Positions 1 to 64,000 of a stretch of 64,000 bases of DNA are shown in pieces. Every line of letters begins with the position of its first letter. Position 1 is the stretch's first letter. A program made the position numbers and the translations under genes. Where the stretch lies: assembly GCA_024231215.1 (NCBI GenBank), contig JAAEQR010000099.1, positions 50,401-114,400 of the forward strand. The letters are read 5' to 3'. This stretch comes from PVC group bacterium. GTDB lineage: Bacteria; Omnitrophota; Gorgyraeia; B26-G9. Under the pieces are notes generated by a model. It saw only the letters and a list, made by a program, of their open reading frames with translations. It did not search any database and had not been told where the DNA came from.

Positions 1-1379
1 ATCTTTTTTAATGTGCTGGAGTAAGGATATTTATTAAACTGCGAAAGATTCGGTGCGGGGAAATCAGTCCCCCAAATACCGTTTTCTTTATCTACCGGCC
101 CAGCCAATGTAGAATGAACAACACCTATATTATCTCTGTCAACATTATGTTGATTTAAAAGCTCTACGACTTTTTTCCCAACAATCTGCATCATCTCATT
201 AGGATCTGCCTTTTTTAAATGTTCCTTTGTCCCATATGCTTCTAGCCAATCAAACTTCAGTTCAGCTTGTATGCGATTAAATCCATCGTTTATAGAAATA
301 GCCAACTTCGTTCCCCCGATGGAAATTCCTTCATATCTATACGCTGCTTTAATCGTATTCATGCCGATATCACCAACTCTATGTGATTGCGCATCAATCG
401 TTTTAAATCCCAAAATATCTTTAACAAATGTGATCATCCCGGCTGTAGTCTGAGGATTAACTCCTTTTACTTTTAATCCTTCTATATCAACTTTTATTTC
501 TCCTTTTGCATCCACTAAATTTTCTGCAGCTTCAGGAACAGATTCTAATAATAATGCCCCTTCTTCAATATTCCCGTTATCATTATCCGGGGAGTGAGTC
601 CCCGTAGCCGTGAGTGCTATTTGCCCCCTATCTTTAGATATCTTGTCTTTTAATTTTACGCGACCAATTAATATTTTCTCTTCTGGGGAATCTCGATATG
701 CTTTTTTTTCATCAATCGACAGGCCTGCAGTGCCATTACCTGTAAAAGTCCCTTTTCCTATTTTATAAACCTTTATATGTTGCTCTCCGGGGAGTGCTTC
801 AAATGCTACAACCTGTTTATCCCATCTATATGAATCCGGATCAGTTCCCCATTTACAGCCCACAAGATCTCTTGCTTGATACCAAGCTGGCGCCCCTTGC
901 GTGCCTTTTTTTTCCAGGACTAAAGTCATCGATCCATACTGTAAATAATTTTTTAAAGACTGGCAGTATGGCCGGCCCTTGTGTTCCTTATCATATACCT
1001 TACTAAGTAACTGTTGGTCAAAATTACTTTCCGCCATAAATAAAATCTTGAAATCTTTTTGAATATATTGCATTGCCCTTTCAAGATCCTCTACCCCGTC
1101 GCATTTCAAAACAAAAACCACATGTTTATCATTATCAAATTCCCCCAAGTTATATTTCTCGAAAAAACTGTTTATCCGGCCAATATCCTCATTGTTTGCC
1201 TGAAAAACATTCTGCACTATGGATGCGGGAAGGTTCAAAGATGGAGAAAGAGTATCTGTGTTACTCTCTGGGGACTGTATTTGCCCTGCCGCAAATCCAG
1301 CATTTGTCAGCAAAAACAACTGTATTAGTAAATAAGCACTAACTTTGAAAATCCTATTTTGTTTATTTAATACTCGCAC
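1..1379 (-). CDS. Hypothetical secreted protein, partial; C-terminal part runs off the window start
   Basis: Open minus-strand frame from GTG at 1379-1377 to position 1. AGGAGG RBS 8 nt upstream. Signal-peptide-like N-terminus (KVSAYLLIQLFLLTNAGFAAGQ). Not in the ORF track because no stop lies in the window. Family not recognised. Confidence 0.45.
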   Translation of the reverse strand, partial: MRVLNKQNRIFKVSAYLLIQLFLLTNAGFAAGQIQSPESNTDTLSPSLNLPASIVQNVFQANNEDIGRINSFFEKYNLGEFDNDKHVVFVLKCDGVEDLERAMQYIQKDFKILFMAESNFDQQLLSKVYDKEHKGRPYCQSLKNYLQYGSMTLVLEKKGTQGAPAWYQARDLVGCKWGTDPDSYRWDKQVVAFEALPGEQHIKVYKIGKGTFTGNGTAGLSIDEKKAYRDSPEEKILIGRVKLKDKISKDRGQIALTATGTHSPDNDNGNIEEGALLLESVPEAAENLVDAKGEIKVDIEGLKVKGVNPQTTAGMITFVKDILGFKTIDAQSHRVGDIGMNTIKAAYRYEGISIGGTKLAISINDGFNRIQAELKFDWLEAYGTKEHLKKADPNEMMQIVGKKVVELLNQHNVDRDNIGVVHSTLAGPVDKENGIWGTDFPAPNLSQFNKYPYSSTLKK

Positions 1380-1583
1380 AATTCATTCCCTCCTATAATA
1401 TATCTTTAAAAAGTATTTTATCTGTAAAAAAAACAATCGAAGAAGTATATCATAGAATTAAATACCTCGCAACTAAATATGGTGTTTTTTTTAAATATGT
1501 GAAAATCCCCCATAAATAGTCGCCAGTTTTTAACATCGCCTCACAACTTATTTATTTACAACAAGTTAACTGTTTATTTTTAT

Positions 1584-1612
1584 TTGCAAAAAAATTCAAC
1601 CCGTGATATACT
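1584..1612 (+). promoter_or_regulatory. sigma70-like promoter upstream of the hydrolase gene (TTGCAA-17-TATACT)
   Basis: -35 TTGCAA at 1584-1589, 17-nt spacer, -10 TATACT at 1607-1612. GAAGGAGG RBS at about 1646, then GTG start at 1665. Confidence 0.4.
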
Positions 1613-1664
1613 TTATCGTATTTTTTAAAAACACTTTAATATCATTTCATGAAGGAGGCTTCAA

Positions 1665-4325
1665 GTGACTCAGCTTACAAAAAATTGTATCTTAGGAATA
1701 GCTTTATTCTCTATGCTTTTATTGCCGGTGATCGGACTTAAGGCTCAAGAAGCTTCGTTCGAATTACATGCTCCAGGCACACAGTTTCCGGTTGATTATA
1801 CTGCGTTTGGTGAATTTTATGATGTAAATACCGAAAACTTTTTTTACAACACCCTTGATCCTGTTGGATTAAAAGCTGCGGTAGGCGAAGGAATATATCC
1901 TAATACTACAAGCATCTACGCCGATCCTGGGTATCAACAGTATTTAAGTGAAGGAAAATTAGGTGGAAGTCATTGGGATTTTATTAATACTGATGACCCA
2001 CAAGCTGATTTTTATAAATGGGCTACGGCACCCGAAGAACCTGGAGTAAAACTGTTCTTCACAGCTCAAGCATTAATAAATGCCGGACATATTGAACACG
2101 CGATAAAAGCTTTTCACGCAATTATTATTCATTACCAAAAATCTCCGTGTTATGATCCCTGGGGTGATTTTTATTGGTATGTTGGCCCATCCTCAGTCAG
2201 CATGATTGATACTCTTTGCCGCGATTATCCGGAATTAGAAGTAAAATTAACCACTGCAAAAGTACGGATTCAAAACGGAAGCGATCTTGATCTTAGCAAC
2301 GACATTGCAGTTACTGATCCGGGCAGCTTTATCAGTTATACACACGCCGATAGATTAGCCGCTGTGAGCGATCCATCAACATTAACCATCGCCGAACAAA
2401 GAGGCACTGGAAAAGTACAAGTAGTAAAATATTCAAGTGGACATTGGCAGCTTATCGTCGACGGAAAACCGTTTATTATTAAAGGTATGACTTATGGGCC
2501 AACACAAGTCGGCATGGGTTCTCAAGAACAAGGGGAATGGATATCTTTAGATTCGAATAATAACGACAAGATAGATGCTCCTTATGACTCATGGGTAGAT
2601 CGAAATAATAATAATATTCAGGATTTTAATGAACCTACTGTCGGAGATTTTCAACTTTTAAAAGAATTAGGCTGCAATTCCATTCGATTGTTTCATTCTG
2701 CCGGAGACGATAATATCACATACGATCCTGGTGAGCTGGATAAAACAATCCTTAGAGATCTATATAATACTTATGGCATACGAGTAATCTTGGGGGATTT
2801 TCTTGGAGCGTATACAATTGGTTCCGGTGCAGACTGGTCAGTTGGAACAGACTATACAGACCCTCAGCAAAGAGAAAACATGAAAAACGTAGTTAGAGAT
2901 TTAGTGCTGGACCATAAAGATGAACCATATGTACTGCTCTGGCTGCTTGGAAATGAAAATAATATGGAATCTGAATACGGCGGAGTAAATGCTACCCGTA
3001 CCAATGCTGCAGTTTATCCTCAGGAATACGCGGAATTTTTAAATGAAGTAGCTGCGATGATTCATGCTATTGATCCGGACCATCCGGTTGCTCTGGGTAA
3101 TTTAGGCACTGGCCTGCTTGAATATTATGGTGATTACGCCCAGGAAATAGATATTTTAGCAACAAATTGGTATACTGGTAAATATGGCATTGGTTTCTCT
3201 TATTTAGATGAAATAAAAGAAAAATTTGACCGGCCGGTATTTCTTCCGGAATATGGTTGTGATGCCTATCATTACGAGCAAGGCGAAAATCAGGCAGAGC
3301 AAGCCGCACATCACAAAGGCTGCTGGAGAGCAATTATGTATAACACAGCTCACAATCCGGCAATAGGTAATATGCTTGGTGCGATGGTCTTTGAATGGTT
3401 GGATGAATGGTGGAAAGATACACAGTCTGGAGACTCTGTATATAGTCACCAAACAGAGCCTCAGTTTCACTGGGGAATCCTCCCTGATGGCTGGTCGCAT
3501 GAAGAATGGTTTGGTATTTGCAGTCAAGGTAACGGCAGCAACAGTCCATTCCTTCGACAATTGAGGGAAGCTTATTATGTATATAAATCTTTGTGGTCAC
3601 CGCCTCTGACAAAATACGGACATAATATAATTTTAAGCTGGAATAGTTATCCAGGAATTACTTATGACATATATTATAGTGATGATGGATCAACTTGGCA
3701 TTTAGCCCAATCTGAGATCCCGGCATCAGGAATAAGCACAACCACCTGGCCGGATAATGGCGAATATACAGGAACTCATCCCAAAAATGTTTCGATTAGA
3801 TATTATCGAGTTGCTGTACACGGTAAGTCCCCGGCTTTATATGTACTTCAGGAAAATACAGGCTCTGACGCTGAAGGCACTATTTCCGGAACAGTTACCT
3901 TACAGTCAAGAACCGACCACAGCGCTACGCTTACATTTGAACTTAGGGAGCCAGGAGAAACAACATCTCTCTACACTTACGAAGTTAACACTTCCACTAA
4001 CGGAAGTTTTTCTCTGGAAGATATTCCCAGCGGCACATATGATCTTACCGTGAAAAATTTTAATTCGCTGCGTGCAAAACAAACAAATATTATAATTAAT
4101 GAGGGTGAAACTACTGCAAATATAAATTTCTATCTTTTCGGAGGAGATGCAAATAATGATAATTATGTCTCCTGGTATGATTTTGGGATATTAAGAAATT
4201 CCTATCGTTCAAGCACTGGACATCCTCGCTGGGACGCCCGGGCTGATTTTAACAATGATGGATATGTATCTTGGTATGATTTTGGAATCCTGCGCAGTAA
4301 TTACAGGCGTCAGGGCGCAGAATAA
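1665..4325 (+). CDS. Secreted dockerin-bearing glycoside hydrolase with a clan GH-A-like TIM barrel
   Basis: N-terminal signal peptide. WLLGNENN motif (acid/base Glu of retaining TIM-barrel glycosidases) and a later FEWLDEWW candidate nucleophile. C-terminal beta-sandwich regions. Two tandem dockerin-like Ca-binding repeats: DANNDNYVSWYDFGIL and DFNNDGYVSWYDFGIL. Confidence 0.75.
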   Translation: MTQLTKNCILGIALFSMLLLPVIGLKAQEASFELHAPGTQFPVDYTAFGEFYDVNTENFFYNTLDPVGLKAAVGEGIYPNTTSIYADPGYQQYLSEGKLGGSHWDFINTDDPQADFYKWATAPEEPGVKLFFTAQALINAGHIEHAIKAFHAIIIHYQKSPCYDPWGDFYWYVGPSSVSMIDTLCRDYPELEVKLTTAKVRIQNGSDLDLSNDIAVTDPGSFISYTHADRLAAVSDPSTLTIAEQRGTGKVQVVKYSSGHWQLIVDGKPFIIKGMTYGPTQVGMGSQEQGEWISLDSNNNDKIDAPYDSWVDRNNNNIQDFNEPTVGDFQLLKELGCNSIRLFHSAGDDNITYDPGELDKTILRDLYNTYGIRVILGDFLGAYTIGSGADWSVGTDYTDPQQRENMKNVVRDLVLDHKDEPYVLLWLLGNENNMESEYGGVNATRTNAAVYPQEYAEFLNEVAAMIHAIDPDHPVALGNLGTGLLEYYGDYAQEIDILATNWYTGKYGIGFSYLDEIKEKFDRPVFLPEYGCDAYHYEQGENQAEQAAHHKGCWRAIMYNTAHNPAIGNMLGAMVFEWLDEWWKDTQSGDSVYSHQTEPQFHWGILPDGWSHEEWFGICSQGNGSNSPFLRQLREAYYVYKSLWSPPLTKYGHNIILSWNSYPGITYDIYYSDDGSTWHLAQSEIPASGISTTTWPDNGEYTGTHPKNVSIRYYRVAVHGKSPALYVLQENTGSDAEGTISGTVTLQSRTDHSATLTFELREPGETTSLYTYEVNTSTNGSFSLEDIPSGTYDLTVKNFNSLRAKQTNIIINEGETTANINFYLFGGDANNDNYVSWYDFGILRNSYRSSTGHPRWDARADFNNDGYVSWYDFGILRSNYRRQGAE

Positions 4326-4357
4326 TAATTTAATTTGACAAAAAAAGGAGTCGTATT

Positions 4358-4981
4358 ATGAAAAAACTAACAATTATATTATTGGTGTTCGGATTCATAG
4401 CTATACCTTCTATGCAGGCTAATGCTCAGGAAATCTTCAGCCTGGTCCCGGACAAAACTACGGTTGATGTTGGCGAAACTTTCAATGTGGATGTTATATT
4501 CAATAATCCTCAAGGAACCCCGTTTATTGAGCTGTGGTCCTGGATACAGTTTGATCCACAATATCTTACGGTTGTTGATCCCGGTGAAGATGGAAGCTGG
4601 ATAACCTCTCCGGACACAAACATCTCTGATGCCGCATCTCATTCAAACTTCTCTTTTTCCTGGCATATAGACAACAAGGTTGATAATGTTTTTGGCGATA
4701 TCGACTATGCCGAAAGCGTTAGTACCAACGATCCCATTACCAGTAGCGGCACTTTTGCCTCAATAACATTTCAGGCACTTGAAGTTACAAATAATACGTC
4801 TATAGATTTCGTCACCGATGGCACCCCTATTAGAAATAGTCTTGTGGTAGGCGCTGACGGATTTACAAATATCTTAGACGATGCATTTGCTACGAATATA
4901 ACAGTTATTCCGGAACCAACAAGTATATTATTATTTGGTTTTGGATTATTAGGAATATCTCTTCACAGGCGAAAAAAATAA
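4358..4981 (+). CDS. PEP-CTERM-anchored secreted protein with a cohesin-like beta-sandwich domain
   Basis: Signal peptide. C-terminal VIPEPTSILLFGFGLLGISLHRRKK is a classic PEP-CTERM exosortase signal (PEP motif, TM helix, basic tail). The mature region fits the cohesin pattern: V.VGETF.V.V, W.QFDP.YL.VVD and GTFASITFQAL. The cohesin assignment is only moderate. Confidence 0.7.
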   Translation: MKKLTIILLVFGFIAIPSMQANAQEIFSLVPDKTTVDVGETFNVDVIFNNPQGTPFIELWSWIQFDPQYLTVVDPGEDGSWITSPDTNISDAASHSNFSFSWHIDNKVDNVFGDIDYAESVSTNDPITSSGTFASITFQALEVTNNTSIDFVTDGTPIRNSLVVGADGFTNILDDAFATNITVIPEPTSILLFGFGLLGISLHRRKK

Positions 4982-5011
4982 TATTTAATATATAAAAAAT
5001 TCAATATACAT

Positions 5012-5042
5012 GAGACTAAAGCGGTCTGGCTTCTTTAGTCTC
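5012..5042. terminator. Perfect 10-bp-stem palindromic hairpin at a convergent gene junction; member of a repeated hairpin family
   Basis: GAGACTAAAG (5012-5021), loop cggtctggctt, CTTTAGTCTC (5033-5042). Lies between the plus-strand PEP-CTERM gene and minus-strand pilO. Related copies at 33271-33300 and 57834-57870. Confidence 0.6.
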
Positions 5043-5073
5043 GTTGCTTTAAGGACAATTAGATTATTGAGGG

Positions 5074-5637
5074 TCATTCTGAGGGGAGCGTTCCGGGGAT
5101 AATAATGCTAAGTACGCCATCGATCACTAATTTTGCCTGATTTTTATCGCTGAAATTTACCACCATTCTATCGAGTTTTATCAGTTGTTTACTGTCCCTT
5201 ATTTGAAGTTGTAATTTCAATAGTTCTTCAAAGGTCAATTCCATCTGTACATCAGCCATATACTTCGCATACATATCTCTTGTCTCAGGATTTTCGTGTA
5301 CAGCCAGCTTGGTTATCGAACCGCCGGATAAGCGAATAATATTTTCTGTCTCATGCAGCAAAATAGTTTTTATATCTTTCTCCTCCGCCTTCCCCAGTTT
5401 CAAGAAAGGCTTACATTGTTCATAGTCCGCGTATAGCTGGTCTTTGACAGCATGAATCGCCAAATATTCCTGGAGCCGCACCTCTGCGATTTTTATTTGA
5501 TCCTTCAAGATTTTTGACTGCTGACGCAGGCTTACAATAAAAACCCTTTCAAAAACAAACATTGCCAGAAGTATCGCGCAAATTCCGATAATAATTTTTT
5601 TGTTTTTTAACATCTGTATGCTTTTATTCTTAGCCAT
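5074..5637 (-). CDS. pilO: PilO-like type IV pilus alignment protein: N-terminal TM, coiled coil, periplasmic domain
   Basis: Bitopic topology and size typical of PilO. It immediately follows the pilMN fusion with a 5-nt gap. Confidence 0.55.
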   Translation of the reverse strand: MAKNKSIQMLKNKKIIIGICAILLAMFVFERVFIVSLRQQSKILKDQIKIAEVRLQEYLAIHAVKDQLYADYEQCKPFLKLGKAEEKDIKTILLHETENIIRLSGGSITKLAVHENPETRDMYAKYMADVQMELTFEELLKLQLQIRDSKQLIKLDRMVVNFSDKNQAKLVIDGVLSIIIPGTLPSE

Positions 5638-5642
5638 TATTT

Positions 5643-7052
5643 TTAAAGCTCCGCCAGAAATTTCACTTCAAAATTCACCAATTCCAGTCCTTTTATTTTT
5701 CGCTTACGAGTGTTCCGAGTCTCTACCTCTTTAAACTGTTTTGATTCTTCTAGTTTTGTAGTTAGACCAAATATGTCAGACAGCTGCTGCGCTGTACCTT
5801 TTAAAACCACGTTATTATCTGCATCAATGCTTAAGTTCGTTATCACCACCGATTCGCTCACTGCTTTTTGAAGTTGGAACAATACAAATAGGGGGATTTG
5901 GCGTTCTGCCAACAATTCCTTTGTTGTTTTTATTTTTTTTCTCTGATGCACAACTTCACCCAGTTGCTTTTCAATCACCGAAGCCTGTTCGTTTAGTCTT
6001 GCTAAATATGCCCGATTTTGTTGTTGGCGCCCTAAAAAGATAAAAAAGATAACCCCTAAAATATAAATCGATCCCAAACCAATAGTCATCAACTCTTTCA
6101 TCCTCCGACGAAGATCCTTGCGAATCTGTATCTCCGGCAAGGTAAAACTAAACTGCCTCTGTATATTATCAAAAAACAATGCCGCTACCCCGCTCACTGA
6201 AGCATCTTTGGGAATTGTTCTCTTTTTTGCCCGAAGGCATTTGTCCATTCCTGGGATTTTTACGCTTTGCACTGGGAATTCCAATTCTTGCTCAATACTT
6301 GGCGCCAATATTTCAGCAAAGGCTCCGCTTAAAAAAACCTGTGACGGCTTTGCACTCTGTTCTTCACTATTGAAAATTATTAAGGCCTGCCGAATATCAC
6401 CCATCAATCGATTTCTTCCTGTTTTTTCTTCTAATTGAATATTTTTAAAAGAAATGCTTCGCGAAAAAACTAACCGACCGCCTTTTAAAATAATAAGATC
6501 TGTAAAAAAAGTATCTACATCTAAAATTAAATAGACCTCTTCTTTGCTTATCTTCATTTTTGAGGTTTTTAATATAAGGTGATACAGCCCTTCGGAGCTA
6601 AACATTATGCTGTCTACAGGAAAGCCTGTCTTTTCGATAATCCGCATCTGCTTACGCATGATTTCTTTAGTAACAATCGCCACTAATATTCGCGAATACC
6701 CTCTTTCATCTTGTCCACATATCTGATAGCTGTAAAACATTTCTTCTTTTTTATACGGAACAATCCGGTTAATATGCAGCTCTACCATCTTGATCAATTC
6801 TTTTTTATCTTTGGACGGCAAGGACAAGTTTCTCACGGTAACAAAGTTACGAGGTAAAGACAAAGCTACTGAGGTAGGTTTATATTTGTTTTTCTTAAAA
6901 ACATCTATGATCGTATCTGTAATAGCCGCGTCATCAAGCCCGGCAATCCGTTTTACAATACAATCTGTAAATTTTGGCTGCGCGCCCATTTGATCCGCGG
7001 TTATTATTTTTAAATATTGCTCTCCGATTTCAATTCCGGCAAATAATTTCAT
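5643..7052 (-). CDS. pilMN: PilM-PilN fusion: actin-like PilM ATPase-fold domain, then a TM helix and a PilN periplasmic domain
   Basis: N-terminal LFAGIEIGEQYLKIIT matches the PilM start. A TM helix MTIGLGSIYILGVIFFIFLG follows, then a PilN-like coiled coil and C-terminal domain. Confidence 0.75.
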   Translation of the reverse strand: MKLFAGIEIGEQYLKIITADQMGAQPKFTDCIVKRIAGLDDAAITDTIIDVFKKNKYKPTSVALSLPRNFVTVRNLSLPSKDKKELIKMVELHINRIVPYKKEEMFYSYQICGQDERGYSRILVAIVTKEIMRKQMRIIEKTGFPVDSIMFSSEGLYHLILKTSKMKISKEEVYLILDVDTFFTDLIILKGGRLVFSRSISFKNIQLEEKTGRNRLMGDIRQALIIFNSEEQSAKPSQVFLSGAFAEILAPSIEQELEFPVQSVKIPGMDKCLRAKKRTIPKDASVSGVAALFFDNIQRQFSFTLPEIQIRKDLRRRMKELMTIGLGSIYILGVIFFIFLGRQQQNRAYLARLNEQASVIEKQLGEVVHQRKKIKTTKELLAERQIPLFVLFQLQKAVSESVVITNLSIDADNNVVLKGTAQQLSDIFGLTTKLEESKQFKEVETRNTRKRKIKGLELVNFEVKFLAEL

Positions 7053-7077
7053 AGCATTTAAATATCTTCGGTTGTTA

Positions 7078-8463
7078 TTATGCTGGCAAACTACCGATCA
7101 TATAAAACTTTTCTTCACTAATATGATCCACTCTGCCGCTTAAAATTTTCTGGCATCCGGATAATGTATCCTCCAAAGAAACATAATGTCCCTTTTTCCC
7201 TGTATAGCTTTCCACAACAAAAAACGGCTGGGTCAAAAAATTCTGCAGTTTCCTTGCCCGGTCAAAAATAACCTGTTCTTCATGTGTAAGCTCAGACTTC
7301 CCGATAATCGATACAATTCTCTGCAACTCGTCATAGCGCTGAAAATAACGCAATACTTCCTGGCTTATGCTATAATGTGCAGCCCCGATAATGTCCGACG
7401 AAATAAACGCGGAGCTTGATTCCAGCGGATGAATTGCCGGATACAAACCATGTTGTACGTATTCCCGGGACAATACCATAATCGAATCTAAATGGCTGAA
7501 TATGGTTACTACCGCAGGATCTGTTAAATCATCTGCCGGGACATAAACCGCTTCCACGCTGGTAATACTACCGTCTTCTGTAGAAGCAATGCGTTCATGA
7601 AATTCGCCAATTTCACTGGTTAATGTCGGCTGATATCCTGTCTCCGACGGAATCCTTCCCAGCAAGGCAGACACCTCGCTTCCTGCCTGCGCGAAACGAA
7701 ACACATTATCCACAAAAAATAATACATCCTGGCCATCTTCCCTCAACGATTCGGCAATAGTAACCGACGTTCTGGCGCTCTCAAATCTCGCTCCCGGAGA
7801 TTCATTCATTTGCCCGAAGACAAGAATAGAATTCTTTAATAGATCACGTTCTAAAAATTCATAATACAATTCATTCCCTTCCCTGATCCGTTCGCCAATC
7901 CCGCTAAATACACAAGTACCTTTTTGTTTATGAATAATATTATGGATAAGCTCTAAAATAATTATTGATTTGCCGCAAGCCGCGCCACCCAGAATGCCTG
8001 TTTTAGATCCTTTAACAAAAGGAAATAACAAATCAATAACTTTAACGCCTGTTTCTAGAATTTCATGCGTTAGCTTTTCACCTTTTTTTGTTTTTACATC
8101 TCTACGCATTTTAGACCTGTGTGTTGATAAAAATTTGTCAGCTTTCACCGGCCCTTTTTTGTCTATGGGCTTACCCATAACATTCAATAATCTACCATAT
8201 AAATATTTCGCTTCAGGAACCGTTAAACCCTTTCGAGTCCTTTCCACTGAAGTATTGCGACGCAGTCCATATGTAAAAGACAGCGCAATACATCGGCAGA
8301 TATTGTCCAGCTTATGTTCTATAACCTCTAAAACCACTTCTTCGTCACGATAATTTTTTGCCATAACGATTTCATGAATTCCCGCGATTGCTTTTTTGCT
8401 CGGGAATTGGACATCTACAACCGGTCCATATACAGCAACGATTTTACCAATATCTTCCCTCAT
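7078..8463 (-). CDS. atpD: F-type ATPase beta subunit, divergent P-loop
   Basis: Strong beta-subunit identity blocks: [30 protein letters not shown] and [13 protein letters not shown]. Walker A is GGAACGKS instead of GGAGVGKT. The DELSEED region reads SELTHEE. There is an N-terminal insertion. Confidence 0.85.
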
Positions 8464-9318
8464 TTATTTCTTCACCTTAATCCGCGCAGCAAATAATTCG
8501 CGAATTCGTTTATCTGCCAACGCATGTACACTTTTAAAATATTCTCTAGCTAACTTTCTATTAATTCGAGTTAGCTCCTGATAGCTTGCTTCTAAATGCA
8601 TAAGCCTGGCAGCCAATTCTGCCAGTTTACTAGAATATAGTATCTGACCCAAGCTAGATTCTAAATACAAACCTATCAATCCTTCGATAATACTTTGATC
8701 AGACGGCTCTGTAATTATTGCTTCCTTTGTTTTCTTCCTAACTTTCCCCTCTAATTCCGACATGGGAAAAGGCAGCAGCTGCCGCGTTTTTATTTCGCGC
8801 GCAGTAACTGAAATAAATTCAGCATACACAATAATCGCTTTATTAATTTTCCCGTCTAAATAATCACGAATTAAAAACTTTTTTAGTTTTCGCGCTTCAC
8901 TCAAAAAAGTCTTTTCTTTGACCCCCGGCAAGAACCTAAAAGACTCTTTTTTACCGCGAAAATAATGAGACCCCTTATCTCCTAAAACAATATAAGAATC
9001 TTCCGGGGTTTTTTTCTGACGTAAAGCAGCACTGATCAAAAGCATATTTAAGTCCCCTAAAAACCCTTCGTCAGAGGTAATTACCACAATGGTCTGAGGA
9101 GTCTCCTGTTCCCGCAACAGCAAAGGATGTATAGTGATCTTTTCCTGGCCCAGTTTAGAAAGAACTGAATATATTTCCCGGGGAAATCTTTCTTCTCCCC
9201 ACTGCTGCCGCTGAAACTGCCGCAACTGGATAGATGTCGCAATCTTCAGAATATTAATTATCTGATCTAAGCTTTCATTAAAGCTTAAACTATATTTAAG
9301 TTGGGAAAGTGACTTCAT
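8464..9318 (-). CDS. atpG: F-type ATPase gamma subunit
   Basis: 284 aa with N- and C-terminal helices. Sits between the alpha and beta genes as in atpAGD operons. Confidence 0.7.
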   Translation of the reverse strand: MKSLSQLKYSLSFNESLDQIINILKIATSIQLRQFQRQQWGEERFPREIYSVLSKLGQEKITIHPLLLREQETPQTIVVITSDEGFLGDLNMLLISAALRQKKTPEDSYIVLGDKGSHYFRGKKESFRFLPGVKEKTFLSEARKLKKFLIRDYLDGKINKAIIVYAEFISVTAREIKTRQLLPFPMSELEGKVRKKTKEAIITEPSDQSIIEGLIGLYLESSLGQILYSSKLAELAARLMHLEASYQELTRINRKLAREYFKSVHALADKRIRELFAARIKVKK

Positions 9319-9339
9319 GTAAAATCAATCCCTGTTTCT

Positions 9340-10815
9340 CTAGGTTTTTGCTTTTTTCTTCTTAAAATACTCTATAAGTGCTACATCTAATTGTGTTTTT
9401 ACTATATCGGTCAAGGTTTTTTCATTTTCAATTGCAGTTACTAGATCCGGGTATTTCTTGCACAGAAATGGAAGTATCTCCTGTTTAAACTTGTTCCAAA
9501 GTTCAGGAGGAAGAACCTCCAAAATCTTCTTTTTAAACGCGTAAAAAAGAGCTACTTCCGCAGTTAACGCCAATGGATTATAATTCTCCTGAACAAACAA
9601 TTCTTCTAATACCTTGCCCCGGCGAATAATAGCCTGCGCTTCTTTAGAAAGTCCGGTACGCAAACGCATTAAACGCAGCATTTCCCGGTATTGTAGATAG
9701 TCCAAACGGATTCCTTCGCTTAATTCCCGCAACGCCGGACATTGGACTTTAGAGCCAAGACGTGATACAGAAAGGCCAATATCAATTGCCGGCTTAAACC
9801 CTTCCCGGAATAAATTATTATTTAAAAATATCTGTCCGTCGGTGATTGATACCAGGTTAGAGGGAATAAACCCGGTAATATCTCCCTGCAAAGTTTCTAC
9901 GATAGGCAAAAAACTCATAGTTCCACCGCCTAATTCCGCTTTTAATTTTGCGGCTCTTTCCAGTAACTGGGAATGAATAAAAAAGATATCTCCGGGATAT
10001 GCTTCTCTCCCGGGAGAACGTTCAAGCAATAAAGATATCTGCCGATATGCCCAGGCATGTTTGGTTAAATCATCAAAGACAACAACAACATCCCGGCCCT
10101 GATGCATAAAATATTCACCAATTGCCGCGGCAGTATAAGGAGCAATATACTGCTCTGCCGGAGAACTTGAGGCAGAAGAACAAACCCCAACAACGGTAGG
10201 CATTATATCGGTTTGCACTAGCTGATGAATAATCTTTTCAAATGTGGATTGAGACCCTCCGATAAAACAATAAATGCAAACCACATCTTTATCTCGTTGA
10301 TTAATCATCGTATCCATGGCAATACTCGTGCGTCCTGTCTGCCTGTCTCCGACGATTAATTCTCTTTGCCCTTTACCAATTGGAATAGTTAAATCAATAA
10401 TTTTTATTCCGGTTGATAATTGTTCAGATATGGGATCGCGCTCCATAATTCCCGGAGCTTGCCGAAAAACCGGATAACGATCTACCTCGGGAATAGAACC
10501 TTTATCGTCTACCGGCTGAGCCAGACAATCAACTACTCTACCCAAGAGTTTATTTGACACCGGAACCGCAAGTAATTCACTCGCGCTTTTTAAATAATCA
10601 CCGATTTTGATATCCGGCTCATCAGATAAAACAATAATAAATACTTCATTCGGATCAAACCCGATAACCACGCCCTTGGTCCCATCATTAAATTCTACCA
10701 GCTGCCCATAAAGACACGACGGCAATCCGTCTGCCTTAACAATCCCCTGGGTTATTTCTTTAATGCGGCCAACTTCCCTGATTTCTACCTGCGGTATTTG
10801 TATTTGCTTTTGCAT
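9340..10815 (-). CDS. atpA: F-type ATPase alpha subunit with Lys-to-Arg change in the P-loop
   Basis: GDRQTGRTSIAMDTMINQ versus the canonical GDRQTGKTA.A.D.I.NQ. Remaining alpha-subunit blocks are conserved. Confidence 0.85.
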   Translation of the reverse strand: MQKQIQIPQVEIREVGRIKEITQGIVKADGLPSCLYGQLVEFNDGTKGVVIGFDPNEVFIIVLSDEPDIKIGDYLKSASELLAVPVSNKLLGRVVDCLAQPVDDKGSIPEVDRYPVFRQAPGIMERDPISEQLSTGIKIIDLTIPIGKGQRELIVGDRQTGRTSIAMDTMINQRDKDVVCIYCFIGGSQSTFEKIIHQLVQTDIMPTVVGVCSSASSSPAEQYIAPYTAAAIGEYFMHQGRDVVVVFDDLTKHAWAYRQISLLLERSPGREAYPGDIFFIHSQLLERAAKLKAELGGGTMSFLPIVETLQGDITGFIPSNLVSITDGQIFLNNNLFREGFKPAIDIGLSVSRLGSKVQCPALRELSEGIRLDYLQYREMLRLMRLRTGLSKEAQAIIRRGKVLEELFVQENYNPLALTAEVALFYAFKKKILEVLPPELWNKFKQEILPFLCKKYPDLVTAIENEKTLTDIVKTQLDVALIEYFKKKKAKT

Positions 10816-10830
10816 CTTTCCTTTATATTA

Positions 10831-11568
10831 TCAAAAAGTCAGGTTTTGTTTATCTTGACCCAGTTGCTGCACTGCCTTGCTGAATTTATTATGCAAACTG
10901 CCGTCAATAATAAATGAGCCAATCTCTATAATTAATCCGCCAATCATAGCTTCATCGATTACTTGTTCTATGGCTATTTTTTGACCTAGTTTTTCACTAA
11001 GCATTGTATTTAAACAATCTTTTTGTTGTTCTGTCAACGCGCGAATAGTAATTGCCTTTGCCTGCTCTATTTCAATCGGAAAACGTTCCTTGTCAATGCC
11101 CTTTATTATCTCAATAACTTCATCTATAAGAGAATGGTGCAATGTGTCTTGAGCATGAGAACTGAAGGTAAGACGCACAATCTCCAACGCATAACGCAAC
11201 GCCTGATGATCAAATTTTAGAAATAACTTATTTTTCAGTTTATCTACACGTTCTTTGCTTTCATTTATAATTTTATCTGCTTCTATCTGTCCTTTATCTT
11301 CTTGATTTTTCTGCAATATTTTGCCTATATTTACAGCTTCATCCGTAACGCGCTTTGCCTCCTGCTTAGCTTTTTCCACCCTCGCTGTGGCCTCTTCCTC
11401 TGCCTTAACCAATCCGGTCTTTAATTTCTCTTCAATGATCTCATTTTCTCTTTGCAATGATTGTAATCGCCGCAATGCAGTATTAACACTGCGCGCGTAA
11501 AAAAATCGCAAAGCAATCAGTATTGCAATAAATGTAACTATTTGAATTATAATTAATTGTGTGCCCAT
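10831..11568 (-). CDS. atpFH: F-type ATPase b subunit fused to a truncated delta (OSCP) C-terminal domain
   Basis: TM helix, long charged coiled coil, then an OSCP-like C-terminal motif GGLIIEIGSFIIDGSLHNKF. Start taken at MGTQ (11568), which abuts the c-subunit stop; the ORF-track start at 11631 is probably over-extended. Confidence 0.6.
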   Translation of the reverse strand: MGTQLIIIQIVTFIAILIALRFFYARSVNTALRRLQSLQRENEIIEEKLKTGLVKAEEEATARVEKAKQEAKRVTDEAVNIGKILQKNQEDKGQIEADKIINESKERVDKLKNKLFLKFDHQALRYALEIVRLTFSSHAQDTLHHSLIDEVIEIIKGIDKERFPIEIEQAKAITIRALTEQQKDCLNTMLSEKLGQKIAIEQVIDEAMIGGLIIEIGSFIIDGSLHNKFSKAVQQLGQDKQNLTF

Positions 11569-11569
11569 A

Positions 11570-11779
11570 TTATTTAAACAAGTTATACACCACAAGTAAC
11601 GCAAGTACTGCGATCGCTTCCGCGAATACAAACGCTGTGATCATAATTACAAAAATCTTAGGCGCCGCGCCTGGATTACGTCCTACTGCACGCACTGCAT
11701 TACGCCCAACCATTCCAATCACAAGTGCCGGGCCCATTGTACTTAAAAGCATAATTAAAGTTACGGTAAAATTCTGCAT
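11570..11779 (-). CDS. atpE: F-type ATPase c subunit (proteolipid)
   Basis: 69 aa two-helix hairpin. Polar loop GRNPGA. Conserved ion-binding Glu in helix 2 (FAEAIAVLAL). Confidence 0.8.
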   Translation of the reverse strand: MQNFTVTLIMLLSTMGPALVIGMVGRNAVRAVGRNPGAAPKIFVIMITAFVFAEAIAVLALLVVYNLFK

Positions 11780-11833
11780 AATTTATTTTTATCTACAAAC
11801 TATTGACCATGGACCATCGACTATTAACTATTT

Positions 11834-12061
11834 TCATCGTTCCACTAAAATCGTAAGCCGGTTATTTTCCATGCTCGCAACACCATCTGTCACGGAAAAA
11901 GAATCAGAGTCATTTATGGTAATAATGCCATTTTTTAGACGAGACAGGAAATTCTCATGCATGTCCAGTACGCAGAGCTCGCCCTCAACTGTGGGCAATA
12001 CTACCCTTACGGCCGATTTTTCATAAAGAATTTCTTTTGTATCTAAAATAGAAACATCCAT
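11834..12061 (-). CDS. atpC: F-type ATPase epsilon subunit, beta-sandwich domain only (75 aa)
   Basis: N-terminal beta-sandwich similarity (LPTVEGELCVLDMHENFLSRLKNGIITI). The usual C-terminal helical inhibitory hairpin is absent. The gene sits first in the operon rather than last. Confidence 0.6.
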   Translation of the reverse strand: MDVSILDTKEILYEKSAVRVVLPTVEGELCVLDMHENFLSRLKNGIITINDSDSFSVTDGVASMENNRLTILVER

Positions 12062-12093
12062 GCTTAGTTGAAGGTACTACTCTCCTATTTTGT

Positions 12094-12122
12094 ATTATAA
12101 TCTCCCTGAGGATATTATTCAA
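12094..12122 (-). promoter_or_regulatory. Near-consensus sigma70 promoter (TTGAAT-17-TATAAT) driving the atp-pilMNO operon
   Basis: On the minus strand: TTGAAT (12122-12117), 17-nt spacer, TATAAT (12099-12094). Lies about 33 nt upstream of the epsilon start codon. Confidence 0.45.
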
Positions 12123-12290
12123 GAAATGTATTTACAAAGCAACTGACACAAGTAAAGCAAAAATTCTCTTTGAGCCAGAACCAGTCTTTCAGACGATATA
12201 GGGGAACCGGCGCAAGCGAAACCCGAAGGGTTCCACAAGCGTAGCGAAGTGCAAAGAAAGATTGTTGCAAAACGAGAGAGCAATCAAAGA

Positions 12291-13106
12291 TTATTCCCCC
12301 TTATTCATGATATCTTCAATATCTTCAGCATTAATCTGCTGTTCTTCCTCTGCGGTATACTGTTCCGGAGCTAATTCTTCTTCTTTCGCCGCAGCATCTT
12401 CCTTAACTGAAGACTTCATCATCTGTGCCTGTCTTTGCCAGATAATATAAAGTGTCGTTGCCAATACCCCGAGAAACCCAACCACTGAAAAGAACACCTT
12501 CCAGATCGTAATTGCCGGCAAACGCTTCCCTTCGGTAAGAAAACTACGCGCTAATATCAAATCATTTTTCGCGGCTTCTAATAAATCAAGGTTTTCCCGG
12601 TAATTTGAAATATGCTGCTGGGGGTTTGCCGCGGAGAGGTTCTGTCTCTTAATGATCTTGTCTAGCTTTACTTCAATACTTTGTTTTAAAAACTGGGCGC
12701 GTTCCTCAAACTCAGTATTTTTAATAAAACTTATTGTCTTATTTATTTCTTTTCTTAAATTTTCGATCTCCGCCTCTGAAACCAGCCAGATATTTTTGAT
12801 TGTAACTTCGCGTTCAATTGTTTCTCCGGGAGCCAATTCGTATTCTCCAAAAACCTTATACGCCCCCTGCTGAGTATCATAAGTCAGGTTAAAATCACCT
12901 CTATCAATGATATCTTCCGGAGTAACTTCTTTCGGTAAATGCGCCTGTAATGTCATGCTCTGCGTATTTGTCTTCGACGGGTTAACCCCAAGAAGTTTTA
13001 GCGTAATTTTTGTTTGAACCGCATATACTGTAGCCGCAAAACAAAAAACACTAAGACACAACATCCCCCAAAACAACAGCTTCTTAAATCCATTTAATAC
13101 ATTCAT
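12291..13106 (-). CDS. Bitopic membrane protein of unknown function
   Basis: Signal-anchor N-terminus, periplasmic region of about 200 aa, a second TM helix, and an acidic cytoplasmic tail. Lies 17 nt downstream of the giant gene on the same strand. Confidence 0.6.
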   Translation of the reverse strand: MNVLNGFKKLLFWGMLCLSVFCFAATVYAVQTKITLKLLGVNPSKTNTQSMTLQAHLPKEVTPEDIIDRGDFNLTYDTQQGAYKVFGEYELAPGETIEREVTIKNIWLVSEAEIENLRKEINKTISFIKNTEFEERAQFLKQSIEVKLDKIIKRQNLSAANPQQHISNYRENLDLLEAAKNDLILARSFLTEGKRLPAITIWKVFFSVVGFLGVLATTLYIIWQRQAQMMKSSVKEDAAAKEEELAPEQYTAEEEQQINAEDIEDIMNKGE

Positions 13107-13122
13107 CCTTTATCCCCTTATG

Positions 13123-16100
13123 TTAAAACTCATACCAAACCTGACTCATCGGCTTATCACTGATATTCTCAATCATCTGATTGTTCAGCTCAAGCATTGC
13201 TTTCATTTCCTGCGTCTTATTTTTTAGATATTTTATATCTTTTTTCTTTTCTGCCGCCACTTCCAAGCGATTTTCTATTCCCACACTTTCCAGCTTTCCA
13301 AATTCTTTTATCTGAGAACCCATATCTGAAAGCTGTTTATAAATTATATTCAACTCTTTAGACATACCCGATCCCTGTTTTGCTTCGTTGAGAAAATCCT
13401 TGGCTATTCTGGTAAAAGATGTTTCAATCAATCCAACCTGATTATTCAAGATATCCACTATCCCGCCAATATCACTTAATCCAGAAGTCGCGCCTAAAAT
13501 TGCCGAGGTCTGGCCAGCGATATCGTCTACTGTATTACGAACAACTGTGATTGTCAAAGAATCAAGCGTACCCCGGGTTTCTTCCGAACATATGATCGTG
13601 TAATCACCAATCCCCCATGCCGAGTAAAACTTGACCGGATATTCATAGATACCCGTAGTCCCCATTTCCACCATGCTTCCCTTAATGATGCGCTGTACGT
13701 TCTTTACATCATACACATCTATTTTTGGAGACATCCCGGAATAAGTCTGATATCTTACATTTATCTCGTCCCCGCTTTTTGCCTGTTTTTCTCTGTTTAA
13801 AATCTTTGATTTCATGGTTGTCTGCAACTCATCTTCTGCCGCGGCTAAAGAACCTTCTAAACTTTCACGCGTAGCCGATAGTTCTTCTGTTAATGCTGTG
13901 GTTGTTTCTTCCATGGTCTCTGTAAGATTATCCGTTGCTTCTTCCAAGGTGCCTTCTAAGGAGTCCCGGGTATCTTCCAGTTCTGTGATCATCGATTCTG
14001 TTCCTTCTCCCACAGACTCCTCGATCTGCGCAACAGACGCGGCCAGTTGCGTCGCAGTTTGCGTAAAGAACTCGTATTGCAATATCTCTGAACCCACATC
14101 AATATTCGCACTAGATGTATAGTCTCTGCCTCGATAAAGCACTGTCAGTGTGGCCGGGTATACATACCCTGCTTCAAATCCCGTGCCAGGCAATGTAAGT
14201 GTATACATACCGTTCTCATTCGGAGCATTTGCTGAGACATTATTACGCACAGTTGTTCCATCCGGAGTATAAATACTCAACACTGCCGGCCCCATATCCG
14301 CACGTTCTAAGGCATTTGTTCCTACCAGTTTTCCTTTTCTCTGCAAAGAACCAACCGCACTTAAAGTATCACTTCCCGGGCTAAAACTGTATGTCAAAAT
14401 CGCTTCCCAGGTAACCTGCGCGGATGCTGAGTTTTCCAAATATATATTTACAATATAAGTGTCTGTCCCGGATTTCGGAACAACCCAGGTAACACTATTA
14501 TCGATAAAATTTGTCTTCGAGAGAAACGTTGTATACGTAGCATACGGATATGATGCTGAACGAGTAATAGCTGAATTAAGTCCGGAGTCATTCCATCCCG
14601 TACCCGGCTCATTTACATTCACATCCTGCAAATGCTGTAATGTATCATAATCCAAAATATTAAAAACAACCGAAGCATATACAATATTAAAAACCGCGTC
14701 ATTAACATCAAATACCGTAGAATCATCCGGATCTGAAACCCGAACCATAGCCTCAGTTGTCTGTGCATCCGGTAATATCCAAACATATGATCCAATATTA
14801 TCTACATTCGCCGCGATTAGATTCCAATTCAAACCATTATCCGTACTATAATCTAGTTTTATTTTTGCGATCGTTCCTCGAGTCTGCCACATGACTGTAT
14901 GATCTGATTTAGCAACCCAATCTTCATCACCATTCGGAACATTAATCGTAAACCCACCTCTTATCCGGAAAAATCCGGCCGATTGATTTGTTATCTCACT
15001 CCGATTACCGTCCGTAATACGCAGCTTCAACGTCGGACCGGTAAGAGCATCATCCGGAATATCCCAGGTATAAAGCCCGTCATTTGCTTCTCCCACGGCA
15101 ATTATCCTTCTTGTCGCAAAACCATCCCCGGACATATCAATAACCAGATTATCCGAAATAGATAAACCTTCCCAGGTCCAGGTTATTGTGGTCATATCTC
15201 CTAACACAAATTCTTCTCCGCCATCCGGAGCAGTAACATCAAATGTCGGGATCGGAATAATTCTAAAAAACTCGTCCGAGACATCTGTACTTACCGGACG
15301 ATTCCCGTCTGTGAGTTTAAATAAAGCATTATTAGTTACGTCATCCGGAACATCCCATGTATATTCCCCGTCATTCAACTCTCCTGATCCAATTACAAAA
15401 TAAGTAGAACCTCCATCAGGAGAATATTCTGCAACCAGATTATCGCTTATTGATCCCTCAGTAGTCCAAGTCGCCGGAGCCTGGTCTGCTACGGCCCAGA
15501 CTTCTCCTCCGTTGGGTGCAGTTATTGTAATTAACGGATCTGCTATAGCAAACACATCATCTGAAACATCTTCGTTCGAAGGCCTATCCGCATCAAAAAC
15601 CTTTACCAAACAAATGGCACTTACATCATCTGGAATTGTCCATGAATACGCGCCCATATTTGCCGCACCGGTTGTAATGTCCTGATATACAGTTCCTCCG
15701 TCAGATGAATATTGAACAGTTAAGTTATTGGATATCAACCCGCCGTTATCTTCCCATGTAACATCTTGTATGGTTCCTACTCGCCAAATCTCGCTACCGT
15801 TCGGCGTAAGAATAGTAAGCTGCGGTATTGGTAAAACTGTAAACATTCCGTCTGACCTGTCCCAAACTACCGGCCTGGTATTATCTGTTATTCTTACACG
15901 CATACTTGCGGAGACATCATTTGGAATCGTCCAATTATGGCTTCCGCTATTGGTTGTCGATCCAATTATTGTATTAACGTCTGAAATAAAATTATCTTTT
16001 GAATATTCAATAAGCAAGTCATTGCCCACGCTTCCGGTATTATCCCAGGTGATTATTTCTGCATCTGATACAGTCCAAAGTTCGCCGCCATTTGGCACCG

Positions 16101-19100
16101 TCACTCTAATCACCGGATACGCAATCGCAAACGGAACATCCGACATATCAGATATAGCCGGGGTGTCATTATCTGTAACTCTTATTTTTGCGGTAATTGA
16201 ATAATCATCCACCACAATCCAATCATATGTACCATCATTAGTTTCAAAGTTCGCAATTAAATTAATATCACTGCCAAAATTGTCTTTAGAATATTCAATG
16301 CGCAAGTTATCACTTACGCTTCCTAAAGAACCCCAGGTGATTTCCTGAGCCGTACCAATCGCCCAGCTTTCACCGCCATTAGGCGCAATAATATTTACAT
16401 ACGGCAGTCTAATCGCAAAAACAGAATCAGATTGATCTGTAGTCGCAATTCGTGTCGCGTCAAATATTCTGACCAAGCAATTGGTTGATAAGTCATTCGG
16501 TATTGTCCAAACATAATCTCCGTCATTTGCTTCTGCGCTGGACACAGTATTCCACGCTCCGCCTCCGTCAGAAGAATACTCTATAGTTAAGTCATCGCGA
16601 ATCGCTTCATCTGTATTGCCTTCGGATGTCCAATTAATTCCATGCGTGGTTCCTACAATCCATTCTTCTGCACCATTCGGGGAAGTTACTGTAATTGTCG
16701 GCGCAACAATACTAAACACAGCATCCGACATATCCCAAACTGTAGCCCTGGCATTATCTGTAAGTCTTACCAATACCTGGTCGGAAAGATCATCTGCCAC
16801 ATCCCAGGTGTATGTCTGATCATTTGGCTCTCCTGTTGCAATCGTATTCCAAGCCACCCCGCCGTTGCTGGAATATTCCAGCAACAGATCATTTGTAACC
16901 GCACCCAAGAATGTCCAGGTAATTTCGTAATCGCCTGTTGCATACCATGTCTCTGCCCCATTAGGAGAAGTGATTGTTACCGCAGGAATTGTGATTTGGA
17001 AAACATCGTTTGAAACATCAACAACCAATGCGTCATTCTCATCCATGACCCGAATAAGCGCTTCTATTGTTTCTACATCTGCTACTGTCCACGTATATAA
17101 ACCATCATTAGTTTGCTGGTTGCTAATTAGATTCCACGATCCGCCATTATCATCCGAGTAATAAATCGCCATCTCATAATAATCAGCGCCGCCGGATTCT
17201 AATTTTTGGCCATAAGATTCCCAGGTGATATCATACTCTTCCCCAATGGCCAATACTTCTCCGCCGTTTGGATCAAGCATCGTGACTATTGGATAAGGAA
17301 TAACCGTAAATGCTTCAGATATCCCTGTAACCTGAGTCCATGCATTATCCGTAATTTGTACCTGTACTATATTTGAATCTATGGCGTCCGGAATCGTCCA
17401 TGCATATATACCATCACAAGCTTCATTATCCGCGATAGTATTAAAAATTAATCCATCTGTTGTATATTCAAACAGTAAATCATCTGTTACCGTTCCAAAA
17501 ATCGTCCAAGTAATATCATGGATATCTGCAGACACCCATGTCAATCCGGATACCGGGGATGTAATCGTAATATAAGGAAAAACAATCGAGAAATCAGCAT
17601 CTGACATATCCCAGATAATGCTCTGGGTATCTCTGCCGCCAAGAATCGAATCTTCTCTTATTCTTACTTTCACAGTTGTAGAAATATCTTCCGGCACTGT
17701 CCAGTCATATGTCCCGCTAATCGTATCATTTGCATCCGAACCACTAGGAGTTCCTATACTTGTCGTAATAATCGCAGTTTCCGTACTAAAATTATCTGTT
17801 GAATAATCAATAATCACATTATTCACAAACTGCGTAGAATTGGTTGCCCAATTGACTTCATATTGATTACCAACAATCCATTGTTCCGCACCATTCGGTG
17901 CCCCAACGATTAATATTGGCTGTGGTACAATGGCCCAAACCGCGTCTGATTCATCTACCACATCGGTATTATCCGCATCGTAGATTTTCAACAATACTTC
18001 ATCTGATGGATCATTTGCTATTGTCCAGTTAAAATTCCCTGTATTTGGACGCTGGGTAGAAGCAGCTATCCAGGTTGATCCATTGTCCGGAGAATATTCT
18101 ATGGTCAGATTATCATTTACTGTTCCAGTTGAAGCCCAGGTAATCGTATGCTGTCTGCCTGCTTCCCAGATGTCTCCTCCGTTCGGAGAAGTAATGATCA
18201 AGCCCATGATTTGGAAAATAGCATCCGATTCATCGCTAACATTTGGAAATTCTACCGAGCTCACCCGGACCAAAGCATTAGGCGATGCGCTATCCGGCAC
18301 TGTCCAGCCATGACTACCGTCATTAGCTGTCGAAGCAATCACTTCATTCCAACTGCTTCCGGTATCCGCAGAGTATTCTATTTGTACATTTGAAGCTGCT
18401 CCATCAACGCCCTCTGATGTCCAGGTAATAGTATGGGACGATGCAACCGCCCATTGTTCTGCTCCATCAGGAGAGCTAACATTGATTTCCGCTCGGATAT
18501 AATCAATGTCTATACTATCTATCACCGGGGTGCTCTCCCCGTATGAATATAAGGTTGTTTTATACTGAAGATATCGATCATCCAAACAATCTTCATTTAA
18601 GGTATTGATTGCTTCTGCGCCAGCAGAGTCAAAATAATAACTCGGCGGACTCGCTAAGGTAATTGTTACTTCATCCAATTCCGGGGTATTTATTCCGTCA
18701 TCAGTATGTAAATACGCGCGGTAATAAAAATCTCCATCCGGAAATTGTGATTGAAAATTAGTTAAGTTTGCATTAATCTCTGCCGCGGTATTAGTATTCG
18801 CATAACCAAAATCAACCTTTGCCCAACTACTTCCATTATGCCAATACCAATTATATCCGTCCGCGGAAACTTGATAGCCTACTTCTGTCCCTGCGGGTTC
18901 AGTCACAACATCCTGGAAATTAACCAGATTCCCTTCGTAAAAAACACCGATTATCGGCTGAATTACAGGGTTATCATCATAGTAATTAGTAAGGCTGTGC
19001 GTGTTGGCCGGGTGTACATACGTATCTTCAGCGTCCTGAGCCATCCCGACAGTATTATTTTCTAAAATTGCCCATTCATCCGTATGGGCCTGCTCACCGC

Positions 19101-22100
19101 TATCGTGGTGCACTATATGCGGCTTTAAATTGCTCTCCGAAGAATATGAAGATTCATAAAGCAATGTCCATGTGCTAGAATCGACAATGCGATAGTAATA
19201 GTCTGCTCCCATGCTCTTTAACACAATGCGAATTTCATACCATGTACCCGGAGAATAACTACCCACACCTTGCCTATAGCTACCATCTTCATAAATATGA
19301 AAATTCCCGTTATCAAAATATATCGCATGCGGCATATCCTGATAACTTGCACCTCCAGCATTACTTTTCCAGCCGATCATTGTCCGAGAACCAGAATCAG
19401 CTTTTATTTTCGCGCAAAACTCTATGTTTGATCTAGCATAGAAATTATTAGTATTAAGATAACAATCCCAGTCATCACTGTTATTCTGTAATGTAACATA
19501 TTCATTCTGCGTTACTGTTCCTCCTCCATACATAAACGTTGATCCCGCTATTGTTGTGCCATGGAAATTGTGAACAAACACAGCGATTATGCCTTTGGCG
19601 CTCGCGCTTAGATCACTTGCTCCGGAAGCCCCAGGATTTCCATAATACAAATATATCGTTTTATCAGCTAGGGCGGAAAAAGAAGGTATTTTTGTGTAAA
19701 CCATAGCTTTTTTTGAGACAAAATCAAAGCTGTCAAGATAGTAATTTAATACTGTAGTATCGTCCGAATCTACAATCCTAATATCTCCTCCGTCATTTTT
19801 TACATTACTCCAAAACTCATGCCAGTTGTCCAGCTTTAACTCTACCAGCTGATTAGTTATATCTGCCGTTGTAAAATTGGTTACTGTAATCGGAATTTTA
19901 TACGCCCACGCTGCTAACCCTGGACATGTGCCAGCTTCTTCCTCCATAGAAAAATATGTTTTTATATACTTATTTAGAGTTAATGGCATACGTTCTGTAG
20001 CAGATACATACTGTATACAGCTTCCATATCTTGGCCCATATTTTTCCACATAAGCCTCTCCCGCGTTAAGCCCCTTGCGGCCAATCATAAGATATTTAGA
20101 ACGATAGGCTAGCCCGCTCAACAGCGCATCGCTTGCCCCAAAATTCTTAAGCTCATTTTTCAAAGAGGTGTTATTATATATATTATTTCTCGGTTCATCA
20201 TAAGTGGTAACAATAATTAATGTATCATCGGGCAATCCCGCTAAATACGCTTCCATTGCGTCTGCTTGCGCGCTATCATTGTGACAATCATATTGCATTG
20301 ATTCCACCCAATTTAGATCAGCATCCAATCGGGTAACTGCCCAGCTTATAGTTGTTGTATGCCTTAAGGTTCCATCAACATATACATAATGATCTCTTGG
20401 CCCATCATCGCTTCCAGCTGACGAAATATTAAGATCCCCCACATTAATAATAGTATCGTTGCTATCCGATGCCGCACTAGCTGAGCCATATAATAAGTGG
20501 ATAGTTTTTATCTCATCTATTGCAATTGTTGGAATTTCAACAAAAATAACCGCAGTTTTTTCTGCATAATTAAACAACTCCAAACAATACTCTAAAGTTT
20601 GCGTACCATCATGAAATCTAATATCATCTCCGTCAGTCTGGACATTAGCCCAGAATTGAAGGTTTGAAAAAGGTATCTCTACTTTGACCAAAACATCTGT
20701 TCCCGCTTCTCCACCTGTATTATCTAAAACAATTTTATTAGCATAAGAAAAATCCGGCAACCCGGCAAATAAATCTCCATCTTCAAACTCCACGCCACCC
20801 TTAGAAGGATATTCCGCAGCACTGTTGCCGTAATACAAATAGATAGTTTCTGAAGATTCCGCGGCAATAAACGGAATTTTTGCGCACACTTCCGCCTCTG
20901 TATTAGCATAATCAAATGTTTTCAAAAATGATTCTAAAACTGTGCTATCGTCAGAATCAACTACACGCACATCTTCCCCATCAATTTTTACGTTCTTCCA
21001 AAACTCATGCCAGTTATCTATCTTTATATTAATAATTTCATCGGTTAAATCAGTTAGCCCGGAATTTGTTATTGTAATAGGTAACCTGTACTGCCAGCCT
21101 GAAAGAGCAGGGGAGCTGGCTAGTTCTTGTGCAACTGAAAAACAAGCAAAAGCCCCTCCTCCTAAAACAATATTATCTACCCCAAAACTCTCATCATAAT
21201 CCCCTCCGGAACTTAAGTTAGACGTGAATCTAAGCGTTAAATCTCCACCTGGGTGATCAAATGTAACTTTATATGCCCTGCCAAGATAATCACTTCCTGA
21301 GCGTGTAGTTATATTACCTATATTTTGAGCTGCGGTAAACTGATACGTATTCCACACCAAGCCACCATTCGCATAAAGATAGCCTCGTTCACCGTCCCAG
21401 GAATCCATCCAATAATAATCAAAAGTCACCTCATAACTACCCGCCGGGGCATTGCTTTTCGTATACATTGTATACTGCCCCTCTCCGCCATACTTTCCCA
21501 TCATTCCATGCCCGCCAGATGTATATGTCTCCGGATCAGAACTGCCCACATTATCTGTCCACCCAGTATAATTAGGATAAGACCATCTATTGGCAATCGT
21601 TGAATCACTCTCTGAAATTGCCGAAACAGAACCATAAAGCACGTAAATTGTTTGTATGGAATCCGCTGAGAGCAACGGTATTTTAACATCGATGCTTATA
21701 CTTTTGCTGGCATAATCAAATGTACTTAAGTAATACGATAATTTTATACTCCCATCATAAAATCTGATGTCACTACCCTCTGATCGTACATTGTCCCAAA
21801 AATGAGTATTTGAAGGGAATATCTTAAGTGATACCAATTCATCTGTTTTCTCCACACCGCCCGTATTATCAATAATTACCGCTTGCGCATGTTTAAAGTC
21901 TGCTAACTCCAACTGAATTTTTGCGGTTCCGGCACTTACTTCTATTTTGCTGGAATAGGCATAATCTGCCTGCATAGAATAATCATTACCTAAAACCTGA
22001 GCATCCGCAATCCCCAGCCATTCTGTCCAGGAAATATTATCTGCCGAGGTTCTAAGCTGTAATCGAGCATCTGTACCTAGAGGAAGTGTCTCCTGCCAGG

Positions 22101-25100
22101 TAAGATCCAAAAGTCTGCTTGTAGCAAAAGTAGTATCATAAACAGAAGATATCAGCATCTGAGAAATCGGGTATTTCTCCCACTCAATTCGCATCTCTTC
22201 GATTGCTGGGCTTTCCAATAAATTATCGGTTGAAAAAGTTATTTTGTATTGCAAATATTTTGCTGTGTCCGGACACGCCGCAGATGTGCTCAAATCCGCT
22301 CCATTAGCCACATCAGCAATATTAAACCATTCCGAGGTATCAGATAAATCTGTTTCATTTCCCGCGCGAAAAGATACAGTCGCGCATTGGATATCATTAA
22401 AATCCCAGCTAATATTGCCCCAGCCGGAATGATTGCCAATCTCTTTTATTTTTGATGTATAATTTCCAAAACAAAACGCATAATATTTAGCAAATTTTCT
22501 TCCTCTGCCCTGGGTCGCGTAAAAATATTCTCCGTCCGCCCAAATCAAAGTCCCGGGATGCCTGATATTAAAAGAAGCAGGGGTAAGCTCTTCCCATAAA
22601 TTATTCTCCACATCATATCGCAGAAAAACATATGAACCAGACCAGTCCCACCAAGACGAACCATGAATCAAATATAAATAATTTCCAAACCCCGGATAAA
22701 TAGCTTCCGAATGCCCCGTATGAAGAGGCACCGGAGCCGGAGTACGCACACTCCAACTACCGCTTCCTATATGATATCTGTATAAATTTGATGAACGATT
22801 TCCAGTCATCACGTACAAATAATCATCGCTTCCCGGATATACAACCTGCCCCCCATATCCTACATATTGCGGCGTATCATTAAGCACAGACCAGGAATCA
22901 TCCGCTAAATCATATTGCCAAAATGTATTTGATTCGCCTCTTAATATATACAAGTAATCACCATAATGACATATGCTATTCCCAACTTCAAATGGATCCG
23001 GCGGGGGAGATAATTCTATCCATAGATCCGCAGCAACATCATACCGGTAAAAACTTGCCAGGCTATTGCCTCCGGTAACATAAATTGAAGGCTGTCCCTG
23101 GTATTCAACAACTCTTATTGTTGTATCTGTTTGATCAAATGTTAGGGGAGGATCAGCTAATGTAGACCAAGTATTAGCTATTGTACTATATCTGTGAAAA
23201 GCATCTCTGTTTAAATAATAAATATACCCTTTATACCCGGCAAATGAGCAATCTTCATTCATGTCCTCGGGTAAAAATGACGGCAAATCATATGTATTTT
23301 CTGTCACATGATAGCGCATAAAATAACTTCCCCATTGATAATTAAAAATATAAAACCAGGGCTTGCCTACAGTCACTATAGACGCCTCATAACTACTTGT
23401 TGTGATCGGTAATTTTGCCAACTGTTCCCACAAATCTTGCGTAATAGAATAACGGTATAAATATTCGCTTGTTGCTCTCGGGATACTGTAAATATAATCT
23501 CCGGATCCCGGATAAAACAAAACGCCCCCGGAACCGGTTGTTTCCACTGTCTCTCCCATGCCAGTTTCATCTCCTACCTGTGTCCGGCTTAGCCAGGTAT
23601 CTACGCTAGGATCATATTCATGAAAAGTTGACTCATCATCTCCGGGCATTAAATATACCTTGCCCTGCGCATATACTAACCCATTAAGCCAGTCATCATG
23701 CGCCCTCGGAGCATCCGCAAAAGATGACCAATAATCTGAACTATTATAAACAACAAAATTTGTCGAACCCCATCCACCCATCATAAATATCCGGTCATTA
23801 TCATTATCCGCGGCCACTTCCGCGCCGCGCCAAAAACGCAAAGATGATTCCGCGCATTCAATCCAGGTTTTGGTTGTAATATCATATCGATACATCTCGG
23901 TCGAACCACGACCCTTAGTAATATAAATAGAATTCGTCGCTGTCAAATACGAAGCTTTTGCCCCAGGAGCCAGCACAAAAGGCACCCGGATTAAATCTGT
24001 CCATCGATTTTGATCCGCATTATATACCCAAAAATGAGAAGGGCAACTAGACTCATCTCCATGAATAACATAAATATTATTATTAGCATCGGCCACCGTC
24101 ATCCCCATTTGATTATCATGGCGATCTATAACCGGCTCATTCCATTGTCCTGTAGCTGGATCATACTTCCAAAAATTATTATATCCATAATTAGCAATAG
24201 CAAATATCGCTGTGTCTGTTCCGGTAATACAACTCCTTGCCTGATGAAATGGTGTCGGCTCAAGAATATCCCAAGCATCTGTATCCATGTTATAGCGTAC
24301 AAACCCATAACTATATCCAATGCTATCCCAATCGGCCGACAATCCATATACATAGTTATTTGCGGCGCTTGTATGTGCGATGGAAGGACCTGCGTCCATA
24401 TGAAATCTGAAATTATTTGGAGCATCAGTTACTTTTGTCCAAACCCCTAAGTTATTACCATCGCTATCTAAGTCATCCTGATCACTAATATCATCTTCTA
24501 TGGGACCATACTTATAAAAATTCCGGCTCCATTGGCCACGACAAGCATAGATATAAGTATATCCATCAGATTCGGTATAATTAGAATAAACCATAAAACT
24601 TCCATCCATACTATCTGTTGTAGAATCCATTGATTCCCACGTTTCACCAGCAACATCATACCGATAAAAATCATATGTATCTGTGCCGCGCAAAGCATAC
24701 ATATAATCCGTACCACCAACGTTTATCCCGATCACCCCAGAACCATAATCAACATTCTGCGGAAAATCAGTTAATGTTTCCCATGCATCACTGCCCGGAG
24801 TCTGCGAAACATCATAACGCCAAAAATCATCAGACTCAGCCCCTCTTAAGCAATAAACATACCCGTTCAAATACCCTAATCTATTCCCTCCATGTCTAAT
24901 ACCACTTGGAGCATGTGCTAATTGTTCCCATTCATTATTCGAGATTGAATACCTAAAAAACGTGGAACTATCCTCTGCCGGCACATAATAAATATAATCA
25001 CCGATCCCCGGATAACAAATATTTATACCATACCCCCTGTCTGTCGGCGCTTGAACTAATGTACTCCATTTCCCATTAACAATATCGTATCTCCATGGAC

Positions 25101-26421
25101 GAGTATAATTTCTCCCAGAAAAAAACTGTAATTCTTCGCCTTCACTCGGTCCGCCTAAATCGGGATCATACATAATAAATTTGCATTCTGCTGTTGGGGC
25201 CGGAAGATTCGGTAATTTTTCCCAGACCGGGCTCCCTGTCAAAGGTCCGTAGCGATAAAAACCTCTATCCGTGCGATAAGTACCTAGCCTTGTCCGAACA
25301 TCATACATCCCTGCGGCATAAATATAATCGCCAGAACCCGGATACCAGATATCAGACCCACGCCAAAATTCAGTATCATAACCATAGAGATCAGGAAGAT
25401 CCGCAATCCCGGTATCCCAGGAATTAGTACTAATCTGATATCTCCAAAATGTCTCATAATGCCTTCCCGGCGTACAATAAATATAATCCGCTCCTGTTTT
25501 ATACGCTAAAGCTCCGCCTTGCTCTACGTTATCCGGGGTGGAAGCTCTGTCTCTCCAAACTCCTCCGCCAATATCCGGATTGTATTCGAAAAAATTACGA
25601 TCATCGCCGCCGCCTAAAGCAAACAATCTTCCCGGGGTAGTCGCATGTGTTAATTCATTGCCTGTATGCGCAAGGTCCGATCCAAGATTAATTCCTTTGG
25701 TTAAAGACAGAAACTGGCGCCATTCGCCCGGAGGTGGTGATTCCATCGGAAATGCGGTATTGCCCGGATCGGGATCCGCAACATCCGAAGGCAAATAAAA
25801 ATATGTTTCTTTTGACCCGGATCCACGCAACGCGTATATATATTGGCCATCATTGGTGATTGTTGCTCCCGCGGCTACAGCTACAGACATTGGCGCTAAA
25901 AATTCCCATACTTGATTTGTAATATGAAAACGGCCGAATTGTTTCCCATCGCCAGAAGCAAACAAACAATATATATAATTACCCATTCGAGTGTAAGTAG
26001 AAAATGTGCCTGGATCAGGAATAGACGGTAAGTTCAGCCATTCGCCCAAGCCGGAAGCAAAAGAATCGGTCACGCTGGAGGTTAACTCTACCTGGGCAGC
26101 ATTGCCTGTCCCATTTATAACTATATCTTTCAATGTCCCATCAGAGAAATCCGTGTCTGTAGTGTCCGTAATCATAAACGTATTCGCAGATAAAGATAGA
26201 GCTCCGCCTGAAGTCAGAATATTGCTGTCCCGGGAAGTATATTCAGCCCAGCTGCTCTGGTCTCCGGGGTGGCTTGCGTCATTAGCACTTGAGCCTCCGG
26301 ACCAATCGGTTTGATTAAACGTACCGGCTTCCTGAACATACCCTGTCTGTGCGAGCATAAAAACAATAAGCAGAGATGTAAGAAACGCCGCAATTATCTT
26401 GTAATATTCACGCGCTTTCAT
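13123..26421 (-). CDS. Giant secreted multidomain protein (4432 aa)
   Basis: Single uninterrupted 13.3-kb ORF with a signal peptide. Kelch-type beta-propeller blades run from aa 140 to 1310. A DUF2341-like, LamG/ConA-like and ILEI-like lectin region runs from aa 1515 to 2450. About 13 tandem Ig-fold repeats of 95 aa each run from aa 2645 to 3915. An acidic coiled coil follows, then a distinct C-terminal domain. Confidence 0.9.
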   Translation of the reverse strand: MKAREYYKIIAAFLTSLLIVFMLAQTGYVQEAGTFNQTDWSGGSSANDASHPGDQSSWAEYTSRDSNILTSGGALSLSANTFMITDTTDTDFSDGTLKDIVINGTGNAAQVELTSSVTDSFASGLGEWLNLPSIPDPGTFSTYTRMGNYIYCLFASGDGKQFGRFHITNQVWEFLAPMSVAVAAGATITNDGQYIYALRGSGSKETYFYLPSDVADPDPGNTAFPMESPPPGEWRQFLSLTKGINLGSDLAHTGNELTHATTPGRLFALGGGDDRNFFEYNPDIGGGVWRDRASTPDNVEQGGALAYKTGADYIYCTPGRHYETFWRYQISTNSWDTGIADLPDLYGYDTEFWRGSDIWYPGSGDYIYAAGMYDVRTRLGTYRTDRGFYRYGPLTGSPVWEKLPNLPAPTAECKFIMYDPDLGGPSEGEELQFFSGRNYTRPWRYDIVNGKWSTLVQAPTDRGYGINICYPGIGDYIYYVPAEDSSTFFRYSISNNEWEQLAHAPSGIRHGGNRLGYLNGYVYCLRGAESDDFWRYDVSQTPGSDAWETLTDFPQNVDYGSGVIGINVGGTDYMYALRGTDTYDFYRYDVAGETWESMDSTTDSMDGSFMVYSNYTESDGYTYIYACRGQWSRNFYKYGPIEDDISDQDDLDSDGNNLGVWTKVTDAPNNFRFHMDAGPSIAHTSAANNYVYGLSADWDSIGYSYGFVRYNMDTDAWDILEPTPFHQARSCITGTDTAIFAIANYGYNNFWKYDPATGQWNEPVIDRHDNQMGMTVADANNNIYVIHGDESSCPSHFWVYNADQNRWTDLIRVPFVLAPGAKASYLTATNSIYITKGRGSTEMYRYDITTKTWIECAESSLRFWRGAEVAADNDNDRIFMMGGWGSTNFVVYNSSDYWSSFADAPRAHDDWLNGLVYAQGKVYLMPGDDESTFHEYDPSVDTWLSRTQVGDETGMGETVETTGSGGVLFYPGSGDYIYSIPRATSEYLYRYSITQDLWEQLAKLPITTSSYEASIVTVGKPWFYIFNYQWGSYFMRYHVTENTYDLPSFLPEDMNEDCSFAGYKGYIYYLNRDAFHRYSTIANTWSTLADPPLTFDQTDTTIRVVEYQGQPSIYVTGGNSLASFYRYDVAADLWIELSPPPDPFEVGNSICHYGDYLYILRGESNTFWQYDLADDSWSVLNDTPQYVGYGGQVVYPGSDDYLYVMTGNRSSNLYRYHIGSGSWSVRTPAPVPLHTGHSEAIYPGFGNYLYLIHGSSWWDWSGSYVFLRYDVENNLWEELTPASFNIRHPGTLIWADGEYFYATQGRGRKFAKYYAFCFGNYTSKIKEIGNHSGWGNISWDFNDIQCATVSFRAGNETDLSDTSEWFNIADVANGADLSTSAACPDTAKYLQYKITFSTDNLLESPAIEEMRIEWEKYPISQMLISSVYDTTFATSRLLDLTWQETLPLGTDARLQLRTSADNISWTEWLGIADAQVLGNDYSMQADYAYSSKIEVSAGTAKIQLELADFKHAQAVIIDNTGGVEKTDELVSLKIFPSNTHFWDNVRSEGSDIRFYDGSIKLSYYLSTFDYASKSISIDVKIPLLSADSIQTIYVLYGSVSAISESDSTIANRWSYPNYTGWTDNVGSSDPETYTSGGHGMMGKYGGEGQYTMYTKSNAPAGSYEVTFDYYWMDSWDGERGYLYANGGLVWNTYQFTAAQNIGNITTRSGSDYLGRAYKVTFDHPGGDLTLRFTSNLSSGGDYDESFGVDNIVLGGGAFACFSVAQELASSPALSGWQYRLPITITNSGLTDLTDEIINIKIDNWHEFWKNVKIDGEDVRVVDSDDSTVLESFLKTFDYANTEAEVCAKIPFIAAESSETIYLYYGNSAAEYPSKGGVEFEDGDLFAGLPDFSYANKIVLDNTGGEAGTDVLVKVEIPFSNLQFWANVQTDGDDIRFHDGTQTLEYCLELFNYAEKTAVIFVEIPTIAIDEIKTIHLLYGSASAASDSNDTIINVGDLNISSAGSDDGPRDHYVYVDGTLRHTTTISWAVTRLDADLNWVESMQYDCHNDSAQADAMEAYLAGLPDDTLIIVTTYDEPRNNIYNNTSLKNELKNFGASDALLSGLAYRSKYLMIGRKGLNAGEAYVEKYGPRYGSCIQYVSATERMPLTLNKYIKTYFSMEEEAGTCPGLAAWAYKIPITVTNFTTADITNQLVELKLDNWHEFWSNVKNDGGDIRIVDSDDTTVLNYYLDSFDFVSKKAMVYTKIPSFSALADKTIYLYYGNPGASGASDLSASAKGIIAVFVHNFHGTTIAGSTFMYGGGTVTQNEYVTLQNNSDDWDCYLNTNNFYARSNIEFCAKIKADSGSRTMIGWKSNAGGASYQDMPHAIYFDNGNFHIYEDGSYRQGVGSYSPGTWYEIRIVLKSMGADYYYRIVDSSTWTLLYESSYSSESNLKPHIVHHDSGEQAHTDEWAILENNTVGMAQDAEDTYVHPANTHSLTNYYDDNPVIQPIIGVFYEGNLVNFQDVVTEPAGTEVGYQVSADGYNWYWHNGSSWAKVDFGYANTNTAAEINANLTNFQSQFPDGDFYYRAYLHTDDGINTPELDEVTITLASPPSYYFDSAGAEAINTLNEDCLDDRYLQYKTTLYSYGESTPVIDSIDIDYIRAEINVSSPDGAEQWAVASSHTITWTSEGVDGAASNVQIEYSADTGSSWNEVIASTANDGSHGWTVPDSASPNALVRVSSVEFPNVSDESDAIFQIMGLIITSPNGGDIWEAGRQHTITWASTGTVNDNLTIEYSPDNGSTWIAASTQRPNTGNFNWTIANDPSDEVLLKIYDADNTDVVDESDAVWAIVPQPILIVGAPNGAEQWIVGNQYEVNWATNSTQFVNNVIIDYSTDNFSTETAIITTSIGTPSGSDANDTISGTYDWTVPEDISTTVKVRIREDSILGGRDTQSIIWDMSDADFSIVFPYITITSPVSGLTWVSADIHDITWTIFGTVTDDLLFEYTTDGLIFNTIADNEACDGIYAWTIPDAIDSNIVQVQITDNAWTQVTGISEAFTVIPYPIVTMLDPNGGEVLAIGEEYDITWESYGQKLESGGADYYEMAIYYSDDNGGSWNLISNQQTNDGLYTWTVADVETIEALIRVMDENDALVVDVSNDVFQITIPAVTITSPNGAETWYATGDYEITWTFLGAVTNDLLLEYSSNGGVAWNTIATGEPNDQTYTWDVADDLSDQVLVRLTDNARATVWDMSDAVFSIVAPTITVTSPNGAEEWIVGTTHGINWTSEGNTDEAIRDDLTIEYSSDGGGAWNTVSSAEANDGDYVWTIPNDLSTNCLVRIFDATRIATTDQSDSVFAIRLPYVNIIAPNGGESWAIGTAQEITWGSLGSVSDNLRIEYSKDNFGSDINLIANFETNDGTYDWIVVDDYSITAKIRVTDNDTPAISDMSDVPFAIAYPVIRVTVPNGGELWTVSDAEIITWDNTGSVGNDLLIEYSKDNFISDVNTIIGSTTNSGSHNWTIPNDVSASMRVRITDNTRPVVWDRSDGMFTVLPIPQLTILTPNGSEIWRVGTIQDVTWEDNGGLISNNLTVQYSSDGGTVYQDITTGAANMGAYSWTIPDDVSAICLVKVFDADRPSNEDVSDDVFAIADPLITITAPNGGEVWAVADQAPATWTTEGSISDNLVAEYSPDGGSTYFVIGSGELNDGEYTWDVPDDVTNNALFKLTDGNRPVSTDVSDEFFRIIPIPTFDVTAPDGGEEFVLGDMTTITWTWEGLSISDNLVIDMSGDGFATRRIIAVGEANDGLYTWDIPDDALTGPTLKLRITDGNRSEITNQSAGFFRIRGGFTINVPNGDEDWVAKSDHTVMWQTRGTIAKIKLDYSTDNGLNWNLIAANVDNIGSYVWILPDAQTTEAMVRVSDPDDSTVFDVNDAVFNIVYASVVFNILDYDTLQHLQDVNVNEPGTGWNDSGLNSAITRSASYPYATYTTFLSKTNFIDNSVTWVVPKSGTDTYIVNIYLENSASAQVTWEAILTYSFSPGSDTLSAVGSLQRKGKLVGTNALERADMGPAVLSIYTPDGTTVRNNVSANAPNENGMYTLTLPGTGFEAGYVYPATLTVLYRGRDYTSSANIDVGSEILQYEFFTQTATQLAASVAQIEESVGEGTESMITELEDTRDSLEGTLEEATDNLTETMEETTTALTEELSATRESLEGSLAAAEDELQTTMKSKILNREKQAKSGDEINVRYQTYSGMSPKIDVYDVKNVQRIIKGSMVEMGTTGIYEYPVKFYSAWGIGDYTIICSEETRGTLDSLTITVVRNTVDDIAGQTSAILGATSGLSDIGGIVDILNNQVGLIETSFTRIAKDFLNEAKQGSGMSKELNIIYKQLSDMGSQIKEFGKLESVGIENRLEVAAEKKKDIKYLKNKTQEMKAMLELNNQMIENISDKPMSQVWYEF

Positions 26422-26505
26422 GAGAGACTCTCCTCCCTGGTAAAAAAATCGTTTATCGGTTAATCGGTTTTATATCGGGCGGACACAAGGCCCGCCCCTA
26501 CAGGA

Positions 26506-27429
26506 TTATTCTTCGATTTTTGCTTCTAGTTCTTTTATCCTCTTTTTTTCTATTTCCATGCGTTTTTGCATAGCTCTATATGAAACCATGTCTGCCGCAT
26601 ATCTCTCTTGTAGATTTTGTTTTAGAACTTTTGTTTCTGTCTTTATTTTCTGCTCAAACTTCATTCTTTCTGTTTCTTGCGTAATCACCAGTTTTTTCTG
26701 TAAATGCATATTCACAGAATATAAAGCACCCACGAGCAAAAGCATCACCCCAACAGCCACGCCACTCATAACACGCTTCTTGTGCTGCTCTTCAGGTTCT
26801 TCTTCGGGATTATCTTCTTTTGCAGCTTCTATTGCTGCATCTATTTTCTTTTTAAACTCTTTGGATCCAATAACTCTTTTGCGGCCCAAAGCATTACTTA
26901 AACTGGCAATTTCATCCTTGCCCATTATTTCGACAAAATCAGCATAACTGCGTCCGTCTAAACTCTCGAGTCCTTCTGTTTTTTCCTCAGCAATGTTGAC
27001 CGTATCCGCTAAAAGCTCATTTTTTACATATAAGGCATAGCTGCTAAATGGGTTTTCCTGGGAATGCATGCAGGCAATCACTTTTCCTAGCCAAGGCATT
27101 TTTTCAATTAATACACAGCGATACCGTTCGGTAAATAAATGTCCGGTACGATCATATTTTTTATTAAAATATTTAATGTAAGAAGAGTTCAGGTCATGCA
27201 TGATTTGCGAAATAGTTACACCTTCAACCAGTTCTATTAATAAATTAAGCTGGGATGAGTCTAAAACATAAGCAAATAATTTAAATCCATGTTGTTCTTT
27301 GTATTTTTTCAAAAGATCCACATAAGCTTGAAAATCTTCATTGTCTTTAAAAATATTCCGATTATTGTCTCCTCGAGAGGTAGTATGATATAAGGCTCCT
27401 TCAATATTGATTCTCGGCATCCTTGGCAT
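26506..27429 (-). CDS. Inactivated IS200-like Y1-transposase-fold domain fused to a TM helix and a C-terminal coiled coil
   Basis: The N-terminal 150 aa align to IS200/RAYT TnpA. The strand-1 YH motif is kept (ALYHTTSRG) and so is the catalytic-Tyr region (FTERYRCV). The HuH histidines are replaced (SQLNLLIEL where HIHMLLEI is expected). A TM helix (GVAVGVMLLLVGALYSV) and a K/E-rich coiled coil follow. Start assigned at the internal Met preceded by an AAAGGAG RBS. Confidence 0.65.
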   Translation of the reverse strand: MPRMPRINIEGALYHTTSRGDNNRNIFKDNEDFQAYVDLLKKYKEQHGFKLFAYVLDSSQLNLLIELVEGVTISQIMHDLNSSYIKYFNKKYDRTGHLFTERYRCVLIEKMPWLGKVIACMHSQENPFSSYALYVKNELLADTVNIAEEKTEGLESLDGRSYADFVEIMGKDEIASLSNALGRKRVIGSKEFKKKIDAAIEAAKEDNPEEEPEEQHKKRVMSGVAVGVMLLLVGALYSVNMHLQKKLVITQETERMKFEQKIKTETKVLKQNLQERYAADMVSYRAMQKRMEIEKKRIKELEAKIEE

Positions 27430-27525
27430 TATGCAGCTCCTTTCGCTGGTAATTTCATCAGTCAATAGCTAATAGTCTATGGTTTTGATTTTTCTTTGTA
27501 ATGCTATTAACCCTAGACTTCTTCC

Positions 27526-27538
27526 TAGTGCGTGGCAC
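27526..27538. repeat. 13-nt perfect direct repeat TAGTGCGTGGCAC, copy A
   Basis: Exact second copy at 27712-27724. The two copies bracket the intergenic terminator and structured region. Confidence 0.6.
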
Positions 27539-27552
27539 TTTACTTGTTTTGC

Positions 27553-27584
27553 AAAAAAAAATCTCAGACAAACTCGCCTGAGAT
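27553..27584 (-). terminator. Strong intrinsic terminator: 7-bp stem followed by a 9-nt U-run on the minus strand
   Basis: Minus-strand transcript ATCTCAG-gcgagtttgt-CTGAGAT followed by UUUUUUUUU (plus-strand A9 at 27553-27561). Lies between the 95-aa gene and the Y1-like gene. Confidence 0.7.
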
Positions 27585-27711
27585 CACTTGCTGCAACCTG
27601 CCAATCCCGACTCTCGTCTCAGGACGCACGGCTTTGCGTCCCCAGCTTCCGCTGAGTTTGCCCACATTAACTATATATTATAAGTATACCTTACTATATA
27701 AATGCGCGCAA

Positions 27712-27724
27712 TAGTGCGTGGCAC
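27712..27724. repeat. 13-nt perfect direct repeat TAGTGCGTGGCAC, copy B
   Basis: Identical to 27526-27538. On the minus strand it lies about 28 nt upstream of a TTATAAT hexamer (27683-27677). Confidence 0.6.
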
Positions 27725-27770
27725 GTGCTTTTGTATCTTTTTTAAACACAACAATTAATGGGAATGCGTT

Positions 27771-28058
27771 TTATTTAGCCGCCGTTTTTTCAAGTTTTCT
27801 GCGACGTAATGCACTTTGTGCAACCTCTTGAGCTAAAGCTTCATACTCAGCTATCTGCTGCTCATATTCTTTGTACATTTCATCAATAGCTAAAGTTTCC
27901 TGCTTTGCCATTTCAATATCGTATTTAGCCTCTTCTCCCTGGGCAATATTTTGTGTCCATAATCCGGCAAAAACAATCATTACGCACAAAACAAAAATAC
28001 TGGCACCGAGAAACCCCATGACTATCTTTAAAATTGTATTTGATATACTTGCTTTCAC
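27771..28058 (-). CDS. Small bitopic membrane protein with coiled coil
   Basis: N-terminal TM helix and a Q/E/A-rich coiled coil. Overlaps the upstream gene by 4 nt. Confidence 0.5.
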   Translation of the reverse strand: MKASISNTILKIVMGFLGASIFVLCVMIVFAGLWTQNIAQGEEAKYDIEMAKQETLAIDEMYKEYEQQIAEYEALAQEVAQSALRRRKLEKTAAK

Positions 28059-28711
28059 TCTTCGCTCAACTCCTGAATCCAGGCTATAACCTCTTTTACA
28101 TCTTCTCCGGCTGGATTTGCTTCTAAATAAAGCTTGTACTGTAAAACCGCTTTGTGAGGTTCTTTGGTAATCATGTGATAAATAAGTCCTAAGTTATATA
28201 ATGCTTCATGATTTTGCGGATTAATTTCTAAGGCTTCATCATACGCTTTAATAGCTTCCTCATACATTTTTGCTTTTGTGTATGCTACGCCTAAATTATA
28301 ATAAAAACGTGTTCGTTCGGATTTTAGTTCCTGCTCTAAATTTGTTACTGTTTGTTCTAGCGCGGCAGTTGAAGATTTTTCTTGTTTCCATTTATTAATC
28401 AAAGCTTCGCTTGCATTTAATTTCTTTTCCGAAACTTCTAACTTGCTCATCAATTGCTTTTTCCCATCCTGAAAAGCATTTATCCGGCTTAAATGACCCA
28501 CAACATCTGCGCTTAATTTTTCGTTTTTATCTTCTAATCTTGTTTTCTCCTGCTTTAGTATCTCTATTTCAGCCCGCATATGCGCGGAAAACTCCTCGCT
28601 TTTAACAAATCGTTCTTCCCAGACCTGTTGCCGCAAAAAGAAAAAAACAGTTGCCAGCGCAATTGCAATTATTATAACGATACCTATTAAATAAATAGTT
28701 TTGTTTTTCAT
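28055..28711 (-). CDS. Bitopic membrane protein: TM helix, coiled coil, C-terminal TPR repeats
   Basis: TM at the N-terminus, then a long coiled coil. TPR motifs YYNLGVAYTKAKMYEEAIKAYDEALEINP and ALYNLGLIYH. Paralogous to the 366-aa neighbour. Confidence 0.6.
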   Translation of the reverse strand: MKNKTIYLIGIVIIIAIALATVFFFLRQQVWEERFVKSEEFSAHMRAEIEILKQEKTRLEDKNEKLSADVVGHLSRINAFQDGKKQLMSKLEVSEKKLNASEALINKWKQEKSSTAALEQTVTNLEQELKSERTRFYYNLGVAYTKAKMYEEAIKAYDEALEINPQNHEALYNLGLIYHMITKEPHKAVLQYKLYLEANPAGEDVKEVIAWIQELSEE

Positions 28712-29808
28712 CGCAGCATTCTGAGATAGGAGTTAACCCTTCCCTTATTTGATGAGTTTGGATTAAGTCGTAAGTATGTTTCAAACGCATTAACCGCTTT
28801 GGCATTGTTTTTTATATGCGCATAAAGCAGCCCTAGCTGATAATAGTATGCGGCTATTTGTGAGTTGCGGGCAATTGCCTGCTCATAAGCTGTTATCGCA
28901 TCTCTATATCTGCGCTGTTTGGTATACATTAGGCCCAGCCTAGCTTTCTCAATTGATGGATCGCCACTTTCCACTTTTTCAGAAAAAGAGGGAAGCTGTT
29001 TTACCTTGCGAAAAGTTGAAGATGCCTTGCGCCGGCCAAATAATTCAGCCGCGCGATCATCCCATAATTTCAATTGTTCTTCTGTAAAATTATATCGTTT
29101 TTCCAACAAGCTATAAGAATCGTTCAAGAGGTGTTTTTCTTCTTTTAAAAATACGACCTCGTTTTCGAGATTTGCTATTGCCTCTTCGTGTTCGATGCTC
29201 ATTGAATTTTTTTCTTTTTCATGCCGTTGTTTAAGTTGTTCTATTGTTTGTTTTAAATCCGCTATTTCCTGCCGTAGATCCGCAAACATCTTTTCGCGTT
29301 CTGCAATCACTATCCACTGACTATCGGTAAGTTTATTTAAACGAGTATTATCTTCCCCCAAAAACTCTGCGGCTTGGGATACTTGCTGATATTTCTCTCT
29401 TAAGCCTATCAGCTCTTCTTTTAAGATGATATTTTTTTTAGATAAAGCAGCTCTGTCTTTTTGTAATTTTGTAATTTTATCGGCAGTTTCTAAATCGGCA
29501 AGCTCTAAAACCTCTTGTTCTTTTTCCTGCAAACGTGAAGTTTTTTGCCGAAGTAATTCCACTTCGGCAACAAGTCGGGCAATAAAAGATTTATGGGGAG
29601 AAGATTCGCTTTGCTGGGCATCGGATATTAATATTTCGCGTAAAACCGTATTGTCTTCTGTAAGTGTAGCTATTTCTTGCTTAAGATATTGAATGAACTG
29701 TTGGGTATCTTCATTTTCTGCTGCATACAAAAACATATTGCATTTCAAAATCAAGATTATGAATAGACTTATTATGAATAAGAACTTCCGTGTCCTTACC
29801 AAAACCAA
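28708..29808 (-). CDS. Bitopic membrane protein: TM helix, long coiled coil, C-terminal TPR repeats
   Basis: Same architecture as the 28055-28711 gene. TPR motifs AITAYEQAIARNSQIAAYYYQLGLLYAH and AVNAFETYLRLNP. Confidence 0.6.
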   Translation of the reverse strand: MVLVRTRKFLFIISLFIILILKCNMFLYAAENEDTQQFIQYLKQEIATLTEDNTVLREILISDAQQSESSPHKSFIARLVAEVELLRQKTSRLQEKEQEVLELADLETADKITKLQKDRAALSKKNIILKEELIGLREKYQQVSQAAEFLGEDNTRLNKLTDSQWIVIAEREKMFADLRQEIADLKQTIEQLKQRHEKEKNSMSIEHEEAIANLENEVVFLKEEKHLLNDSYSLLEKRYNFTEEQLKLWDDRAAELFGRRKASSTFRKVKQLPSFSEKVESGDPSIEKARLGLMYTKQRRYRDAITAYEQAIARNSQIAAYYYQLGLLYAHIKNNAKAVNAFETYLRLNPNSSNKGRVNSYLRMLR

Positions 29809-29830
29809 CTCCTTTCGGCCTTGCCGCTTA

Positions 29831-31609
29831 CTACTTAATTCCTTTTAATTTTTCATCAAACAAAACTACCGAATCCGCATCACTTGTCGTTTGGGCCTCA
29901 GGATACGGTAATTGAGATTGTTCTAATTCCTGCAAAAACTGATCATTGCCGCCAGACATTCCTGTTTCAGGCAATGAATTCATGTTTTCTAATTCTTGCA
30001 GAAAAATATCTTCTGTTTCAGATTGTGACATATATGTGTCAATAACCATTTTTCTATCTCCCGGCTCTTTGGTAATAGAGTGTTCTCCGGTGATAATATG
30101 CGGGGTGATAAATACGATCAGCTCTGTCTGGCTGCTTCCTTGCGTTTTTGAGCCAAACAATCCGCCGATAAACGGAATCCTATGAAGCCAAGGAATCCCT
30201 GCTTCATCCTCCCTCTTCTCATCTTCTCTGAGGCCGGCAATCATAATCATTGTTTTATCTTTTACTTTTATGAAAGTCTCTACCTCTGATGTAGCCACAA
30301 TTGGAATCCGGCTGCCTAAAGACGTTGTGATCGTTTCAGAAACGTTGCTTACTTCAGGCTTAATCTCCATCGTCACAAATCCGTCGTTGCTGATCTTCGG
30401 AACAACCTTCAACTTTACTCCAACATCAATAAATTCAATCCCTTCAGAAGTTACCGTAGTAGATTCAGCCTGACTTAGCGTCTGGGTTACATATACGTCC
30501 CGCGTCCCAACCATGATCCTTGCTTCTTGATTATTTAAAACCGCAAGTCTGGGGCTTGATAAAATTTTAAGATCTCCATATTCCTGTAAAAATTCAAGCG
30601 CTATATTATAATCTCCCGGCTGCAGGGTTCCGATAGAGATGTTCCCAGAAGTTGCAAGCGCCGGCGTCACCGGGAAAGCAGCCGTCACTTCTGATTGCGC
30701 GCTGTTAAAAAAACTTTGCCAGTCAATCCCGCGATTAAAACGATCACTCATATTAATCTGGATAATTTCCGCTTCAATAAATACTTCTTTTTCCGCAACG
30801 TCTAAATTAGCTATAATTGTTCTGATTTTTTTCATTTTCTCCGAAGAATCTTCGACAATCAATCTCGAGCTTTTTACATCCACAATGATTTGACCCACAT
30901 CCGGGGTAACAACTTTCTCTAAACTCTTTTTTATTGCAATAGGATCCGCGGAATTCAATTCAAACACTACTGTCTCTGTCGGACAGTCAAGTTTCTTTAC
31001 CATATCTGCCATCAATTCCAACCGCTCCGGGATATCAAGTAAAATAACCATGCCGGAGGCTTTATCTATAATTACCTTCCCAACATCTGATTTCAACTGA
31101 CTTACTATGGTAAAAACATTGGTTGGATCTGCATAACGCAATTTGATATTTTTGTATTTTTTAGTTTCCAGATAATCATGCCCATACAATCTTTTGTATT
31201 CGGCCGCGGTCATAATATATATTATTCCTCCCCGCCGCTTGCAAGCTAAGTTCTGCGTCGCTAATATAACATCTAATGCTTCCAGAAAACTCACATTGTT
31301 TAAGAAAATATCTATTCTGCCGTTTAATCCCTTGCTCGGCACAATTGTTAATCCTGTCTTTTGGGCCAGCATGCGCAGTAAATTAATAATATGCATGCCT
31401 TTTAAATCCAGCGATATCGTTGTGTTTTCCCCTTGTTTTTTAGAGGTTGTTTCTATCTTTCCTTTGCCTTGTTGTTCCTTAGGGCTATCTGAAACGGCTA
31501 GTTCATCGGGATTTTCGAATATAGCCTCTTCCGAAGATTGCGCTATTACTAAAGACGTTCCAACCGCAATCATCAAAAATATTATACAAATGTGTCGTAT
31601 AGTGCGCAT
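29831..31609 (-). CDS. pilQ: Secretin (PilQ/GspD family) outer-membrane channel
   Basis: Signal peptide, N-terminal secretin-N domains, and a canonical secretin C-domain (VVPKISNDGFVTMEIKPEVSNV ... IPWLHRIPFIGGLFGSKT ... TELIVFITPHII). Start taken at MRTIRH to avoid overlap with the upstream gene. Confidence 0.85.
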   Translation of the reverse strand: MRTIRHICIIFLMIAVGTSLVIAQSSEEAIFENPDELAVSDSPKEQQGKGKIETTSKKQGENTTISLDLKGMHIINLLRMLAQKTGLTIVPSKGLNGRIDIFLNNVSFLEALDVILATQNLACKRRGGIIYIMTAAEYKRLYGHDYLETKKYKNIKLRYADPTNVFTIVSQLKSDVGKVIIDKASGMVILLDIPERLELMADMVKKLDCPTETVVFELNSADPIAIKKSLEKVVTPDVGQIIVDVKSSRLIVEDSSEKMKKIRTIIANLDVAEKEVFIEAEIIQINMSDRFNRGIDWQSFFNSAQSEVTAAFPVTPALATSGNISIGTLQPGDYNIALEFLQEYGDLKILSSPRLAVLNNQEARIMVGTRDVYVTQTLSQAESTTVTSEGIEFIDVGVKLKVVPKISNDGFVTMEIKPEVSNVSETITTSLGSRIPIVATSEVETFIKVKDKTMIMIAGLREDEKREDEAGIPWLHRIPFIGGLFGSKTQGSSQTELIVFITPHIITGEHSITKEPGDRKMVIDTYMSQSETEDIFLQELENMNSLPETGMSGGNDQFLQELEQSQLPYPEAQTTSDADSVVLFDEKLKGIK

Positions 31610-31611
31610 CA

Positions 31612-32175
31612 CTATATCTCCCATTCCTTATTTTCTTTTTGCAAAACTACACTGTCTTCTTTTATTGTTTTTACAGTAAATGTTTCAAACATTTGCCCTT
31701 GCTGCAATAAATGCGTTTCCCTTGTTATTGTATCCTCCAAAATAACTTGAGGCACATCTGTTTCCCACCAGACCCCGACAAACGATAACTGCTTCATCCG
31801 AGCTTCTGCTTCTTTTACCCAATTTGCTTTTTTTTCGCTAATAATTTTAGCCTGTTTCCCTGGGATTAATCCAAAAATGTTGTAGCGGATTCCGCTTTCC
31901 AAATTTTTTTTTATTACCAACAAGAAAGAAGCATCTATTGTTTGTCCCTTCTCCGTTGCTATATTCTTAGTGATTGCTACAAACCTTTTTTCTTTTTTCA
32001 GTTTTTGATAAAAAAGATCAAAGACAAAATAAGCCGTTATTATTACCCCGCAAACAATAATAGTTTTTATAACTTTCTGCAGGCTAATTGCCTTCAATTG
32101 TTTTTTTATCGCTTCCTGCAATTCCTGAACAATTCCCGGCTTGGGATTCCCGGCCACAACCCCTTTTGATTCCAT
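31612..32175 (-). CDS. PilP-like bitopic protein (short cytoplasmic N-terminus, TM helix, periplasmic beta domain)
   Basis: Topology and size match the PilP/GspC HR-domain class. Lies immediately upstream of the secretin gene and is co-oriented with it. Confidence 0.4.
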   Translation of the reverse strand: MESKGVVAGNPKPGIVQELQEAIKKQLKAISLQKVIKTIIVCGVIITAYFVFDLFYQKLKKEKRFVAITKNIATEKGQTIDASFLLVIKKNLESGIRYNIFGLIPGKQAKIISEKKANWVKEAEARMKQLSFVGVWWETDVPQVILEDTITRETHLLQQGQMFETFTVKTIKEDSVVLQKENKEWEI

Positions 32176-32485
32176 TAGCGATCCATCACCTTTATAGCGT
32201 TTTTTATTTTATGTTTTGTTTTCGGATGGGCCTGGGAACAACGAAGAAGATACACTCCCCCCTGGGAATGAATTCTTTCTTAAAAATAATCCCTTAAAAC
32301 AATCCATCCTTGTTTTCTATTAATAACTATATATTTTGTCTATATAATACATTGTTTTTATAGACAAGTAGCCATTCTGTATTATACTACACTGAAAAAA
32401 AACATTCCAGAGATTATTGTGATTATCTGGCAATCCTTGCTTTTCGATCAAAATTATGGTATCTTAAAAAAGCTTCGCAGTTCCC

Positions 32486-32575
32486 TAATCCCGCACGTTT
32501 TCCGCGGGAAAAACCGTTGAAGCAACGCAATAATATAATATTTTCTTTGCGGAGGAGTGGCTGAGTGGTCGAAAG
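32486..32575 (+). repeat. 90-bp direct repeat copy 1: tRNA-Ser leader plus the first 27 nt of the tRNA
   Basis: Matches 32649-32738 with one mismatch. The copy ends at the D-arm of the tRNA sequence, and the following 73 bp are unrelated. Confidence 0.7.
32549..32575 (+). pseudogene. Truncated 5' fragment of tRNA-Ser: acceptor strand and D-arm only
   Basis: GGAGGAGTGGCTGAGTGGTCGAAAG is identical to nt 1-27 of the intact tRNA-Ser. It lacks the anticodon, variable and T arms. Confidence 0.6.
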
Positions 32576-32712
32576 AAAAGGTCTTGTTCAATGAAACTTA
32601 GACTTTTGGAACGACCGCAGGGAGAGAATAAAAGTCTGTAGTTGAATTAATCCCGCACGTTTTCCGCGGGAAAAACCGTTAAAGCAACGCAATAATATAA
32701 TATTTTCTTTGC

Positions 32713-32800
32713 GGAGGAGTGGCTGAGTGGTCGAAAGCGGCGGTCTTGAAAACCGTTGTACTGCAAGGTACCGTGGGTTCGAATCCTACCTCCTCCGCCA
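32713..32800 (+). tRNA. tRNA-Ser (anticodon UGA), class II with long variable arm
   Basis: Acceptor GGAGGAG pairs with CTCCTCC. Discriminator G and encoded CCA. Anticodon loop CTTGAAA (TGA at 32747-32749). T-loop GGTTCGAATCC. Confidence 0.85.
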
Positions 32801-32873
32801 TTAAAACCCTACAATACGGATTTATATGCACCACACACAAGATGAAAAAAATATAACTATTAAAAAGACCCCC

Positions 32874-33272
32874 ATGCATACGCCCAGATTATCCGAGGCT
32901 GCTGTTGCTTTTCCCCGGGGATTAAGAGTTGACCTGGGGATACATACTTTATTTTTCATTTCCGGGACAGCAAGCGTTGGCCCGGAAGGACAAAGCATGC
33001 ATGAAGGAGATTTTTATGCGCAGGTAATACATACGTATAAAAATATAGCGTCTTTACTTCACGAGCAATCTGCTGCGTTTAAAGATATTGTTAGATTTAC
33101 TGTTTACTTAAAATCTATGGATTATTATGACAAGTTTAACAAAGCGCGAGATGATTTTTTTGCCAACCAGGGGTTATCCCGAGAAGAGTTTCCTGCCAGC
33201 ACGTGTGTCGAGGCCCGCCTTTGTCGAGAAGAACTTCTAGTAGAAATAGAAGCTATTGCAATCATCAAATGA
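32874..33272 (+). CDS. ridA: RidA/YjgF-family reactive-intermediate deaminase
   Basis: GTASVGPEG ... DIVRFTVYL ... C-terminal EIEAIAI motif. About 130 aa from the internal Met. Confidence 0.65.
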   Translation: MHTPRLSEAAVAFPRGLRVDLGIHTLFFISGTASVGPEGQSMHEGDFYAQVIHTYKNIASLLHEQSAAFKDIVRFTVYLKSMDYYDKFNKARDDFFANQGLSREEFPASTCVEARLCREELLVEIEAIAIIK

Positions 33273-33300
33273 GACAAACCGGTCTGGCTTCTTTGGTCTC
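33271..33300. terminator. Palindromic hairpin of the same family as 5012-5042, at the convergent ridA junction
   Basis: GAGACAAA ... CCGGTCTGGCTTC ... TTTGGTCTC. Loop sequence identical to copy 1; the stem has one mismatch. Confidence 0.5.
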
Positions 33301-33328
33301 ATTGGAGCAAACAAATAGCTAAATCTGG

Positions 33329-35449
33329 TTAAATGGCACTGTCTGTTAGAATTTCCATTGGGGACGGCTGTGTTGTTTCTTTTGTTAGTTTCTTTTCAGC
33401 ACGAGAAGCAAGAAATTTATAATGATTATATGCGTTTTCATATCCAACTTGCCTAAATAAATCTTTTCCCACGATTCCTATTTCTCTGATTTTCTGAGCA
33501 ATAGTACGATAGTCGCTCTTCTGTTCTGCTTTGTCACAAGTTGCCATGGCATCAAAAAACATATCCATATCAGCCAACTCGTGTGCTGGAACACTCTCCC
33601 CATTTAAGATGTTTGGCCAAAAATTATGATGTGATTCTATTGGTTTTGAAATCGGCGTGCTAAGAAACTGAAATTGTTCTATTTCTACCATAGCCCCCCT
33701 CTCTCCTACTGCTAAAAGTTGCAAGGCATAACATCCGGGCTGGTCTCCTGGCAAGCCAAATAGATACATTAAATATGATAAGTTTATTGTGATTATCCCG
33801 TCCTGTAACTGCAAATCTTGCCAGCTTATATCCTCTTGCACTCGTATATATTTATCCTCTGCAAAAGGTGGATAATGCAATGTTAGCGCAATCTTATCTC
33901 CCTCGCTGATCTTACCTACTTTTATTTTAACAAAAACACCTTCCTTTTTATCGCTTGATAGCTTCAGCTTTACCGCATCCGGAATCTCAAACAATCCTCC
34001 TCCCCAAGAAGTATCCTCTAATTTATTGGTGATTCTTATCGTCCTGCGCTCATGATCAAAATGCAAACCATCTGCTCGATTAAAATAATGCTCATTATCT
34101 CCTGTGCTTGCTTTCATAAAGATTTTAGTCTTATAGTAATTTTCTATAACATTATAGTTTTGTGATAAAGCTGCGCCCGCAAGCCTTCCCTTTAAATAAT
34201 CATCAGCAAGTTCATGCAGTACTTTTAAATCTGGATATTGTTTGATTAAACGCATTATGGGAGAAACTTCTTTTTCAAACATATGACTGCCTGCTAACCG
34301 CTCCAGAATATTGTGCTTAAAAGGTTCTACTGCTAATTCTCCGATGTAACGAACATACTGATAGATCAACCATATAATTTCGTCATTTTTTTTATTTATT
34401 GCTTCCCTGCAAGTTTCTTCTGCGGCATTAAGCAAAGTAATCATTTTTAAATTCTTTTTTTCCGGGCTCTCTGTTTCCTGAATACTATTATTTTCTATTT
34501 CTTTAATAATCTCTTTAATTTTATTACTTGCATTCACCTTTCTACTAACAAGCTTTATAATTTTCCGGATGGTTTCGCTATCCTTTTCGAGAAGAGGTGT
34601 CTGTTTTTTTATCTTATTGGACAAAGTTCGGATTGTATTATAGTTACCTTTTTCACTTTTTAGCTCCGCTACGAAAGTCTCGATGAGCAGCGGCAAAAGA
34701 GATTTAAAGGATTGTAGCGCAAGTTTTGCTGGACGTGTAGCGTTCGGGGAACGCTCCCGTGCTAGTTTCAATGCAGCTTCCACTTGTTTTTGAAGCTCCT
34801 CAACACTCGTCCCATCATAAGGATACATTGCGACCCCCGCAGTAATTCTTACCTTGTGCTCTTCTTGAATAGGATTAAACTTTTTTTTCAGCCTTGGAAG
34901 GACTAAATCATTTGCTTGCTGATAATCAGCGTCCGGAAGAACAATCGTAAAGCTATCCTTCCCCGCAAATAATTCATCTGAATCGCGTAAAATGCTTTTA
35001 CATTCTTTTTCTACCTCTTTAAATAAGTCAGTATTATCTGTTACTTTTTCTCCATTATAAAGTTCTATTTTTATTACAGAAAATTTCGCCCCTTCAAGCA
35101 TTTTGTTCATAATAGAGCTGTCTACCGGAGTCCCTGGTTTTTTAATTTTTTTCTGCCACTGCAATAAAATCCGGCTTAAAAAAGATGGGGTATGGGGATA
35201 TTCCTCTGTCTTCATCCCGAACGTTAGATTTATGTCGGGAATTTGCTTGTTTTGCGATGGCGAAAAACTCGCCATTTTTTCAAGCGTTTCCTGAAAGTCA
35301 CTACTCTCCAACCGTACAGAAGGCGCAAGCATCTCTGTTTCTTGGCGAGCTGCCGACAAAGACGGCAGTCCAAGCAATAAAAGAGTCTGAACTAGCAAAG
35401 CAATACCGCTTCGTAACAAAAAGTGATTTTTGAAGCTATTAAACCGCAA
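33329..35449 (-). CDS. Secreted protein with a degenerate GGDEF domain followed by a large uncharacterised C-terminal region
   Basis: Signal peptide. GGDEF-domain core aligns (ILRDSDELFAGKDSFTIVLPDAD ... VRITAGVAMYPYDGTSVEELQKQVEAALKLAR), but the active-site GGDEF motif reads AGKDS. Confidence 0.6.
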   Translation of the reverse strand: MRFNSFKNHFLLRSGIALLVQTLLLLGLPSLSAARQETEMLAPSVRLESSDFQETLEKMASFSPSQNKQIPDINLTFGMKTEEYPHTPSFLSRILLQWQKKIKKPGTPVDSSIMNKMLEGAKFSVIKIELYNGEKVTDNTDLFKEVEKECKSILRDSDELFAGKDSFTIVLPDADYQQANDLVLPRLKKKFNPIQEEHKVRITAGVAMYPYDGTSVEELQKQVEAALKLARERSPNATRPAKLALQSFKSLLPLLIETFVAELKSEKGNYNTIRTLSNKIKKQTPLLEKDSETIRKIIKLVSRKVNASNKIKEIIKEIENNSIQETESPEKKNLKMITLLNAAEETCREAINKKNDEIIWLIYQYVRYIGELAVEPFKHNILERLAGSHMFEKEVSPIMRLIKQYPDLKVLHELADDYLKGRLAGAALSQNYNVIENYYKTKIFMKASTGDNEHYFNRADGLHFDHERRTIRITNKLEDTSWGGGLFEIPDAVKLKLSSDKKEGVFVKIKVGKISEGDKIALTLHYPPFAEDKYIRVQEDISWQDLQLQDGIITINLSYLMYLFGLPGDQPGCYALQLLAVGERGAMVEIEQFQFLSTPISKPIESHHNFWPNILNGESVPAHELADMDMFFDAMATCDKAEQKSDYRTIAQKIREIGIVGKDLFRQVGYENAYNHYKFLASRAEKKLTKETTQPSPMEILTDSAI

Positions 35450-35611
35450 TATCTAACCCCTCTTAACCTTAGTCATTCTTGACTTTTATAACATTTTTAT
35501 AAAGGCAGTAAAGTATACACTATCAATTGTGTTTTGTCAAAGCAGCGGAGGGGGAATTTTGCAGTCAGTGAGACTTGTTTGGTCTGGCTCTTTTTGTCTC
35601 GTTGGGGAGGG

Positions 35612-36301
35612 TCATCTCGCAGAGGTGGTAAACTCCAAAATCTTATCCCAAATAAAGAAAACCGTTTCCTTGGAATATAGCCAAAAATCCTTGAAAAATA
35701 CAACTAAGCTTACCTTTTTAAAGATAAAGCTAAGCGGAATTACCAACACCAGAATATTTATAATATAAATCAACGTCAGGGAAAATAAATATCCATTCTC
35801 TACCAAATCAGGTTGTTTTGTTTTTAAAGAATCCGCGTTCATTAGAAAATGAAACGCCAGACTAAACCCGATAAGAAAAATAAATATATTGGTATACTGA
35901 TAAGCCTCTTTCCAAAACAAACATATCCCCCAAAAAATCAGAGACAGGATAGCCGTATATAGTGGAAAAAAGTATGGAGCAAGCGTAATAATAAAATTGG
36001 ATTTTGTAGAAGCAACGCTCCCGCCCTGAGATGTGACGCGAAATGACTTTATCTTTCCTCCGAAAAGTAATGCGAAAAAAGCATGCACTGATTCATGCGC
36101 AAGCACATATAAATAATCCGGCTTATACACCAAAAGATGCATAACCACATAAACAATTATTCCGGCGAGGAAAAACATTGGCAGCTTATCAACTACACGT
36201 AAAGAGTTTAATATCGCATATAAACTTCGGGTTATCCCAACACATAGCGGCAGAAAAGCAATCCCGATTAGTATTTTAAGTAATCGCTTTAACATATTCA
36301 T
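35612..36301 (-). CDS. Polytopic membrane zinc metalloprotease-like protein with an HExxH motif in a TM helix
   Basis: About 6 TM helices. HESVH motif embedded in a TM segment, as in M50/site-2 proteases. Confidence 0.45.
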   Translation of the reverse strand: MNMLKRLLKILIGIAFLPLCVGITRSLYAILNSLRVVDKLPMFFLAGIIVYVVMHLLVYKPDYLYVLAHESVHAFFALLFGGKIKSFRVTSQGGSVASTKSNFIITLAPYFFPLYTAILSLIFWGICLFWKEAYQYTNIFIFLIGFSLAFHFLMNADSLKTKQPDLVENGYLFSLTLIYIINILVLVIPLSFIFKKVSLVVFFKDFWLYSKETVFFIWDKILEFTTSAR

Positions 36302-36409
36302 CGTAATTTAATTTTAAGCCTAATTACTTACTTTTTCAATATTAATAATATAAAAAAGCGATGATTGAAAAAATCAACCACCGCTCTGTCTTTTTAAGTT
36401 AACCTTGTT

Positions 36410-37213
36410 TTAGCTTTTCTTTTTAAAAAATCCGATCATCCCAATTCCCGCTAACATTAAAAGGCTAGTTGCCGGCTCTGGAACAACGGTTAAAGTACCT
36501 CCCGCAAAACTACCACCATCAAGTCCTGCAGAAAAACTAGTCTTTTCTGTGTAAATTCCCCAGTGGTAAGTTCCTCCCGGAAGATTTTTCCCAGCATCAG
36601 CAAAGTCAACGAAATAGGTGCTACCATCAAAATCAATATCAGCGTTCCAGGATGTATAGAGTTCCACGGTTTCCGATAAATCCAGGTATCCACTACCATC
36701 TGTAAATGTTTTGCCGTCATTCCAAAAACCAATCCAGCATCTAGAATCAGCGATTGCATCCCAGCTTATTTTAGCTTCTTCTGAATAATTATTTTCCAAG
36801 CTTGCGCTTGCAAATTCTAAACTATTACCCAAGAAATCATCAGCCTCTTCGGCTAACAAGCTGCTAGATTGATCATATATGCGAAGCCAGCCGTATGACT
36901 GAGGTGCTCCCATAACCGCGCAGGTGTAAACTCCATCTGCCGCAAAAACATCGCCATAAATACCAGAGTCAGTCAAATCATAAGTCCCCATTAAAAGTCC
37001 ACCTGAGGTATAATCTTGTCCCACAACACTTATATTTGTATATGCCGGATTAGAGACAAAAATTGCCGCTTCGCTATCTCCCAAAAGAGAAGTATAATAA
37101 CTATCAAACCTAACTGACATGTAATCTTCAGCAAACGCAGGACTACAAATCAAGGTAAACAGCGCACAAAAAACCCCTATCCAATACTTTGTCTTATTAA
37201 TTTTTTTACTCAT
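36410..37213 (-). CDS. PEP-CTERM-anchored secreted protein
   Basis: Signal peptide. C-terminal VVPEPATSLLMLAGIGMIGFFKKKS. Confidence 0.75.
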   Translation of the reverse strand: MSKKINKTKYWIGVFCALFTLICSPAFAEDYMSVRFDSYYTSLLGDSEAAIFVSNPAYTNISVVGQDYTSGGLLMGTYDLTDSGIYGDVFAADGVYTCAVMGAPQSYGWLRIYDQSSSLLAEEADDFLGNSLEFASASLENNYSEEAKISWDAIADSRCWIGFWNDGKTFTDGSGYLDLSETVELYTSWNADIDFDGSTYFVDFADAGKNLPGGTYHWGIYTEKTSFSAGLDGGSFAGGTLTVVPEPATSLLMLAGIGMIGFFKKKS

Positions 37214-37330
37214 AATTACTCCCTTCCTTCCTTTTTTTAAATTATTTAATTAAATATATATAAAAACTTTTAGATTGGCTGTAAAAGTTTACCATGAAAA
37301 CATTGGTTTTACAAGGGGGGGGCTACCGAT

Positions 37331-38608
37331 TTATCGGAGTTCAATAACCGCTATCCCATCCATATAAGATCTAAGAACTTCCGGGACAACAATGGAGCCA
37401 TCTTTTTGCTGATAATTTTCCATTATCGCAATGACTGTCCTGGCTAAGGCCACTCCAGAGCCATTAAGGGTGTGTACAAAGCTAGTCTTGCTCGTGGTTG
37501 GATCTTTGTATTTGATATTTGCTCTGCGTGCCTGAAAATCTTCAAAGTTACTACAGCTGGATACTTCCAGCCACTTTTCAATTCCCGGAGCCCAAACCTC
37601 GATATCATAACATTTTGCCGCAGCAAAGCTTATGTCTCCAGTCGACAGACATAAAACCCGATAAGGCAACTTTAAAAGCTGCAAAATTGTTTCGGCGTTA
37701 ATCAATAATGTTTCCAGTTCTTCATATGAAGTTTCTGGCTTTACAAATTTTACCATCTCCACTTTATCAAACTGATGTACTCGCATCAATCCCCGGGTAT
37801 CTTTACCATAAGAACCCGCCTCTCTTCTAAAACAAGGCGTGTATGCCGTATAAAATATCGGTAATTGGGCTTCAGGTAGAATTTCATCTCTATGTATATT
37901 AGTTACAGGCACTTCCGCAGTTGGAATCAGAAACAAATCATCTTCATTTGCCCGATACATGTCTTCTTCTAGCTTTGGTAACTGCCCCGTCCCTGTCATG
38001 CTTGCCCTGTTCACTAAAAGTGGAGGGGAAACCTCTGTATACCCATGTTTCGTGGTGTGAATTCCCAGCATAAAGTTAAATAATGCTCTTTCCAGCCTCG
38101 CACCAGCGCCTTTAAATAAAACAAAGTTAGATCCTGTTATTTTTGTCGCTCGAGGAAAATCAATAATGTCAAGATTTTCGGCAAGATCGATATGTGTTTT
38201 TGCTGAAAACTCCAATTCGCGGGGTGTGCCCCACGTTTTGACATCTGTGTTAGCGCTAGCATCTTTCCCTACAGGCACAGAATTGTGGGGTATATTTGGG
38301 ATGCTTATTAATATTTCAGCACTTTTTGCTTCGATTTCGACCACTTTTACATCAAAATCCTTTATTTTTTGGGACAGCTCCTTTAATGCGGCTCTTTTTT
38401 CCGAAATATCAACCTTTTGCTGTACTAATTTACCCATTTCATCCGCAGAAACATTCCTTTGCCGCTTTAATTCCTCCACTTCTAAAAGAAGTTCTCGTCT
38501 TTGCTTATCTAGAGACAATAGTGCTTCAATGTCAAGCGTCATATTTCTGTTTTTGATCGCTGTTTTTACAATTTCCGGGTTTTCTCGAATAAATTTTAAA
38601 TCTAGCAT
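37331..38608 (-). CDS. serS: Seryl-tRNA synthetase
   Basis: N-terminal coiled-coil arm (MLDLKFIRENPE...). Class II motif 2: FRREAGSYGKDTRGLMRVHQFDKVE. Confidence 0.9.
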   Translation of the reverse strand: MLDLKFIRENPEIVKTAIKNRNMTLDIEALLSLDKQRRELLLEVEELKRQRNVSADEMGKLVQQKVDISEKRAALKELSQKIKDFDVKVVEIEAKSAEILISIPNIPHNSVPVGKDASANTDVKTWGTPRELEFSAKTHIDLAENLDIIDFPRATKITGSNFVLFKGAGARLERALFNFMLGIHTTKHGYTEVSPPLLVNRASMTGTGQLPKLEEDMYRANEDDLFLIPTAEVPVTNIHRDEILPEAQLPIFYTAYTPCFRREAGSYGKDTRGLMRVHQFDKVEMVKFVKPETSYEELETLLINAETILQLLKLPYRVLCLSTGDISFAAAKCYDIEVWAPGIEKWLEVSSCSNFEDFQARRANIKYKDPTTSKTSFVHTLNGSGVALARTVIAIMENYQQKDGSIVVPEVLRSYMDGIAVIELR

Positions 38609-38680
38609 AATTCCTCCATTATTTATATTAGATGTATAATCAAATAATAGCGTTAAAGTTCTCTGGTGTCAATCTTTTTG

Positions 38681-40129
38681 CTAACCTTTTATAACGCCAA
38701 CGGGTTTTACTCGACAAATTTTTCTTGCAAGGCCTGAGTTATCCACAATATCCACAACATTATTAACATCTTTATAGGCTTGTGGTGCTTCTTCGGCAAT
38801 TGTATCCCGGCCTGTCGTGCGAATTACAATGCCTTTTGCTTTTAATTCATTAAAGATCTGTCTTTTATCCAAAGTTTTTATAGCCTGGGTGCGAGACTTT
38901 AGTCTTCCTGCTCCGTGACAGGTAGAACCAAACGTCTCCTCCATTGCTTTTTGCGTCCCTGCCAAAAGATAAGAATGCCGCCCCATGTCGCCTGGAATGA
39001 TCACTGGTTGTCCCATTTTTTTGTATCGATTCGGCAGTGTCGGGTTGTCTGGGCCAAACGCACGCGTTGCTCCTTTTCGATGTACACACAAGCGCATTTC
39101 TTTACCATCAACAATATGTGTTTCTATTTTTGCCATATTATGGGCCACATCATATATCAGGTTCATGCCCATTTGCTCCCAGCTTTGTCTTAAAACTTTT
39201 TCAAAAACTTCTCGTGTTTTATGCATAATTATCTGGCGATTGGCCCAGGCATAATTAGCCGCACAGTTCATGGCCCCTAAATAAGCTTTGCCTTCTTTTG
39301 AAGTTACCGGGGCGCAAGCAAGCTGTCTGTCTGGAACCTCAATCCCATATTTACACAGACAATTAAGCATTATTTTCACATGGTCTGTGCATACCTGATG
39401 CCCAAATCCTCGGGATCCGGTATGAATCATAACCATTATCTGGTCTTTTTCCAGATTAAGTAAAGATGCTATCTCTGTATCAAAAATTTTATCTATTCTC
39501 TGAATTTCCAGGAAATGGTTGCCTGAGCCCAGGGTACCAGCTTGTGTTTTACCTCGTTCGTATGCACGCGGAGAAATCTCATCTGGATTTGCTCCTTTTA
39601 TTTGACCCTTCTCTTCGGTATGCTCTAAATCCTGCTTTGTGCCAAAACCTTTTTCCACTGCCCAAGCCGCGCCTTTTTCTAAAATTCTTTTACCTTCGGC
39701 CCCTTTTAAGTTAATATTTCCACGAGACCCCACTCCGCTGGGGATATAATTGTATAAAGAATTGATCAAATCATCGATTTTAGGCCTGATTTCATCATAA
39801 AAAAGCCTTGTTTTTAGAAGCCTTACTCCGCAATTTATATCAAAACCCACCCCGCCAGGGCTAATTACTCCACTTTTGTCTATATTTGTGGCGGCCACTC
39901 CACCTATGGGAAATCCATACCCCCAATGAATGTCCGGCATAGCTAGTGAGTGTTTTACAATACCCGGGAGGAACGCAACATTTGCCACCTGCTCTACGGC
40001 CTTGTCTTTTAGTAAATCCGGCAGTAATCTTTCGTCGGAATAAATAATCCCGTCCACCAACATGCCCGGTTTGTATGTTTTGGGGATTCTGTATTTAGTT
40101 TCGTCTATTTTTTCTATTTGTACTGACAT
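38681..40129 (-). CDS. rtcB: RtcB RNA 3'-phosphate ligase
   Basis: GSGNHFLEIQ, HTGSRGFGHQV and HRKGATRAF motifs. Start assigned at the internal Met MSVQIEKIDE. Confidence 0.85.
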   Translation of the reverse strand: MSVQIEKIDETKYRIPKTYKPGMLVDGIIYSDERLLPDLLKDKAVEQVANVAFLPGIVKHSLAMPDIHWGYGFPIGGVAATNIDKSGVISPGGVGFDINCGVRLLKTRLFYDEIRPKIDDLINSLYNYIPSGVGSRGNINLKGAEGKRILEKGAAWAVEKGFGTKQDLEHTEEKGQIKGANPDEISPRAYERGKTQAGTLGSGNHFLEIQRIDKIFDTEIASLLNLEKDQIMVMIHTGSRGFGHQVCTDHVKIMLNCLCKYGIEVPDRQLACAPVTSKEGKAYLGAMNCAANYAWANRQIIMHKTREVFEKVLRQSWEQMGMNLIYDVAHNMAKIETHIVDGKEMRLCVHRKGATRAFGPDNPTLPNRYKKMGQPVIIPGDMGRHSYLLAGTQKAMEETFGSTCHGAGRLKSRTQAIKTLDKRQIFNELKAKGIVIRTTGRDTIAEEAPQAYKDVNNVVDIVDNSGLARKICRVKPVGVIKG

Positions 40130-40149
40130 TTTTCCCAAGTAATTAAACT

Positions 40150-40755
40150 TTAATCCTCCCAGGAACATTTAAATTCACAAAATGGCTTTCCATCAAGAAA
40201 ACATTTCTCTTCTTCAACTAGAGGATTTTTTAAACTAATATGCCGCCTGATAAGGCCGTGAAGATATCCTCTTAGATATGCGCAATACCCTTTGGTGGGA
40301 AATGGAACATGGCTAACGCGAATGCGGTAAAGATTTTTTTTACTTTTATCTAAAACTATATTTATGCTTCCATGCGAATGAATCGTGCGATAGATAATCG
40401 GTGCGTGTTTTAGTAAAAAAATTATATCAAAAACTTCTATGAAAATATTATAGATGCTCTTAAACCCGACTCCCCCTGATAATTTTCCGGCATTAAAACA
40501 AACATCATAATCTCCTATACCAAACATCTTCTCTATTGTTTCCAATAGGTCCATGTGCAGTTTTTCCGGAACCCAGGATGAACCTCGGATATTTTGTGGG
40601 ATAGAATACTTGCACTCTTTTTTAATTGCAGCAATAGCCCGCTCAAAGGCATCCGGACCATATGTCTTTTTTATATACCTTGAGATATCTAAGATCTGGT
40701 TACCCTTAACTTTGGGTTCTCTTTTTGCGGTATCCATGGGGCCCCTATATATCAA
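40150..40755 (-). CDS. Hypothetical protein (201 aa) between rtcB and archease
   Basis: Intact ORF co-oriented with and tightly packed between rtcB and the archease gene. No recognisable motif. Confidence 0.5.
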   Translation of the reverse strand: MIYRGPMDTAKREPKVKGNQILDISRYIKKTYGPDAFERAIAAIKKECKYSIPQNIRGSSWVPEKLHMDLLETIEKMFGIGDYDVCFNAGKLSGGVGFKSIYNIFIEVFDIIFLLKHAPIIYRTIHSHGSINIVLDKSKKNLYRIRVSHVPFPTKGYCAYLRGYLHGLIRRHISLKNPLVEEEKCFLDGKPFCEFKCSWED

Positions 40756-41179
40756 ACACCACTTCTGCTTGAAAATATTGGTCTTTAGCTTCTATTTTTA
40801 ACTTGTGACAGGTAACTGCTTTTATTTCGGTTTTTAGATTGTATTTCTTTGGCTCTAATTTGTCAAAGGAAACATCCGCCGTTATTGTTGTCTCGGTAAA
40901 TTCTTTTATTTGAATGCGGGAGGCCATTAATCTTTTGGCGTCAGATAAGCTTAAAAGTTCGCTTAACCAGCTAAACAACAGTTCTTCTAAATTGTTTGCG
41001 CGTACATTAATTGCTATAGTTGTGAGGTTGTTATAATCTTGCTGTGTGCGGATTTTTAGTTCCGCAATCAAAAAAAACATTCCCCAGGCTGCGTTCATGA
41101 ACAATTCTTCCCTGTCCCTGCCAAAGGCTTTTATCCCGATATCCGCGGTATGTTCAAAAAACTCGTACGGATTTAACAT
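40745..41179 (-). CDS. Archease (RtcB activator)
   Basis: N-terminal YEFFEHTADIGIKAFGRDREELFMNAAWGMF matches the archease signature. Confidence 0.8.
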   Translation of the reverse strand: MLNPYEFFEHTADIGIKAFGRDREELFMNAAWGMFFLIAELKIRTQQDYNNLTTIAINVRANNLEELLFSWLSELLSLSDAKRLMASRIQIKEFTETTITADVSFDKLEPKKYNLKTEIKAVTCHKLKIEAKDQYFQAEVVFDI

Positions 41180-43620
41180 TATTCTTCTGTTTCTTCATCT
41201 TTTGCAGCTAATCTTGCGACAGCCACGAGTTTATCTTTTTCTTTAGTCCTGATCAACCGGACTCCCTGAGTAGAACGCCCGGTAGAACGAATATCTTTAA
41301 TTGGACATCTCACTACCATGGCGCTAGAGGTGATTAGCATTAGTTCGTCGGTGTCAACTACGGTTTTAAACGCCACGACTTCTCCGTTAGTTTTGGTTGT
41401 TTTTATGTTGATGATCCCTTTCCCTCCCCGGCTTTGGACCCGGTATTCTTCAAATTTGGTTCTTTTGCCAACACCGCTCTCTGTAACAGTAAGAATGGTT
41501 CCTTCATGCTCTACTATTTCCATGCCAACAACATAGTCTTTCTTTGACAAGGAAATACCGCGCACCCCGGAAGCAGTTCTACCCATGTGTCTTACATCAG
41601 ACTCGGCAAACCGGATCGCTTTTCCTCCCTTGGTAGCTAAAATAATTTCCTGCTGTCCATCAGTAAGCTTGCAAGCAATCAAAGCATCTTTATCTCTTAA
41701 GGTTATCGCGCTAATACCGCCTTTTCGAGGATGGCTGTAGGCCATAAGATCTGTCTTTTTTACCTGGCCGTTTTTAGTTGCCATTGTCAGAAATTTTCCT
41801 TCTTCAAATTCCTTGACTTGGATTAATGCGCTAATTTTCTCTCCAGACTCAAACTGCAGTAAGTTCACAATCGCCTTTCCCTTGGAAAGCCGGCTTGCCT
41901 GAGGAATTTCATAAACTTTAACCCAATAGACTTTTCCTTTATCAGTAAATACCAGCAAGTAATCATGGGTTGAAGCTATGAATAAATGCTCTATAAAGTC
42001 TTCTTCCTTCATGCCGGACCCAGAAACGCCTTTTCCTCCGCGCCTCTGTTGACGATATGCGCTTACTAATTGACGCTTGATATATCCCCCGTGAGAAATC
42101 GTGATAACAACATCTTCTTGGGCAATTAAATCTTCAATTTCAAAATCTTCTACCTGCGCCAGAATCTGTGTTCTTCTTTCATCTCCGTATTTTTTCTTTA
42201 AAAGTTCCAGCTCTTCTTTGATTATCGCTAAAACTTTTTTAGGGTCTGCCAAAATAGCTTTTAGCATGTTGATTTTCTTTAAAAGTTCCAGATATTCATT
42301 TTCAATTTTTTCGCGCTCCAACGCGGTTAAGCGCTGCAGCTGCATTTCCAGAATTGCCTGCGATTGAACTTCTGAAAGTCCAAATTTTTCCATCAGGTTT
42401 ATTTTTGCTTCGGCAGTTGTTTTGGAACTTCGGATAAGTTTAATTATTTTGTCCAGATTATCCAGACAAATTTTCAAACCTTCTAAAATATGTGCTCTTT
42501 CCTGAGCTTTTCTCAGTTCAAATTTTGTCCGGCGAACAATGATTTCCTGGCGATGTTCAATATAATGATGCAACATCTGTTTAAGCGTTAACACCCGCGG
42601 ACGGGTATCAACCAGGGCCAGTAAAATAATACCAAAGGTTGTTTCTAGTTGGGTGTGTTTATATAAGAGGTTCAGAACTACTTGGGCATTCCCGTCCCGC
42701 TTCAGGTCTATGACAACTCTCATCCCGTCTTTATCGGATTCATCCCGAATATCGGAAATGCCTTCTATTTTTTTGATGTTAACTAAGCTGGCAATAGCTT
42801 CGATAACATTTGTTTTATTCACCTGATAAGGAATCTCGTTAATAATTATCGATTCTCTACCGTTTTTATGCTCTTCTATTGTTGCCTTCGCACGAACCTT
42901 AATCGGAGAACGCCCTGTTTCATAGGCTGTTTTAATCCCTTCTCTTCCGCAGATGATTCCCCCTGTGGGAAAATCCGGCCCTTTTATAAATTTCATTAAT
43001 TCTTTTAGCTTGGCTTCAGGATTGTCAATCAAATACATAATTGCATCTATTGTTTCGGTTAAGTTGTGCGGAGGGATGTTTGTTGCCATTCCAACCGCAA
43101 TTCCACTTGAACCATTTATAAGCAGCCCTGGTAATGCGGCTGGAAGTATTTTTGGTTCTTGTAATGATTCATCAAAATTGGGAGAAAAATCAACCGTGTC
43201 TTTTTCTATATCAACCAACATTTCTTTGGTTATCGAGGCCATGCGTGCTTCAGTATAACGCATTGCCGCGGCTCTATCGCCATCAACAGACCCAAAATTA
43301 CCCTGACCATCAATAAACGGATATCTCAGAGAAAAAGTCTGAACCATCCGAACCAAAGAATCATACACTGCGGTATCGCCATGCGGATGATATTTACCTA
43401 ATACTTCCCCGACAATACGCGCGCATTTTTTATAAGGTTTATTATGCTCAAGACTAAGATCTTTCATCGCATATAATATTCTGCGATGTACGGGCTTTAA
43501 TCCGTCACGAATATCCGGTAAAGCGCGACCCACGATTACGCTCATCGCATAATCAATATAAGACTTCTTCATTTCTTCTTCGATCGGAACTGTTACAATT
43601 TTTTCGTTTTCTGCGTACAT
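41179..43620 (-). CDS. gyrA: DNA gyrase subunit A
   Basis: AMSVIVGRALPDIRDGLKPVHRRILYAM. Active-site Tyr region and C-terminal beta-pinwheel repeats. Confidence 0.92.
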   Translation of the reverse strand: MYAENEKIVTVPIEEEMKKSYIDYAMSVIVGRALPDIRDGLKPVHRRILYAMKDLSLEHNKPYKKCARIVGEVLGKYHPHGDTAVYDSLVRMVQTFSLRYPFIDGQGNFGSVDGDRAAAMRYTEARMASITKEMLVDIEKDTVDFSPNFDESLQEPKILPAALPGLLINGSSGIAVGMATNIPPHNLTETIDAIMYLIDNPEAKLKELMKFIKGPDFPTGGIICGREGIKTAYETGRSPIKVRAKATIEEHKNGRESIIINEIPYQVNKTNVIEAIASLVNIKKIEGISDIRDESDKDGMRVVIDLKRDGNAQVVLNLLYKHTQLETTFGIILLALVDTRPRVLTLKQMLHHYIEHRQEIIVRRTKFELRKAQERAHILEGLKICLDNLDKIIKLIRSSKTTAEAKINLMEKFGLSEVQSQAILEMQLQRLTALEREKIENEYLELLKKINMLKAILADPKKVLAIIKEELELLKKKYGDERRTQILAQVEDFEIEDLIAQEDVVITISHGGYIKRQLVSAYRQQRRGGKGVSGSGMKEEDFIEHLFIASTHDYLLVFTDKGKVYWVKVYEIPQASRLSKGKAIVNLLQFESGEKISALIQVKEFEEGKFLTMATKNGQVKKTDLMAYSHPRKGGISAITLRDKDALIACKLTDGQQEIILATKGGKAIRFAESDVRHMGRTASGVRGISLSKKDYVVGMEIVEHEGTILTVTESGVGKRTKFEEYRVQSRGGKGIINIKTTKTNGEVVAFKTVVDTDELMLITSSAMVVRCPIKDIRSTGRSTQGVRLIRTKEKDKLVAVARLAAKDEETEE

Positions 43621-43641
43621 CTTTTTTTTGTCTCCTTTTAT

Positions 43642-46179
<2,538 letters not shown>

Positions 46180-46368
46180 CTATTTTATTAATCCGTTACA
46201 CCCTTCAGATCTTGCGACCAGGGTTTGAACCGCCCGTTGCGTATAATATTTTTTACCTTCTTTTGTGATTATTATTGTTTTTTGTTTCTTTTTTTTTGTT
46301 TTCTGAGTTAATAATGCTACAATGTCGTCTAAGGCTACTGTTTTTTTCTCATCTATATATAAAAACAC
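46180..46368 (-). CDS. Small hypothetical basic protein (62 aa)
   Basis: Short ORF between DUF721 and gyrB. No family recognised. Could be spurious. Confidence 0.25.
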   Translation of the reverse strand: MFLYIDEKKTVALDDIVALLTQKTKKKKQKTIIITKEGKKYYTQRAVQTLVARSEGCNGLIK

Positions 46369-46382
46369 TCGATCCTCTATTT

Positions 46383-46688
46383 TTAATTTTTTCTATTACC
46401 TATTTTAAACCGCAAATCGATGATCTTATCTTTTCCGGCAATGTCTTGTATTTTTTCTAATATCTGATACTTAGTAAATGTTAAATGGTGAAGCCAGGCT
46501 GAATTTGAAACATTTACTAATAATATTTTGTTTTTTATTAGTGCTGGATTGCTGTATGCTGCTGCATCTTGTGAAACTATTTCAGGCCATTTGTTTAAAA
46601 TCTTATTCTTTACCGATTCTTTCTTTGGTTTATATTCTTTTAAGAATCTATCTAGAACGTCTTTTATAAGTACTGGTTTACGCTTCAC
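46383..46688 (-). CDS. DUF721/DciA-like protein
   Basis: Pattern W.EIV....A..S.P.......LLV.V.NSAW.H.L matches DUF721. Occupies the recF position between dnaN and gyrB. Confidence 0.55.
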   Translation of the reverse strand: MKRKPVLIKDVLDRFLKEYKPKKESVKNKILNKWPEIVSQDAAAYSNPALIKNKILLVNVSNSAWLHHLTFTKYQILEKIQDIAGKDKIIDLRFKIGNRKN

Positions 46689-46717
46689 TTTGTTCGCGGA
46701 TCCCTTCGGGTTTCTTC

Positions 46718-47824
46718 TTAGTTTAATTGCATTGGTAAAACAATGTATACATATTGTCCATTAAGCTCCGGCAACTCTTCTCTAAACACTCCTGGTTTTT
46801 CCGCGTCGACGATTTCAATATCAATGTTTTCTTTTTGTAAAACTTTTAATACGTCTAATAAATATGTTGGGTTAAATCCTACTGTTAATTCGTTCCCTTT
46901 ATATTCTGTTTTGATTTCTTCCTTCACTTCCCCTATATCCGGAGTTGTTTTTGAAACTACAATTTTGTTTTTAAAAATATCTATTTTTATTGATTGTGAG
47001 TCTGGGCTGGTGAATAGGCTTGCTCTTTTTACGGCTGACATAAGGTGTTCTTTTTCTAATATTATTTTATCTTGTTTTTCTTTAGGGATTACCTGTTCAT
47101 AATTAGGAAACTCCCCTTCTATTAATCTTGAGATTATCATTGTTCCGTCTAATTCGAAAGCAACTTGGTTGTCGGAAAAAATAATCCTAACCTGACCGTC
47201 TTCTTTTAATATTTTACTTAACTCGTTGATTGTTTTTATTGGAATAATCGCTTCTTTTTTTTCTACATCTTGTTCTAATTTACTTTCCGCCATAGCCAGA
47301 CGTCTTCCATCCGTGGAAACAAGCCGCAACATTTTATTTTTAAACATAAATAATGTTCCATTTAATACATAGCGCGTCTCATCTCTAGACATTGCAAAAC
47401 TAACCTTCTTTAATAACTTTTTTAATAATATTTGCTCCAGAACAATCCCCTCTTTTGCATTAAACTTGGGAATTGACGGAAATTCTTCTTTTGGTAACCC
47501 GATTAATCTAAATGAACATGTTTCACAATCTATGATCATATTATAATTTTTTCTTACATTTACCGTAACCTCTCCTGAGGGTAATTCCTTAATGATATCC
47601 GCAAAGCGTTTTGCAGGAACAGTGATATTTCCAGCATCTACTATTTCTGCATCTGCCTTATATATGATTCCAATATCCAAATCTGTTGCGTTAAAATTAA
47701 GTTTATCTTTCTGCCCTTCAATTAGAACATTAGATAATATTGGTAATGTTGTTTTTGTAGCTACAGCACCTTCTACTGTTTGTATAGCGCTCATCAGCAC
47801 ATCTTTAGTTGATTTAAATTTCAT
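46718..47824 (-). CDS. dnaN: DNA polymerase III beta sliding clamp
   Basis: Three-domain clamp, 368 aa. N-terminus MKFKSTKDVLMSAIQTVEGAVATKTTLPILSNVLIEG. Confidence 0.9.
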   Translation of the reverse strand: MKFKSTKDVLMSAIQTVEGAVATKTTLPILSNVLIEGQKDKLNFNATDLDIGIIYKADAEIVDAGNITVPAKRFADIIKELPSGEVTVNVRKNYNMIIDCETCSFRLIGLPKEEFPSIPKFNAKEGIVLEQILLKKLLKKVSFAMSRDETRYVLNGTLFMFKNKMLRLVSTDGRRLAMAESKLEQDVEKKEAIIPIKTINELSKILKEDGQVRIIFSDNQVAFELDGTMIISRLIEGEFPNYEQVIPKEKQDKIILEKEHLMSAVKRASLFTSPDSQSIKIDIFKNKIVVSKTTPDIGEVKEEIKTEYKGNELTVGFNPTYLLDVLKVLQKENIDIEIVDAEKPGVFREELPELNGQYVYIVLPMQLN

Positions 47825-47919
47825 CTTATCCCCCTTTTATTAACAATTTGCACCTATTATTATTCTAATATATAAATTTACAAAAATAGTAGTCGTATTA
47901 GTAGTATAGCCTGTTAATA

Positions 47920-47928
47920 TGTGGATAA
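47920..47928. promoter_or_regulatory. Consensus DnaA box (TGTGGATAA) in the dnaN-dnaA spacer
   Basis: Exact 9-mer match on the reverse orientation. Confidence 0.5.
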
Positions 47929-47965
47929 CCAGGTTAATGGTTTAAAAACAATAGCGTTACCACCT

Positions 47966-49309
47966 TTATAAGTTGTTGATAATTGATGTTAATAAGCTGT
48001 TTAAATTGTTATCTTGTGTTAGTAATTTCTTAATCTTTTCGAATGCGTGTAAAACTGTTGTATGATCACGTCCACCAAAATTTTCCCCGATTTCTGCCAA
48101 GGAATGATTAGTAAGCTGTCGCGATAAATACATTGCGATTTGACGCGGGTGTGAAATCGCCTTACTTCGCCCTCCCCTTTTTATGTCGGAGACTTTCACG
48201 TCAAATTTTTCAGATATGGCCTTTTGGATTTTTTCTATGGTTATCATTTTTTTCGCAGAATCTTCTCGGATAGCATCTTTTAAAACTTCCCTGGCAATCG
48301 TGATTGAAATAGGATTGTTTGTAAGAAGAGAATATGCAACTACCCGGATAAGCGCCCCTTCTAGCTCCCGGATATTAGCGCGTATTTTCTCCGCAATGAA
48401 AAACATTACTTCGTCGGGAACTTTCACGATTTCTCGCTCTGCCTTTTTTCGTAATATTGCAATTCTGGTTTCCAAATCAGGCGCCTGGATGTCTGTAACA
48501 AGCCCCCACTCAAATCGTGATATTAAGCGTTCTTCAAGTCCGGAGATTTCTTTTGGCGGCCGGTCGCTGGAAACAACGATTTGTTTATGTGCGTCGTATA
48601 AAGTGTTGAATGTGTGGAAAAATTCTTCCTGCGTACTTTCTTTTCCTCCAATAAACTGGATATCATCAATTAATAAAATATCTACACTTCTATATTTTTC
48701 TCGAAAACGCATTGTTGTCCGCGTTTGAATTGCGGTAATCAATTGATTTGTAAAACGCTCACTTGTTGTATAAGAAAGTTTTGCGCGACTATTTTTGCTT
48801 TGCATGTGATGCCCAATCGCCTGCATCAAATGCGTTTTTCCTAAACCTACTCCTCCATAGATAAATAAGGGATTGTATGAATGTGCCGGAGACTCCGCGA
48901 CAGCGATGCTTGCCGCATGCGCAAATCGATTACTTGAACCGACAACAAAACTATCAAAGGTATATTTTGGATTTAAATACACATCTGTTTTTGGCCGTGG
49001 CGTAGCTGGCGCTATGTTAAATGTTGGAATTTTTGATTCTGGGCGCAACTCGGGCGCCGCGTCGGAAACAATAAAATCAACGCGCACTTTTTTTTGCAAT
49101 ATCTGAGAAACAATTTTGGTGATCAAAGATAAGTAATGGTCAAGAAGCCACTCTTTAAAAAACTTATTGGGAACCTCGACGACTAATCCCTGGTCAGAAA
49201 GTTCAACGGCCTTAGTAGGTTTTAACCAAGTCTCAAAGCGCTGCACGCTAATCTCCTTTTTTAGAAAAGACAAGGTTTCGGCCCAGAGCTCTGAAGGTTT
49301 TATACTCAT
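47966..49309 (-). CDS. dnaA: Chromosomal replication initiator DnaA
   Basis: AAA+ Walker A GGVGLGKTHLMQAIG. C-terminal DnaA-box-binding domain. Confidence 0.95.
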   Translation of the reverse strand: MSIKPSELWAETLSFLKKEISVQRFETWLKPTKAVELSDQGLVVEVPNKFFKEWLLDHYLSLITKIVSQILQKKVRVDFIVSDAAPELRPESKIPTFNIAPATPRPKTDVYLNPKYTFDSFVVGSSNRFAHAASIAVAESPAHSYNPLFIYGGVGLGKTHLMQAIGHHMQSKNSRAKLSYTTSERFTNQLITAIQTRTTMRFREKYRSVDILLIDDIQFIGGKESTQEEFFHTFNTLYDAHKQIVVSSDRPPKEISGLEERLISRFEWGLVTDIQAPDLETRIAILRKKAEREIVKVPDEVMFFIAEKIRANIRELEGALIRVVAYSLLTNNPISITIAREVLKDAIREDSAKKMITIEKIQKAISEKFDVKVSDIKRGGRSKAISHPRQIAMYLSRQLTNHSLAEIGENFGGRDHTTVLHAFEKIKKLLTQDNNLNSLLTSIINNL

Positions 49310-49637
49310 GGTAGAGACATCTCTGTTTAAGAGTTATGCACAATAAAAACAACGAAAAAACATAATTGTAAAACGTTACTGTAAAATGTGTTATGCGGCA
49401 TTTTTAAAGATCTTTCCACAACTTATCCACAAGCGGGGTATAAATCATTTGGTAAATACGAAACTTATTATAGCAGATTGTGCGGTGATTTCAAGAGTTT
49501 TTTTGTGTTTTTTATTGACTAAACAATCTTTTATGTTATAATTCTCACTATAATTAAAAAACTAATATAAGGGCTTCATGAAAATTAAGAAGTCTTCATT
49601 GGTGTAATCGGGGTTCAAGAAAGGATGTTGATATACA
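49310..49637. promoter_or_regulatory. Candidate oriC, DnaA-box cluster and AT-rich unwinding region
   Basis: Consensus TTATCCACA at 49423-49431. One-mismatch box TTATGCACA at 49333-49341. Degenerate TTTCCACA at 49413-49420. Highly AT-rich stretch 49500-49560. Classic dnaA-rpmH divergent spacer. Confidence 0.55.
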
Positions 49638-49775
49638 ATGAAAAAGGGTCTTACTTGCAAGTCAAATCTAAAGAGAAAAAGAAAACATGGGTTTCGTTCT
49701 CGCATGGAAACAAGCGACGGGCAGGCAATATTAAAAAGACGCCGTAAAAAAGGGCGAAAAGAGCTCTCGGCTTGA
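49638..49775 (+). CDS. rpmH: Ribosomal protein L34
   Basis: 45-aa product [45 protein letters not shown]. Below the ORF-track length cutoff. Confidence 0.85.
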
Positions 49776-49776
49776 C

Positions 49777-50145
49777 ATGGAAAAACAGGGTTTTTCGACG
49801 GAAGAACGCCTTTTAAAGACATTTCAATTCAAAAGCGTATATCAGCAAGGCCGCCCCAGGAAGAGTGCAATCTTGTGGATATACAGCATAGCAAATGGCC
49901 TGGGCAAGAATCGCCTAGGGATAAGTGTTAGCAATAAATCCTGTAAGAACATTGTCCAAAGAAACAAGATCAAGCGCATCATAAGAGAAGTATATCGACT
50001 AAACAAAGATGTTTTTGGCCAGAGCAGAGATGTTGTGGTAGTTTTAAAGCGAGCACCAAAAGAAATAAACTATGTTGTTTTCGAAAAAGTCCTCAAAGAA
50101 TGTCTTAATTGTCAAGAGAGAACAACAAGGCAGAGAGTAATATGA
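49777..50145 (+). CDS. rnpA: RNase P protein component
   Basis: Basic 122-aa protein immediately after rpmH. Canonical synteny. Confidence 0.8.
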
Positions 50146-50357
50146 AAAATGCCATTATTTTTCTTATTGATTTTTACCGTAAATATCTGTCAAGGCTGAA
50201 GATAAGAACATGTAGGTTCTATCCGACATGTTCGGCTTACACAAAAGAGGCCATAGAAACAAGGGGAGTGGGGAAGGGGCTGTTATCCGGAATCTGGCGC
50301 ATATTACGTTGTCATCCTTTTTCTCCGGGGGGATATGATCCTGTAAAGAAAACCTAA
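50142..50357 (+). CDS. yidD: Membrane protein insertion efficiency factor YidD
   Basis: FYPTCSAY and CHPF..GGYDPV motifs. The ATGA start overlaps the rnpA stop. Confidence 0.8.
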
Positions 50358-50388
50358 AGCAATATAACGATCGGAAAACAAACAAACC

Positions 50389-52020
50389 ATGAATAAAGAC
50401 AAAAATTTTATCAAGGCGATTATAATTACAGTTGTAGTTCTTTTTCTTTACCCAAAGATCATGATGCGATTTTTTCCTCAAATGTTTCCAGCTCCGGAAC
50501 AAAACCCGAAAACACATACAACAGAAACCATAAAACAACAGACAGTGATTAATGAAACAGAAAGTGCCTCAACGGATAGTTCTTCAGGCGTAACATATTC
50601 TAAAGAAAACAGTTATGTTTTAGAAAACGATACATATAGAATAACTGTTAATAGTCCGCAGGCAGATGTTCAAAAAGTTGAACTGCAACAATTCATAGAT
50701 CCTCAAACCCAGCAGCCCACCGTGGTCTTGGATGCAGAAGAAAAGCAGCGCGGTGTTTTTGCCACACCAGAGCTTGTGGACAAGGCCCAATTGGAAGACG
50801 TTATAAGTGGTTCTGATAAAATTATATTTATTTATAAGGATTTATCAGGTTTAACGATTAAAAAAACAATCGAACTAGAAGATAATACGCATATAATAAC
50901 GCTAGATATTGAAATAATCAACGAATCCTTACAAGATCAAACCGTGTCGTATCGAATGACTTCTGCGGCAGGCATTGCGCCCGCAGAAGGTATCGCCAGT
51001 CGCTATCAGGAAATATTAACCATACTTGAAACAGAAAAAAGACATAAACAACATCCCGGAAAGGTAAAAAAGGAAACGCTTGTGCCCGGGGCGGTAAAAA
51101 TTGCCGCATTTAAAACAAGATACTTTTCGCTAGCAGCGATCCCTTTTATAAACTGTGACTATACATATAGTTATAAAAACAACTACAGCGATGCTCAGCA
51201 AAGCCCCAGCTTTGGTTTGGGCATAGACAAACAAATAATCCCGGCACAGGGTAAAAAGAACCACGCATTTGCTTTATACGTTGGTCCGAATGATAGTGAA
51301 ACAATGGCTATCTCCGGGCTGGGAATAGAGGAGATCAGAGGGAAAGGGGTTTTTGCGGGATTTTCAGACTTTTTGCTTTCTCTGCTTAGATGGTTACATG
51401 GCATATTTAATAATTATGGATTAGCCGTAATTGCTTTGTCTTTAGTCTTGCAGACCTTCCTGTACCCGCTTACATTTAAGAGCTTAAAGTCCATGAAAGA
51501 TATGCAGGCATTGCAGCCACAAGTAGAGGAGATGCGCAATAAATACAAAGACGATGCGCAAAAACTAAATAAAGAGATAATGGAGCTTTATAAGAACAAT
51601 AAAGTTAATCCTTTGGGCGGTTGCTTGCCGATGCTGCTTCAGATGCCGGTCTTTTTCTCTTTATACAAAGTATTAATGCAAGCCGTGGAATTGCGGGGCG
51701 CACAATTTTGGTGGATAAAAGATCTTTCCGGGCCGGATGCTTTAATTGTTTTCTCTAATACATATCCATTAATTGGAAACACCTTTAACATTTTGCCGGT
51801 AGTAATGATCGCGGCGTCATTTTTACAGCAAAAAATGACGAATCCCAACCAAGCAAATGAGCAGCAAAAAATGATGGCTTTAATCATGCCTGTTTTTCTT
51901 GGGGCTATTTTTTATAGATTTCCGTCGGGATTGGTGCTGTATTTTCTTACTAATACAATTTTTTCGCTTGTAATGCAGGGATTTATGGCTTCAAGGGCTT
52001 CTGTGGCAAAAGAAGAATAA
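50389..52020 (+). CDS. yidC: Membrane protein insertase YidC
   Basis: N-terminal TM and periplasmic domain. Conserved C-terminal 5-TM core (PLGGCLPMLLQMPVFFSLY ... LVLYFLTNTIFS). Confidence 0.9.
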   Translation: MNKDKNFIKAIIITVVVLFLYPKIMMRFFPQMFPAPEQNPKTHTTETIKQQTVINETESASTDSSSGVTYSKENSYVLENDTYRITVNSPQADVQKVELQQFIDPQTQQPTVVLDAEEKQRGVFATPELVDKAQLEDVISGSDKIIFIYKDLSGLTIKKTIELEDNTHIITLDIEIINESLQDQTVSYRMTSAAGIAPAEGIASRYQEILTILETEKRHKQHPGKVKKETLVPGAVKIAAFKTRYFSLAAIPFINCDYTYSYKNNYSDAQQSPSFGLGIDKQIIPAQGKKNHAFALYVGPNDSETMAISGLGIEEIRGKGVFAGFSDFLLSLLRWLHGIFNNYGLAVIALSLVLQTFLYPLTFKSLKSMKDMQALQPQVEEMRNKYKDDAQKLNKEIMELYKNNKVNPLGGCLPMLLQMPVFFSLYKVLMQAVELRGAQFWWIKDLSGPDALIVFSNTYPLIGNTFNILPVVMIAASFLQQKMTNPNQANEQQKMMALIMPVFLGAIFYRFPSGLVLYFLTNTIFSLVMQGFMASRASVAKEE

Positions 52021-52041
52021 GAGGCTATAGCAAGGGGGCAC

Positions 52042-52263
52042 ATGGTCGATAACGATAAAGAAAAAGAAGCAATGCGCGATAGGGAGTATGTGGGGAACAC
52101 TGTGGAAGAAGCAATAGCTACAGCACTCGCCGATCTTAAACTTCCCAAGGAAAAAGTAAAAATACAGATTTTAACCGAAGGACAACGGGGTTTGTTTGGA
52201 ATGAAAGGGGCAAAACAAGCAAAAATACGAGTAACAATCCTGCCAGAAGAGTCCCCCCAATAG
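52042..52263 (+). CDS. Stand-alone Jag/KhpB N-terminal domain protein
   Basis: Jag_N-like sequence (VEEAIATALADLKLPKEKVKIQILTEGQRGLFGMKG) in the canonical post-yidC position. No KH or R3H domain follows. Confidence 0.55.
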   Translation: MVDNDKEKEAMRDREYVGNTVEEAIATALADLKLPKEKVKIQILTEGQRGLFGMKGAKQAKIRVTILPEESPQ

Positions 52264-52329
52264 AAAAATAGAGATTCCTAAAAAATATTCGCACTGTTCC
52301 ACGTGGAACAGTTGCCCAGTGAATGAAGA

Positions 52330-54153
52330 ATGAAAGAAATAAAATATCCACAGAAATATGATGTTATCGTTGTTGGTGCCGGACACGCCGGATGTGAGGC
52401 GGCTTTGGCGGCTAGCAGAATGGGATGTTTAACCTTGCTGACCACGATAAATCTGGATACGATTGCCCAGCTGTCTTGCAATCCTGCCCTAGGCGGCCCA
52501 GGAAAGGGGCATATTGCCCGGGAAATCGATGCCCTAGGGGGAGAGATGGCTAAAATCATTGATAGGGCAGGGATCCAGTTTCGCATGCTTAATACAAAAA
52601 AAGGGCCTGCGGTTTGGGCGCCCCGAGCGCAGACAGATAAGCGGCAATATCAGGCCTTTATGCGGCAGAGCTTGGAAAAACAGAATTTATTGCAGTTAAA
52701 GCAAATGATGGTTACTGACCTGATTATAGAAAAAAAGAAAGTTATTGGGATTAAAACCAATACAAATCTTAAAATATATGCAAAAACTGTTATTCTTACT
52801 ACGGGGACTTTTTTAAACGGGCTTATTCATATAGGAGAAACTTCAATGGCGGGCGGGCGATTAGGGGAATGTTCTTCCCTGGGGTTGCCAAAGAGGCTAA
52901 AAAAACTTGGGCTTAAAATGGGTCGGCTAAAAACAGGAACTCCGGCAAGAGTTCACGCAGCCACAATTGATTACAAATTATTTGACAAACAGCCCGGAGA
53001 TAAAAAACCAAGCCCGTTTTCTTACGAAACAAAAGAATTAAAACTGAAGCAGGTTTTATGTTATTTAGGATATACAAATAAAAAGACCCACCAGATTATT
53101 AAGAGAAATCTCCACCGGTCACCACTATATAGCGGGAAAATAAAAGGAGTAGGAGTTAGGTACTGTCCGTCGATAGAAGATAAAATTGTAAAATTTCCGG
53201 ATAAAGATAGGCACCAGGTGTTTATTGAGCCAGAGGGTAGAGATACTTGTGAGATATATTTGAACGGGCTATCCAATAGCTTGCCACAAGATATTCAGAT
53301 AAAGATGCTGGAATCTATTCCCGGATTAAACAAAGCGCAGATAATGCGGTTTGGTTATGGCATAGAGTATGATTTTGTAGATCCCACACAATTGGCTTCT
53401 ACCACTGAAACAAAAACAACTCAAAACCTATTTTTAGCTGGGCAGATTAATGGAACTACGGGATATGAAGAAGCCGCTTGTCAGGGGTTGGTTGCGGGGA
53501 TCAATGCTGTTTTAAAGATACAAAAGAAGTCTCCATTTATTATGGATAGAACGCAAAGTTATATTGGGGTGCTTATTGATGATTTGGTCACAAAAGGAAC
53601 AAATGAACCATATAGATTGTTTACTTCCCGAGTGGAACATCGTTTGATAGTTCGACAGGACAATGCAGATTTAAGGCTTGGTGAGTTAGCGTATAAATTT
53701 GGCTTGATTTCAAAAAGAAGAATTGATACAATAAGAAAAAAGCAGGAGTTAATTACCTCAATGATAAATTCTTTACATAAAACTCAGCATGGAAACAATT
53801 CGTTGGCAAAAATTTTAAAGCGACCACAAATAGCTTTTGCTGATATCCGGAAAATAAAGCCAGGGCTAAAAAAGCTAACACCTGAAATTGTAAATCAGGT
53901 TGAAATAGAAATAAAATACGAAGGATATATTCAGAGAGAAAAAACACTAGTTAATAAATTAGGTAAACTGGAAAACAAAAAAATTCCTGAGCGTTTTCCG
54001 TTTCACAAAATAGGGGGAATTAAAAAAGAAGCTAGAGAAAAATTAAGCAAAATACAGCCGCGATCTATTGGGCATGCAATGCGGATCTCGGGAGTGACAT
54101 CAAGCGATATCGCCTTGGTGCTTTTACATATTGAAAGAGCCGCAAAGAAATGA
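52330..54153 (+). CDS. mnmG: tRNA uridine-5-carboxymethylaminomethyl modification enzyme MnmG (GidA)
   Basis: FAD-binding YDVIVVGAGHAGCEAALAASRMG. Full-length 607 aa. Confidence 0.92.
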   Translation: MKEIKYPQKYDVIVVGAGHAGCEAALAASRMGCLTLLTTINLDTIAQLSCNPALGGPGKGHIAREIDALGGEMAKIIDRAGIQFRMLNTKKGPAVWAPRAQTDKRQYQAFMRQSLEKQNLLQLKQMMVTDLIIEKKKVIGIKTNTNLKIYAKTVILTTGTFLNGLIHIGETSMAGGRLGECSSLGLPKRLKKLGLKMGRLKTGTPARVHAATIDYKLFDKQPGDKKPSPFSYETKELKLKQVLCYLGYTNKKTHQIIKRNLHRSPLYSGKIKGVGVRYCPSIEDKIVKFPDKDRHQVFIEPEGRDTCEIYLNGLSNSLPQDIQIKMLESIPGLNKAQIMRFGYGIEYDFVDPTQLASTTETKTTQNLFLAGQINGTTGYEEAACQGLVAGINAVLKIQKKSPFIMDRTQSYIGVLIDDLVTKGTNEPYRLFTSRVEHRLIVRQDNADLRLGELAYKFGLISKRRIDTIRKKQELITSMINSLHKTQHGNNSLAKILKRPQIAFADIRKIKPGLKKLTPEIVNQVEIEIKYEGYIQREKTLVNKLGKLENKKIPERFPFHKIGGIKKEAREKLSKIQPRSIGHAMRISGVTSSDIALVLLHIERAAKK

Positions 54154-54357
54154 TGAATGAGGGGAAGGCATAAAGGCAAAAAGTTATAAATTATAAATGA
54201 TTTAAAAAATAAATAAAGTAATTAATTGCCATATAAAAATTTCCCGACTTCAAAATTAACTAAAGTTTTTTTGTTTTTAATTTGTCGCGGGTAATGAAAG
54301 AAAGCTTTTATTAATAATTCATAATTAATCAGTAGTAATTAAAGAGTAGGGGGAGTA

Positions 54358-55044
54358 ATGGCCAAAAAAAACAATTCATTTATAAGAAGAAATTATTTTG
54401 TGCTTAAGGGGTTTCAGGTAAGATTCAGCATCATAATTTTTATTGCCACATTAGTTATAAGTTTGATTGCAGTTTGGACCACGTATGTTGTTACTTGGAA
54501 TGAAATAAATATTCATGTAGAAAGTCAAAATTTCGCGGAGAAACTACGCGTTCATTATAGCCAGGGACAGGGAATTGGAGAAAACATAGAATTAGTAAAT
54601 GCTATTTTTGCTGTAGAGTTTTCTGATGTGTTTGATCGTGTGTCCAAATCTTTAATGATTCGACTGTTGGCAAGTTCGCTGGTTTTGTTTGTGCTAAGTA
54701 TTTTTGCTTCGCATAAAATGGCTGGTCCAATATATCGAATGGCCAATGTGGCTAAGGCAATTCGGGAGGGAAATTTAACGGTTGATTTAAGCCGCTTACG
54801 TGAAGGGGATGAGTTCACGGAATTGGCGGATGAGCTTAACGGAGCTATTATAAAATTACGTTCGTCGGTTAATAGATGCAAGCAAATGGCGGGAAAACTT
54901 AGCACCATGAGCGGTAAATTAGTTGTGCATAGCAAGGAAAATAAAGGCATACCAGACAAAGCTGCAAAGACAATAAAAGAGATGGAAGACATTGCAAATA
55001 AACTAGTTGCGGAAATTGATTATTTTAAAACTAAGAAGGGTTGA
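54358..55044 (+). CDS. Two-TM membrane protein with a HAMP domain and short coiled coil
   Basis: Two TM helices flanking a small periplasmic loop. HAMP-like AGPIYRMANVAKAIREGNLTVDL ... ELADELNGAIIKLR. Confidence 0.55.
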   Translation: MAKKNNSFIRRNYFVLKGFQVRFSIIIFIATLVISLIAVWTTYVVTWNEINIHVESQNFAEKLRVHYSQGQGIGENIELVNAIFAVEFSDVFDRVSKSLMIRLLASSLVLFVLSIFASHKMAGPIYRMANVAKAIREGNLTVDLSRLREGDEFTELADELNGAIIKLRSSVNRCKQMAGKLSTMSGKLVVHSKENKGIPDKAAKTIKEMEDIANKLVAEIDYFKTKKG

Positions 55045-55961
55045 GCATGGGCAAAATAATCGGTATTTGTAACCAAAAAGGCGGAGTTGGCAAAACAACA
55101 AGCGCGATTAATTTAAGCACCTATGTAGCGGCAAAAGGATATAAGACGTTATTGGTTGACTCTGATCCGCAGGCAAATGCTACAAGTGGCCTGGGATTAG
55201 ATAAAAAAGCCCAAACAAAAAATGTCTATGATTTATTAATGGGGCTAGCTTCCGTTGAAGAAGTAAAGGTTCAGGGCCCGCTAGAAAACTTGTTCATCCT
55301 GCCGTCTAATGTTGCTTTAACCGGAGCAGAAATAGAATTGGTCGATACCGAACAGCGTGAATTTAAAATGAAACAAGTTTTATCCGCGGCTCGCGATCAG
55401 TTTGATTTTATTTTTATTGATTGTCCGCCGTCGATAGGCTTACTAACCTTAAACTGTCTGGTTGCGGCAGATAAAGTGCTTATTCCTCTACAGTGCGAAT
55501 ATTATTCTTTAGAAGGGATAAGCCAGCTCATGGAGACAATAGCGCTGGTAAAAAGCGGCCTTAATCGCCAATTGGAAACAGCCGGAATTGTTTTAACTAT
55601 GGCTGATTTCCGAACAAAACTAACCTCTGATGTTATTAGTGAGGTAAGAGGATTTTTTAAAGAGAAGGTTTTTGAAACAGTAATTCCCCGCAGCATTCGT
55701 ATAAGCGAAGCTCCGGGGTTTGGTAAGCCGCTTTTATTATATGACGAAACATCTCTTGGCGCACAAAAATATGAATCTTTGGCTGAAGAATTTTTAAAAA
55801 GAGAAGTTGGAGAGGCTGGCAGTGTGGCGAAAATTCCGCACGAAATTGTGTTAATTGAAAGCCCCGAGGATGAAATTCAGCTGGCCGAAGAATCTAACGT
55901 GTTGCAGGCTAACGATTTAGAAGAAGAAAAAACATTTAATAATACAACAGTTGATCAATAG
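55041..55961 (+). CDS. parA: Chromosome partitioning ATPase ParA/Soj
   Basis: Deviant Walker A KGGVGKTT. Full ParA fold. An acidic C-terminal extension. Confidence 0.9.
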   Translation: MSMGKIIGICNQKGGVGKTTSAINLSTYVAAKGYKTLLVDSDPQANATSGLGLDKKAQTKNVYDLLMGLASVEEVKVQGPLENLFILPSNVALTGAEIELVDTEQREFKMKQVLSAARDQFDFIFIDCPPSIGLLTLNCLVAADKVLIPLQCEYYSLEGISQLMETIALVKSGLNRQLETAGIVLTMADFRTKLTSDVISEVRGFFKEKVFETVIPRSIRISEAPGFGKPLLLYDETSLGAQKYESLAEEFLKREVGEAGSVAKIPHEIVLIESPEDEIQLAEESNVLQANDLEEEKTFNNTTVDQ

Positions 55962-55982
55962 AATCAATAGAGGGAGAGAGGC

Positions 55983-56831
55983 ATGGAAAGAAGAGTCTTA
56001 GGGAAAGGCTTGAGTGCGTTAATATCTCCGGAAGCGGTGCCGGAACAAAAAGGAGTTATTTTTCTTGATCCGCAAAAAATAACGGCGAATCGATATCAAC
56101 CACGGTTAGAATTTAAAGAAGACAAGCTGCAAGAATTAATGGATTCAATTCAGGAAAAAGGGGTTGTGCAGCCGGTCATCGTGCGAAAAAACGAGGGAGA
56201 GGCCTACGAGCTTATTGCCGGAGAACGCAGATTGCGGGCGGTAAAAGGGTTGGGGCATAAGGAGATTCCTGCGGTCATTAAAAATGTTACAGACCTAGAG
56301 CTTTTGGAATTATCGCTAATTGAAAATATTCAGAGAGATGATTTAAATGCTTTAGAAGAAGCAAAAGCCTATAACACAATGATAAAGGATTTTAATTTTA
56401 CACAAGAACAAATTGCTAAGACTGTGGGAAAAGGCCGGGCTACAGTGGCGAATATGTTAAGATTATTGTCTTTGCCTTCAACAGTGCAAGAAGCGTTAGC
56501 TAAGGGACTAATTAGCTTTGGACATGCCAAGGCTATTTTAAGTCTTCCGGATGAGAATTTACAAATCGATCTTTTAGACAAAATTATTACAGACGGCTAT
56601 TCCGTGCGCGAGGCAGAACAGTATGCAACCCTGGAACCAGAAGAAGAATATCAGCCGAAAAAGAAACAGGAAAAAGATCAGCATATCATGGCGCTTGAGT
56701 CGGAAATGCAGCATATTTTAGGGACCAAGGTAAAGATTAATCATAAGCCTAAACGAGGTAAAATTCAAATCGAATACTATTCAATTGATGATTTGCAAAG
56801 AATATTAAAAATCATGGGCAAGCAGGAATAA
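55983..56831 (+). CDS. parB: Chromosome partitioning protein ParB/Spo0J
   Basis: ParB box GERRLRA. HTH region. C-terminal dimerisation domain. Confidence 0.88.
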   Translation: MERRVLGKGLSALISPEAVPEQKGVIFLDPQKITANRYQPRLEFKEDKLQELMDSIQEKGVVQPVIVRKNEGEAYELIAGERRLRAVKGLGHKEIPAVIKNVTDLELLELSLIENIQRDDLNALEEAKAYNTMIKDFNFTQEQIAKTVGKGRATVANMLRLLSLPSTVQEALAKGLISFGHAKAILSLPDENLQIDLLDKIITDGYSVREAEQYATLEPEEEYQPKKKQEKDQHIMALESEMQHILGTKVKINHKPKRGKIQIEYYSIDDLQRILKIMGKQE

Positions 56832-56867
56832 TTATTAAAATACAAATAAACGGAGGTATTTTTTATT

Positions 56868-57371
56868 ATGAATAAGAAAACATTAATACTAATCAAGCCC
56901 GATGGGTTGGTGAAATCTTTAACCGGGAATATCTTAACTAGATTATCTGAAACAAAGTTGGAAATTATTGCGGCTAAGATAGTTAATGTATCGGAAGAGC
57001 TGGCAAGAGAGCATTATAAGCACTTGCAAGATAAGCCGTTTTTTAACGAATTAATAAGTTATTTGCAGGGAGGATTGCATGATCGGCAAAAAGTAATGGC
57101 CATGGTTTATTGGGGAGACATTGCTATTCAAAAAGTAAGAGAACTTGCCGGCGCAACCAATCCGGAAGAAGCAGAACCAACATCTATTCGTGGAGCTTAC
57201 GGTCGCATCACCTCTAAAGGTGTATATGAAAATGTGGTGCACGCTTCTTCAGATGAAAAAGAAGCGGAACGAGAGATCAAGCTATGGTTTAAACCCAATG
57301 AAATCATTTATGATGTATATCCAACAGAAACAAAAACATTGGATCAGGTAAGCAAAAGAGTTTGGGTGTAA
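56868..57371 (+). CDS. ndk: Nucleoside diphosphate kinase
   Basis: LILIKPDG, NVVHASSD (catalytic His) and AEREIKLWF. Confidence 0.8.
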   Translation: MNKKTLILIKPDGLVKSLTGNILTRLSETKLEIIAAKIVNVSEELAREHYKHLQDKPFFNELISYLQGGLHDRQKVMAMVYWGDIAIQKVRELAGATNPEEAEPTSIRGAYGRITSKGVYENVVHASSDEKEAEREIKLWFKPNEIIYDVYPTETKTLDQVSKRVWV

Positions 57372-57416
57372 AACAGGGGTCTTTTTAAAATCCCAGGGGA
57401 ATGGTATAATTATTAT

Positions 57417-57803
57417 ATGAAGAGTTTCACGTTGGTAGAATTATTAATGGTTACAATTATAATTGCGGTGCTGGTGGGCATATCTATTCCGCATTATTTG
57501 GATAAGCGGTTTCAGGCTCATGAACAAAAAGCACGGTTTAACTTAAGCCAAATGCATAAAGCCCAAAAACAGTGCTGGTTTGAAGAAGATTTTACCGGAG
57601 ACGGAGATCCCGACAATCGATATGCCGATGTGGGAGAAGACGCTATTTTAGAGACCTATGTGGGCTTCTCCTTGGATGATGGACATTGGACATATGCAAT
57701 CAATTCAGGAGATGCCTCAACCTTTGATATGCAGGCAACGCATTACGACGGCTCTCATAACATGAACATCGACCAGGACGGAACGCTAACCACCGATTAC
57801 TAA
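57417..57803 (+). CDS. Orphan type IV pilin/pseudopilin-like protein with Ser at position -1
   Basis: N-terminus MKSFTLVELLMVTIIIAVLVGISIP is the prepilin N-methylation motif with E5. Ser replaces the usual Gly before the cleavage site. Confidence 0.55.
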   Translation: MKSFTLVELLMVTIIIAVLVGISIPHYLDKRFQAHEQKARFNLSQMHKAQKQCWFEEDFTGDGDPDNRYADVGEDAILETYVGFSLDDGHWTYAINSGDASTFDMQATHYDGSHNMNIDQDGTLTTDY

Positions 57804-57833
57804 TCCATATTAAACGATTTTTATTGCTTGTCT

Positions 57834-57870
57834 AATAAGACTAAACAAGCCAGACTACTTTAGTCTTATT
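57834..57870. repeat. 12-bp-stem palindromic hairpin of the same family, loop in inverted orientation
   Basis: AATAAGACTAAA-caagccagactac-TTTAGTCTTATT. The loop contains GCCAGAC, the reverse complement of GTCTGGC found in copies 1 and 2. Lies at the convergent pilin/lnt junction, overlapping the last codons of lnt. Confidence 0.55.
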
Positions 57871-59258
57871 GTGGCGTGGCCGCGAATAAATATATCTTTA
57901 TTGTTTTGCTTCACAGGTTCTTTTATTCGGCCGTGGGGATCGATAAAGCAGGAGATTCCGGTGTTTGCGCAGCGGATAAACCATTTGCGGTTTTCCACGG
58001 CACGGAATACGCTCATAGCTAAGTGCTGAACAGGTTCGGCGCTGTTTTTAAACCAGGCCTCATTAGTGATCGTGATCAGAATATCTGCCCCTTTTTCCCG
58101 AAATTGTTTTACCAGAGCAGGGAAGGTGTCTTCAAAACAGACCAAAACACTAAAACGCGCAGTGTTTCCTTGTTGATCCGGCATTTCAAACAACGTATAA
58201 TGTGTCCCGGCTGAAAAATCACCTATTCCAAAAGAGTATAAAAATCCCAGGTATTTATTAAACGGTACGTATTCTCCAAATGGAACAAGGTGCAGTTTAT
58301 CATGGTATTTATTAAGCGATCCATTGGAATTAAACAAAAACGCGGAATTATAATATTCTTCACCGAAAGTCTCTTCGCGCGGACTACCAACTAATATGTG
58401 AGCTTGGGATTGTTTGGTTAAATCAATTGTGTATTTCATTAATTTAGCGTTGCTTAGGAGATATCCGGGGATAGATGTTTCCGGCCAGACAATTAAATCC
58501 GGAGTATCTTTTGCTGCTGCTAAAGTAAGCTGGCGGAAATTGTCTAAAATAGCTTGTTTATATGCCGGATCCCATTTGTGTTCCTGCGGAATATTGGGTT
58601 GGAGCACGCTTATTTTTAAATCAGGGGCCGGAAAGTTTTTTTGCAATGAGTAAAATCCATAGGCATAAGTTAAGAATATCAGTAGAGCGCTCAGGCAAAA
58701 GGCGGCGCTGCGCCAAAGATGCTTTGGTTTTAAAAGAATGATTTGTAAAATAGCGAGATTGACAAAAATAATTAAAAAACCAACACCCCAAACTCCAAAA
58801 ATATCAGCGGATTGGAGAAGAGCTAAATTTTTAAACTGAGAATAGCCAATAAGCGCCCATCCAAAACCGGTTAAAAGATAACTTCTCGCAAATTCCAAGC
58901 ATATCCACAACAAGGGCAGGGTAAATAAAGAAAGTATGCTTGTTATGTTTTTTGCGAGAGCTCCAAAAAGACAGATGTAGAGACTTAGATATATGCAAAG
59001 AATAATTAGTCCAGCAATTGTTACATGTCCGATCCAGTAAATAGTTAGGATGAAAAAGAAAAAACTGAAGATAAATGATAAAAAAATACGTTGTTTAAAA
59101 GATTTCTTATGAAGACTGAGCAAAAACGGAATTAGTGCAAACCAGGCAAGTATGCCGAGGTTTAAACGGGAAAAAGTAAATGCAAGCAATATGGCTGAAA
59201 ACAGTGAAGCAAAAATATATTTTATTTGTCTTTGATCTTGATTCATCTTCCACAGCAT
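57855..59258 (-). CDS. lnt: Apolipoprotein N-acyltransferase
   Basis: Polytopic N-terminal half and C-terminal CN-hydrolase domain ([10 protein letters not shown] ... CFEDTFP). Overlaps the secA end by 16 nt. Confidence 0.7.
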
Positions 59259-62068
59259 TTTTTATATTTTTTACCGCTACCGCAAGGACACGGTTCATTT
59301 CGGCCAACTTTTTCTTGAGGGCGTGTATAAGTTTGCGCTTTTGTTTGCGCCGAAGGAGGTGCTTGAGGGGGTTGTCCTGGTATTGGTTGGTGAAAAGTCT
59401 CTGTTTCCGGATGTGAAAAAGATATCGGTACGCCATTAAAAACACCGGTAGGTTCTTCTTTTGCAAATGTTTTGATTTTGAATAAGAATTCCAGGGTTTC
59501 ATCTTTGATTCGGCTGATCATGTCCGAAAATAAAAAGTAAGCTTCATGCTGGTATTCTACGAGGGGATCTTTTTGTCCAACGGCACGCAGGCCGATTCCC
59601 TCGCGAAGTTGATCAACTGCATGTAGGTTATCTTTCCATTGCGCATCTAAAATATGGAGGCTGATGGATTTTTCAAAATCATGCGACATGCTTTGTCCCA
59701 TAGCATTTATCTTTGCTTCATAGGTAGCAATTAAAGCCTGAATTAATGTATCTTGAATGTTCCCGTTTTCCGGAGCGGAAAACGATAATTGAAACCTTGA
59801 GTGTACCCAATCTTCTAACCCGGAAATATTCCAGTCCGCAGGGTGTACTTTTTGGGGCATATATTTTTCCGCGGCGTCTTCGACGATTTCATGAATGAGT
59901 TCAATAATATATTCTTTTATGTTTTTTTGTTCTAAAATTATCCTACGTTGATCGTAAATAATTTCTCGTTGTTTGTTCATGACATCGTCGTATTGCAAGA
60001 GTTGTTTTCGAATTTCAAAGTTATGAGACTCGACTCTTTTTTGAGCCATTTCTATGGAACGGGTGATCATCGGGTGCTCTATGGGCATGTTTTCTTCCCA
60101 TTGTACAAAATTCATAAACTTGGCTATTCTGTCAGAGGCAAATATGCGCATTAAGTCATCTTCAAGAGACAGATAAAAGCGGTTGGATCCGGGGTCGCCT
60201 TGTCGTCCTGATCGGCCGCGCAGCTGGTTGTCTATTCTGCGGGATTCATGCCGTTCAGTGCCGATGATATGTAATCCTCCGAGGCTAACTACTTCTTCGT
60301 GTTCTTTGATAAGTTCTTCTTTTACGATTTGCAGGGCTTGTTCTTTTTGTTCTTGTGTCGCCATCTGCGGATCAATTCCCTTTTTGAGTAAAAGTTCGCC
60401 GGCAAAAAATTCCGCGTTTCCTCCTAAGAGAATATCTGTTCCTCGGCCGGCCATATTGGTAGCGATGGTAACTTTACCGAGTCTTCCGGCTTGAGCAATG
60501 ATCGGTGCTTCCTGTTTATGATGTTTTGCATTCAGAACATTATGGGGAATACCTTTTCTCTTCAACAGCTGGCCTAAATACTCTGATTTTTCGATTGATA
60601 TGGTGCCGACAAGAACCGGTCTGCCGGTTTTATGCATTTCGCATATTTCATCTACTACGGCGTTAAATTTTTCTTTTACGGTTTTAAAAATAACATCCGG
60701 ATAATTTTCCCGGGAAAGAGGTTTGTTTGTGGGCATGACAACAACATCAAGTTTATATATGTGCTGAAACTCAGCTTCTTCGGTAACAGCGGTTCCGGTC
60801 ATTCCCGCAAGCTTATTGTACATGCGGAAGTAGTTTTGAAATGTGATCGTAGCCAGGGTTTGATTTTCCTTTTCGATCCTTACCCCTTCTTTTGCTTCAA
60901 CTGCCTGGTGCAGGCCATCACTCCAACGGCGTCCGGGCATAAGCCGACCGGTAAATTCATCTACGATAAGAACTTTGCCGTCTTTTACTACATACTGTAC
61001 GTCACGCTTAAATAATTGAGAATGTGCTTTTAAAGCCTGGTCAACGTGATGTTTTAATTCCATGGTTTCTAGGTCGCTTAAACTTGAAACTCCGAGTATG
61101 TTTGCAACCTTGGCTTCGCCTTGTTCTGTAAGATAAACGGTGTTACCTTTTTCGTCAACGATAAAATCATTGCTTTCTTCTTTTGTTTCTTCGTTTTTTT
61201 CTCCTTCGATAAGTTTGGGGATGATTTTATCGATCATATAATATTTATCTGTAGATGCTTCTGTAGGGCCGGAAATAATCAACGGGGTTCTGGCTTCATC
61301 AATGAGAATACTGTCAACCTCATCAACAATTGCATAATTAAGTTCGCGTTGTGTCGTTTCTTCTTTTTGCAAAACCATATTATCGCGCAAATAATCAAAT
61401 CCAAATTCATTATTTGTTCCGTAAGTAACATCAGCCCGATAAGCATCCTGCCGAGATACGGGTCTTAGGTGTGCCATTCGTTCATCACGCGCAGATTCCT
61501 CAAGGTGAGAGGGGTCATATTGAACCGAATATTCGTGTACAATGGATGCGCAAGAAAGGCCGAGAAAGTGATATATCGGGCCCATCCATCCGCAGTCGCG
61601 TTGGGCTAAGTAATCGTTTACTGTGACCAGGTGCACCCCTTTACCGGTAATTGCGTTGAGATAGACCGCAAGTGTGGCAACAAGAGTTTTGCCTTCCCCG
61701 GTGGTCATTTCCGCGATTTTCCCTTCATGTAGAACAATGCCGCCGATAAGCTGTACATCAAAATGGCGCATATTAAGGGTGCGCTTGCTTGCTTCCCGGC
61801 AGACAGCAAAGGCTTCCACAAGAATCTGATCAAGTGCGGCTTTGGCTACTTTTTTGGTTTCTTTCTTGTCCGCGTCTTCAGGAAGGTTTTCTTTTAAATA
61901 TTTTTCTATCCGGGTTTTAAATTCTGCTGTTTTTGCTCGCAATTGTTCGGCGGACAGAGCCGCGATTTCCGGCTCTAAAGCATTTATTTGATCAACAAAT
62001 GGCTGCAAGCGAAGAAGTTCTTTTTCTTTCTGCGAGCCGAATATCTTATTTTTAATGAATTGTAACAT
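59243..62068 (-). CDS. secA: Preprotein translocase ATPase SecA
   Basis: DEAD-like motor domains. C-terminal zinc finger [14 protein letters not shown]. Confidence 0.93.
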
Positions 62069-62278
62069 TAAATCTCCTCTGCATAAGCCTGGTCTTTACA
62101 CATTTTGCAACAGCGCTATTATACGGCATAGACAGGGAAATGGCAAGTAAAAGCAATAGTTTCCTTGCTTTTACTTGCAAAAAGGGGGTTTCATGGTATA
62201 ATTAAAAGCCTTTATTATTTTTAGATTAAGACAGCAATAAAAACAATATAACAATTAGAAAGAAAAAGAGTTATAACA

Positions 62279-64000
62279 ATGCTTCGTAGCGACAAAACAA
62301 TAAAAACAGGGGTTTTGAAAGGCGCAGGATATTTAATAATTCAAAGCTTTTTTATTCTTAATATAAATTGTGTGATTGCGGGAGATTTTTCTAACGAATT
62401 TCTTTCTCCTATTGTAAAAGTTAATTCTGAGGTTGTTCAACACGCATTTATTGCCTCAGACATTGACGCGTTTAGCCTAAGCCAAGAGCAGAGGAGTGTT
62501 ACCGCAGAGGACAAAGATCTTTCTCCTCGCCAGTTAATTCAGAAATATTCTTATAAGATCAAGATGAATAAATCTTTTGAAGCAAATGTGCGCCCAGAAG
62601 AGGTTGGAGAAGGCAGATCTTTTTTAGTTAATGAAAGTCCGTATTATCCAGGGGTTCCCCTGGGTGGTTTTGGCACGGTATGTTTTACTCCGGCGAGCAA
62701 CGGGAAGATAGGCAGCAGCTTTTTTAATCCGGATACCTTTAATCCCGCCTCAGTAGCACTTCCTTGGAATAATCAGCAGGCAGAGGGCCCAAAAAATACA
62801 AAATTGTTGATAAAAGAGACAAAAATATTTGATAACGGAAACTTCAATATGGCGCATTATGATTATGTTGAAATTACTGTTCAGTCTGCGACTCCAGGTA
62901 CAAAAATCAAAGTGCAGTTATTAGATGATAAAAGAGACATATCTACAGGGTTTTCCTCCACCAGTTATGAACTTAGCGGAAAAGAAGAAGTTATCAAAGT
63001 TCCGCTTAATACACTTAAGGGTGTTGATATTAAGAACATAACACAGGTACGAGTGCATTATGGACAGAGAGATGGTGCGGGAGCGGTTTTGAATGATGAC
63101 GATAATCAGGAGTTATTAATCAGTAAGCTGAGAGCGCGAACTAATAATTCGCTATATTTGTTTTATAAAGAATCAGCTCAAACCCAAGAGATAGAACCTT
63201 TAAATGCCGGAACGCATAGCATGCTTTATCCAAAATCAAGTTATAATTTTCATTCCGACGATGACTCAAGCGCAAAGCTTTCCGTAACCCAGTTTTCTCC
63301 TATAATTCCTCACGATTACAAAACCACGAGTTATCCTGTTTCAGTTTTTCGAATTACAGCAGACAATACAACTTCTCAAAAAACTAGCGTTACGATGCAT
63401 ATCCCTTTAGAAAATTTTATAAATATTGCTGGATGGGATCCGCAAGATGTTACAACTCGAGTTGTATTTGAAAAAGACAAGACAGGAATGATGTTATTTG
63501 TTCCGGGACAAAAAGGACAAATTGCTTTAGGCGTTAAAAAAGAGGAAGGTATTGAAATAGAATATGCGAAGCCAGAGTTAGAGGGCAGCAGTTTGGGGAC
63601 GTTGAAGGTGAAGATAGCAATTGATGCGGCTCAGACAAGAGATGTTCCGGTTGTTTTGTCTGCGGATTTTCCGGAGGCTGCATTTGCCGAAGGCAAGGTT
63701 ATTAAGCAGCGGTATTACACAAGATTTTTTGGTAAAGAAGCAACTAATGCCTGGGAGATGGTTGGATTAGGAATAGACAAGGCTGAAGAATGGGAAGCGG
63801 CGATTGACGCCTGGATGGCAAACATATTGAAACTTCCCGGGATTCCGTACGAATTAAAACAAAACGCATTAAATGCATTAGGATATCTGGTTAATGGGGG
63901 GACAGTTTGGGATGCAAAGACGGGCTTGTTTTCTTATCTAGAGGGGCTTGATTATCCTATGTACAATACTCTGGATGTTTTGTTTTTTGGAGCAGCACCT
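62279..64000 (+). CDS. Secreted GH116 (GBA2-type beta-glucosidase/glucosylceramidase)-like protein, partial; runs off the window end
   Basis: ATG at 62279 with an open frame to the window end (574 codons; absent from the ORF track because there is no stop). Signal peptide. YLEGLDYPMYNTLDVLFFGA is close to the GBA2 YLEGQEYRMYNTYDVHFY motif. Confidence 0.55.
   Translation, partial: MLRSDKTIKTGVLKGAGYLIIQSFFILNINCVIAGDFSNEFLSPIVKVNSEVVQHAFIASDIDAFSLSQEQRSVTAEDKDLSPRQLIQKYSYKIKMNKSFEANVRPEEVGEGRSFLVNESPYYPGVPLGGFGTVCFTPASNGKIGSSFFNPDTFNPASVALPWNNQQAEGPKNTKLLIKETKIFDNGNFNMAHYDYVEITVQSATPGTKIKVQLLDDKRDISTGFSSTSYELSGKEEVIKVPLNTLKGVDIKNITQVRVHYGQRDGAGAVLNDDDNQELLISKLRARTNNSLYLFYKESAQTQEIEPLNAGTHSMLYPKSSYNFHSDDDSSAKLSVTQFSPIIPHDYKTTSYPVSVFRITADNTTSQKTSVTMHIPLENFINIAGWDPQDVTTRVVFEKDKTGMMLFVPGQKGQIALGVKKEEGIEIEYAKPELEGSSLGTLKVKIAIDAAQTRDVPVVLSADFPEAAFAEGKVIKQRYYTRFFGKEATNAWEMVGLGIDKAEEWEAAIDAWMANILKLPGIPYELKQNALNALGYLVNGGTVWDAKTGLFSYLEGLDYPMYNTLDVLFFGAAP

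Follow-up and report, generated by a model that had tools for sequence, protein, structure and literature searches.

A cut-down copy of the Omnitrophota F-type ATPase and type IVa pilus/type II secretion gene cluster in a PVC group bacterium

Introduction

Of 111 Velamenicoccia species, 56 carry genes for an F-type ATPase next to a type IVa pilus cluster, the adjacency occurs in every class of the Omnitrophota, and on 57 of 66 contigs the ATPase and pilus genes lie no more than 10 kb apart (Seymour et al. 2023, PMC10066038). The same study describes an Rnf-based, largely non-respiratory Omnitrophota metabolism, regards the clade as non-respiratory, and reports horizontal transfer together with repeated loss (PMC10066038). 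By KEGG orthologue (KO) calls, a 2026 preprint finds that most complete Omnitrophota genomes lack a complete F1Fo.

Here we analyse a 64-kb stretch of an Omnitrophota contig, hereafter the window, in which an F-type ATPase gene set runs directly into pilMN and pilO. A first-pass annotation held that such a combination had not been described. The report of Seymour et al. (PMC10066038) overturns that claim, as F-type ATPase genes have been known since 2023 to accompany pilus/type II secretion genes across the Omnitrophota, and the window is a cut-down copy of this arrangement. The window was compared with 41 distinct related loci, among which 33 Omnitrophota loci have sequence downstream of beta.

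Results

Eight ORFs occupy the minus strand from 12061 to 5074 and encode, in order, epsilon, c, a b-delta fusion, alpha, gamma, beta, a PilM-PilN fusion (PilMN) and a PilO-family protein. ORF coordinates, with Pfam matches for all but the PilO-family gene, bear out the eight genes at the positions assigned to them in the first-pass annotation. The tight spacing it described holds as well, with successive gaps from epsilon to pilO of 54, 1, 15, 21, 0, 25 and 5 nt (range 0–54), including the 25 nt it gave between the beta stop and the pilMN start. The eight genes probably form one operon. Its proposed promoter, a sigma-70-like candidate upstream of epsilon (TTGAAT-17-TATAAT, 12094–12122, minus strand, 10 of 12 matches), is present and is the joint best match within 4800–13400, but this consensus may not apply in Omnitrophota and promoter-like sites around the atp-pil genes are no commoner than chance (29 found, 24.5 ± 4.5 expected from shuffled sequence). 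At the other end, the 10-bp hairpin claimed as a terminator 3' of pilO (5012–5042, minus strand) exists, convergent with a plus-strand gene at 4358–4981. It is a possible terminator that was not called by a terminator scan because of its 11-nt loop and the lack of an immediate U-tract, and its folding (MFE -14.6 kcal/mol, z = -1.96) was equalled in 8 of 200 shuffles.

The atp genes (all on the minus strand) encode an orthodox F1 head with a divergent gamma and an epsilon reduced to its N-terminal domain, and also a b-delta stator anchored in the membrane and a c-ring subunit bearing the ion-binding Glu. Alpha (9340–10815, 491 aa) passes the atpA equivalog models NF009884 (571.6 ≥ 554) and TIGR00962 (539.6 ≥ 484.45) and scores 427–473 bits against solved bacterial F1 alpha chains. 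Its Walker A reads GDRQTGRT, a Lys to Arg change confined to the subclade of the window, L002, L004 and L025, and it starts approximately 13 residues later than Bacillus alpha. Beta (7078–8463, 461 aa) has intact catalytic motifs, among them a 17-residue stretch and DNVFRF. It passes the atpD model TIGR01039 (562.5 ≥ 462.85) and scores 410–483 bits against solved F1 beta chains versus 348 bits against the M. mobile G1-ATPase beta chain (9io5). Motifs conserved from locus to locus are the beta Walker A, the catalytic GER-x-REG and, in alpha, the SVSR arginine finger. Both alpha and beta fail the NCBIfam cut-offs of the N-ATPase and Mycoplasma F1-like families.

The remaining subunits are more divergent. 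Gamma (8464–9318, 284 aa; Pfam ATP-synt, 123 bits) lies under the TIGR01146 cut-off (92.9 versus 194.45). Epsilon (11834–12061, 75 aa; Pfam ATP-synt_DE_N, E 3.7e-16) stands first rather than last in the operon, as previously noted; it consists of the beta-sandwich domain without the C-terminal helices, a short form common to all 18 Omnitrophota orthologues aligned, and falls under the NCBIfam epsilon cut-off (54.7 < 67.25). The c-subunit (11570–11779, 69 aa; Pfam ATP-synt_C, 45.7 bits), which carries the TM2 carboxylate, is likewise under its cut-off (TIGR01260, 22 < 43.95), and the Glu of its F-x-E-x-IA motif and its RNP loop are invariant in 18 loci whose beta identity to the window falls as low as 55%. 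The b-delta fusion (10831–11568, 245 aa) combines an N-terminal TM helix and a b coiled coil (Pfam ATP-synt_B, residues 27–153) with the C-terminal part only of delta/OSCP (the C-terminal 70 positions, OSCP 102–171 of 172). Its true ATG, read from the sequence, is at 11568, 1 nt past the c stop codon, and it scores under the cut-offs of all NCBIfam b, delta and b/delta models.

PilMN (5643–7052, minus strand, 469 aa) matches Pfam PilM_2 and PilN, is full length with an N-terminus homologous to that of the L002 protein, and scores 65.5 bits against an NCBIfam pilM cut-off of 133. The 187-aa ORF at 5074–5637 (minus strand) has no match of its own in Pfam or NCBIfam and is assigned to the PilO/GspM family by orthology: 9 of 12 family members match Pfam PilO (best E 5e-8), 8 of 12 match T2SSM_b, and precomputed PilO matches are on record for L051 and L052. 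Identity to the L002 orthologues is 53% for PilMN and 47–48% for PilO, which is the normal rate for these families relative to beta, with no excess.

Upstream of the atp genes, and also on the minus strand, the window retains much of a secretion and adhesion neighbourhood. A 271-aa membrane-anchored protein (p271, 12291–13106), matched by neither Pfam nor NCBIfam, has orthologues at the same position in L002, L028, L035, L045, L051 and L052. It is preceded by a giant 4432-aa surface/adhesin-like protein (13123–26421) with Kelch propellers, four DUF2341 domains, ILEI and Ig-like repeats. The giant gene has orthologues directly upstream of the atp genes in L002 and L052 (4085 and 4513 aa, respectively), giant ORFs also occur in L028, L035 and L045, and in L051 a 4434-aa ORF of different domain content takes this position. 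Beyond it lie a Y1/REP-associated tyrosine-transposase-like gene (26506–27465, 319 aa; Pfam Y1_Tnp, weak NCBIfam REP_Tyr_transpos), with a 315-aa Y1_Tnp gene at the matching place in the nearest relative (L053), and two TPR proteins of 218 and 366 aa (28055–29808) with weak type_IV_pilW matches, in a PilW/PilF/MshN-like position after the secretin, where L053 likewise has a TPR protein. The 597-aa secretin (29831–31624; Pfam Secretin, Secretin_N and STN) is of the GspD/PilQ/MshL family, falls under the NCBIfam cut-offs for all three, and its orthologue in the nearest relative (P0244) is located upstream of the giant gene. Immediately before the secretin, as in relatives, comes a 187-aa protein (31612–32175) of a weakly GspB/GspC-like family, in which T2SSB is matched by 6 of 9 members and T2SSC by 5 of 9 (best E 3.6e-5), all weakly. 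As PilMN, the secretin, GspE and GspF all fall under NCBIfam equivalog cut-offs, the apparatus is a divergent hybrid system.

The adjacency of atp and pil genes is kept in every related locus, as the first-pass annotation had proposed should be checked. In all 33 Omnitrophota loci whose sequence continues beyond beta, the first pilus gene after it is the PilB/GspE ATPase, which contradicts the implied replacement of PilB by F1. PilC/GspF, PilMN, PilO and pseudopilins follow in every locus whose contig is long enough. The beta-GspE gap can be as small as -4 to 8 nt, with overlapping start and stop codons in some loci, and the L052 operon has gaps of 1–4 nt throughout. Many loci have a response-regulator diguanylate cyclase at the operon head; the GspE of relatives passes the cut-off of an MshE-related c-di-GMP-binding domain, and their GspG passes its own equivalog cut-off. 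The nearest relative encodes in succession an AAA_22 ATPase, the GspB/C-like protein, secretin, TPR protein, Y1_Tnp-like protein, giant protein, p271 and an RR-GGDEF regulator, then epsilon-c-b/delta-alpha-gamma-beta, GspE/PilB (MshEN), GspF/PilC, PilMN, PilO and pseudopilins including GspG and GspK. This gene order is the ancestral one. The two modules are separable, since the complete genome L001 keeps the pilus genes with epsilon, c and b/delta absent and alpha truncated, and the window keeps the atp genes without GspE and GspF.

Genes of the nearest relative that have no counterpart in the window are those for GspE, GspF, the AAA_22 ATPase, the GGDEF regulator and every pseudopilin. These losses fall at four sites (AAA_22; RR-GGDEF; GspE with GspF; the pseudopilin block); the GGDEF regulator is absent from several other loci as well, and most of the other missing genes are present in most. 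A Pfam search of all ORFs of at least 120 aa found no PilB, PilC or PilT in the window, and tblastn with the relatives' GspE, GspF, pseudopilins, AAA_22 and GGDEF proteins recovered no remnants, its sole match being a 40-residue N-terminal pilin segment at 57417–57536. The absence of these pilus genes recorded in the first-pass annotation thus stands. With GspE and GspF lost, beta now adjoins pilMN, an arrangement unique among 34 loci, and since GspE follows beta in all 33 relatives the direct junction is therefore a derived deletion on this contig only. Because the pseudopilins went together with GspE and GspF, the whole piston is missing and not the motor alone. Both junction genes are full length, and synteny with the nearest relative extends approximately 20 kb upstream, including the Y1_Tnp-like gene. 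By these comparisons, the trimming is real and specific to this lineage. No GspE orthologue from this contig or MAG is among the best 120 matches to L002 GspE, and a JGI metagenome scan with PilMN gave no window-like relative. A second GspD gene is present on the same contig.

The operon was said to lack atpB and atpI. This is so, and Pfam searches of all ORFs of at least 120 aa extend the absence of both to the whole window, whose multi-TM ORFs comprise only YidC, Lnt and an M50B-like peptidase. No locus among the 25 with a full atp set has an a-subunit gene within approximately 10 kb, and none is present in four Pfam-annotated neighbourhoods of related loci or in the nearest relative, where two stretches in the region of the cluster together cover approximately 43 kb. 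An atp cluster without an a-subunit gene has a precedent, because in Helicobacter and Campylobacter atpB lies apart from the remaining atp genes.

Discussion

We lean, by a modest degree of belief, towards a model where the locus is a lineage-specific trimmed copy of a conserved Omnitrophota F-ATPase and T2SS/type IVa-pilus-like supercluster, joined in this subclade by a giant surface protein, in which a working ATPase is co-regulated with secretion. The ATPase would most likely be an ion-translocating F-type enzyme with its a-subunit encoded elsewhere, acting either as an ATP-driven pump or as a user of an Rnf-made gradient. Co-transcription with secretion and adhesion genes may switch on membrane energisation or ATP supply together with the attachment/secretion apparatus. 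The F-ATPase would then not be the motor of PilMNO, and piston parts for the remaining secretin-PilMNO scaffold would come from another locus, to which the second GspD on the contig may belong. As a cut-down copy without pilB and pilC, the window gives no proof that F1 drives PilMNO.

Several features of these loci weigh against this model. No neighbourhood examined holds an a-subunit candidate; gamma, epsilon, c and b/delta all fall under the NCBI canonical cut-offs; the stator lacks the delta N-domain and alpha starts late by approximately 13 residues. That the atp-pil order is kept throughout the phylum, with stop codons overlapping start codons, is more than mere co-regulation usually brings. 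The clade is seen as non-respiratory, with horizontal transfer and repeated loss (PMC10066038). A complete F1Fo is missing from most complete Omnitrophota genomes in the 2026 preprint.

Some of these features lend themselves to an alternative that we consider unlikely, the 'symbiotic' ATPase put forward by Seymour et al. (PMC10066038), where F1, c-ring and b-delta form a dedicated a-less rotary ATPase. Such a non-chemiosmotic motor would be mechanically or energetically part of a T2SS/T4P-like machine or of giant-adhesin export, and here would have taken over after GspE and GspF were lost. The consistently missing a-subunit, the conserved and translationally coupled gene order, the divergent gamma, epsilon, c and b-delta and the unusual stator, and the existence of F1-like motors outside ATP synthesis, as in Mycoplasma gliding (PDB 9io5; PMC10066038), are all consistent with this. 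So is the pattern of loss, which removed exactly the PilB-class ATPase, platform protein, AAA_22 ATPase and pilins and left the scaffold, secretin, giant protein and F-ATPase intact, with no excess divergence in PilMN or PilO. However, retention of GspE in 33 of 33 relatives, followed by GspF wherever the contig suffices, indicates that F1 is no normal substitute for them, and with the pseudopilins also gone there is no filament left to drive. The invariant membrane-buried Glu of c would make little sense unless ions are translocated, and translocation needs an a-like partner. L001 has a decaying atp set but has kept its pilus genes, the window alpha and beta do not reach the Mycoplasma F1-like cut-offs, and the second GspD suggests another secretion locus that might provide parts in trans.

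It is distinctly unlikely, in our judgement, that the secretion/pilus module is simply being lost, with pilMN, pilO, the secretin and the TPR genes as non-functional leftovers that have yet to acquire disabling mutations beside an ordinary ATPase. By comparison with the nearest relative, four sites have lost a total of five gene sets required or used by a T2SS/T4P, no orthologous GspE of this contig or MAG appears among the 120 best matches, and multiple loss events are known from the phylum (PMC10066038). Against such decay, all the genes that remain are full length and have conserved termini, the divergence of PilMN and PilO is at the family rate, and the compact 25-nt junction implies that pilMN is still placed for expression. 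That the junction is a chimeric join or collapsed region is highly improbable: the source is a MAG contig (187,731 bp), the junction is unique among 34 loci and the JGI metagenome scan with PilMN yielded no window-like relative, but the flanking genes end and start exactly as their orthologues with none truncated, other sites that differ from the relative are just as clean, and some 20 kb of upstream synteny agrees.

The favoured reading, a trimmed locus with a working ATPase, can be set against known systems. Like the canonical F1Fo operon (atpIBEFHAGDC), the window has alpha and beta that pass equivalogs, catalytic residues, the c carboxylate and RNP loop, and a membrane-anchored b. Unlike it, the set lacks genes for a and atpI, whether within the cluster or in the adjoining 10 kb, places an epsilon without C-terminal helices first, fuses b to the C-terminal delta part only, has gamma, epsilon, c and b-delta under cut-offs, and is embedded in a secretion operon. 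The N-ATPase (atpDCQRBEFAG) also has epsilon before the Fo genes and a b of approximately 245 aa with no separate delta gene, and the window b-delta gives a full-length but weak match to alt_F1F0_F0_B. N-ATPase operons, in contrast, include an a-subunit, AtpQ and AtpR, and the window alpha and beta fail the alt_F1F0 cut-offs (506.9 < 750.5; 488.7 < 752).

Mycoplasma type 2 and type 3 F1-like ATPases (M. mobile G1-ATPase MMOB1660/1670; MSC_0618/0619) resemble the window in having alpha/beta/gamma sets in non-canonical clusters, and mechanical work rather than ATP synthesis has been proposed or shown for them. The window alpha and beta nevertheless fail all four of their cut-offs (431 < 600; 429.5 < 850; 340.7 < 520; 392.8 < 570), and to our knowledge the Mycoplasma clusters contain no c or b subunit. 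FliH-FliI-FliJ of flagellar/T3SS export is, as far as we know, the sole established F1-related ATPase that energises a secretion machine with b/delta- and gamma-like partners. FliI, however, is a homohexamer, and the window alpha and beta score approximately 187–212 bits against a fliI_yscN cut-off of 379.5.

With the T2SS and MSHA-type type IVa pilus the window shares PilM-PilN, PilO/GspM, the secretin and TPR proteins, and its relatives add GspE with MshEN, GspF, GspG (equivalog), a GspK-like protein and an ExeA-like AAA_22 ATPase; the window differs in retaining only scaffold and outer-membrane parts. The closest counterparts are the Omnitrophota 'symbiotic' F-ATPase/type IVa pilus loci, whose ATPase has been called 'type 2/3' (PMC10066038), whereas alpha and beta of the window are canonical atpA and atpD by HMM cut-offs. 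The window departs from these loci in having no GspE/PilB, GspF/PilC, pseudopilins, AAA_22 or GGDEF and in the abutting of beta and pilMN. In common with them, including that of Ca. Velamenicoccus archaeovorus LiM (L011), it has the same atp set in the same order directly upstream of pilus/T2SS-like genes, giant ORFs nearby, and a beta subunit that is 55–81% identical across the Omnitrophota loci.

Organisation of the locus

The locus comprises eight minus-strand ORFs between 12061 and 5074, separated by gaps of 54, 1, 15, 21, 0, 25 and 5 nt, and the tightly spaced gene set of the first-pass annotation is confirmed by ORF coordinates, by Pfam and, for pilO, by orthology. Epsilon (75 aa) is recognised by Pfam as an N-terminal domain only, while c, alpha, gamma and beta each have a Pfam match. 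The third gene, whose ATG at 11568 lies 1 base past the c stop codon, encodes b fused to the C-terminal third of delta/OSCP. Starting 25 nt past the beta stop codon is pilMN, a PilM_2 and PilN fusion by Pfam (42.3 >= 27 and 35.2 >= 22.8, respectively), which scores below the NCBIfam pilM cut-off (65.5 < 133). The last ORF has no match of its own. We assign it to PilO by orthology, on the basis of family orthologues that match Pfam PilO (9/12) and T2SSM_b (8/12); a profile of this PilO-like family gave only chance matches to PDB sequences. In having a PilM actin-like domain fused to PilN and followed by PilO/GspM, the locus matches the PilMNO/GspLM alignment subcomplex.

The locus had been described as a promoter-to-terminator unit, and signals of the expected kind do exist at both ends. 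The upstream promoter-like TTGAAT-17-TATAAT is the joint best in the region, but such sites are not enriched relative to shuffled sequences (29 found, 24.5 +/- 4.5 expected), and the hairpin 3' of pilO (-14.6 kcal/mol, z = -1.96) is no textbook intrinsic terminator. The features that point to a single operon are the 0–54 nt spacing, the common strand, the promoter-like site and the hairpin. Convergent on the operon end, at 1665-4981 on the plus strand, are genes for an 886-aa GH2-like protein that ends in a dockerin and then for a 207-aa PEP-CTERM-anchored cohesin-domain protein, which could be a cohesin-dockerin pair for surface display.

Upstream on the same strand lie genes for a 271-aa membrane protein, a 4432-aa Kelch/DUF2341/Ig-repeat surface protein and a Y1-transposase-like protein, and further upstream two TPR proteins, a secretin and a weakly GspB/GspC-like protein. 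The Y1/REP-associated tyrosine-transposase-like gene directly 5' of the giant gene (26506-27465, minus strand, 319 aa) has a counterpart in the nearest relative (L053:15162-16109, 315 aa). In both it is approximately twice the usual length, and it would seem to be a conserved part of the cluster, not a stray insertion sequence. The window adjoins the replication origin, with dnaA, dnaN, gyrB and gyrA and a skew minimum near 46-48 kb, and derives from a 187,731-bp MAG contig labelled 'PVC group bacterium' whose closest relatives are Omnitrophota. Also near the origin, beside gyrA and serS, RtcB RNA ligase, a 201-aa ORF without family match and archease stand in a row at 38681-41179 on the minus strand, RtcB with archease being a usual pairing.

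Related loci and consensus gene order

Scanning genome and metagenome collections with beta, supplemented by context look-ups, yielded 41 distinct loci. Across 40 distinct Omnitrophota loci, identity to the window beta is 55-81%; its closest matches are named Omnitrophota or PVC group. The consensus order begins with a response-regulator diguanylate cyclase (RR-GGDEF) and continues with epsilon, c, b-delta, alpha, gamma, beta, GspE/PilB, GspF/PilC, PilMN and PilO, after which come GspG and minor pseudopilins (one of them GspK-like), then an ExeA-like AAA_22 ATPase, a GspB/C-like protein and the secretin. Ca. Velamenicoccus archaeovorus LiM (L011) has this order as well. Among loci with at least 600 nt 3' of beta, the atp set adjoins pil-type genes in 33 of 34, and in these GspE/PilB is the next recognised cluster gene after beta, with an intervening response-regulator gene in L001. 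The remaining one, a Saccharibacteria contig, has the canonical beta-epsilon order. The synteny check proposed with the first-pass annotation thus bears out the atp-pil adjacency.

Relatives always carry a PilB-class ATPase, and GspF and pseudopilins are found wherever the contig is long enough. Their GspE passes the cut-off for an MshE-type c-di-GMP-binding domain, their GspG passes its equivalog cut-off, and the operon often starts with the response-regulator diguanylate cyclase. The gap between beta and GspE narrows to between -4 and 8 nt, and in some loci stop and start codons overlap across the atp-pil boundary. In L052 overlaps or gaps of a few bases extend throughout from c to GspG, and the atp and pil genes there therefore form one operon.

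Some loci have further conserved genes at their 5' ends. In L011, L013, L007, L014 and L020 the region 5' of RR-GGDEF has a conserved set of genes, divergently transcribed, for a FIST-domain protein, a GAF-HisKA histidine kinase and response regulators (e.g. L011:1267-3991), a block that suggests a dedicated sensory input to the atp-pil operon and that the window lacks. Several relatives in the giant-gene subclade carry a Peptidase_MA_2 gene 5' of the atp genes, directly before epsilon in L051 and L052 (L051:5582-6370; L052:5615-6391) and before RR-GGDEF in L025 (482-1294); the window has only a 229-nt spacer at this site. An Omnitrophota-type beta and its neighbouring GspE (P0020 and P0161), both on one 4258-bp contig, were deposited as 'Methanosarcinales archaeon'. 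The archaeal label is probably bin contamination, and is notable because V. archaeovorus attacks Methanosaeta.

The window carries a trimmed form of the cluster

The nearest relative, JBDRPX010000015.1 (beta 81% identical), carries in order AAA_22, a GspB/C-like gene, secretin, a 659-aa protein, TPR, a 96-aa ORF, the Y1_Tnp-like gene, the giant protein and the orthologue of the 271-aa membrane protein (p272), followed by RR-GGDEF, six atp genes, GspE, GspF, PilMN, PilO and pseudopilins. The window layout matches this arrangement, including the Y1_Tnp-like gene, and lacks AAA_22, RR-GGDEF, GspE, GspF and all pseudopilins. The converse is seen in L001, from a complete Omnitrophota genome (CP070797.1; L001:7477-11395), where the atp set has decayed. 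There epsilon, c and b-delta are absent, and a single 526-aa ORF has a PAS_3 segment in place of the N-terminal half of alpha, P-loop included, whereas gamma, beta and the downstream GspE, GspF, PilMN, PilO and pseudopilins are intact. The window is the reverse, with atp genes kept and GspE, GspF and pseudopilins lost. The ATPase and pilus modules are separable, each having been lost without the other.

We considered whether a pilin-like ORF (57417-57803) might be the cluster GspG in a new place, and rejected this since its N-terminal helix alone matches. This lone 128-aa prepilin-like ORF lies on the plus strand beside ndk and lnt; its helix, FTLVELLMV, is a typical one but is preceded by Ser instead of Gly, and past residue 40 it has no similarity to the cluster GspG. 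Elsewhere on the source contig, outside the window, is a second GspD secretin (P0250, 575 aa, 59% identical to that of the window), which may mark a second T2SS/T4P-like locus that could provide GspE, GspF and pilins. The best 120 matches to the GspE of L002, the nearest relative's atp-pil stretch, include no GspE from this contig.

The cluster lacks an a-subunit gene

As first noted, the window contains no gene for an a-subunit, atpI, PilB, PilC or PilT, judged by Pfam on all ORFs of 120 aa or more and by tblastn with the relatives' proteins across the whole 64 kb. Neither an a-subunit (ATP-synt_A) nor an unassigned multi-TM ORF lies within ~10 kb of beta in any related locus, 25 of which have a full atp set. 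The subunit is likewise absent from four Pfam-annotated neighbourhoods and from ~43 kb, in two stretches, of the nearest relative. The a-less cluster is therefore a conserved trait and not an accident of assembly. Two candidates for a hidden gene were discarded. The 229-aa, 5-TM ORF at 35612-36301 is M50B-like, and the long stretches between genes in L025 and L004 are AT-rich and non-coding, with a scaffold gap as well in L025.

The F1 head is orthodox and the remaining subunits diverge

Alpha passes two atpA equivalog models (NF009884, 571.6 >= 554; TIGR00962, 539.6 >= 484.45) and beta passes the atpD equivalog TIGR01039 (562.5 >= 462.85). Compared with solved structures, alpha and beta reach 410-483 bits with ordinary F1 chains; the score with the M. 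mobile G1-ATPase beta is 348 bits. Relatives share the catalytic motifs, all of them intact here, namely [17 protein letters not shown] (beta Walker A, catalytic Glu in GER-x-REG) and SVSRLG (alpha Arg finger). The alpha Walker A Lys is replaced by Arg (GDRQTGR[TS]) only in the window (alpha at 9340-10815, minus strand), L002, L004 and L025, and reads GDRQ[TS]GK[TS] or GDRMTGKT in all remaining loci. The substitution may affect the subclade's non-catalytic nucleotide site.

The TM2 Glu and RNP loop of the c-subunit are invariant across 18 loci, and c passes Pfam ATP-synt_C and fails NCBIfam TIGR01260. Curated cut-offs are missed by gamma (92.9 < 194.45), epsilon (54.7 < 67.25) and delta (40.3 < 57.5), and by every score to the b and b/delta NCBIfam models. 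Pfam matches are significant for gamma, epsilon and delta/OSCP, with ATP-synt_B under its gathering score (18.9 < 28). In all loci aligned epsilon lacks its C-terminal helices, and the delta part of the stator is the C-terminal portion only.

Discussion

The window holds a trimmed version of a supercluster that was already known. Its F-type ATPase set lies within 10 kb of type IVa pilus genes and its alpha and beta fall within the Omnitrophota clade; a full pilus set of PilB/GspE, PilC/GspF and pilins does not adjoin the ATPase. Seymour et al. 2023 (PMC10066038) described a 'non-respiratory' F-type ATPase adjoining type IVa pilus clusters, with this adjacency in 56/111 Velamenicoccia species and in every other class, and with the ATPase within 10 kb of pilus genes on 57/66 contigs. 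T2SS-like loci beside Omnitrophota giant genes were reported by West-Roberts et al. 2023 and in a 2026 preprint. Given these reports the arrangement cannot be called undescribed, as it had been at first. In the same three sources we found nothing on the missing a-subunit, the orthodox alpha/beta scores or a variant without PilB and PilC, and the 2026 preprint gives no a-subunit counts.

With modest confidence, we favour an ion-coupled F-type ATPase whose a-subunit would be encoded elsewhere in the genome and which would be co-regulated with an attachment and secretion programme. Two features speak for ion coupling with an a-subunit supplied in trans, namely the orthodox F1 head and the buried c carboxylate, which is invariant. 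Helicobacter and Campylobacter provide a parallel, in that atpB is located away from the remaining atp genes. The enzyme may serve in ATP-driven membrane energisation or may use an Rnf gradient, either of which fits the short epsilon and the largely fermentative, Rnf-based metabolism reported for these bacteria. The position of the atp genes within the operon would then reflect co-regulation.

Alternatively, a motor that truly lacks an a-subunit might be physically tied to the secretion machine, which we regard as unlikely. The conserved a-less cluster and its synteny with the pil genes would suit such a coupling, and the invariant c carboxylate speaks for an ion-coupled enzyme instead. The first interpretation implied that F1 takes the place of PilB as the motor of PilMNO, which has a much lower probability than a-less coupling in general because the pilins are gone too. 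Of that interpretation, the gene content, a-less cluster and atp-pil synteny were borne out, and the novelty and the replacement of PilB were not. In the most explicit version, the a-less F1, c-ring and b-delta would be the rotary motor of a secretin-PilMNO machine, for example for export or display of the giant adhesin, here without a PilB-class ATPase, platform or pseudopilus. This is very improbable, though if true it would be a secretion or adhesion apparatus run by an F-type rotary ATPase.

Decay of a pil remnant is another explanation for the trimmed form, and a rather improbable one. Pseudogene remnants of AAA_22, RR-GGDEF, GspE, GspF or pseudopilins are absent from the 64 kb. PilMN and PilO are 53% and 47% identical to those of L002, which is the normal rate for these fast-evolving proteins, since L002 and L025 share 47% and 36%, respectively, at lower beta identity. 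Misassembly is scarcely credible: a metagenome scan with the window PilMN recovered no window-like relatives, but the beta C-terminus and PilMN N-terminus align completely with orthologues, so the junction is a clean deletion without truncation.

Retention of an F-type ATPase inside a pilus/type II secretion operon has been reported phylum-wide in these ultra-small, probably predatory or parasitic bacteria, and never explained. Our results sharpen the question, as curated cut-offs place the head of the ATPase with orthodox F1 rather than with the Mycoplasma type, no cluster carries an a-subunit yet the c-ring carboxylate is invariant, and either module, ATPase or pilus, can be lost alone. The trimmed variant is a natural deletion mutant that retains scaffold, secretin, giant protein and F-ATPase and has no PilB, PilC or pilins. 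Should closed genomes turn out to have no a-subunit, the locus would put a rotary ATPase to a new use; should they have one, it would be an ordinary ATP synthase in an unusual regulon.

Among known systems, Mycoplasma type 2/3 F1-like ATPases are rejected as all four family cut-offs are failed (MMOB1660/1670, 431.1 < 600 and 429.5 < 850; MSC_0619/0618, 340.7 < 520 and 392.8 < 570). N-ATPase is rejected on the alt_F1F0 alpha, beta and b cut-offs (506.9 < 750.5; 488.7 < 752; 29.1 < 224.7) and on the lack of AtpQ, AtpR and a-subunit, the window cluster having none of these extra membrane ORFs. Scores to FliI/T3SS ATPases are far under cut-off, and this assignment is also rejected. The canonical F1Fo ATP synthase shares with the window its alpha/beta equivalog scores, catalytic motifs, and c carboxylate and polar loop, and the window differs from it in gamma, epsilon, b and delta, which score under the curated values.

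Follow-up and report, generated by a model that had tools for sequence, protein, structure and literature searches.

A reduced variant of a conserved Omnitrophota supercluster of secretion, giant-protein and F-type ATPase genes

The 64-kb stretch of DNA analysed here (the window) is part of a 187,731-bp contig from an Omnitrophota metagenome-assembled genome (MAG) labelled "PVC group bacterium". It carries, all on the minus strand, a secretin module, an operon encoding a Y1-like protein, a 4432-aa protein and a 271-aa protein, and an operon with the gene order epsilon-c-b/delta-alpha-gamma-beta-PilMN-PilO. The question raised by this locus is what role a rotary ATPase plays among secretion genes that include no PilB or PilC. 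A sequence-only reading had proposed that the motor is the F1-like complex in place of a PilB homologue or, more simply, that a housekeeping atp operon had landed in a pilus locus. Comparison with 45 distinct related loci, each count being limited to loci extending far enough, shows that the locus is a reduced variant of a supercluster which is conserved across Omnitrophota and has been partly published; its recognition as a reduced variant is new here. Co-location of F-type ATPase and T4aP genes in Omnitrophota has been reported (PMC10066038), as has the adjacency of T2SS-like loci to giant genes (West-Roberts et al., 2023; 10.1101/2023.11.21.568195). The genes of the earlier map were found at their coordinates, on the minus strand throughout, and most pairs overlap or lie 0–25 nt apart as had been described, but gaps of 305, 84, 229 and 54 nt also occur.

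The secretin module and the giant-protein operon

The secretin module (27771-32175) begins with a bitopic protein of 187 aa whose C-terminus forms a small beta domain (31612..32175, minus strand), described here as GspC/GspB-like on the basis of weak profile matches and synteny. The protein itself had no match in a Pfam search at 0.01; among four orthologues there were weak matches to T2SSC (0.0015) and T2SSB (0.0045), and NCBIfam GspC was matched weakly (6e-4). Orthologues precede the secretins in loci L028, L030 and L031. Behind the earlier label of PilP-like there are only these weak matches, of GspC/GspB type. A single-sequence AF2 model of the protein (pLDDT 39.5) was too poor for use. 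The secretin that follows (29831..31624, minus strand) belongs to the GspD/PilQ/MshL class (Pfam Secretin 6e-48, with Secretin_N and STN), scores ~221 bits against each of NCBIfam PilQ and GspD, both under the cut-off, and shares 57% identity with its syntenic counterpart in GCA_043826565.1. A second secretin paralogue is present on the same contig. Two of the three proteins previously read as coiled-coil/TPR proteins are of this kind, both N-terminally anchored: a 366-aa protein (28708..29808, minus strand; TPR families 1e-10, hydrophobic N-terminus), whose orthologue is a 659-aa protein of L028, and a 218-aa protein (28055..28711, minus strand; TPR_1 1.2e-13), 36% identical to the orthologous 237-aa L028 protein. 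The third, a 95-aa bitopic protein closing the operon (27771..28058, minus strand; hydrophobic segment at residues 5-23), has an orthologue in L028 but no TPR.

The next operon was found to be preceded by a c-di-GMP-I riboswitch aptamer (27589..27672, minus strand), which scores 54.7 bits with Rfam RF01051, where the gathering score is 35. RF01051 is also found in the orthologous leader (L028, 14938-15021; 60.3 bits), the two leaders being 80% identical. This conserved riboswitch ahead of the giant-protein operon is new here and is known from two leaders, those of the window and its closest relative. The terminator which had been placed at the end of the secretin module does exist as a hairpin with an 11-bp stem followed by a T-run (27560..27585, minus strand), dominant in the fold, but it lies 3 nt past the aptamer. 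This places it in the following operon's leader, where it is likely the riboswitch expression platform. The hairpin is kept in L028 with stem positions changed on both arms, by our own reading of the alignment.

The first gene of this operon encodes a 319-aa Y1 (HUH) transposase-like protein (26506..27465, minus strand; Y1_Tnp 6.7e-9) with a C-terminal transmembrane helix, its single hydrophobic helix (residues 230-248), and a coiled coil. The HUH position reads QLN in the window and HLH in the syntenic orthologue, and a Y1-like gene occupies the equivalent position in L028. The 4432-aa secreted protein (13123..26421, minus strand) contains Kelch, Ig-like and four DUF2341 (LamG-like) domains, together with Pfam matches to ILEI and Kre9_KNH, and has an N-terminal signal-like helix with no other transmembrane segments. 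Its orthologue in L001/L028 is 4085 aa long, with the C-terminal 1000 aa being 71% identical. The giant protein is a candidate adhesin or cargo. The 271-aa protein encoded downstream (12291..13106, minus strand) has hydrophobic segments at both termini and no match in a Pfam search; its gene lies upstream of the atp genes in 12 of the 19 loci reaching that far.

The F-type ATPase and PilMN-PilO operon

A candidate sigma-70-like promoter for the third operon (12094..12122, minus strand) has the form TTGAAT-17-TATAAT, a consensus match at 10/12 positions. All genes of the operon are on the minus strand. Epsilon (11834..12061, 75 aa; ATP-synt_DE_N 3.7e-16) consists of the beta-sandwich domain only, and in 11/11 orthologues this subunit is 75-94 aa long and without the C-terminal helical (regulatory) domain. 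The 69-aa c subunit (11570..11779; ATP-synt_C 7.8e-12) has an FAE glutamate which is invariant in 12 orthologues, while the stator subunit is a b/delta fusion, also seen in relatives, of 245 aa from its ATG (10831..11568; OSCP 3.1e-13, ATP-synt_B weak, NCBIfam subunit B/delta 6.4e-16). F1 alpha (9340..10815; Pfam) has a P-loop GDRQTGRT, with a Lys to Arg change limited to the window's sub-clade, and F1 gamma (8464..9318; ATP-synt 1.9e-35) is followed by F1 beta (7078..8463; Pfam), in which the catalytic motifs, including DNVFRF, are intact. Against the PDB, beta scored 445-483 bits with canonical beta and 348 bits with that of the Mycoplasma mobile G1-ATPase, and the best matches of alpha were canonical F1 alpha at about 440-470 bits; by score, canonical F1 is the nearer of the two for both subunits, and the Mycoplasma enzyme the more distant. 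Judged from these predicted subunits, the complex appears to be a rotary enzyme capable of catalysis and equipped with c-ring and stator. Neither the 64-kb window nor any locus extending upstream of epsilon yielded a subunit a, an absence reported here for the first time. Together with the truncated epsilon and the V/A-type ATPase genes present in many Omnitrophota, this fits a specialised, non-housekeeping enzyme.

Just 25 nt from beta lies the gene for a PilM-PilN fusion of GspL-like topology (5643..7052; PilM_2 5.9e-11, PilN 1.3e-8, weak T2SSL; NCBIfam pilM 4.2e-18), followed by that of a 187-aa PilO/GspM-like bitopic protein (5074..5637). The matches behind the earlier PilO label come from the family: among 17 family members scanned, T2SSM_b was matched in 11 and PilO in 10, but the window protein itself had no match in the profile search. 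It is 47% identical to its L001 orthologue.

Conservation in relatives and the missing motor genes

The comparison supports a conserved unit, co-oriented throughout, that is made up of the secretin module, the giant gene, the ATPase genes and PilMN/PilO. In the closest relative that has long flanks (beta 81% identical) all of it is present in matching order, together with gspE, gspF and gspG/K-like genes; the synteny, seen in GCA_043826565.1, takes in the secretin module and the Y1-like and giant genes. In 22/22 loci beta is found upstream of the secretion genes, and alpha + c are syntenic in 19/20. This arrangement spans lineages in which PilMN identity is as low as 33-53%, so the position of the atp genes is ancient and not a local insertion; a housekeeping operon that recently landed in a pilus locus is wrong as stated.

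Of 27 loci, 26 encode a GspE/PilB-type ATPase (GspE) between beta and PilMN, and 34 of 36 encode GspF there, with GspG/GspK-like pseudopilins following PilO in 30 of 32. In all of the nearest relatives checked (beta 81, 81, 76 and 72% identical) gspE adjoins beta, and gspF is also present in the three with long enough contigs. The GspE of relatives carries an MshE-type c-di-GMP motif (57.3 vs. 38), their GspG passes the NCBIfam cut-off (138.8 vs. 88.85), and a GspK-like protein is found among the downstream genes. As GspE and GspF are near-universal and ancestral, the ATPase is not a substitute motor in this family, and, as far as a 64-kb window can show, the idea of an F1-like PilB stand-in is unsupported. 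The earlier reading had held that the arrangement would be a local rearrangement if relatives had pilB/pilC nearby and the atp operon elsewhere; such genes are indeed near in relatives, where the atp operon nevertheless keeps its place in the locus.

The window locus is without gspE, gspF, pseudopilin genes, a GGDEF response regulator or peptidase, and an AAA gene. The reported absence of a secretion ATPase, PilB and PilC held up, as tblastn with the orthologous operon found no GspE, GspF or pseudopilin homologue in the whole 64 kb. This absence is a loss or relocation private to the window's genome, and is not evidence of replacement by the ATPase. Weighing against a relocated copy, among the best 120 database matches to the orthologous GspE none at an identity of at least 64% came from the window's contig. 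A second reduced locus, L049, keeps atp-PilMN-PilO and E and is missing F and the pseudopilins, so the apparatus may tolerate or undergo real loss; the fully E/F-less arrangement is found in one MAG only.

Role of the reduced locus

In its full form, as shown in relatives, the supercluster comprises three co-oriented units. One encodes an ExeA/MshM-like AAA protein, the GspC/B-like protein, secretin and TPR proteins. Another, riboswitch-led, encodes the Y1-like protein and a large surface protein of Kelch/LamG type, exported by Sec, with its 271-aa partner. The last runs from epsilon-c-b/delta-alpha-gamma-beta through gspE (with a c-di-GMP-binding MshE-type N-terminus) and gspF to pilMN (GspL-like), gspM/pilO-like, minor pseudopilin, GspK-like and gspG genes. 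GspE, on a platform of GspF, PilMN and PilO, would drive a pseudopilus beneath the secretin, with the giant protein as likely cargo or displayed adhesin, and c-di-GMP may act by way of the riboswitch, MshEN and GGDEF proteins close by to coordinate production. We consider it reasonably probable that the region represents, in this Omnitrophota genome, a supercluster found phylum-wide and serving such a T2SS/MSHA-like machine, with E, F and pilin functions elsewhere and the ATPase as an accessory. The fixed operon position of the ATPase suggests that it is co-expressed with the secretion machine, which it may serve as membrane energiser or accessory, and does not suggest replacement of GspE.

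A rival reading, which takes up the motor hypothesis of the sequence-only reading and is close to a suggestion of Seymour et al., is that the F-type complex without subunit a is coupled mechanically or energetically to PilMN/PilO and the secretin and powers giant-adhesin deployment or surface motility, working without GspE in this genome. The constancy of atp genes directly upstream of secretion genes across deep divergence, their close spacing to pilMN, the lack of subunit a and of the inhibitory domain of epsilon, the intact PilMN/PilO despite E/F/pilin loss and the retention of atp-PilMN-PilO in L049 all accord with this, and co-opted F-type ATPases are on record in Mycoplasma (PMC3369863). 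Such a dedicated motor is nevertheless rather unlikely, given the GspE and GspF of the ancestral state, the restriction of the E/F-less form to a single MAG, the distance from the Mycoplasma motor, and an invariant c-ring Glu, b/delta stator and canonical catalytic residues, which are the needs of an ordinary ion-translocating F1Fo.

The region might instead be a T2SS-like system in the course of being lost, with the secretin, PilMN and PilO as non-working leftovers and the atp and giant genes independent. Several separate blocks are gone, the HUH motif and the alpha P-loop Lys have changed, and partial loss is seen elsewhere; the surviving ORFs are, however, full length and without frameshifts, the riboswitch leader is conserved and operon spacing is still tight. 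PilMN departs from the family-invariant columns at 1/30 and PilO at 0/4, neither being an outlier against E/F-bearing relatives. Decay is thus improbable, and without signs of it PilMN and PilO most likely still work with E, F and pilin functions presumably encoded elsewhere in the genome. That these genes are missing through a mis-joined contig is conceivable for a MAG and very improbable here, as several independent absences coincide cleanly with gene boundaries and the ORFs next to them are intact, GC skew and composition are even over the region, and a hairpin lies 3' of pilO in our own reading of the sequence.

The earlier statement that no major pilin is nearby stands for orthologous pseudopilins, and the window does contain an outlying 128-aa ORF on the plus strand (57417..57803) with a prepilin-type N-terminus (MKSFTLVELLMV...), found by tblastn with the L001 GspG N-terminus (8.8e-6; N_methyl 0.0049, under the cut-off). 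This predicted prepilin shows that pilin-type genes persist in the window's genome.

Organization and conservation of the supercluster

The supercluster was found by ORF mapping and domain scans to comprise three co-oriented units on the minus strand (5074–32175), and these bore out the gene list of an earlier reading made from sequence alone (the sequence-only reading). Unit 1 (32175–27771) encodes a 187-aa bitopic PilP-like protein (31612–32175), a secretin of 597 aa (Secretin 6e-48, with two Secretin_N domains and an STN domain), a 366-aa and a 218-aa coiled-coil/TPR protein, both anchored at the N-terminus, and, as its last gene product, a 95-aa bitopic protein. Unit 2 (27465–12291) consists of the genes for a 319-aa Y1-transposase-like protein with a single C-terminal TM helix (26506–27465), a giant protein of 4432 aa (13123–26421) and a 271-aa protein whose N- and C-terminal ends bear hydrophobic segments. 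The giant protein carries Kelch propellers, four DUF2341 (LamG-like) domains and ILEI and Kre9_KNH Ig-like domains, with only one N-terminal signal-like helix. Unit 3 (12061–5074) encodes the F-type ATPase subunits in the order epsilon, c, b/delta fusion, alpha, gamma and beta, followed by a PilM–PilN fusion (PilMN) and a 187-aa PilO-like protein (5074–5637), with 25 nt between the beta stop and the pilMN start and 5 nt between PilMN and the PilO-like gene. Most neighbouring genes of the supercluster overlap or lie 0–25 nt apart, the exceptions being gaps of 305, 84, 229 and 54 nt. The beta subunit is identical to NCBI entry MCP4649657 and the secretin to MCP4649669 (GY853_06265), and close homologues were all from Omnitrophota. 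The membrane-anchored Y1 (HUH) transposase-like protein is conserved as part of the giant-protein operon. In L028, the locus of the closest syntenic relative, its gene lies at 15162–16109 and the HUH motif is intact (HLH), whereas the motif reads QLN in the window.

For comparison, loci anchored on PilMN were collected from species-representative genomes (24 loci) and metagenomes (26 loci), to which were added the regions around the nearest homologues of beta and of the secretin. A metagenome scan with a single PilMN sequence returned no relative; the relatives were recovered by an alignment-based scan. Merging of near-identical copies gave 45 distinct loci including the window, the 44 others being syntenic, and counts were restricted to loci reaching far enough to show the feature concerned. 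GspF is encoded directly upstream of PilMN in 34 of 36 loci, GspE upstream of GspF in 26 of 27 and beta upstream of GspE in all of 22, with alpha and c farther upstream in 19 of 20, the lone exception adjoining a run of N. Pseudopilin genes follow the PilO-like gene (30/32 loci), and an HHH_3/GspK-like gene (22/23) and a GspG-like gene (19/23) also lie downstream; the 271-aa gene precedes epsilon in 12 of 19 loci. A truncated alpha in CP070797.1 (loci L002/L005) was discarded as a sign of a dispensable ATPase, since it adjoins a run of N; in this "complete" chromosome the N-run at the atp alpha gene (~8250–8350) makes alpha look as if it were cut short and joined to a PAS protein. Two PilMN loci of one bin (L019 and L020) were likewise rejected as paralogues, being strain variants 91–96% identical.

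The best matches to beta were from Omnitrophota at 62–81% identity, and in GCA_043826565.1 (beta 81% identical) the whole supercluster is collinear with that of the window. Its order begins with AAA_22, 217-aa, secretin, 659-aa TPR, TPR and 96-aa proteins, continues with the Y1-like protein, a 4085-aa Kelch/DUF2341 protein, a 272-aa protein and a GGDEF response regulator, and ends with epsilon-c-b/delta-alpha-gamma-beta, GspE, GspF, PilMN, the PilO-like protein, two minor pseudopilins, a GspK-like protein and GspG; b/delta in the relatives was established from ORFs and Pfam matches. The gspE gene also adjoins beta in a 4.7-kb ENA contig (beta 81% identical) and, together with gspF, in loci L032 and L003 (beta 76% and 72% identical, respectively). 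Given this conserved synteny, the position of the atp genes within the supercluster is ancient, and they did not land recently inside a pilus locus. The proposal that a housekeeping atp operon had done so is thus not borne out, beta holding the same position throughout the loci that show it. As gspE lies beside beta in near relatives, the absence of PilB/PilC-type genes is peculiar to the window genome. The sequence-only reading had also offered, as one hypothesis, an F1-like complex in place of a PilB homologue as the motor of the apparatus; the functional neighbourhood that it recognized is indeed conserved, but replacement of PilB is contradicted by the orthologous clusters, in which GspE and GspF are nearly universal.

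The window represents 64 kb of a 187,731-bp contig, and absences refer to the window. Within it, the type IVa pilus set of PilB, PilC, PilT and a major pilin is absent, and neither a prepilin peptidase nor GspG–K is encoded in the cluster. Searches of the 64 kb by tblastn with the GspE, GspF, pseudopilin, GspK-like and GspG proteins of the relatives found nothing orthologous, with one prepilin-type exception, and those with their GGDEF response regulator, Peptidase_MA-like and AAA proteins found nothing orthologous. A 128-aa ORF adjoining ndk, ~25 kb from the cluster (57417–57803, plus strand), has a prepilin-type N-terminus (MKSFTLVELLMV...) and is a weak pilin-like candidate, its N_methyl match lying under the cut-off. 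An independent reduced locus was found in L049 (Ga0164318_10006879, 1–11023), where b/delta-alpha-gamma-beta-GspE-PilMN-PilO is followed by TPM, LemA and EamA genes, with neither GspF nor pseudopilins.

The F-type ATPase and its T2SS-like partner

The ATPase appears to be a competent rotary complex of the F type. The beta P-loop (GGAxxGK[ST]), the GERxREGN motif and the Walker B region are conserved across orthologues, the ion-binding Glu of subunit c does not vary among 12 orthologues, and a normal TM helix is present at the N-terminus of the b/delta fusion. Of the canonical F1Fo features, alpha3-beta3-gamma-epsilon, an intact catalytic beta, the c-ring carboxylate and a b/delta stator were found, whereas an operon-encoded subunit a and the C-terminal regulatory domain of epsilon were not. 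No match to subunit a (ATP-synt_A) was obtained among the scanned ORFs of the 64-kb window, and none in any related locus reaching upstream of epsilon; subunit a is either encoded elsewhere or absent. Several relatives carry, between epsilon and the 271-aa gene, a gene for a Peptidase_MA-like protein (HEMxH) and/or one for a GGDEF response regulator. Epsilon itself consists of the N-domain (beta-sandwich) alone at 75 aa, and is of 75–94 aa in all 11 orthologues, none with the C-terminal helical domain. The P-loop Lys of alpha is replaced by Arg (GDRQTGRT) only in the window and the related loci L001 and L003, the Lys being kept in other orthologues. Helix 1 of subunit c (MGPALVIGMVG; 11570–11779, minus strand) is without the usual GxGxGxG packing motif in an alignment read by eye, with the ion-binding Glu and the GRNP loop conserved across orthologues.

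Against canonical F1 structures, beta scored 445–483 bits and alpha ~440–470 bits (phmmer), far more than the 348 bits obtained with the G1-ATPase beta of the M. mobile gliding motor. Like the Mycoplasma Type 2/3 F1-like ATPases, the complex is F1-related and encoded beside surface/attachment machinery, both being from small-genome, host-associated bacteria. Mycoplasma Type 2/3 clusters consist of seven genes, for alpha-, beta-, gamma- and epsilon-like and three unrelated proteins, with no Fo a, b, c or delta (Beven et al., 2012, PMC3369863), whereas the window cluster has c and a b/delta fusion, and identity with such a cluster was ruled out by this gene content. The order of N-ATPase genes is atpDCQRBEFAG. 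Identity with an N-ATPase was rejected as well, the order here being epsilon-c-b/delta-alpha-gamma-beta and the match to the alt_F1F0_F0_B model 29 bits against a cut-off of 224.7.

The ancestral partner system is read here as T2SS-like with MSHA-like traits, from several likenesses of its proteins. The major subunit of the relatives passes the NCBIfam GspG model (138.8 vs. a cut-off of 88.85) and their HHH_3 protein is GspK-like. Their ATPase scored best with GspE (581 bits) and PilB (568 bits), both under the cut-offs, and carries an MshE-type c-di-GMP-binding N-terminal motif above its cut-off. In the window, PilM and PilN are fused in one GspL-like chain with a weak T2SSL match. Among 17 scanned members of the PilO-like family, T2SSM_b was matched by 11 and PilO by 10. 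The window secretin scored 221 bits with the GspD model (cut-off 351) and 221.8 with PilQ (cut-off 284), and its homologues are frequently named MshL by their sources; in relatives the secretin module is preceded by an ExeA/MshM-like AAA gene. Weak T2SSC/T2SSB/GspC matches were obtained for the PilP-like protein before the secretin, an AF2 single-sequence model of which was unusable (pLDDT 39.5), and alignment profiles of the PilO-like and PilP-like proteins gave only chance-level matches to PDB sequences.

With classical T2SS (Gsp/Pul/Eps) the window shares an outer-membrane secretin, an inner-membrane GspL/GspM pair in the form of the GspL-like PilM–PilN fusion and a GspM-like protein, one weakly GspC/B-like protein and a Sec-exported candidate substrate encoded alongside. 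It differs in being without GspE, GspF and GspG–K, in the F-type ATPase operon fused upstream and in the TPR/coiled-coil genes after the secretin. With the MSHA-type type IVa pilus of Vibrio, the window shares an MshL-like scoring secretin and the relatives share the ExeA/MshM-like AAA and TPR (MshN-like) genes beside the secretin and the MshE-type c-di-GMP-binding N-terminus of the ATPase. However, all MSHA-type matches are under equivalog cut-offs, the major subunit of the relatives is GspG-like and not MshA, and ATPase and pilin genes are all absent from the window. The Sec-exported Kelch/LamG protein is, by its adjacency, a candidate cargo or adhesin of this system.

A c-di-GMP-I riboswitch before the giant-protein operon

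A c-di-GMP-I riboswitch aptamer (RF01051) was identified at 27589–27672 on the minus strand with 54.7 bits, against an Rfam gathering score of 35. It is followed after 3 nt by a strong terminator (27585–27560, minus strand) with an 11-bp stem and a T-run, which the sequence-only reading had placed at the close of the secretin operon. As the terminator begins 3 nt past the aptamer, in front of the operon for the Y1-like, giant and 271-aa proteins, it is instead likely to be the expression platform of the riboswitch. The orthologous leader of L028 (14938–15021, plus strand) has the same aptamer (60.3 bits) and a terminator, and is 80% identical to that of the window, while the Y1-like proteins are only 53% identical; in an alignment read by eye, the terminator-stem positions differ on both arms between the two. 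Fold and sequence reading showed that the P3 loop of the riboswitch has a CCUGAGA sequence that is complementary to the terminator's 5' arm, which suggests that these two elements could pair as an antiterminator in the ligand-free state.

The unit of promoter, riboswitch and terminator is flanked by an 11-mer, GTGCCACGCAC, of which exactly two copies are present in the 64 kb (27528–27538 and 27714–27724, minus strand). Copies occupy the same two leader positions in L028 (14876–14886 and 15082–15092, plus strand), and the 11-mer may be a regulator-binding site. It was rejected as a sigma-54 site on reading by eye, as neither the spacing nor the GG element matches such a site.

As in known c-di-GMP-I (GEMM-I) riboswitches, an aptamer is combined with an intrinsic terminator, here before an adhesin-type operon. 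In Vibrio and Clostridioides, such c-di-GMP riboswitches occur upstream of genes for adhesins and pili. A full-text literature search found no paper pairing "c-di-GMP riboswitch" with Omnitrophota. From the combination of riboswitch, MshE-type motif and GGDEF genes, we infer that the supercluster is under c-di-GMP control. A 706-aa secreted/membrane protein with a partial GGDEF domain (1.1e-8) is encoded just upstream of the secretin module (33329–35449, minus strand), from which it is separated by a tRNA-Ser gene (32713–32800) and a RidA gene.

Interpretation and relation to published Omnitrophota loci

The locus in the window is probably a reduced copy of the known Omnitrophota supercluster, its remaining parts being served by motor and pilin genes from elsewhere. 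In the proposed mechanism, the ancestral T2SS-like machine would act on the Sec-exported Kelch/LamG protein as its cargo or adhesin, and the parts left in the window would operate with motor and pilin genes located elsewhere in the genome. About 50 genes further on the same contig, outside the window, lies a second secretin paralogue (MCP4649719, 59% identical), orthologues of which are found in AAA/~205-aa/secretin/TPR modules (L030 and L031), one of them beside DUF2341 proteins. A complete beta–GspE pair (MCP4651357/MCP4651358; beta 70% identical to that of the window) is encoded on a 55,670-bp "PVC group bacterium" contig with accession numbers ~1,700 away from those of the window genome; this contig may come from the same bin, and in that case there would be a complete second cluster. 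Among the best 120 database matches, no GspE at least 64% identical came from the contig of the window. That the locus is instead a decaying remnant is unlikely: the blocks present in relatives are missing, but at the columns invariant in all other orthologues PilMN deviates at 1 of 30 and the PilO-like protein at 0 of 4, no worse than in loci bearing GspE and GspF, and by this measure the two retained proteins are not decaying. An assembly artefact, by which the missing genes would have been lost from the sequence, is hardly to be expected; the junctions at the missing blocks are clean, and a hairpin (read by eye) lies 3' of pilO.

A dedicated motor role for the ATPase is judged improbable given the GspE and GspF of the orthologous clusters. 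Very improbable is the further-reaching reading that gspE, gspF and the pseudopilins are gone genome-wide and that the F-type ATPase without subunit a, operon-fused to PilMN–PilO, energises a secretin-linked apparatus deploying a c-di-GMP-controlled giant Kelch/LamG adhesin. If true, it would describe a rotary-ATPase-driven envelope machine without a PilB/GspE hexamer.

That F-type ATPase genes are linked with pilus/secretion genes in Omnitrophota has already been published, but without an explanation. In the available passages of Seymour et al. (2023, Nat Microbiol, PMC10066038), non-respiratory F-type ATPase genes adjoin type-4a pilus clusters in Omnitrophota, such ATPase genes occur in 56 of 111 Velamenicoccia species and in every Omnitrophota class, co-location within 10 kb is given for 57 of 66 contigs, and a role in attachment or motility is suggested. 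The locus described here agrees in its Omnitrophota origin and orthology and in an F-type ATPase directly beside, and <10 kb from, pilus/secretion genes. It differs from those described in these passages in being without an assembly ATPase, a platform protein and any pilins, and its partner system is T2SS-like by the GspG cut-off pass and the GspK-like protein of the relatives. As to the "symbiotic" clade with Mycoplasma type 2/3 in the same passages, alpha and beta of the window are nearer to canonical F1 than to the M. mobile enzyme by phmmer scores. The passages contain no mention of a giant Kelch/LamG operon, secretin module, riboswitch or missing subunit a.

[quoted passage not shown] The loci of both texts share with the present one the conservation of gspD/E/F-type genes beside very large surface proteins, read as adhesion/predation tools. 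Their giants exceed 20–30 kaa, with many TM helices and SecA-like domains, whereas that of the window has 4.4 kaa and a single signal-like helix; their locus contains rcpC and a Rotamase_2 gene, and ATP synthase has 0 occurrences in the available text of West-Roberts et al. (2023). No riboswitch, missing subunit a or variant without GspE and GspF appears in the available passages of Seymour et al., West-Roberts et al. and the 2026 preprint.

What is new is that the ATPase link belongs to a larger array of fixed order, made up of secretin module, riboswitch-led large-adhesin operon (with the riboswitch in two genomes), ATPase and T2SS-like genes, and that subunit a was found in no visible copy of the ATPase operon, yet the ion-binding residue of the c-ring is kept. 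New too are the natural reduced variants (the window and L049), in which the ATPase is joined to PilMN/PilO without GspE and/or GspF and pilins and which provide test cases for joint working of the ATPase and the alignment complex. The riboswitch is a concrete, testable regulatory input for an adhesin, in a phylum where experimental genetics is almost lacking.

Other features of the window include a replication origin region with dnaA, dnaN, gyrB, gyrA, rnpA, yidC, mnmG, parA and parB (47966–50145), ~16 kb from the supercluster; the GC skew switches near 48–49 kb, and the supercluster is on the leading strand. Beside the supercluster are cellulosome-type dockerin/cohesin modules, where a dockerin-bearing GH-like protein adjoins a cohesin-domain PEP-CTERM protein and a further PEP-CTERM protein is encoded upstream (1665–4981, plus strand; 36410–37213, minus strand). 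Between serS and gyrA, genes for an RtcB RNA ligase, a 201-aa unknown protein and an archease stand in a row (38681–41179, minus strand).

What the first reader, a model, noticed from the sequence alone, without database searches (positions are those of the whole stretch)
7078..10815. Both nucleotide-binding subunits carry substitutions in otherwise invariant P-loops: alpha GDRQTGRT and beta GGAACGKS
F1 beta subunits almost universally have GGAGVGKT, and alpha subunits GDRQTGKT. Here the beta subunit has Ala-Cys in place of Gly-Val and Ser in place of Thr. Its catalytic Lys is retained, giving a FliI/T3SS-ATPase-like GKS ending. The alpha subunit replaces the P-loop Lys with Arg, which is predicted to weaken binding at the non-catalytic site. 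The rest of both proteins is strongly F1-like, including [22 protein letters not shown]. This argues for a diverged, specialised paralog rather than sequencing noise.
Basis: partly seen in the sequence, partly recalled or inferred. Interest (0 to 1): 0.6.

Follow-up and report, generated by a model that had tools for sequence, protein, structure and literature searches.

The report
Pilus-linked F-type ATPase with variant P-loops
An Omnitrophota bacterium's rotary F-type ATPase genes lie inside a type IV pilus gene cluster, as already reported for this phylum, and their ATP-binding loops carry real, evolutionarily maintained but chemically conservative changes, so the enzyme is most likely active and the finding is a modest lineage-specific curiosity.

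Summary
Beta (7078-8463, minus strand) reads GGAACGKS and alpha (9340-10815, minus strand) reads GDRQTGRT. It is not noise. The four genomes of the close subclade use four different Arg codons at the alpha position. Arg occurs in 7 of 7 closest alpha homologues, in 0 of 111 remoter family members, and in 1 of about 130 diverse alpha representatives.

The beta changes are ordinary polymorphism in this family (position 162 A/G, 163 L/C, 166 T/S). All catalytic residues are invariant.

The genes form an operon: epsilon (short), c, b fused to the C-terminal half of delta, alpha, gamma, beta. In Omnitrophota this operon lies next to type IV pilus genes in nearly every locus examined. Seymour et al. 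2023 already described this linkage as a 'symbiotic' ATPase.

Alpha and beta pass NCBI's canonical atpA/atpD cut-offs. They fail the Mycoplasma type 2/3 and N-ATPase models. The c subunit keeps its ion-binding Glu in every locus where it was recovered. Subunit a is not in the window or in any fetched flank.

Most likely this is an active rotary H+-ATPase with a retuned non-catalytic site. Whether it is a second copy in the genome could not be tested.

The parts
11834..12061 (-). epsilon subunit, 75 aa, beta-sandwich domain only (no C-terminal helical domain)
   Evidence: Pfam PF02823, 59.3 bits. TIGR01216 scores 54.7, below its cut-off of 67.25, and matches profile positions 3-79 of 130. Orthologues are 72-97 aa in 17 loci.
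12094..12122 (-). sigma-70-like promoter candidate (TTGAAT-17-TATAAT) in the 229-nt gap upstream of epsilon
   Evidence: Matches 10 of 12 consensus positions and is the best hit on this strand in the region. A GGAGA motif lies ahead of the ATG. This is a consensus match only.
11570..11779 (-). c subunit, 69 aa, with the RNP loop and the TM2 carboxylate (FAEAIAV)
   Evidence: Pfam PF00137, 45.7 bits. Sequence. The Glu and the RNP loop are invariant in all 18 fetched loci where c was recovered and in L027.
10831..11568 (-). peripheral-stalk protein: one TM helix, a full b-like coiled coil, and only the C-terminal domain of delta (OSCP). The start is taken as ATG 11568.
   Evidence: NF009992 (subunit B) profile 6-155 of 159 matches residues 4-153. 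TIGR01145 (delta) profile 101-171 of 172 matches residues 166-235. All scores are below the equivalog cut-offs. Pfam OSCP profile 102-171 of 172. Start context.
9340..10815 (-). alpha subunit, 491 aa
   Evidence: Passes NF009884 (571.6 against 554) and TIGR00962 atpA (539.6 against 484.45). Scores 363-473 bits against solved F1 alphas. The Arg finger GLSVSR and the Walker B DD are invariant in the family. The N-terminus is about 13-20 residues shorter than canonical alphas.
10327..10350 (-). alpha Walker A, GDRQTGRT. Arg162 (10330-10332) replaces the Walker Lys of the non-catalytic site.
8464..9318 (-). gamma subunit, 284 aa, diverged
   Evidence: Pfam PF00231, 123.4 bits. TIGR01146 scores 92.9, below its cut-off of 194.45.
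7078..8463 (-). beta subunit, 461 aa, catalytic
   Evidence: Passes TIGR01039 atpD (562.5 against 462.85). Scores 409-483 bits against solved F1 betas. Catalytic residues are invariant in 120 homologues.
7966..7989 (-). beta Walker A, GGAACGKS (Lys165 and the Mg-ligand Ser166 retained)
5643..7052 (-). PilM-PilN fusion. It starts 25 nt after the beta stop codon.
   Evidence: Pfam PilM_2 and PilN. TIGR01175 pilM scores 65.5, below its cut-off. Junction sequence. Orthologues lie downstream of beta in nearly all loci.
5074..5637 (-). PilO-position protein, 187 aa, with no family match
   Evidence: Conserved directly after PilMN in 15 loci. No Pfam or NCBIfam family.
12291..13106 (-). 271-aa membrane-anchored protein of unknown family upstream of the operon
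   Evidence: No Pfam or NCBIfam hit. Homologues occupy the same position in L002 (62% identity) and L021 (27%).
13123..26421 (-). giant 4432-aa ORF (Kelch, DUF2341, Kre9_KNH Ig-like, ILEI domains), adhesin-like, upstream neighbour
   Evidence: A giant ORF sits in the same position in L002 and L021.
27589..27672 (-). c-di-GMP-I riboswitch aptamer upstream of the Y1-transposase-like ORF and the giant ORF
   Evidence: Rfam RF01051, 54.7 bits against a gathering score of 35.
29831..31624 (-). secretin (PilQ/GspD type), here displaced to upstream of the ATPase
   Evidence: Pfam Secretin, Secretin_N and STN. In relatives it lies about 10 kb downstream of beta.

Best explanation
This is a functional, Omnitrophota-specific F-type rotary ATPase: alpha3-beta3-gamma-epsilon on a c-ring, held by a stalk made of b fused to the C-terminal half of delta.

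Beta hydrolyses or makes ATP by the standard binding-change chemistry. Lys165 and Ser166 hold Mg-ATP. Glu191 activates water. Arg192, Arg256 and the alpha Arg finger (Arg352) stabilise the transition state. The gamma/epsilon rotor turns the c-ring, whose Glu54 carries H+.

The beta P-loop differences (Gly to Ala, Val to Cys, Thr to Ser) are tolerated side-chain variation.

Alpha Arg162 replaces the Walker Lys of the non-catalytic site. That site only has to bind ATP, not split it. A charge-conserving Lys-to-Arg change is therefore compatible with function. It probably retunes, rather than abolishes, regulatory ATP binding and escape from MgADP inhibition.

The whole family also has Gly where canonical alphas have the Gln that corresponds to bovine Gln208. 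It lacks the epsilon C-terminal inhibitory domain as well. Both fit an enzyme that mainly runs as an ATP-driven proton pump in fermentative cells.

The operon is co-located, and probably co-expressed, with a c-di-GMP-controlled type IV pilus system. Subunit a is assumed to be encoded elsewhere in the genome.

What is shown: gene content, motifs, conservation, synteny, and family thresholds. What is inferred: rotation, H+ coupling, direction of operation, the effect of Arg162, and the existence of a distant subunit a gene.
For: - Alpha and beta pass the curated canonical equivalog cut-offs: atpD 562.5 against 462.85, atpA 539.6 against 484.45, NF009884 571.6 against 554. Their best matches are solved F1 subunits.
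- Beta Lys165, Glu191, Arg192, Arg194, Asp252 and Arg256 are invariant in 120 homologues, while P-loop positions 162, 163 and 166 vary freely.
- The alpha Arg finger and Walker B are invariant in 118 homologues. Only four positions separate the Arg subclade from the rest: V75L, K162R, W184F and Y223F.
- Four different Arg codons in four genomes show selection for Arg.
- The c-subunit Glu and RNP loop are invariant in the 18 loci where c was recovered and in L027. That is expected only if ion binding matters.
- In a related cluster, L028, the ATPase lies next to the proton-translocating transhydrogenase genes pntAB.
- Alpha K175A/T176A abolishes non-catalytic nucleotide binding and worsens MgADP inhibition in Bacillus F1 (PMC4171097). 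This identifies the role of the residue.
- Split atp loci with subunit a encoded elsewhere are known in epsilon-proteobacteria (my own knowledge).
Against: - No subunit a gene is in the 64-kb window. No a-like polytopic protein is within the fetched flanks (up to 10 kb each side) of 27 related loci.
- Gamma, epsilon, c and the stalk protein all fall below the NCBIfam equivalog cut-offs.
- The N-terminal domain of delta and the alpha N-terminal helix that binds it are both missing. The stator attachment is therefore non-canonical.
- Synteny with pilus genes persists across the phylum and in L027, where PilB starts 3 nt after beta. It survives the rearrangement in this window, where PilMN starts 25 nt after beta. 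This suggests more than co-location.
- A published alpha phylogeny groups these alphas with Mycoplasma type 2/3 ATPases (PMC10066038).
- No biochemical data exist for alpha Lys-to-Arg in any F1.
Confidence: 0.6

Rival explanations
1. It is a non-chemiosmotic 'symbiotic' F1-like motor, as Seymour et al. 2023 proposed. ATP hydrolysis would drive a mechanical task of the adjacent type IV pilus or adhesion apparatus, such as attachment or surface motility on host cells. This would be analogous to the Mycoplasma type 2 gliding ATPase. The P-loop and stalk changes would reflect that new job.
For: - Operon-level linkage to PilB, PilC, PilMN, PilO, pilins and secretin in essentially every locus that reaches far enough.
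- A 3-nt gap between beta and PilB in L027.
- The linkage to PilMN-PilO is kept in this window even though PilB and PilC have left the locus.
- No subunit a nearby.
- A modified stalk: b plus the C-terminal half of delta, which resembles the architecture I recall for FliH.
- The published proposal and the figure of 57 of 66 contigs co-located (PMC10066038).
- V/A-type ATPase genes are reported in 70-99% of one Omnitrophota class (Gorgyraeia, excluding one small order), so another chemiosmotic enzyme may exist (bioRxiv 10.64898/2026.06.07.730766).
Against: - Alpha and beta fail the Mycoplasma models: MMOB1660 431 against 600, MMOB1670 430 against 850, MSC_0619 341 against 520, MSC_0618 393 against 570. 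They pass the canonical ones.
- Unlike the Mycoplasma clusters, a c subunit with an invariant ion-binding Glu and a membrane-anchored b are present.
- The pilus already has its own PilB ATPase in relatives.
- L028 shows the same ATPase type beside pntAB with no pilus genes in the fetched stretch.
Confidence: 0.25
2. The alpha non-catalytic site is degenerating and no longer binds nucleotide, as in the B subunits of bacterial V/A-ATPases. The family-wide Gln-to-Gly change and the subclade Lys-to-Arg change would be successive steps in that loss.
For: - Gly replaces the Gln208-equivalent residue in 117 of 118 family members. Lys-to-Arg is added in the subclade.
- IGQK dominates in other alphas (87 of 150).
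- V1 B subunits work without nucleotide (statement in PMC4171097).
Against: - The rest of the Walker A (GDRQTG.[TS]), the Walker B DD and the neighbouring residues are invariant or conservatively kept.
- Arg is held by selection rather than drifting to arbitrary residues.
- Only four fixed differences mark the subclade. That is not the pattern of a decaying site.
Confidence: 0.12
3. It is a sequencing or assembly error, or the genes are decaying pseudogenes.
For: None found. The source is a metagenome-assembled genome.
Against: - The ORFs are intact.
- Identical motifs occur in independent assemblies.
- Synonymous codon differences occur at the variant residues.
- Catalytic residues are invariant.
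Confidence: 0.01

Closest known systems
Omnitrophota 'symbiotic' F-type ATPase / type-4a pilus loci (Seymour et al. 2023, Nat Microbiol, PMC10066038)
   Same: The phylum is the same: the exact proteins are annotated as a 'PVC group bacterium' MAG, and the nearest relatives are Omnitrophota. The co-location of atp genes with pilus genes within 10 kb is the same. V. archaeovorus LiM, named in that paper, is locus L011 here.
   Different: In this window PilB, PilC and the pilins are absent. The secretin block sits upstream, and a giant ORF and a Y1-transposase-like gene are inserted. The text passages retrieved from the paper mention none of the following: the alpha Lys-to-Arg subclade, the c subunit with a conserved Glu, the b/delta-C fusion, or the short epsilon. 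I searched the paper by terms and did not read all of it. Its assignment to Mycoplasma 'type 2/3' is not borne out by the HMM thresholds.
Canonical bacterial F1Fo ATP synthase (atpIBEFHAGDC)
   Same: Alpha and beta pass the equivalog cut-offs. Gamma, epsilon, c and b-like proteins are present. All catalytic residues, the Arg finger and the c-ring carboxylate are present.
   Different: The gene order is epsilon-c-b/delta'-alpha-gamma-beta, with epsilon first. No subunit a is in the cluster. The N-terminal domain of delta and the alpha N-terminal helix are missing. Epsilon lacks its C-terminal domain. Alpha has Gly for the Gln208 equivalent and, in this subclade, Arg for the Walker Lys. The small subunits fall below the equivalog cut-offs.
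Mycoplasma type 2 (MMOB1660/1670 gliding motor) and type 3 (MSC_0618/0619) F1-like ATPases
   Same: Both are F1-derived alpha/beta pairs found in an unusual, possibly host-interaction-related gene context. A published alpha tree groups them together (PMC10066038).
   Different: All four NCBIfam models score below their cut-offs. Beta has no long N-terminal extension: the solved G1-ATPase beta is 784 aa and aligns from residue 300. Here c and b-like membrane subunits are present. To my knowledge the Mycoplasma clusters lack Fo genes.
N-ATPase (alternate F1Fo, atpDCQRBEFAG)
   Same: Both are a non-standard F-type operon without a stand-alone delta.
   Different: alt_F1F0 beta scores 488.7 against 752, alpha 506.9 against 750.5 and B 29.1 against 224.7, so all fail. 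There are no atpQ, atpR or a genes, and the order differs. The c subunit lacks the Na+-ligand pattern, judged by my own reading against the I. tartaricus motif.
FliI/SctN type III secretion ATPases with FliH
   Same: The Walker A ends in GKS. The stalk protein combines b-like and delta-like parts, as reported for FliH (my own knowledge). Both are ATPases associated with an envelope-spanning machine.
   Different: FliI/YscN models score 186-212 bits against cut-offs of 380-620, and PDB T3SS ATPases score about 119 bits. This is an alpha3-beta3 heterohexamer with gamma, epsilon and c, not a homohexamer.

Membership tests
F0F1 ATP synthase beta (atpD, TIGR01039) | Score at or above the curated equivalog cut-off | tested here: met
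   562.5 bits against a cut-off of 462.85
F0F1 ATP synthase beta (atpD, TIGR01039) | Catalytic residues present: Walker Lys, Ser/Thr Mg ligand, GER Glu, Arg, Walker B Asp, FRF Arg | tested here: met
   All are present in the window protein and invariant in 120 homologues
F0F1 ATP synthase alpha (atpA, TIGR00962 / NF009884) | Score at or above the curated equivalog cut-off | tested here: met
   539.6 against 484.45, and 571.6 against 554
F0F1 ATP synthase alpha (atpA, TIGR00962 / NF009884) | Walker A Lys of the non-catalytic site (GDRQTGKT) | tested here: not met
   Arg162 replaces it. Lys is found in 111 of 118 family members and in all but one of about 130 diverse representatives
Complete F1Fo holoenzyme | Subunit a (PF00119) encoded | tested here: inconclusive
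   Absent from the window and from all fetched flanks.
Complete F1Fo holoenzyme | c subunit with an ion-binding carboxylate and the R(N/Q)P loop | tested here: met
Complete F1Fo holoenzyme | Full delta/OSCP, including the N-terminal domain that binds the alpha N-termini | tested here: not met
   Only delta profile positions 101-171 of 172 are matched, and they are fused to b. The alpha N-terminus is shortened
Omnitrophota type-4a-pilus-linked 'symbiotic' F-type ATPase (Seymour et al. 2023) | F-type ATPase genes within 10 kb of type-4a pilus genes on an Omnitrophota contig | tested here: met
   PilMN starts 25 nt after beta and PilO follows. The secretin is 19 kb upstream. Taxonomy
Omnitrophota type-4a-pilus-linked 'symbiotic' F-type ATPase (Seymour et al. 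2023) | Alpha falls in the paper's 'symbiotic' clade of its alpha phylogeny | not tested
   No tree was built with their reference set. Orthology to the V. archaeovorus LiM cluster (L011, 53% alpha identity, same synteny) is shown
Mycoplasma type 2 gliding ATPase (MMOB1660/MMOB1670) | Score at or above the NCBIfam cut-offs | tested here: not met
   Alpha 431.1 against 600, beta 429.5 against 850
Mycoplasma type 3 F1-like ATPase (MSC_0618/MSC_0619) | Score at or above the NCBIfam cut-offs | tested here: not met
   Beta 392.8 against 570, alpha 340.7 against 520
N-ATPase (alternate F1Fo) | Score at or above the NCBIfam cut-offs for alt_F1F0 alpha, beta and B | tested here: not met
   506.9 against 750.5, 488.7 against 752, and 29.1 against 224.7
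FliI/SctN ATPase | Score at or above the TIGR01026 subfamily cut-off | tested here: not met
   Beta 211.5 and alpha 186.8, against a cut-off of 379.5

The most novel reading that the evidence does not exclude
The cluster encodes an F-type rotary engine that has no subunit a anywhere in the genome. Its c-ring and b/delta' stalk would be mechanically or energetically plugged into the type IV pilus platform (PilMN/PilO). That would make it a pilus-associated rotary ATPase, evolving in parallel to the recruitment of an F1-like ATPase by type III secretion. The altered non-catalytic alpha site (Gln to Gly, then Lys to Arg) and the loss of the epsilon and delta regulatory domains would mark a hydrolysis-only motor.
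Probability: 0.1. Interest if true: 0.85.

Novelty: new member of a known kind. Interest (0 to 1): 0.38.

Why it matters
The Walker A lysine of F1 alpha is almost never replaced in nature. A clade that has kept arginine there under selection is a natural experiment on what the non-catalytic sites of rotary ATPases are for: regulatory ATP binding and escape from MgADP inhibition.

The context matters more than the substitution. In Omnitrophota, a phylum of ultra-small, probably host-dependent bacteria, an F-type ATPase operon is welded to a c-di-GMP-controlled type IV pilus locus. This work adds several points to the published description:
- Alpha and beta are canonical by curated thresholds and are not Mycoplasma type 2/3-like.
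- A c subunit with a strictly conserved ion-binding Glu is part of the operon.
- The stalk is b fused to half of delta.
- Subunit a is never nearby.

These facts sharpen the choice between 'ordinary proton pump co-regulated with pili' and 'new pilus-coupled motor'. They make that choice testable by one genome-wide search for subunit a and one cryo-ET experiment.

Tried and rejected
- Assembly error: rejected by orthologue conservation and codon evidence.
- Decay of the cluster in the complete genome CP070797.1 (L001): alpha there looked truncated and fused to a PAS protein. The junction is a run of N, an assembly gap or masked stretch, so it is not evidence.
- Coupled co-evolution of the alpha and beta changes: rejected, because they occur separately.
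- A FliI relationship for beta: rejected by scores.
- Search for subunit a. The steps were Pfam scans of almost all window ORFs of 100 aa or more, clustering of all ORFs in 24 loci, and a screen for 4-or-more-TM proteins carrying the a-type Arg-Asn motif in all 29 loci. Only PilC, a prepilin peptidase and an M50-like peptidase turned up.
- Genome-wide answers from the literature. Kizina et al. 2022 is not held. The stored supplements of Seymour et al. are truncated. The 2026 preprint gives only alpha/beta/gamma and V/A-type frequencies.
- Look-ups of P0001 and P0009 contigs returned nothing.
- No phylogeny including Mycoplasma type 2/3 was built, because those sequences could not be imported. 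HMM cut-offs were used instead.
- The alpha Arg-to-Lys change at the E. coli R365-equivalent position (Lys341) is family-wide, but Lys is also seen in 15 of 115 other representatives, so it was not pursued.

Full report
**What is in the window.** On the minus strand, 7078-8463 encodes a 461-aa F1 beta, 8464-9318 a gamma, and 9340-10815 a 491-aa alpha. The beta Walker A (7966-7989) reads GGAACGKS and the alpha Walker A (10327-10350) reads GDRQTGRT.

Upstream on the same strand lie three more genes. The first is a 75-aa epsilon consisting only of the beta-sandwich domain (11834-12061). The third is a 245-aa stalk protein (10831-11568). A good sigma-70-like promoter match lies in the 229-nt gap before epsilon. 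The operon is therefore epsilon-c-b/delta'-alpha-gamma-beta.

Twenty-five nucleotides after the beta stop codon a PilM-PilN fusion begins (5643-7052), followed by a PilO-position protein. Upstream of the operon are, in order:
- a 271-aa membrane protein of unknown family;
- a 4432-aa Kelch/DUF2341 giant ORF;
- a Y1-transposase-like ORF preceded by a c-di-GMP-I riboswitch;
- two TPR proteins;
- a secretin.

The window also contains dnaA, dnaN, gyrB, gyrA, rnpA, yidC and parAB, so it is chromosomal and spans the origin region.

**Whose genome.** The exact alpha and beta proteins are on record from a 187,731-bp contig of a MAG labelled 'PVC group bacterium'. Essentially all close homologues are from Omnitrophota.

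- GGAACGKS is present in the five closest beta homologues (76-100% identity).
- It is also in three independent genome assemblies, L002/L003, L004 and L025, which carry alpha GDRQTGR[TS] as well.
- Among 118 full-length alpha homologues, Arg162 is in all 7 of the closest (66-100% identity) and in none of the other 111. It is one of only four positions that distinguish that subclade.
- The Arg codon is CGC, CGT, AGA and CGA in the four genomes for which DNA was fetched. The residue has therefore been maintained through repeated synonymous change.
- Beta Ser166 is TCN in the subclade but AGC in remoter relatives. Thr-to-Ser has therefore happened more than once.
- Across 150 diverse alpha representatives (50%-identity clusters of 1.84 billion proteins), the Walker Lys is replaced by Arg in only one other protein, P0291.

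The alpha substitution is therefore rare and selected. The beta substitutions are not rare within this family. In 120 homologues, position 162 is A62/G57, position 163 is L106/C12 and position 166 is T93/S27. Lys165, the catalytic Glu191, Arg192, Arg194, the Walker B Asp252 and Arg256 are invariant.

The two sets of changes are independent. Alpha-Arg occurs with beta GGAALGKT (L029).

**What family is it?** Against NCBIfam's curated cut-offs:

| Subunit | Model | Score | Cut-off | Result |
|---|---|---|---|---|
| beta | atpD (TIGR01039) | 562.5 | 462.85 | passes |
| alpha | atpA (TIGR00962) | 539.6 | 484.45 | passes |
| alpha | NF009884 | 571.6 | 554 | passes |
| alpha | N-ATPase alpha | 506.9 | 750.5 | fails |
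| beta | N-ATPase beta | 488.7 | 752 | fails |
| alpha | Mycoplasma type 2, MMOB1660 | 431.1 | 600 | fails |
| beta | Mycoplasma type 2, MMOB1670 | 429.5 | 850 | fails |
| alpha | Mycoplasma type 3, MSC_0619 | 340.7 | 520 | fails |
| beta | Mycoplasma type 3, MSC_0618 | 392.8 | 570 | fails |
| alpha / beta | FliI/SctN (TIGR01026) | 186.8 / 211.5 | 379.5 | fails |

Solved-structure searches agree. Canonical F1 betas score 409-483 bits, the M. mobile G1-ATPase beta 348 bits, and T3SS ATPases about 119 bits. The top 60 alpha matches are all canonical F1 alphas.

The smaller subunits are the diverged ones. Gamma, epsilon, c and the stalk protein all fall below their equivalog cut-offs. The stalk protein is a complete b (profile 6-155 of 159) fused to only the C-terminal domain of delta (profile 101-171 of 172). 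The delta N-terminal domain is absent. Alpha starts 13-20 residues later than canonical alphas, so it lacks the helix that domain binds in canonical enzymes (the binding role is my own knowledge).

The whole alpha family has C-[WFY]-I-G-G-[SP] where canonical alphas have V-A-I-G-Q-K. Gly therefore replaces the Gln that corresponds to the catalytic Glu of beta (bovine alpha Gln208, from my own knowledge). The alpha Arg finger (GLSVSR) and the Walker B DD are invariant.

The c subunit has the RNP loop and the TM2 Glu. Both are invariant in the 18 fetched loci where c was recovered and in L027. Epsilon is 72-97 aa everywhere and so never has the C-terminal inhibitory helices.

**Surroundings in relatives.** In 20-odd loci a gene order recurs. 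They include Ca. Velamenicoccus archaeovorus LiM (L011) and members only 55-61% identical in beta. The order is: response regulator (with GGDEF where Pfam annotation was available: L002, L029), epsilon, c, b/delta', alpha, gamma, beta, PilB with an MshEN domain, PilC, PilMN, PilO, pilins, an HHH protein, a conserved 273-aa protein with a P-loop motif (ExeA-like by my reading; not scanned), a small protein, and the secretin.

In L027, whose alpha is only 49% identical, PilB starts 3 nt after beta and a PilZ protein follows. The window is a rearranged version. PilB, PilC and the pilins are gone, and the secretin block lies upstream beyond a transposase-like gene and the giant ORF. The ATPase is still joined directly to PilMN-PilO.

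c-di-GMP elements recur throughout: a GGDEF regulator, MshEN, PilZ, and here a c-di-GMP-I riboswitch.

No subunit a, and no a-like polytopic protein with the Arg-Asn motif, was found in the window or in any locus.

Two related clusters show other contexts. L028 has two tandem alphas, then epsilon-c-b/delta'-gamma-beta, followed by the proton-translocating transhydrogenase genes pntAB. L026 has beta (GGAAAGKT)-epsilon-alpha (GDRQTGRT)-gamma with no membrane subunits between them. This is an apparently independent alpha Lys-to-Arg.

**What is already known.** Seymour et al. 2023 (PMC10066038) reported that many Omnitrophota, including V. archaeovorus, carry a 'non-respiratory' F-type ATPase adjacent to type-4a pilus clusters, within 10 kb in 57 of 66 contigs. 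They reported that its alpha groups with Mycoplasma type 2/3 ATPases, while its beta groups with Omnitrophota, Saccharimonadia and a Dependentiae relative. [quoted passage not shown]

A 2026 preprint on 176 complete genomes finds F1 alpha and beta in 125 of 176, gamma below KofamScan thresholds in most, and V/A-type ATPase genes common in one class. The pilus linkage is therefore known.

The passages I retrieved from those papers do not mention the alpha Arg subclade, the c subunit, the b/delta-C fusion or the missing subunit a. I searched the papers by terms and did not read them fully.

**How it most likely works.** All residues needed for binding-change catalysis are present in beta and invariant in the family. 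The Thr-to-Ser change keeps the Mg ligand, since Walker A is GxxxxGK[ST]. Gly-to-Ala and Val-to-Cys are side-chain changes at positions that vary freely among relatives. I therefore take beta to be fully active.

Alpha Arg162 sits at the Walker Lys of the non-catalytic site. In Bacillus F1, alpha K175A/T176A abolishes non-catalytic nucleotide binding and deepens MgADP inhibition (PMC4171097), so this residue matters for regulation. In P-loop NTPases generally, Lys-to-Arg tends to preserve binding while blocking hydrolysis (my own knowledge). At a site that never hydrolyses, this would be tolerated.

Selection for Arg specifically, with the rest of the site intact, suggests retuned rather than lost ATP binding. 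The invariant c-ring Glu argues that ion translocation is still the output. If so, a subunit a gene exists elsewhere, as in bacteria with split atp loci (my own knowledge). The short epsilon and the fermentative lifestyle reported for the phylum fit an enzyme that mainly pumps protons at the expense of ATP.

I put this reading at 0.6.

The main rival, at 0.25, is the published idea of a pilus- or adhesion-coupled motor. The operon-level linkage favours it, and so does the missing subunit a. Three things weigh against it: the conserved c-ring carboxylate, the canonical scores of alpha and beta, and the pntAB-linked relative.

A third reading is that the alpha site is on its way to losing nucleotide, as in V-type B subunits. 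That is possible but not the pattern seen (0.12). Error or pseudogene is excluded.

**Verdict.** Three claims fall short:
- 'Paralog' is unproven.
- 'FliI-like' is superficial.
- The beta changes are ordinary.

The cluster is a new, rearranged member of an already described kind. The alpha Walker Lys-to-Arg is a small new detail of modest interest. The open question worth pursuing is whether these pilus-linked enzymes have a subunit a at all.

Noticed in passing
window 27589-27672 (-): A c-di-GMP-I riboswitch (RF01051, 54.7 bits against a gathering score of 35) lies 124 nt upstream of a Y1/IS200-like ORF (26506-27465), which is followed by the 4432-aa giant ORF. This suggests c-di-GMP control of the giant adhesin-like gene and perhaps of the downstream locus.
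   Followed up: partly
window 13123-26421 (-): A giant 4432-aa ORF with Kelch propellers, four DUF2341 repeats, Kre9_KNH Ig-like and ILEI domains. A giant ORF occupies the same position upstream of the ATPase in L002 and L021.
   Followed up: partly
window 5074-7077 versus L002 11387-16689: PilB (T2SSE with MshEN), PilC and all pilin genes that separate or follow beta and PilMN in every relative are missing from this window. The secretin block is upstream instead, next to a transposase-like gene. The locus has been rearranged, yet ATPase-PilMN-PilO stayed contiguous.
   Followed up: partly
L026 2550-6115: An unrelated small contig (GCA_964508775.1) carries beta (GGAAAGKT)-epsilon-alpha (GDRQTGRT)-gamma with no c or b genes between them. 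This is a second, apparently independent alpha Walker Lys-to-Arg, in a cluster that so far shows only F1 genes.
   Followed up: partly
L028 147-10380: A related cluster has two tandem alpha genes, then epsilon-c-b/delta'-gamma-beta, followed immediately by pntA/pntB (proton-translocating transhydrogenase). No pilus genes are in the fetched stretch.
   Followed up: no
L027 43-12724: In a distant relative (alpha 49% identical) the ATPase and pilus genes form one tight operon. PilB starts 3 nt after beta, followed by a PilZ-domain protein, PilC and pseudopilins.
   Followed up: no
L001 about 8250-8350: The 'complete' genome CP070797.1 has a run of N inside the alpha gene, which makes alpha look truncated and fused to a PAS protein. 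This is an assembly gap or masked stretch, not biology.
   Followed up: yes
window 12291-13106 (-): A 271-aa protein with N- and C-terminal hydrophobic segments and an acidic tail has no family match. It is conserved between the giant ORF and the ATPase operon in L002 (62% identity) and L021 (27%).
   Followed up: no
window 1665-4981 and 36410-37213: A GH2-like glycosidase carrying a dockerin, a cohesin-domain protein with a PEP-CTERM anchor, and a second PEP-CTERM protein. Together these hint at a cohesin-dockerin surface assembly.
   Followed up: no
window 62069-64000: No ORF of 50 aa or more that lies wholly inside the window is listed here, and no Rfam family matches. Either a gene runs off the window end or the stretch is non-coding.
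   Followed up: no
proteins P0125 (832 aa) and P0201 (822 aa): Two alpha homologues are about 330 aa longer than normal. P0125 has a canonical-type N-terminus and a Lys P-loop but scores very high against the window alpha. They may be fusions or duplicated alphas.
   Followed up: no
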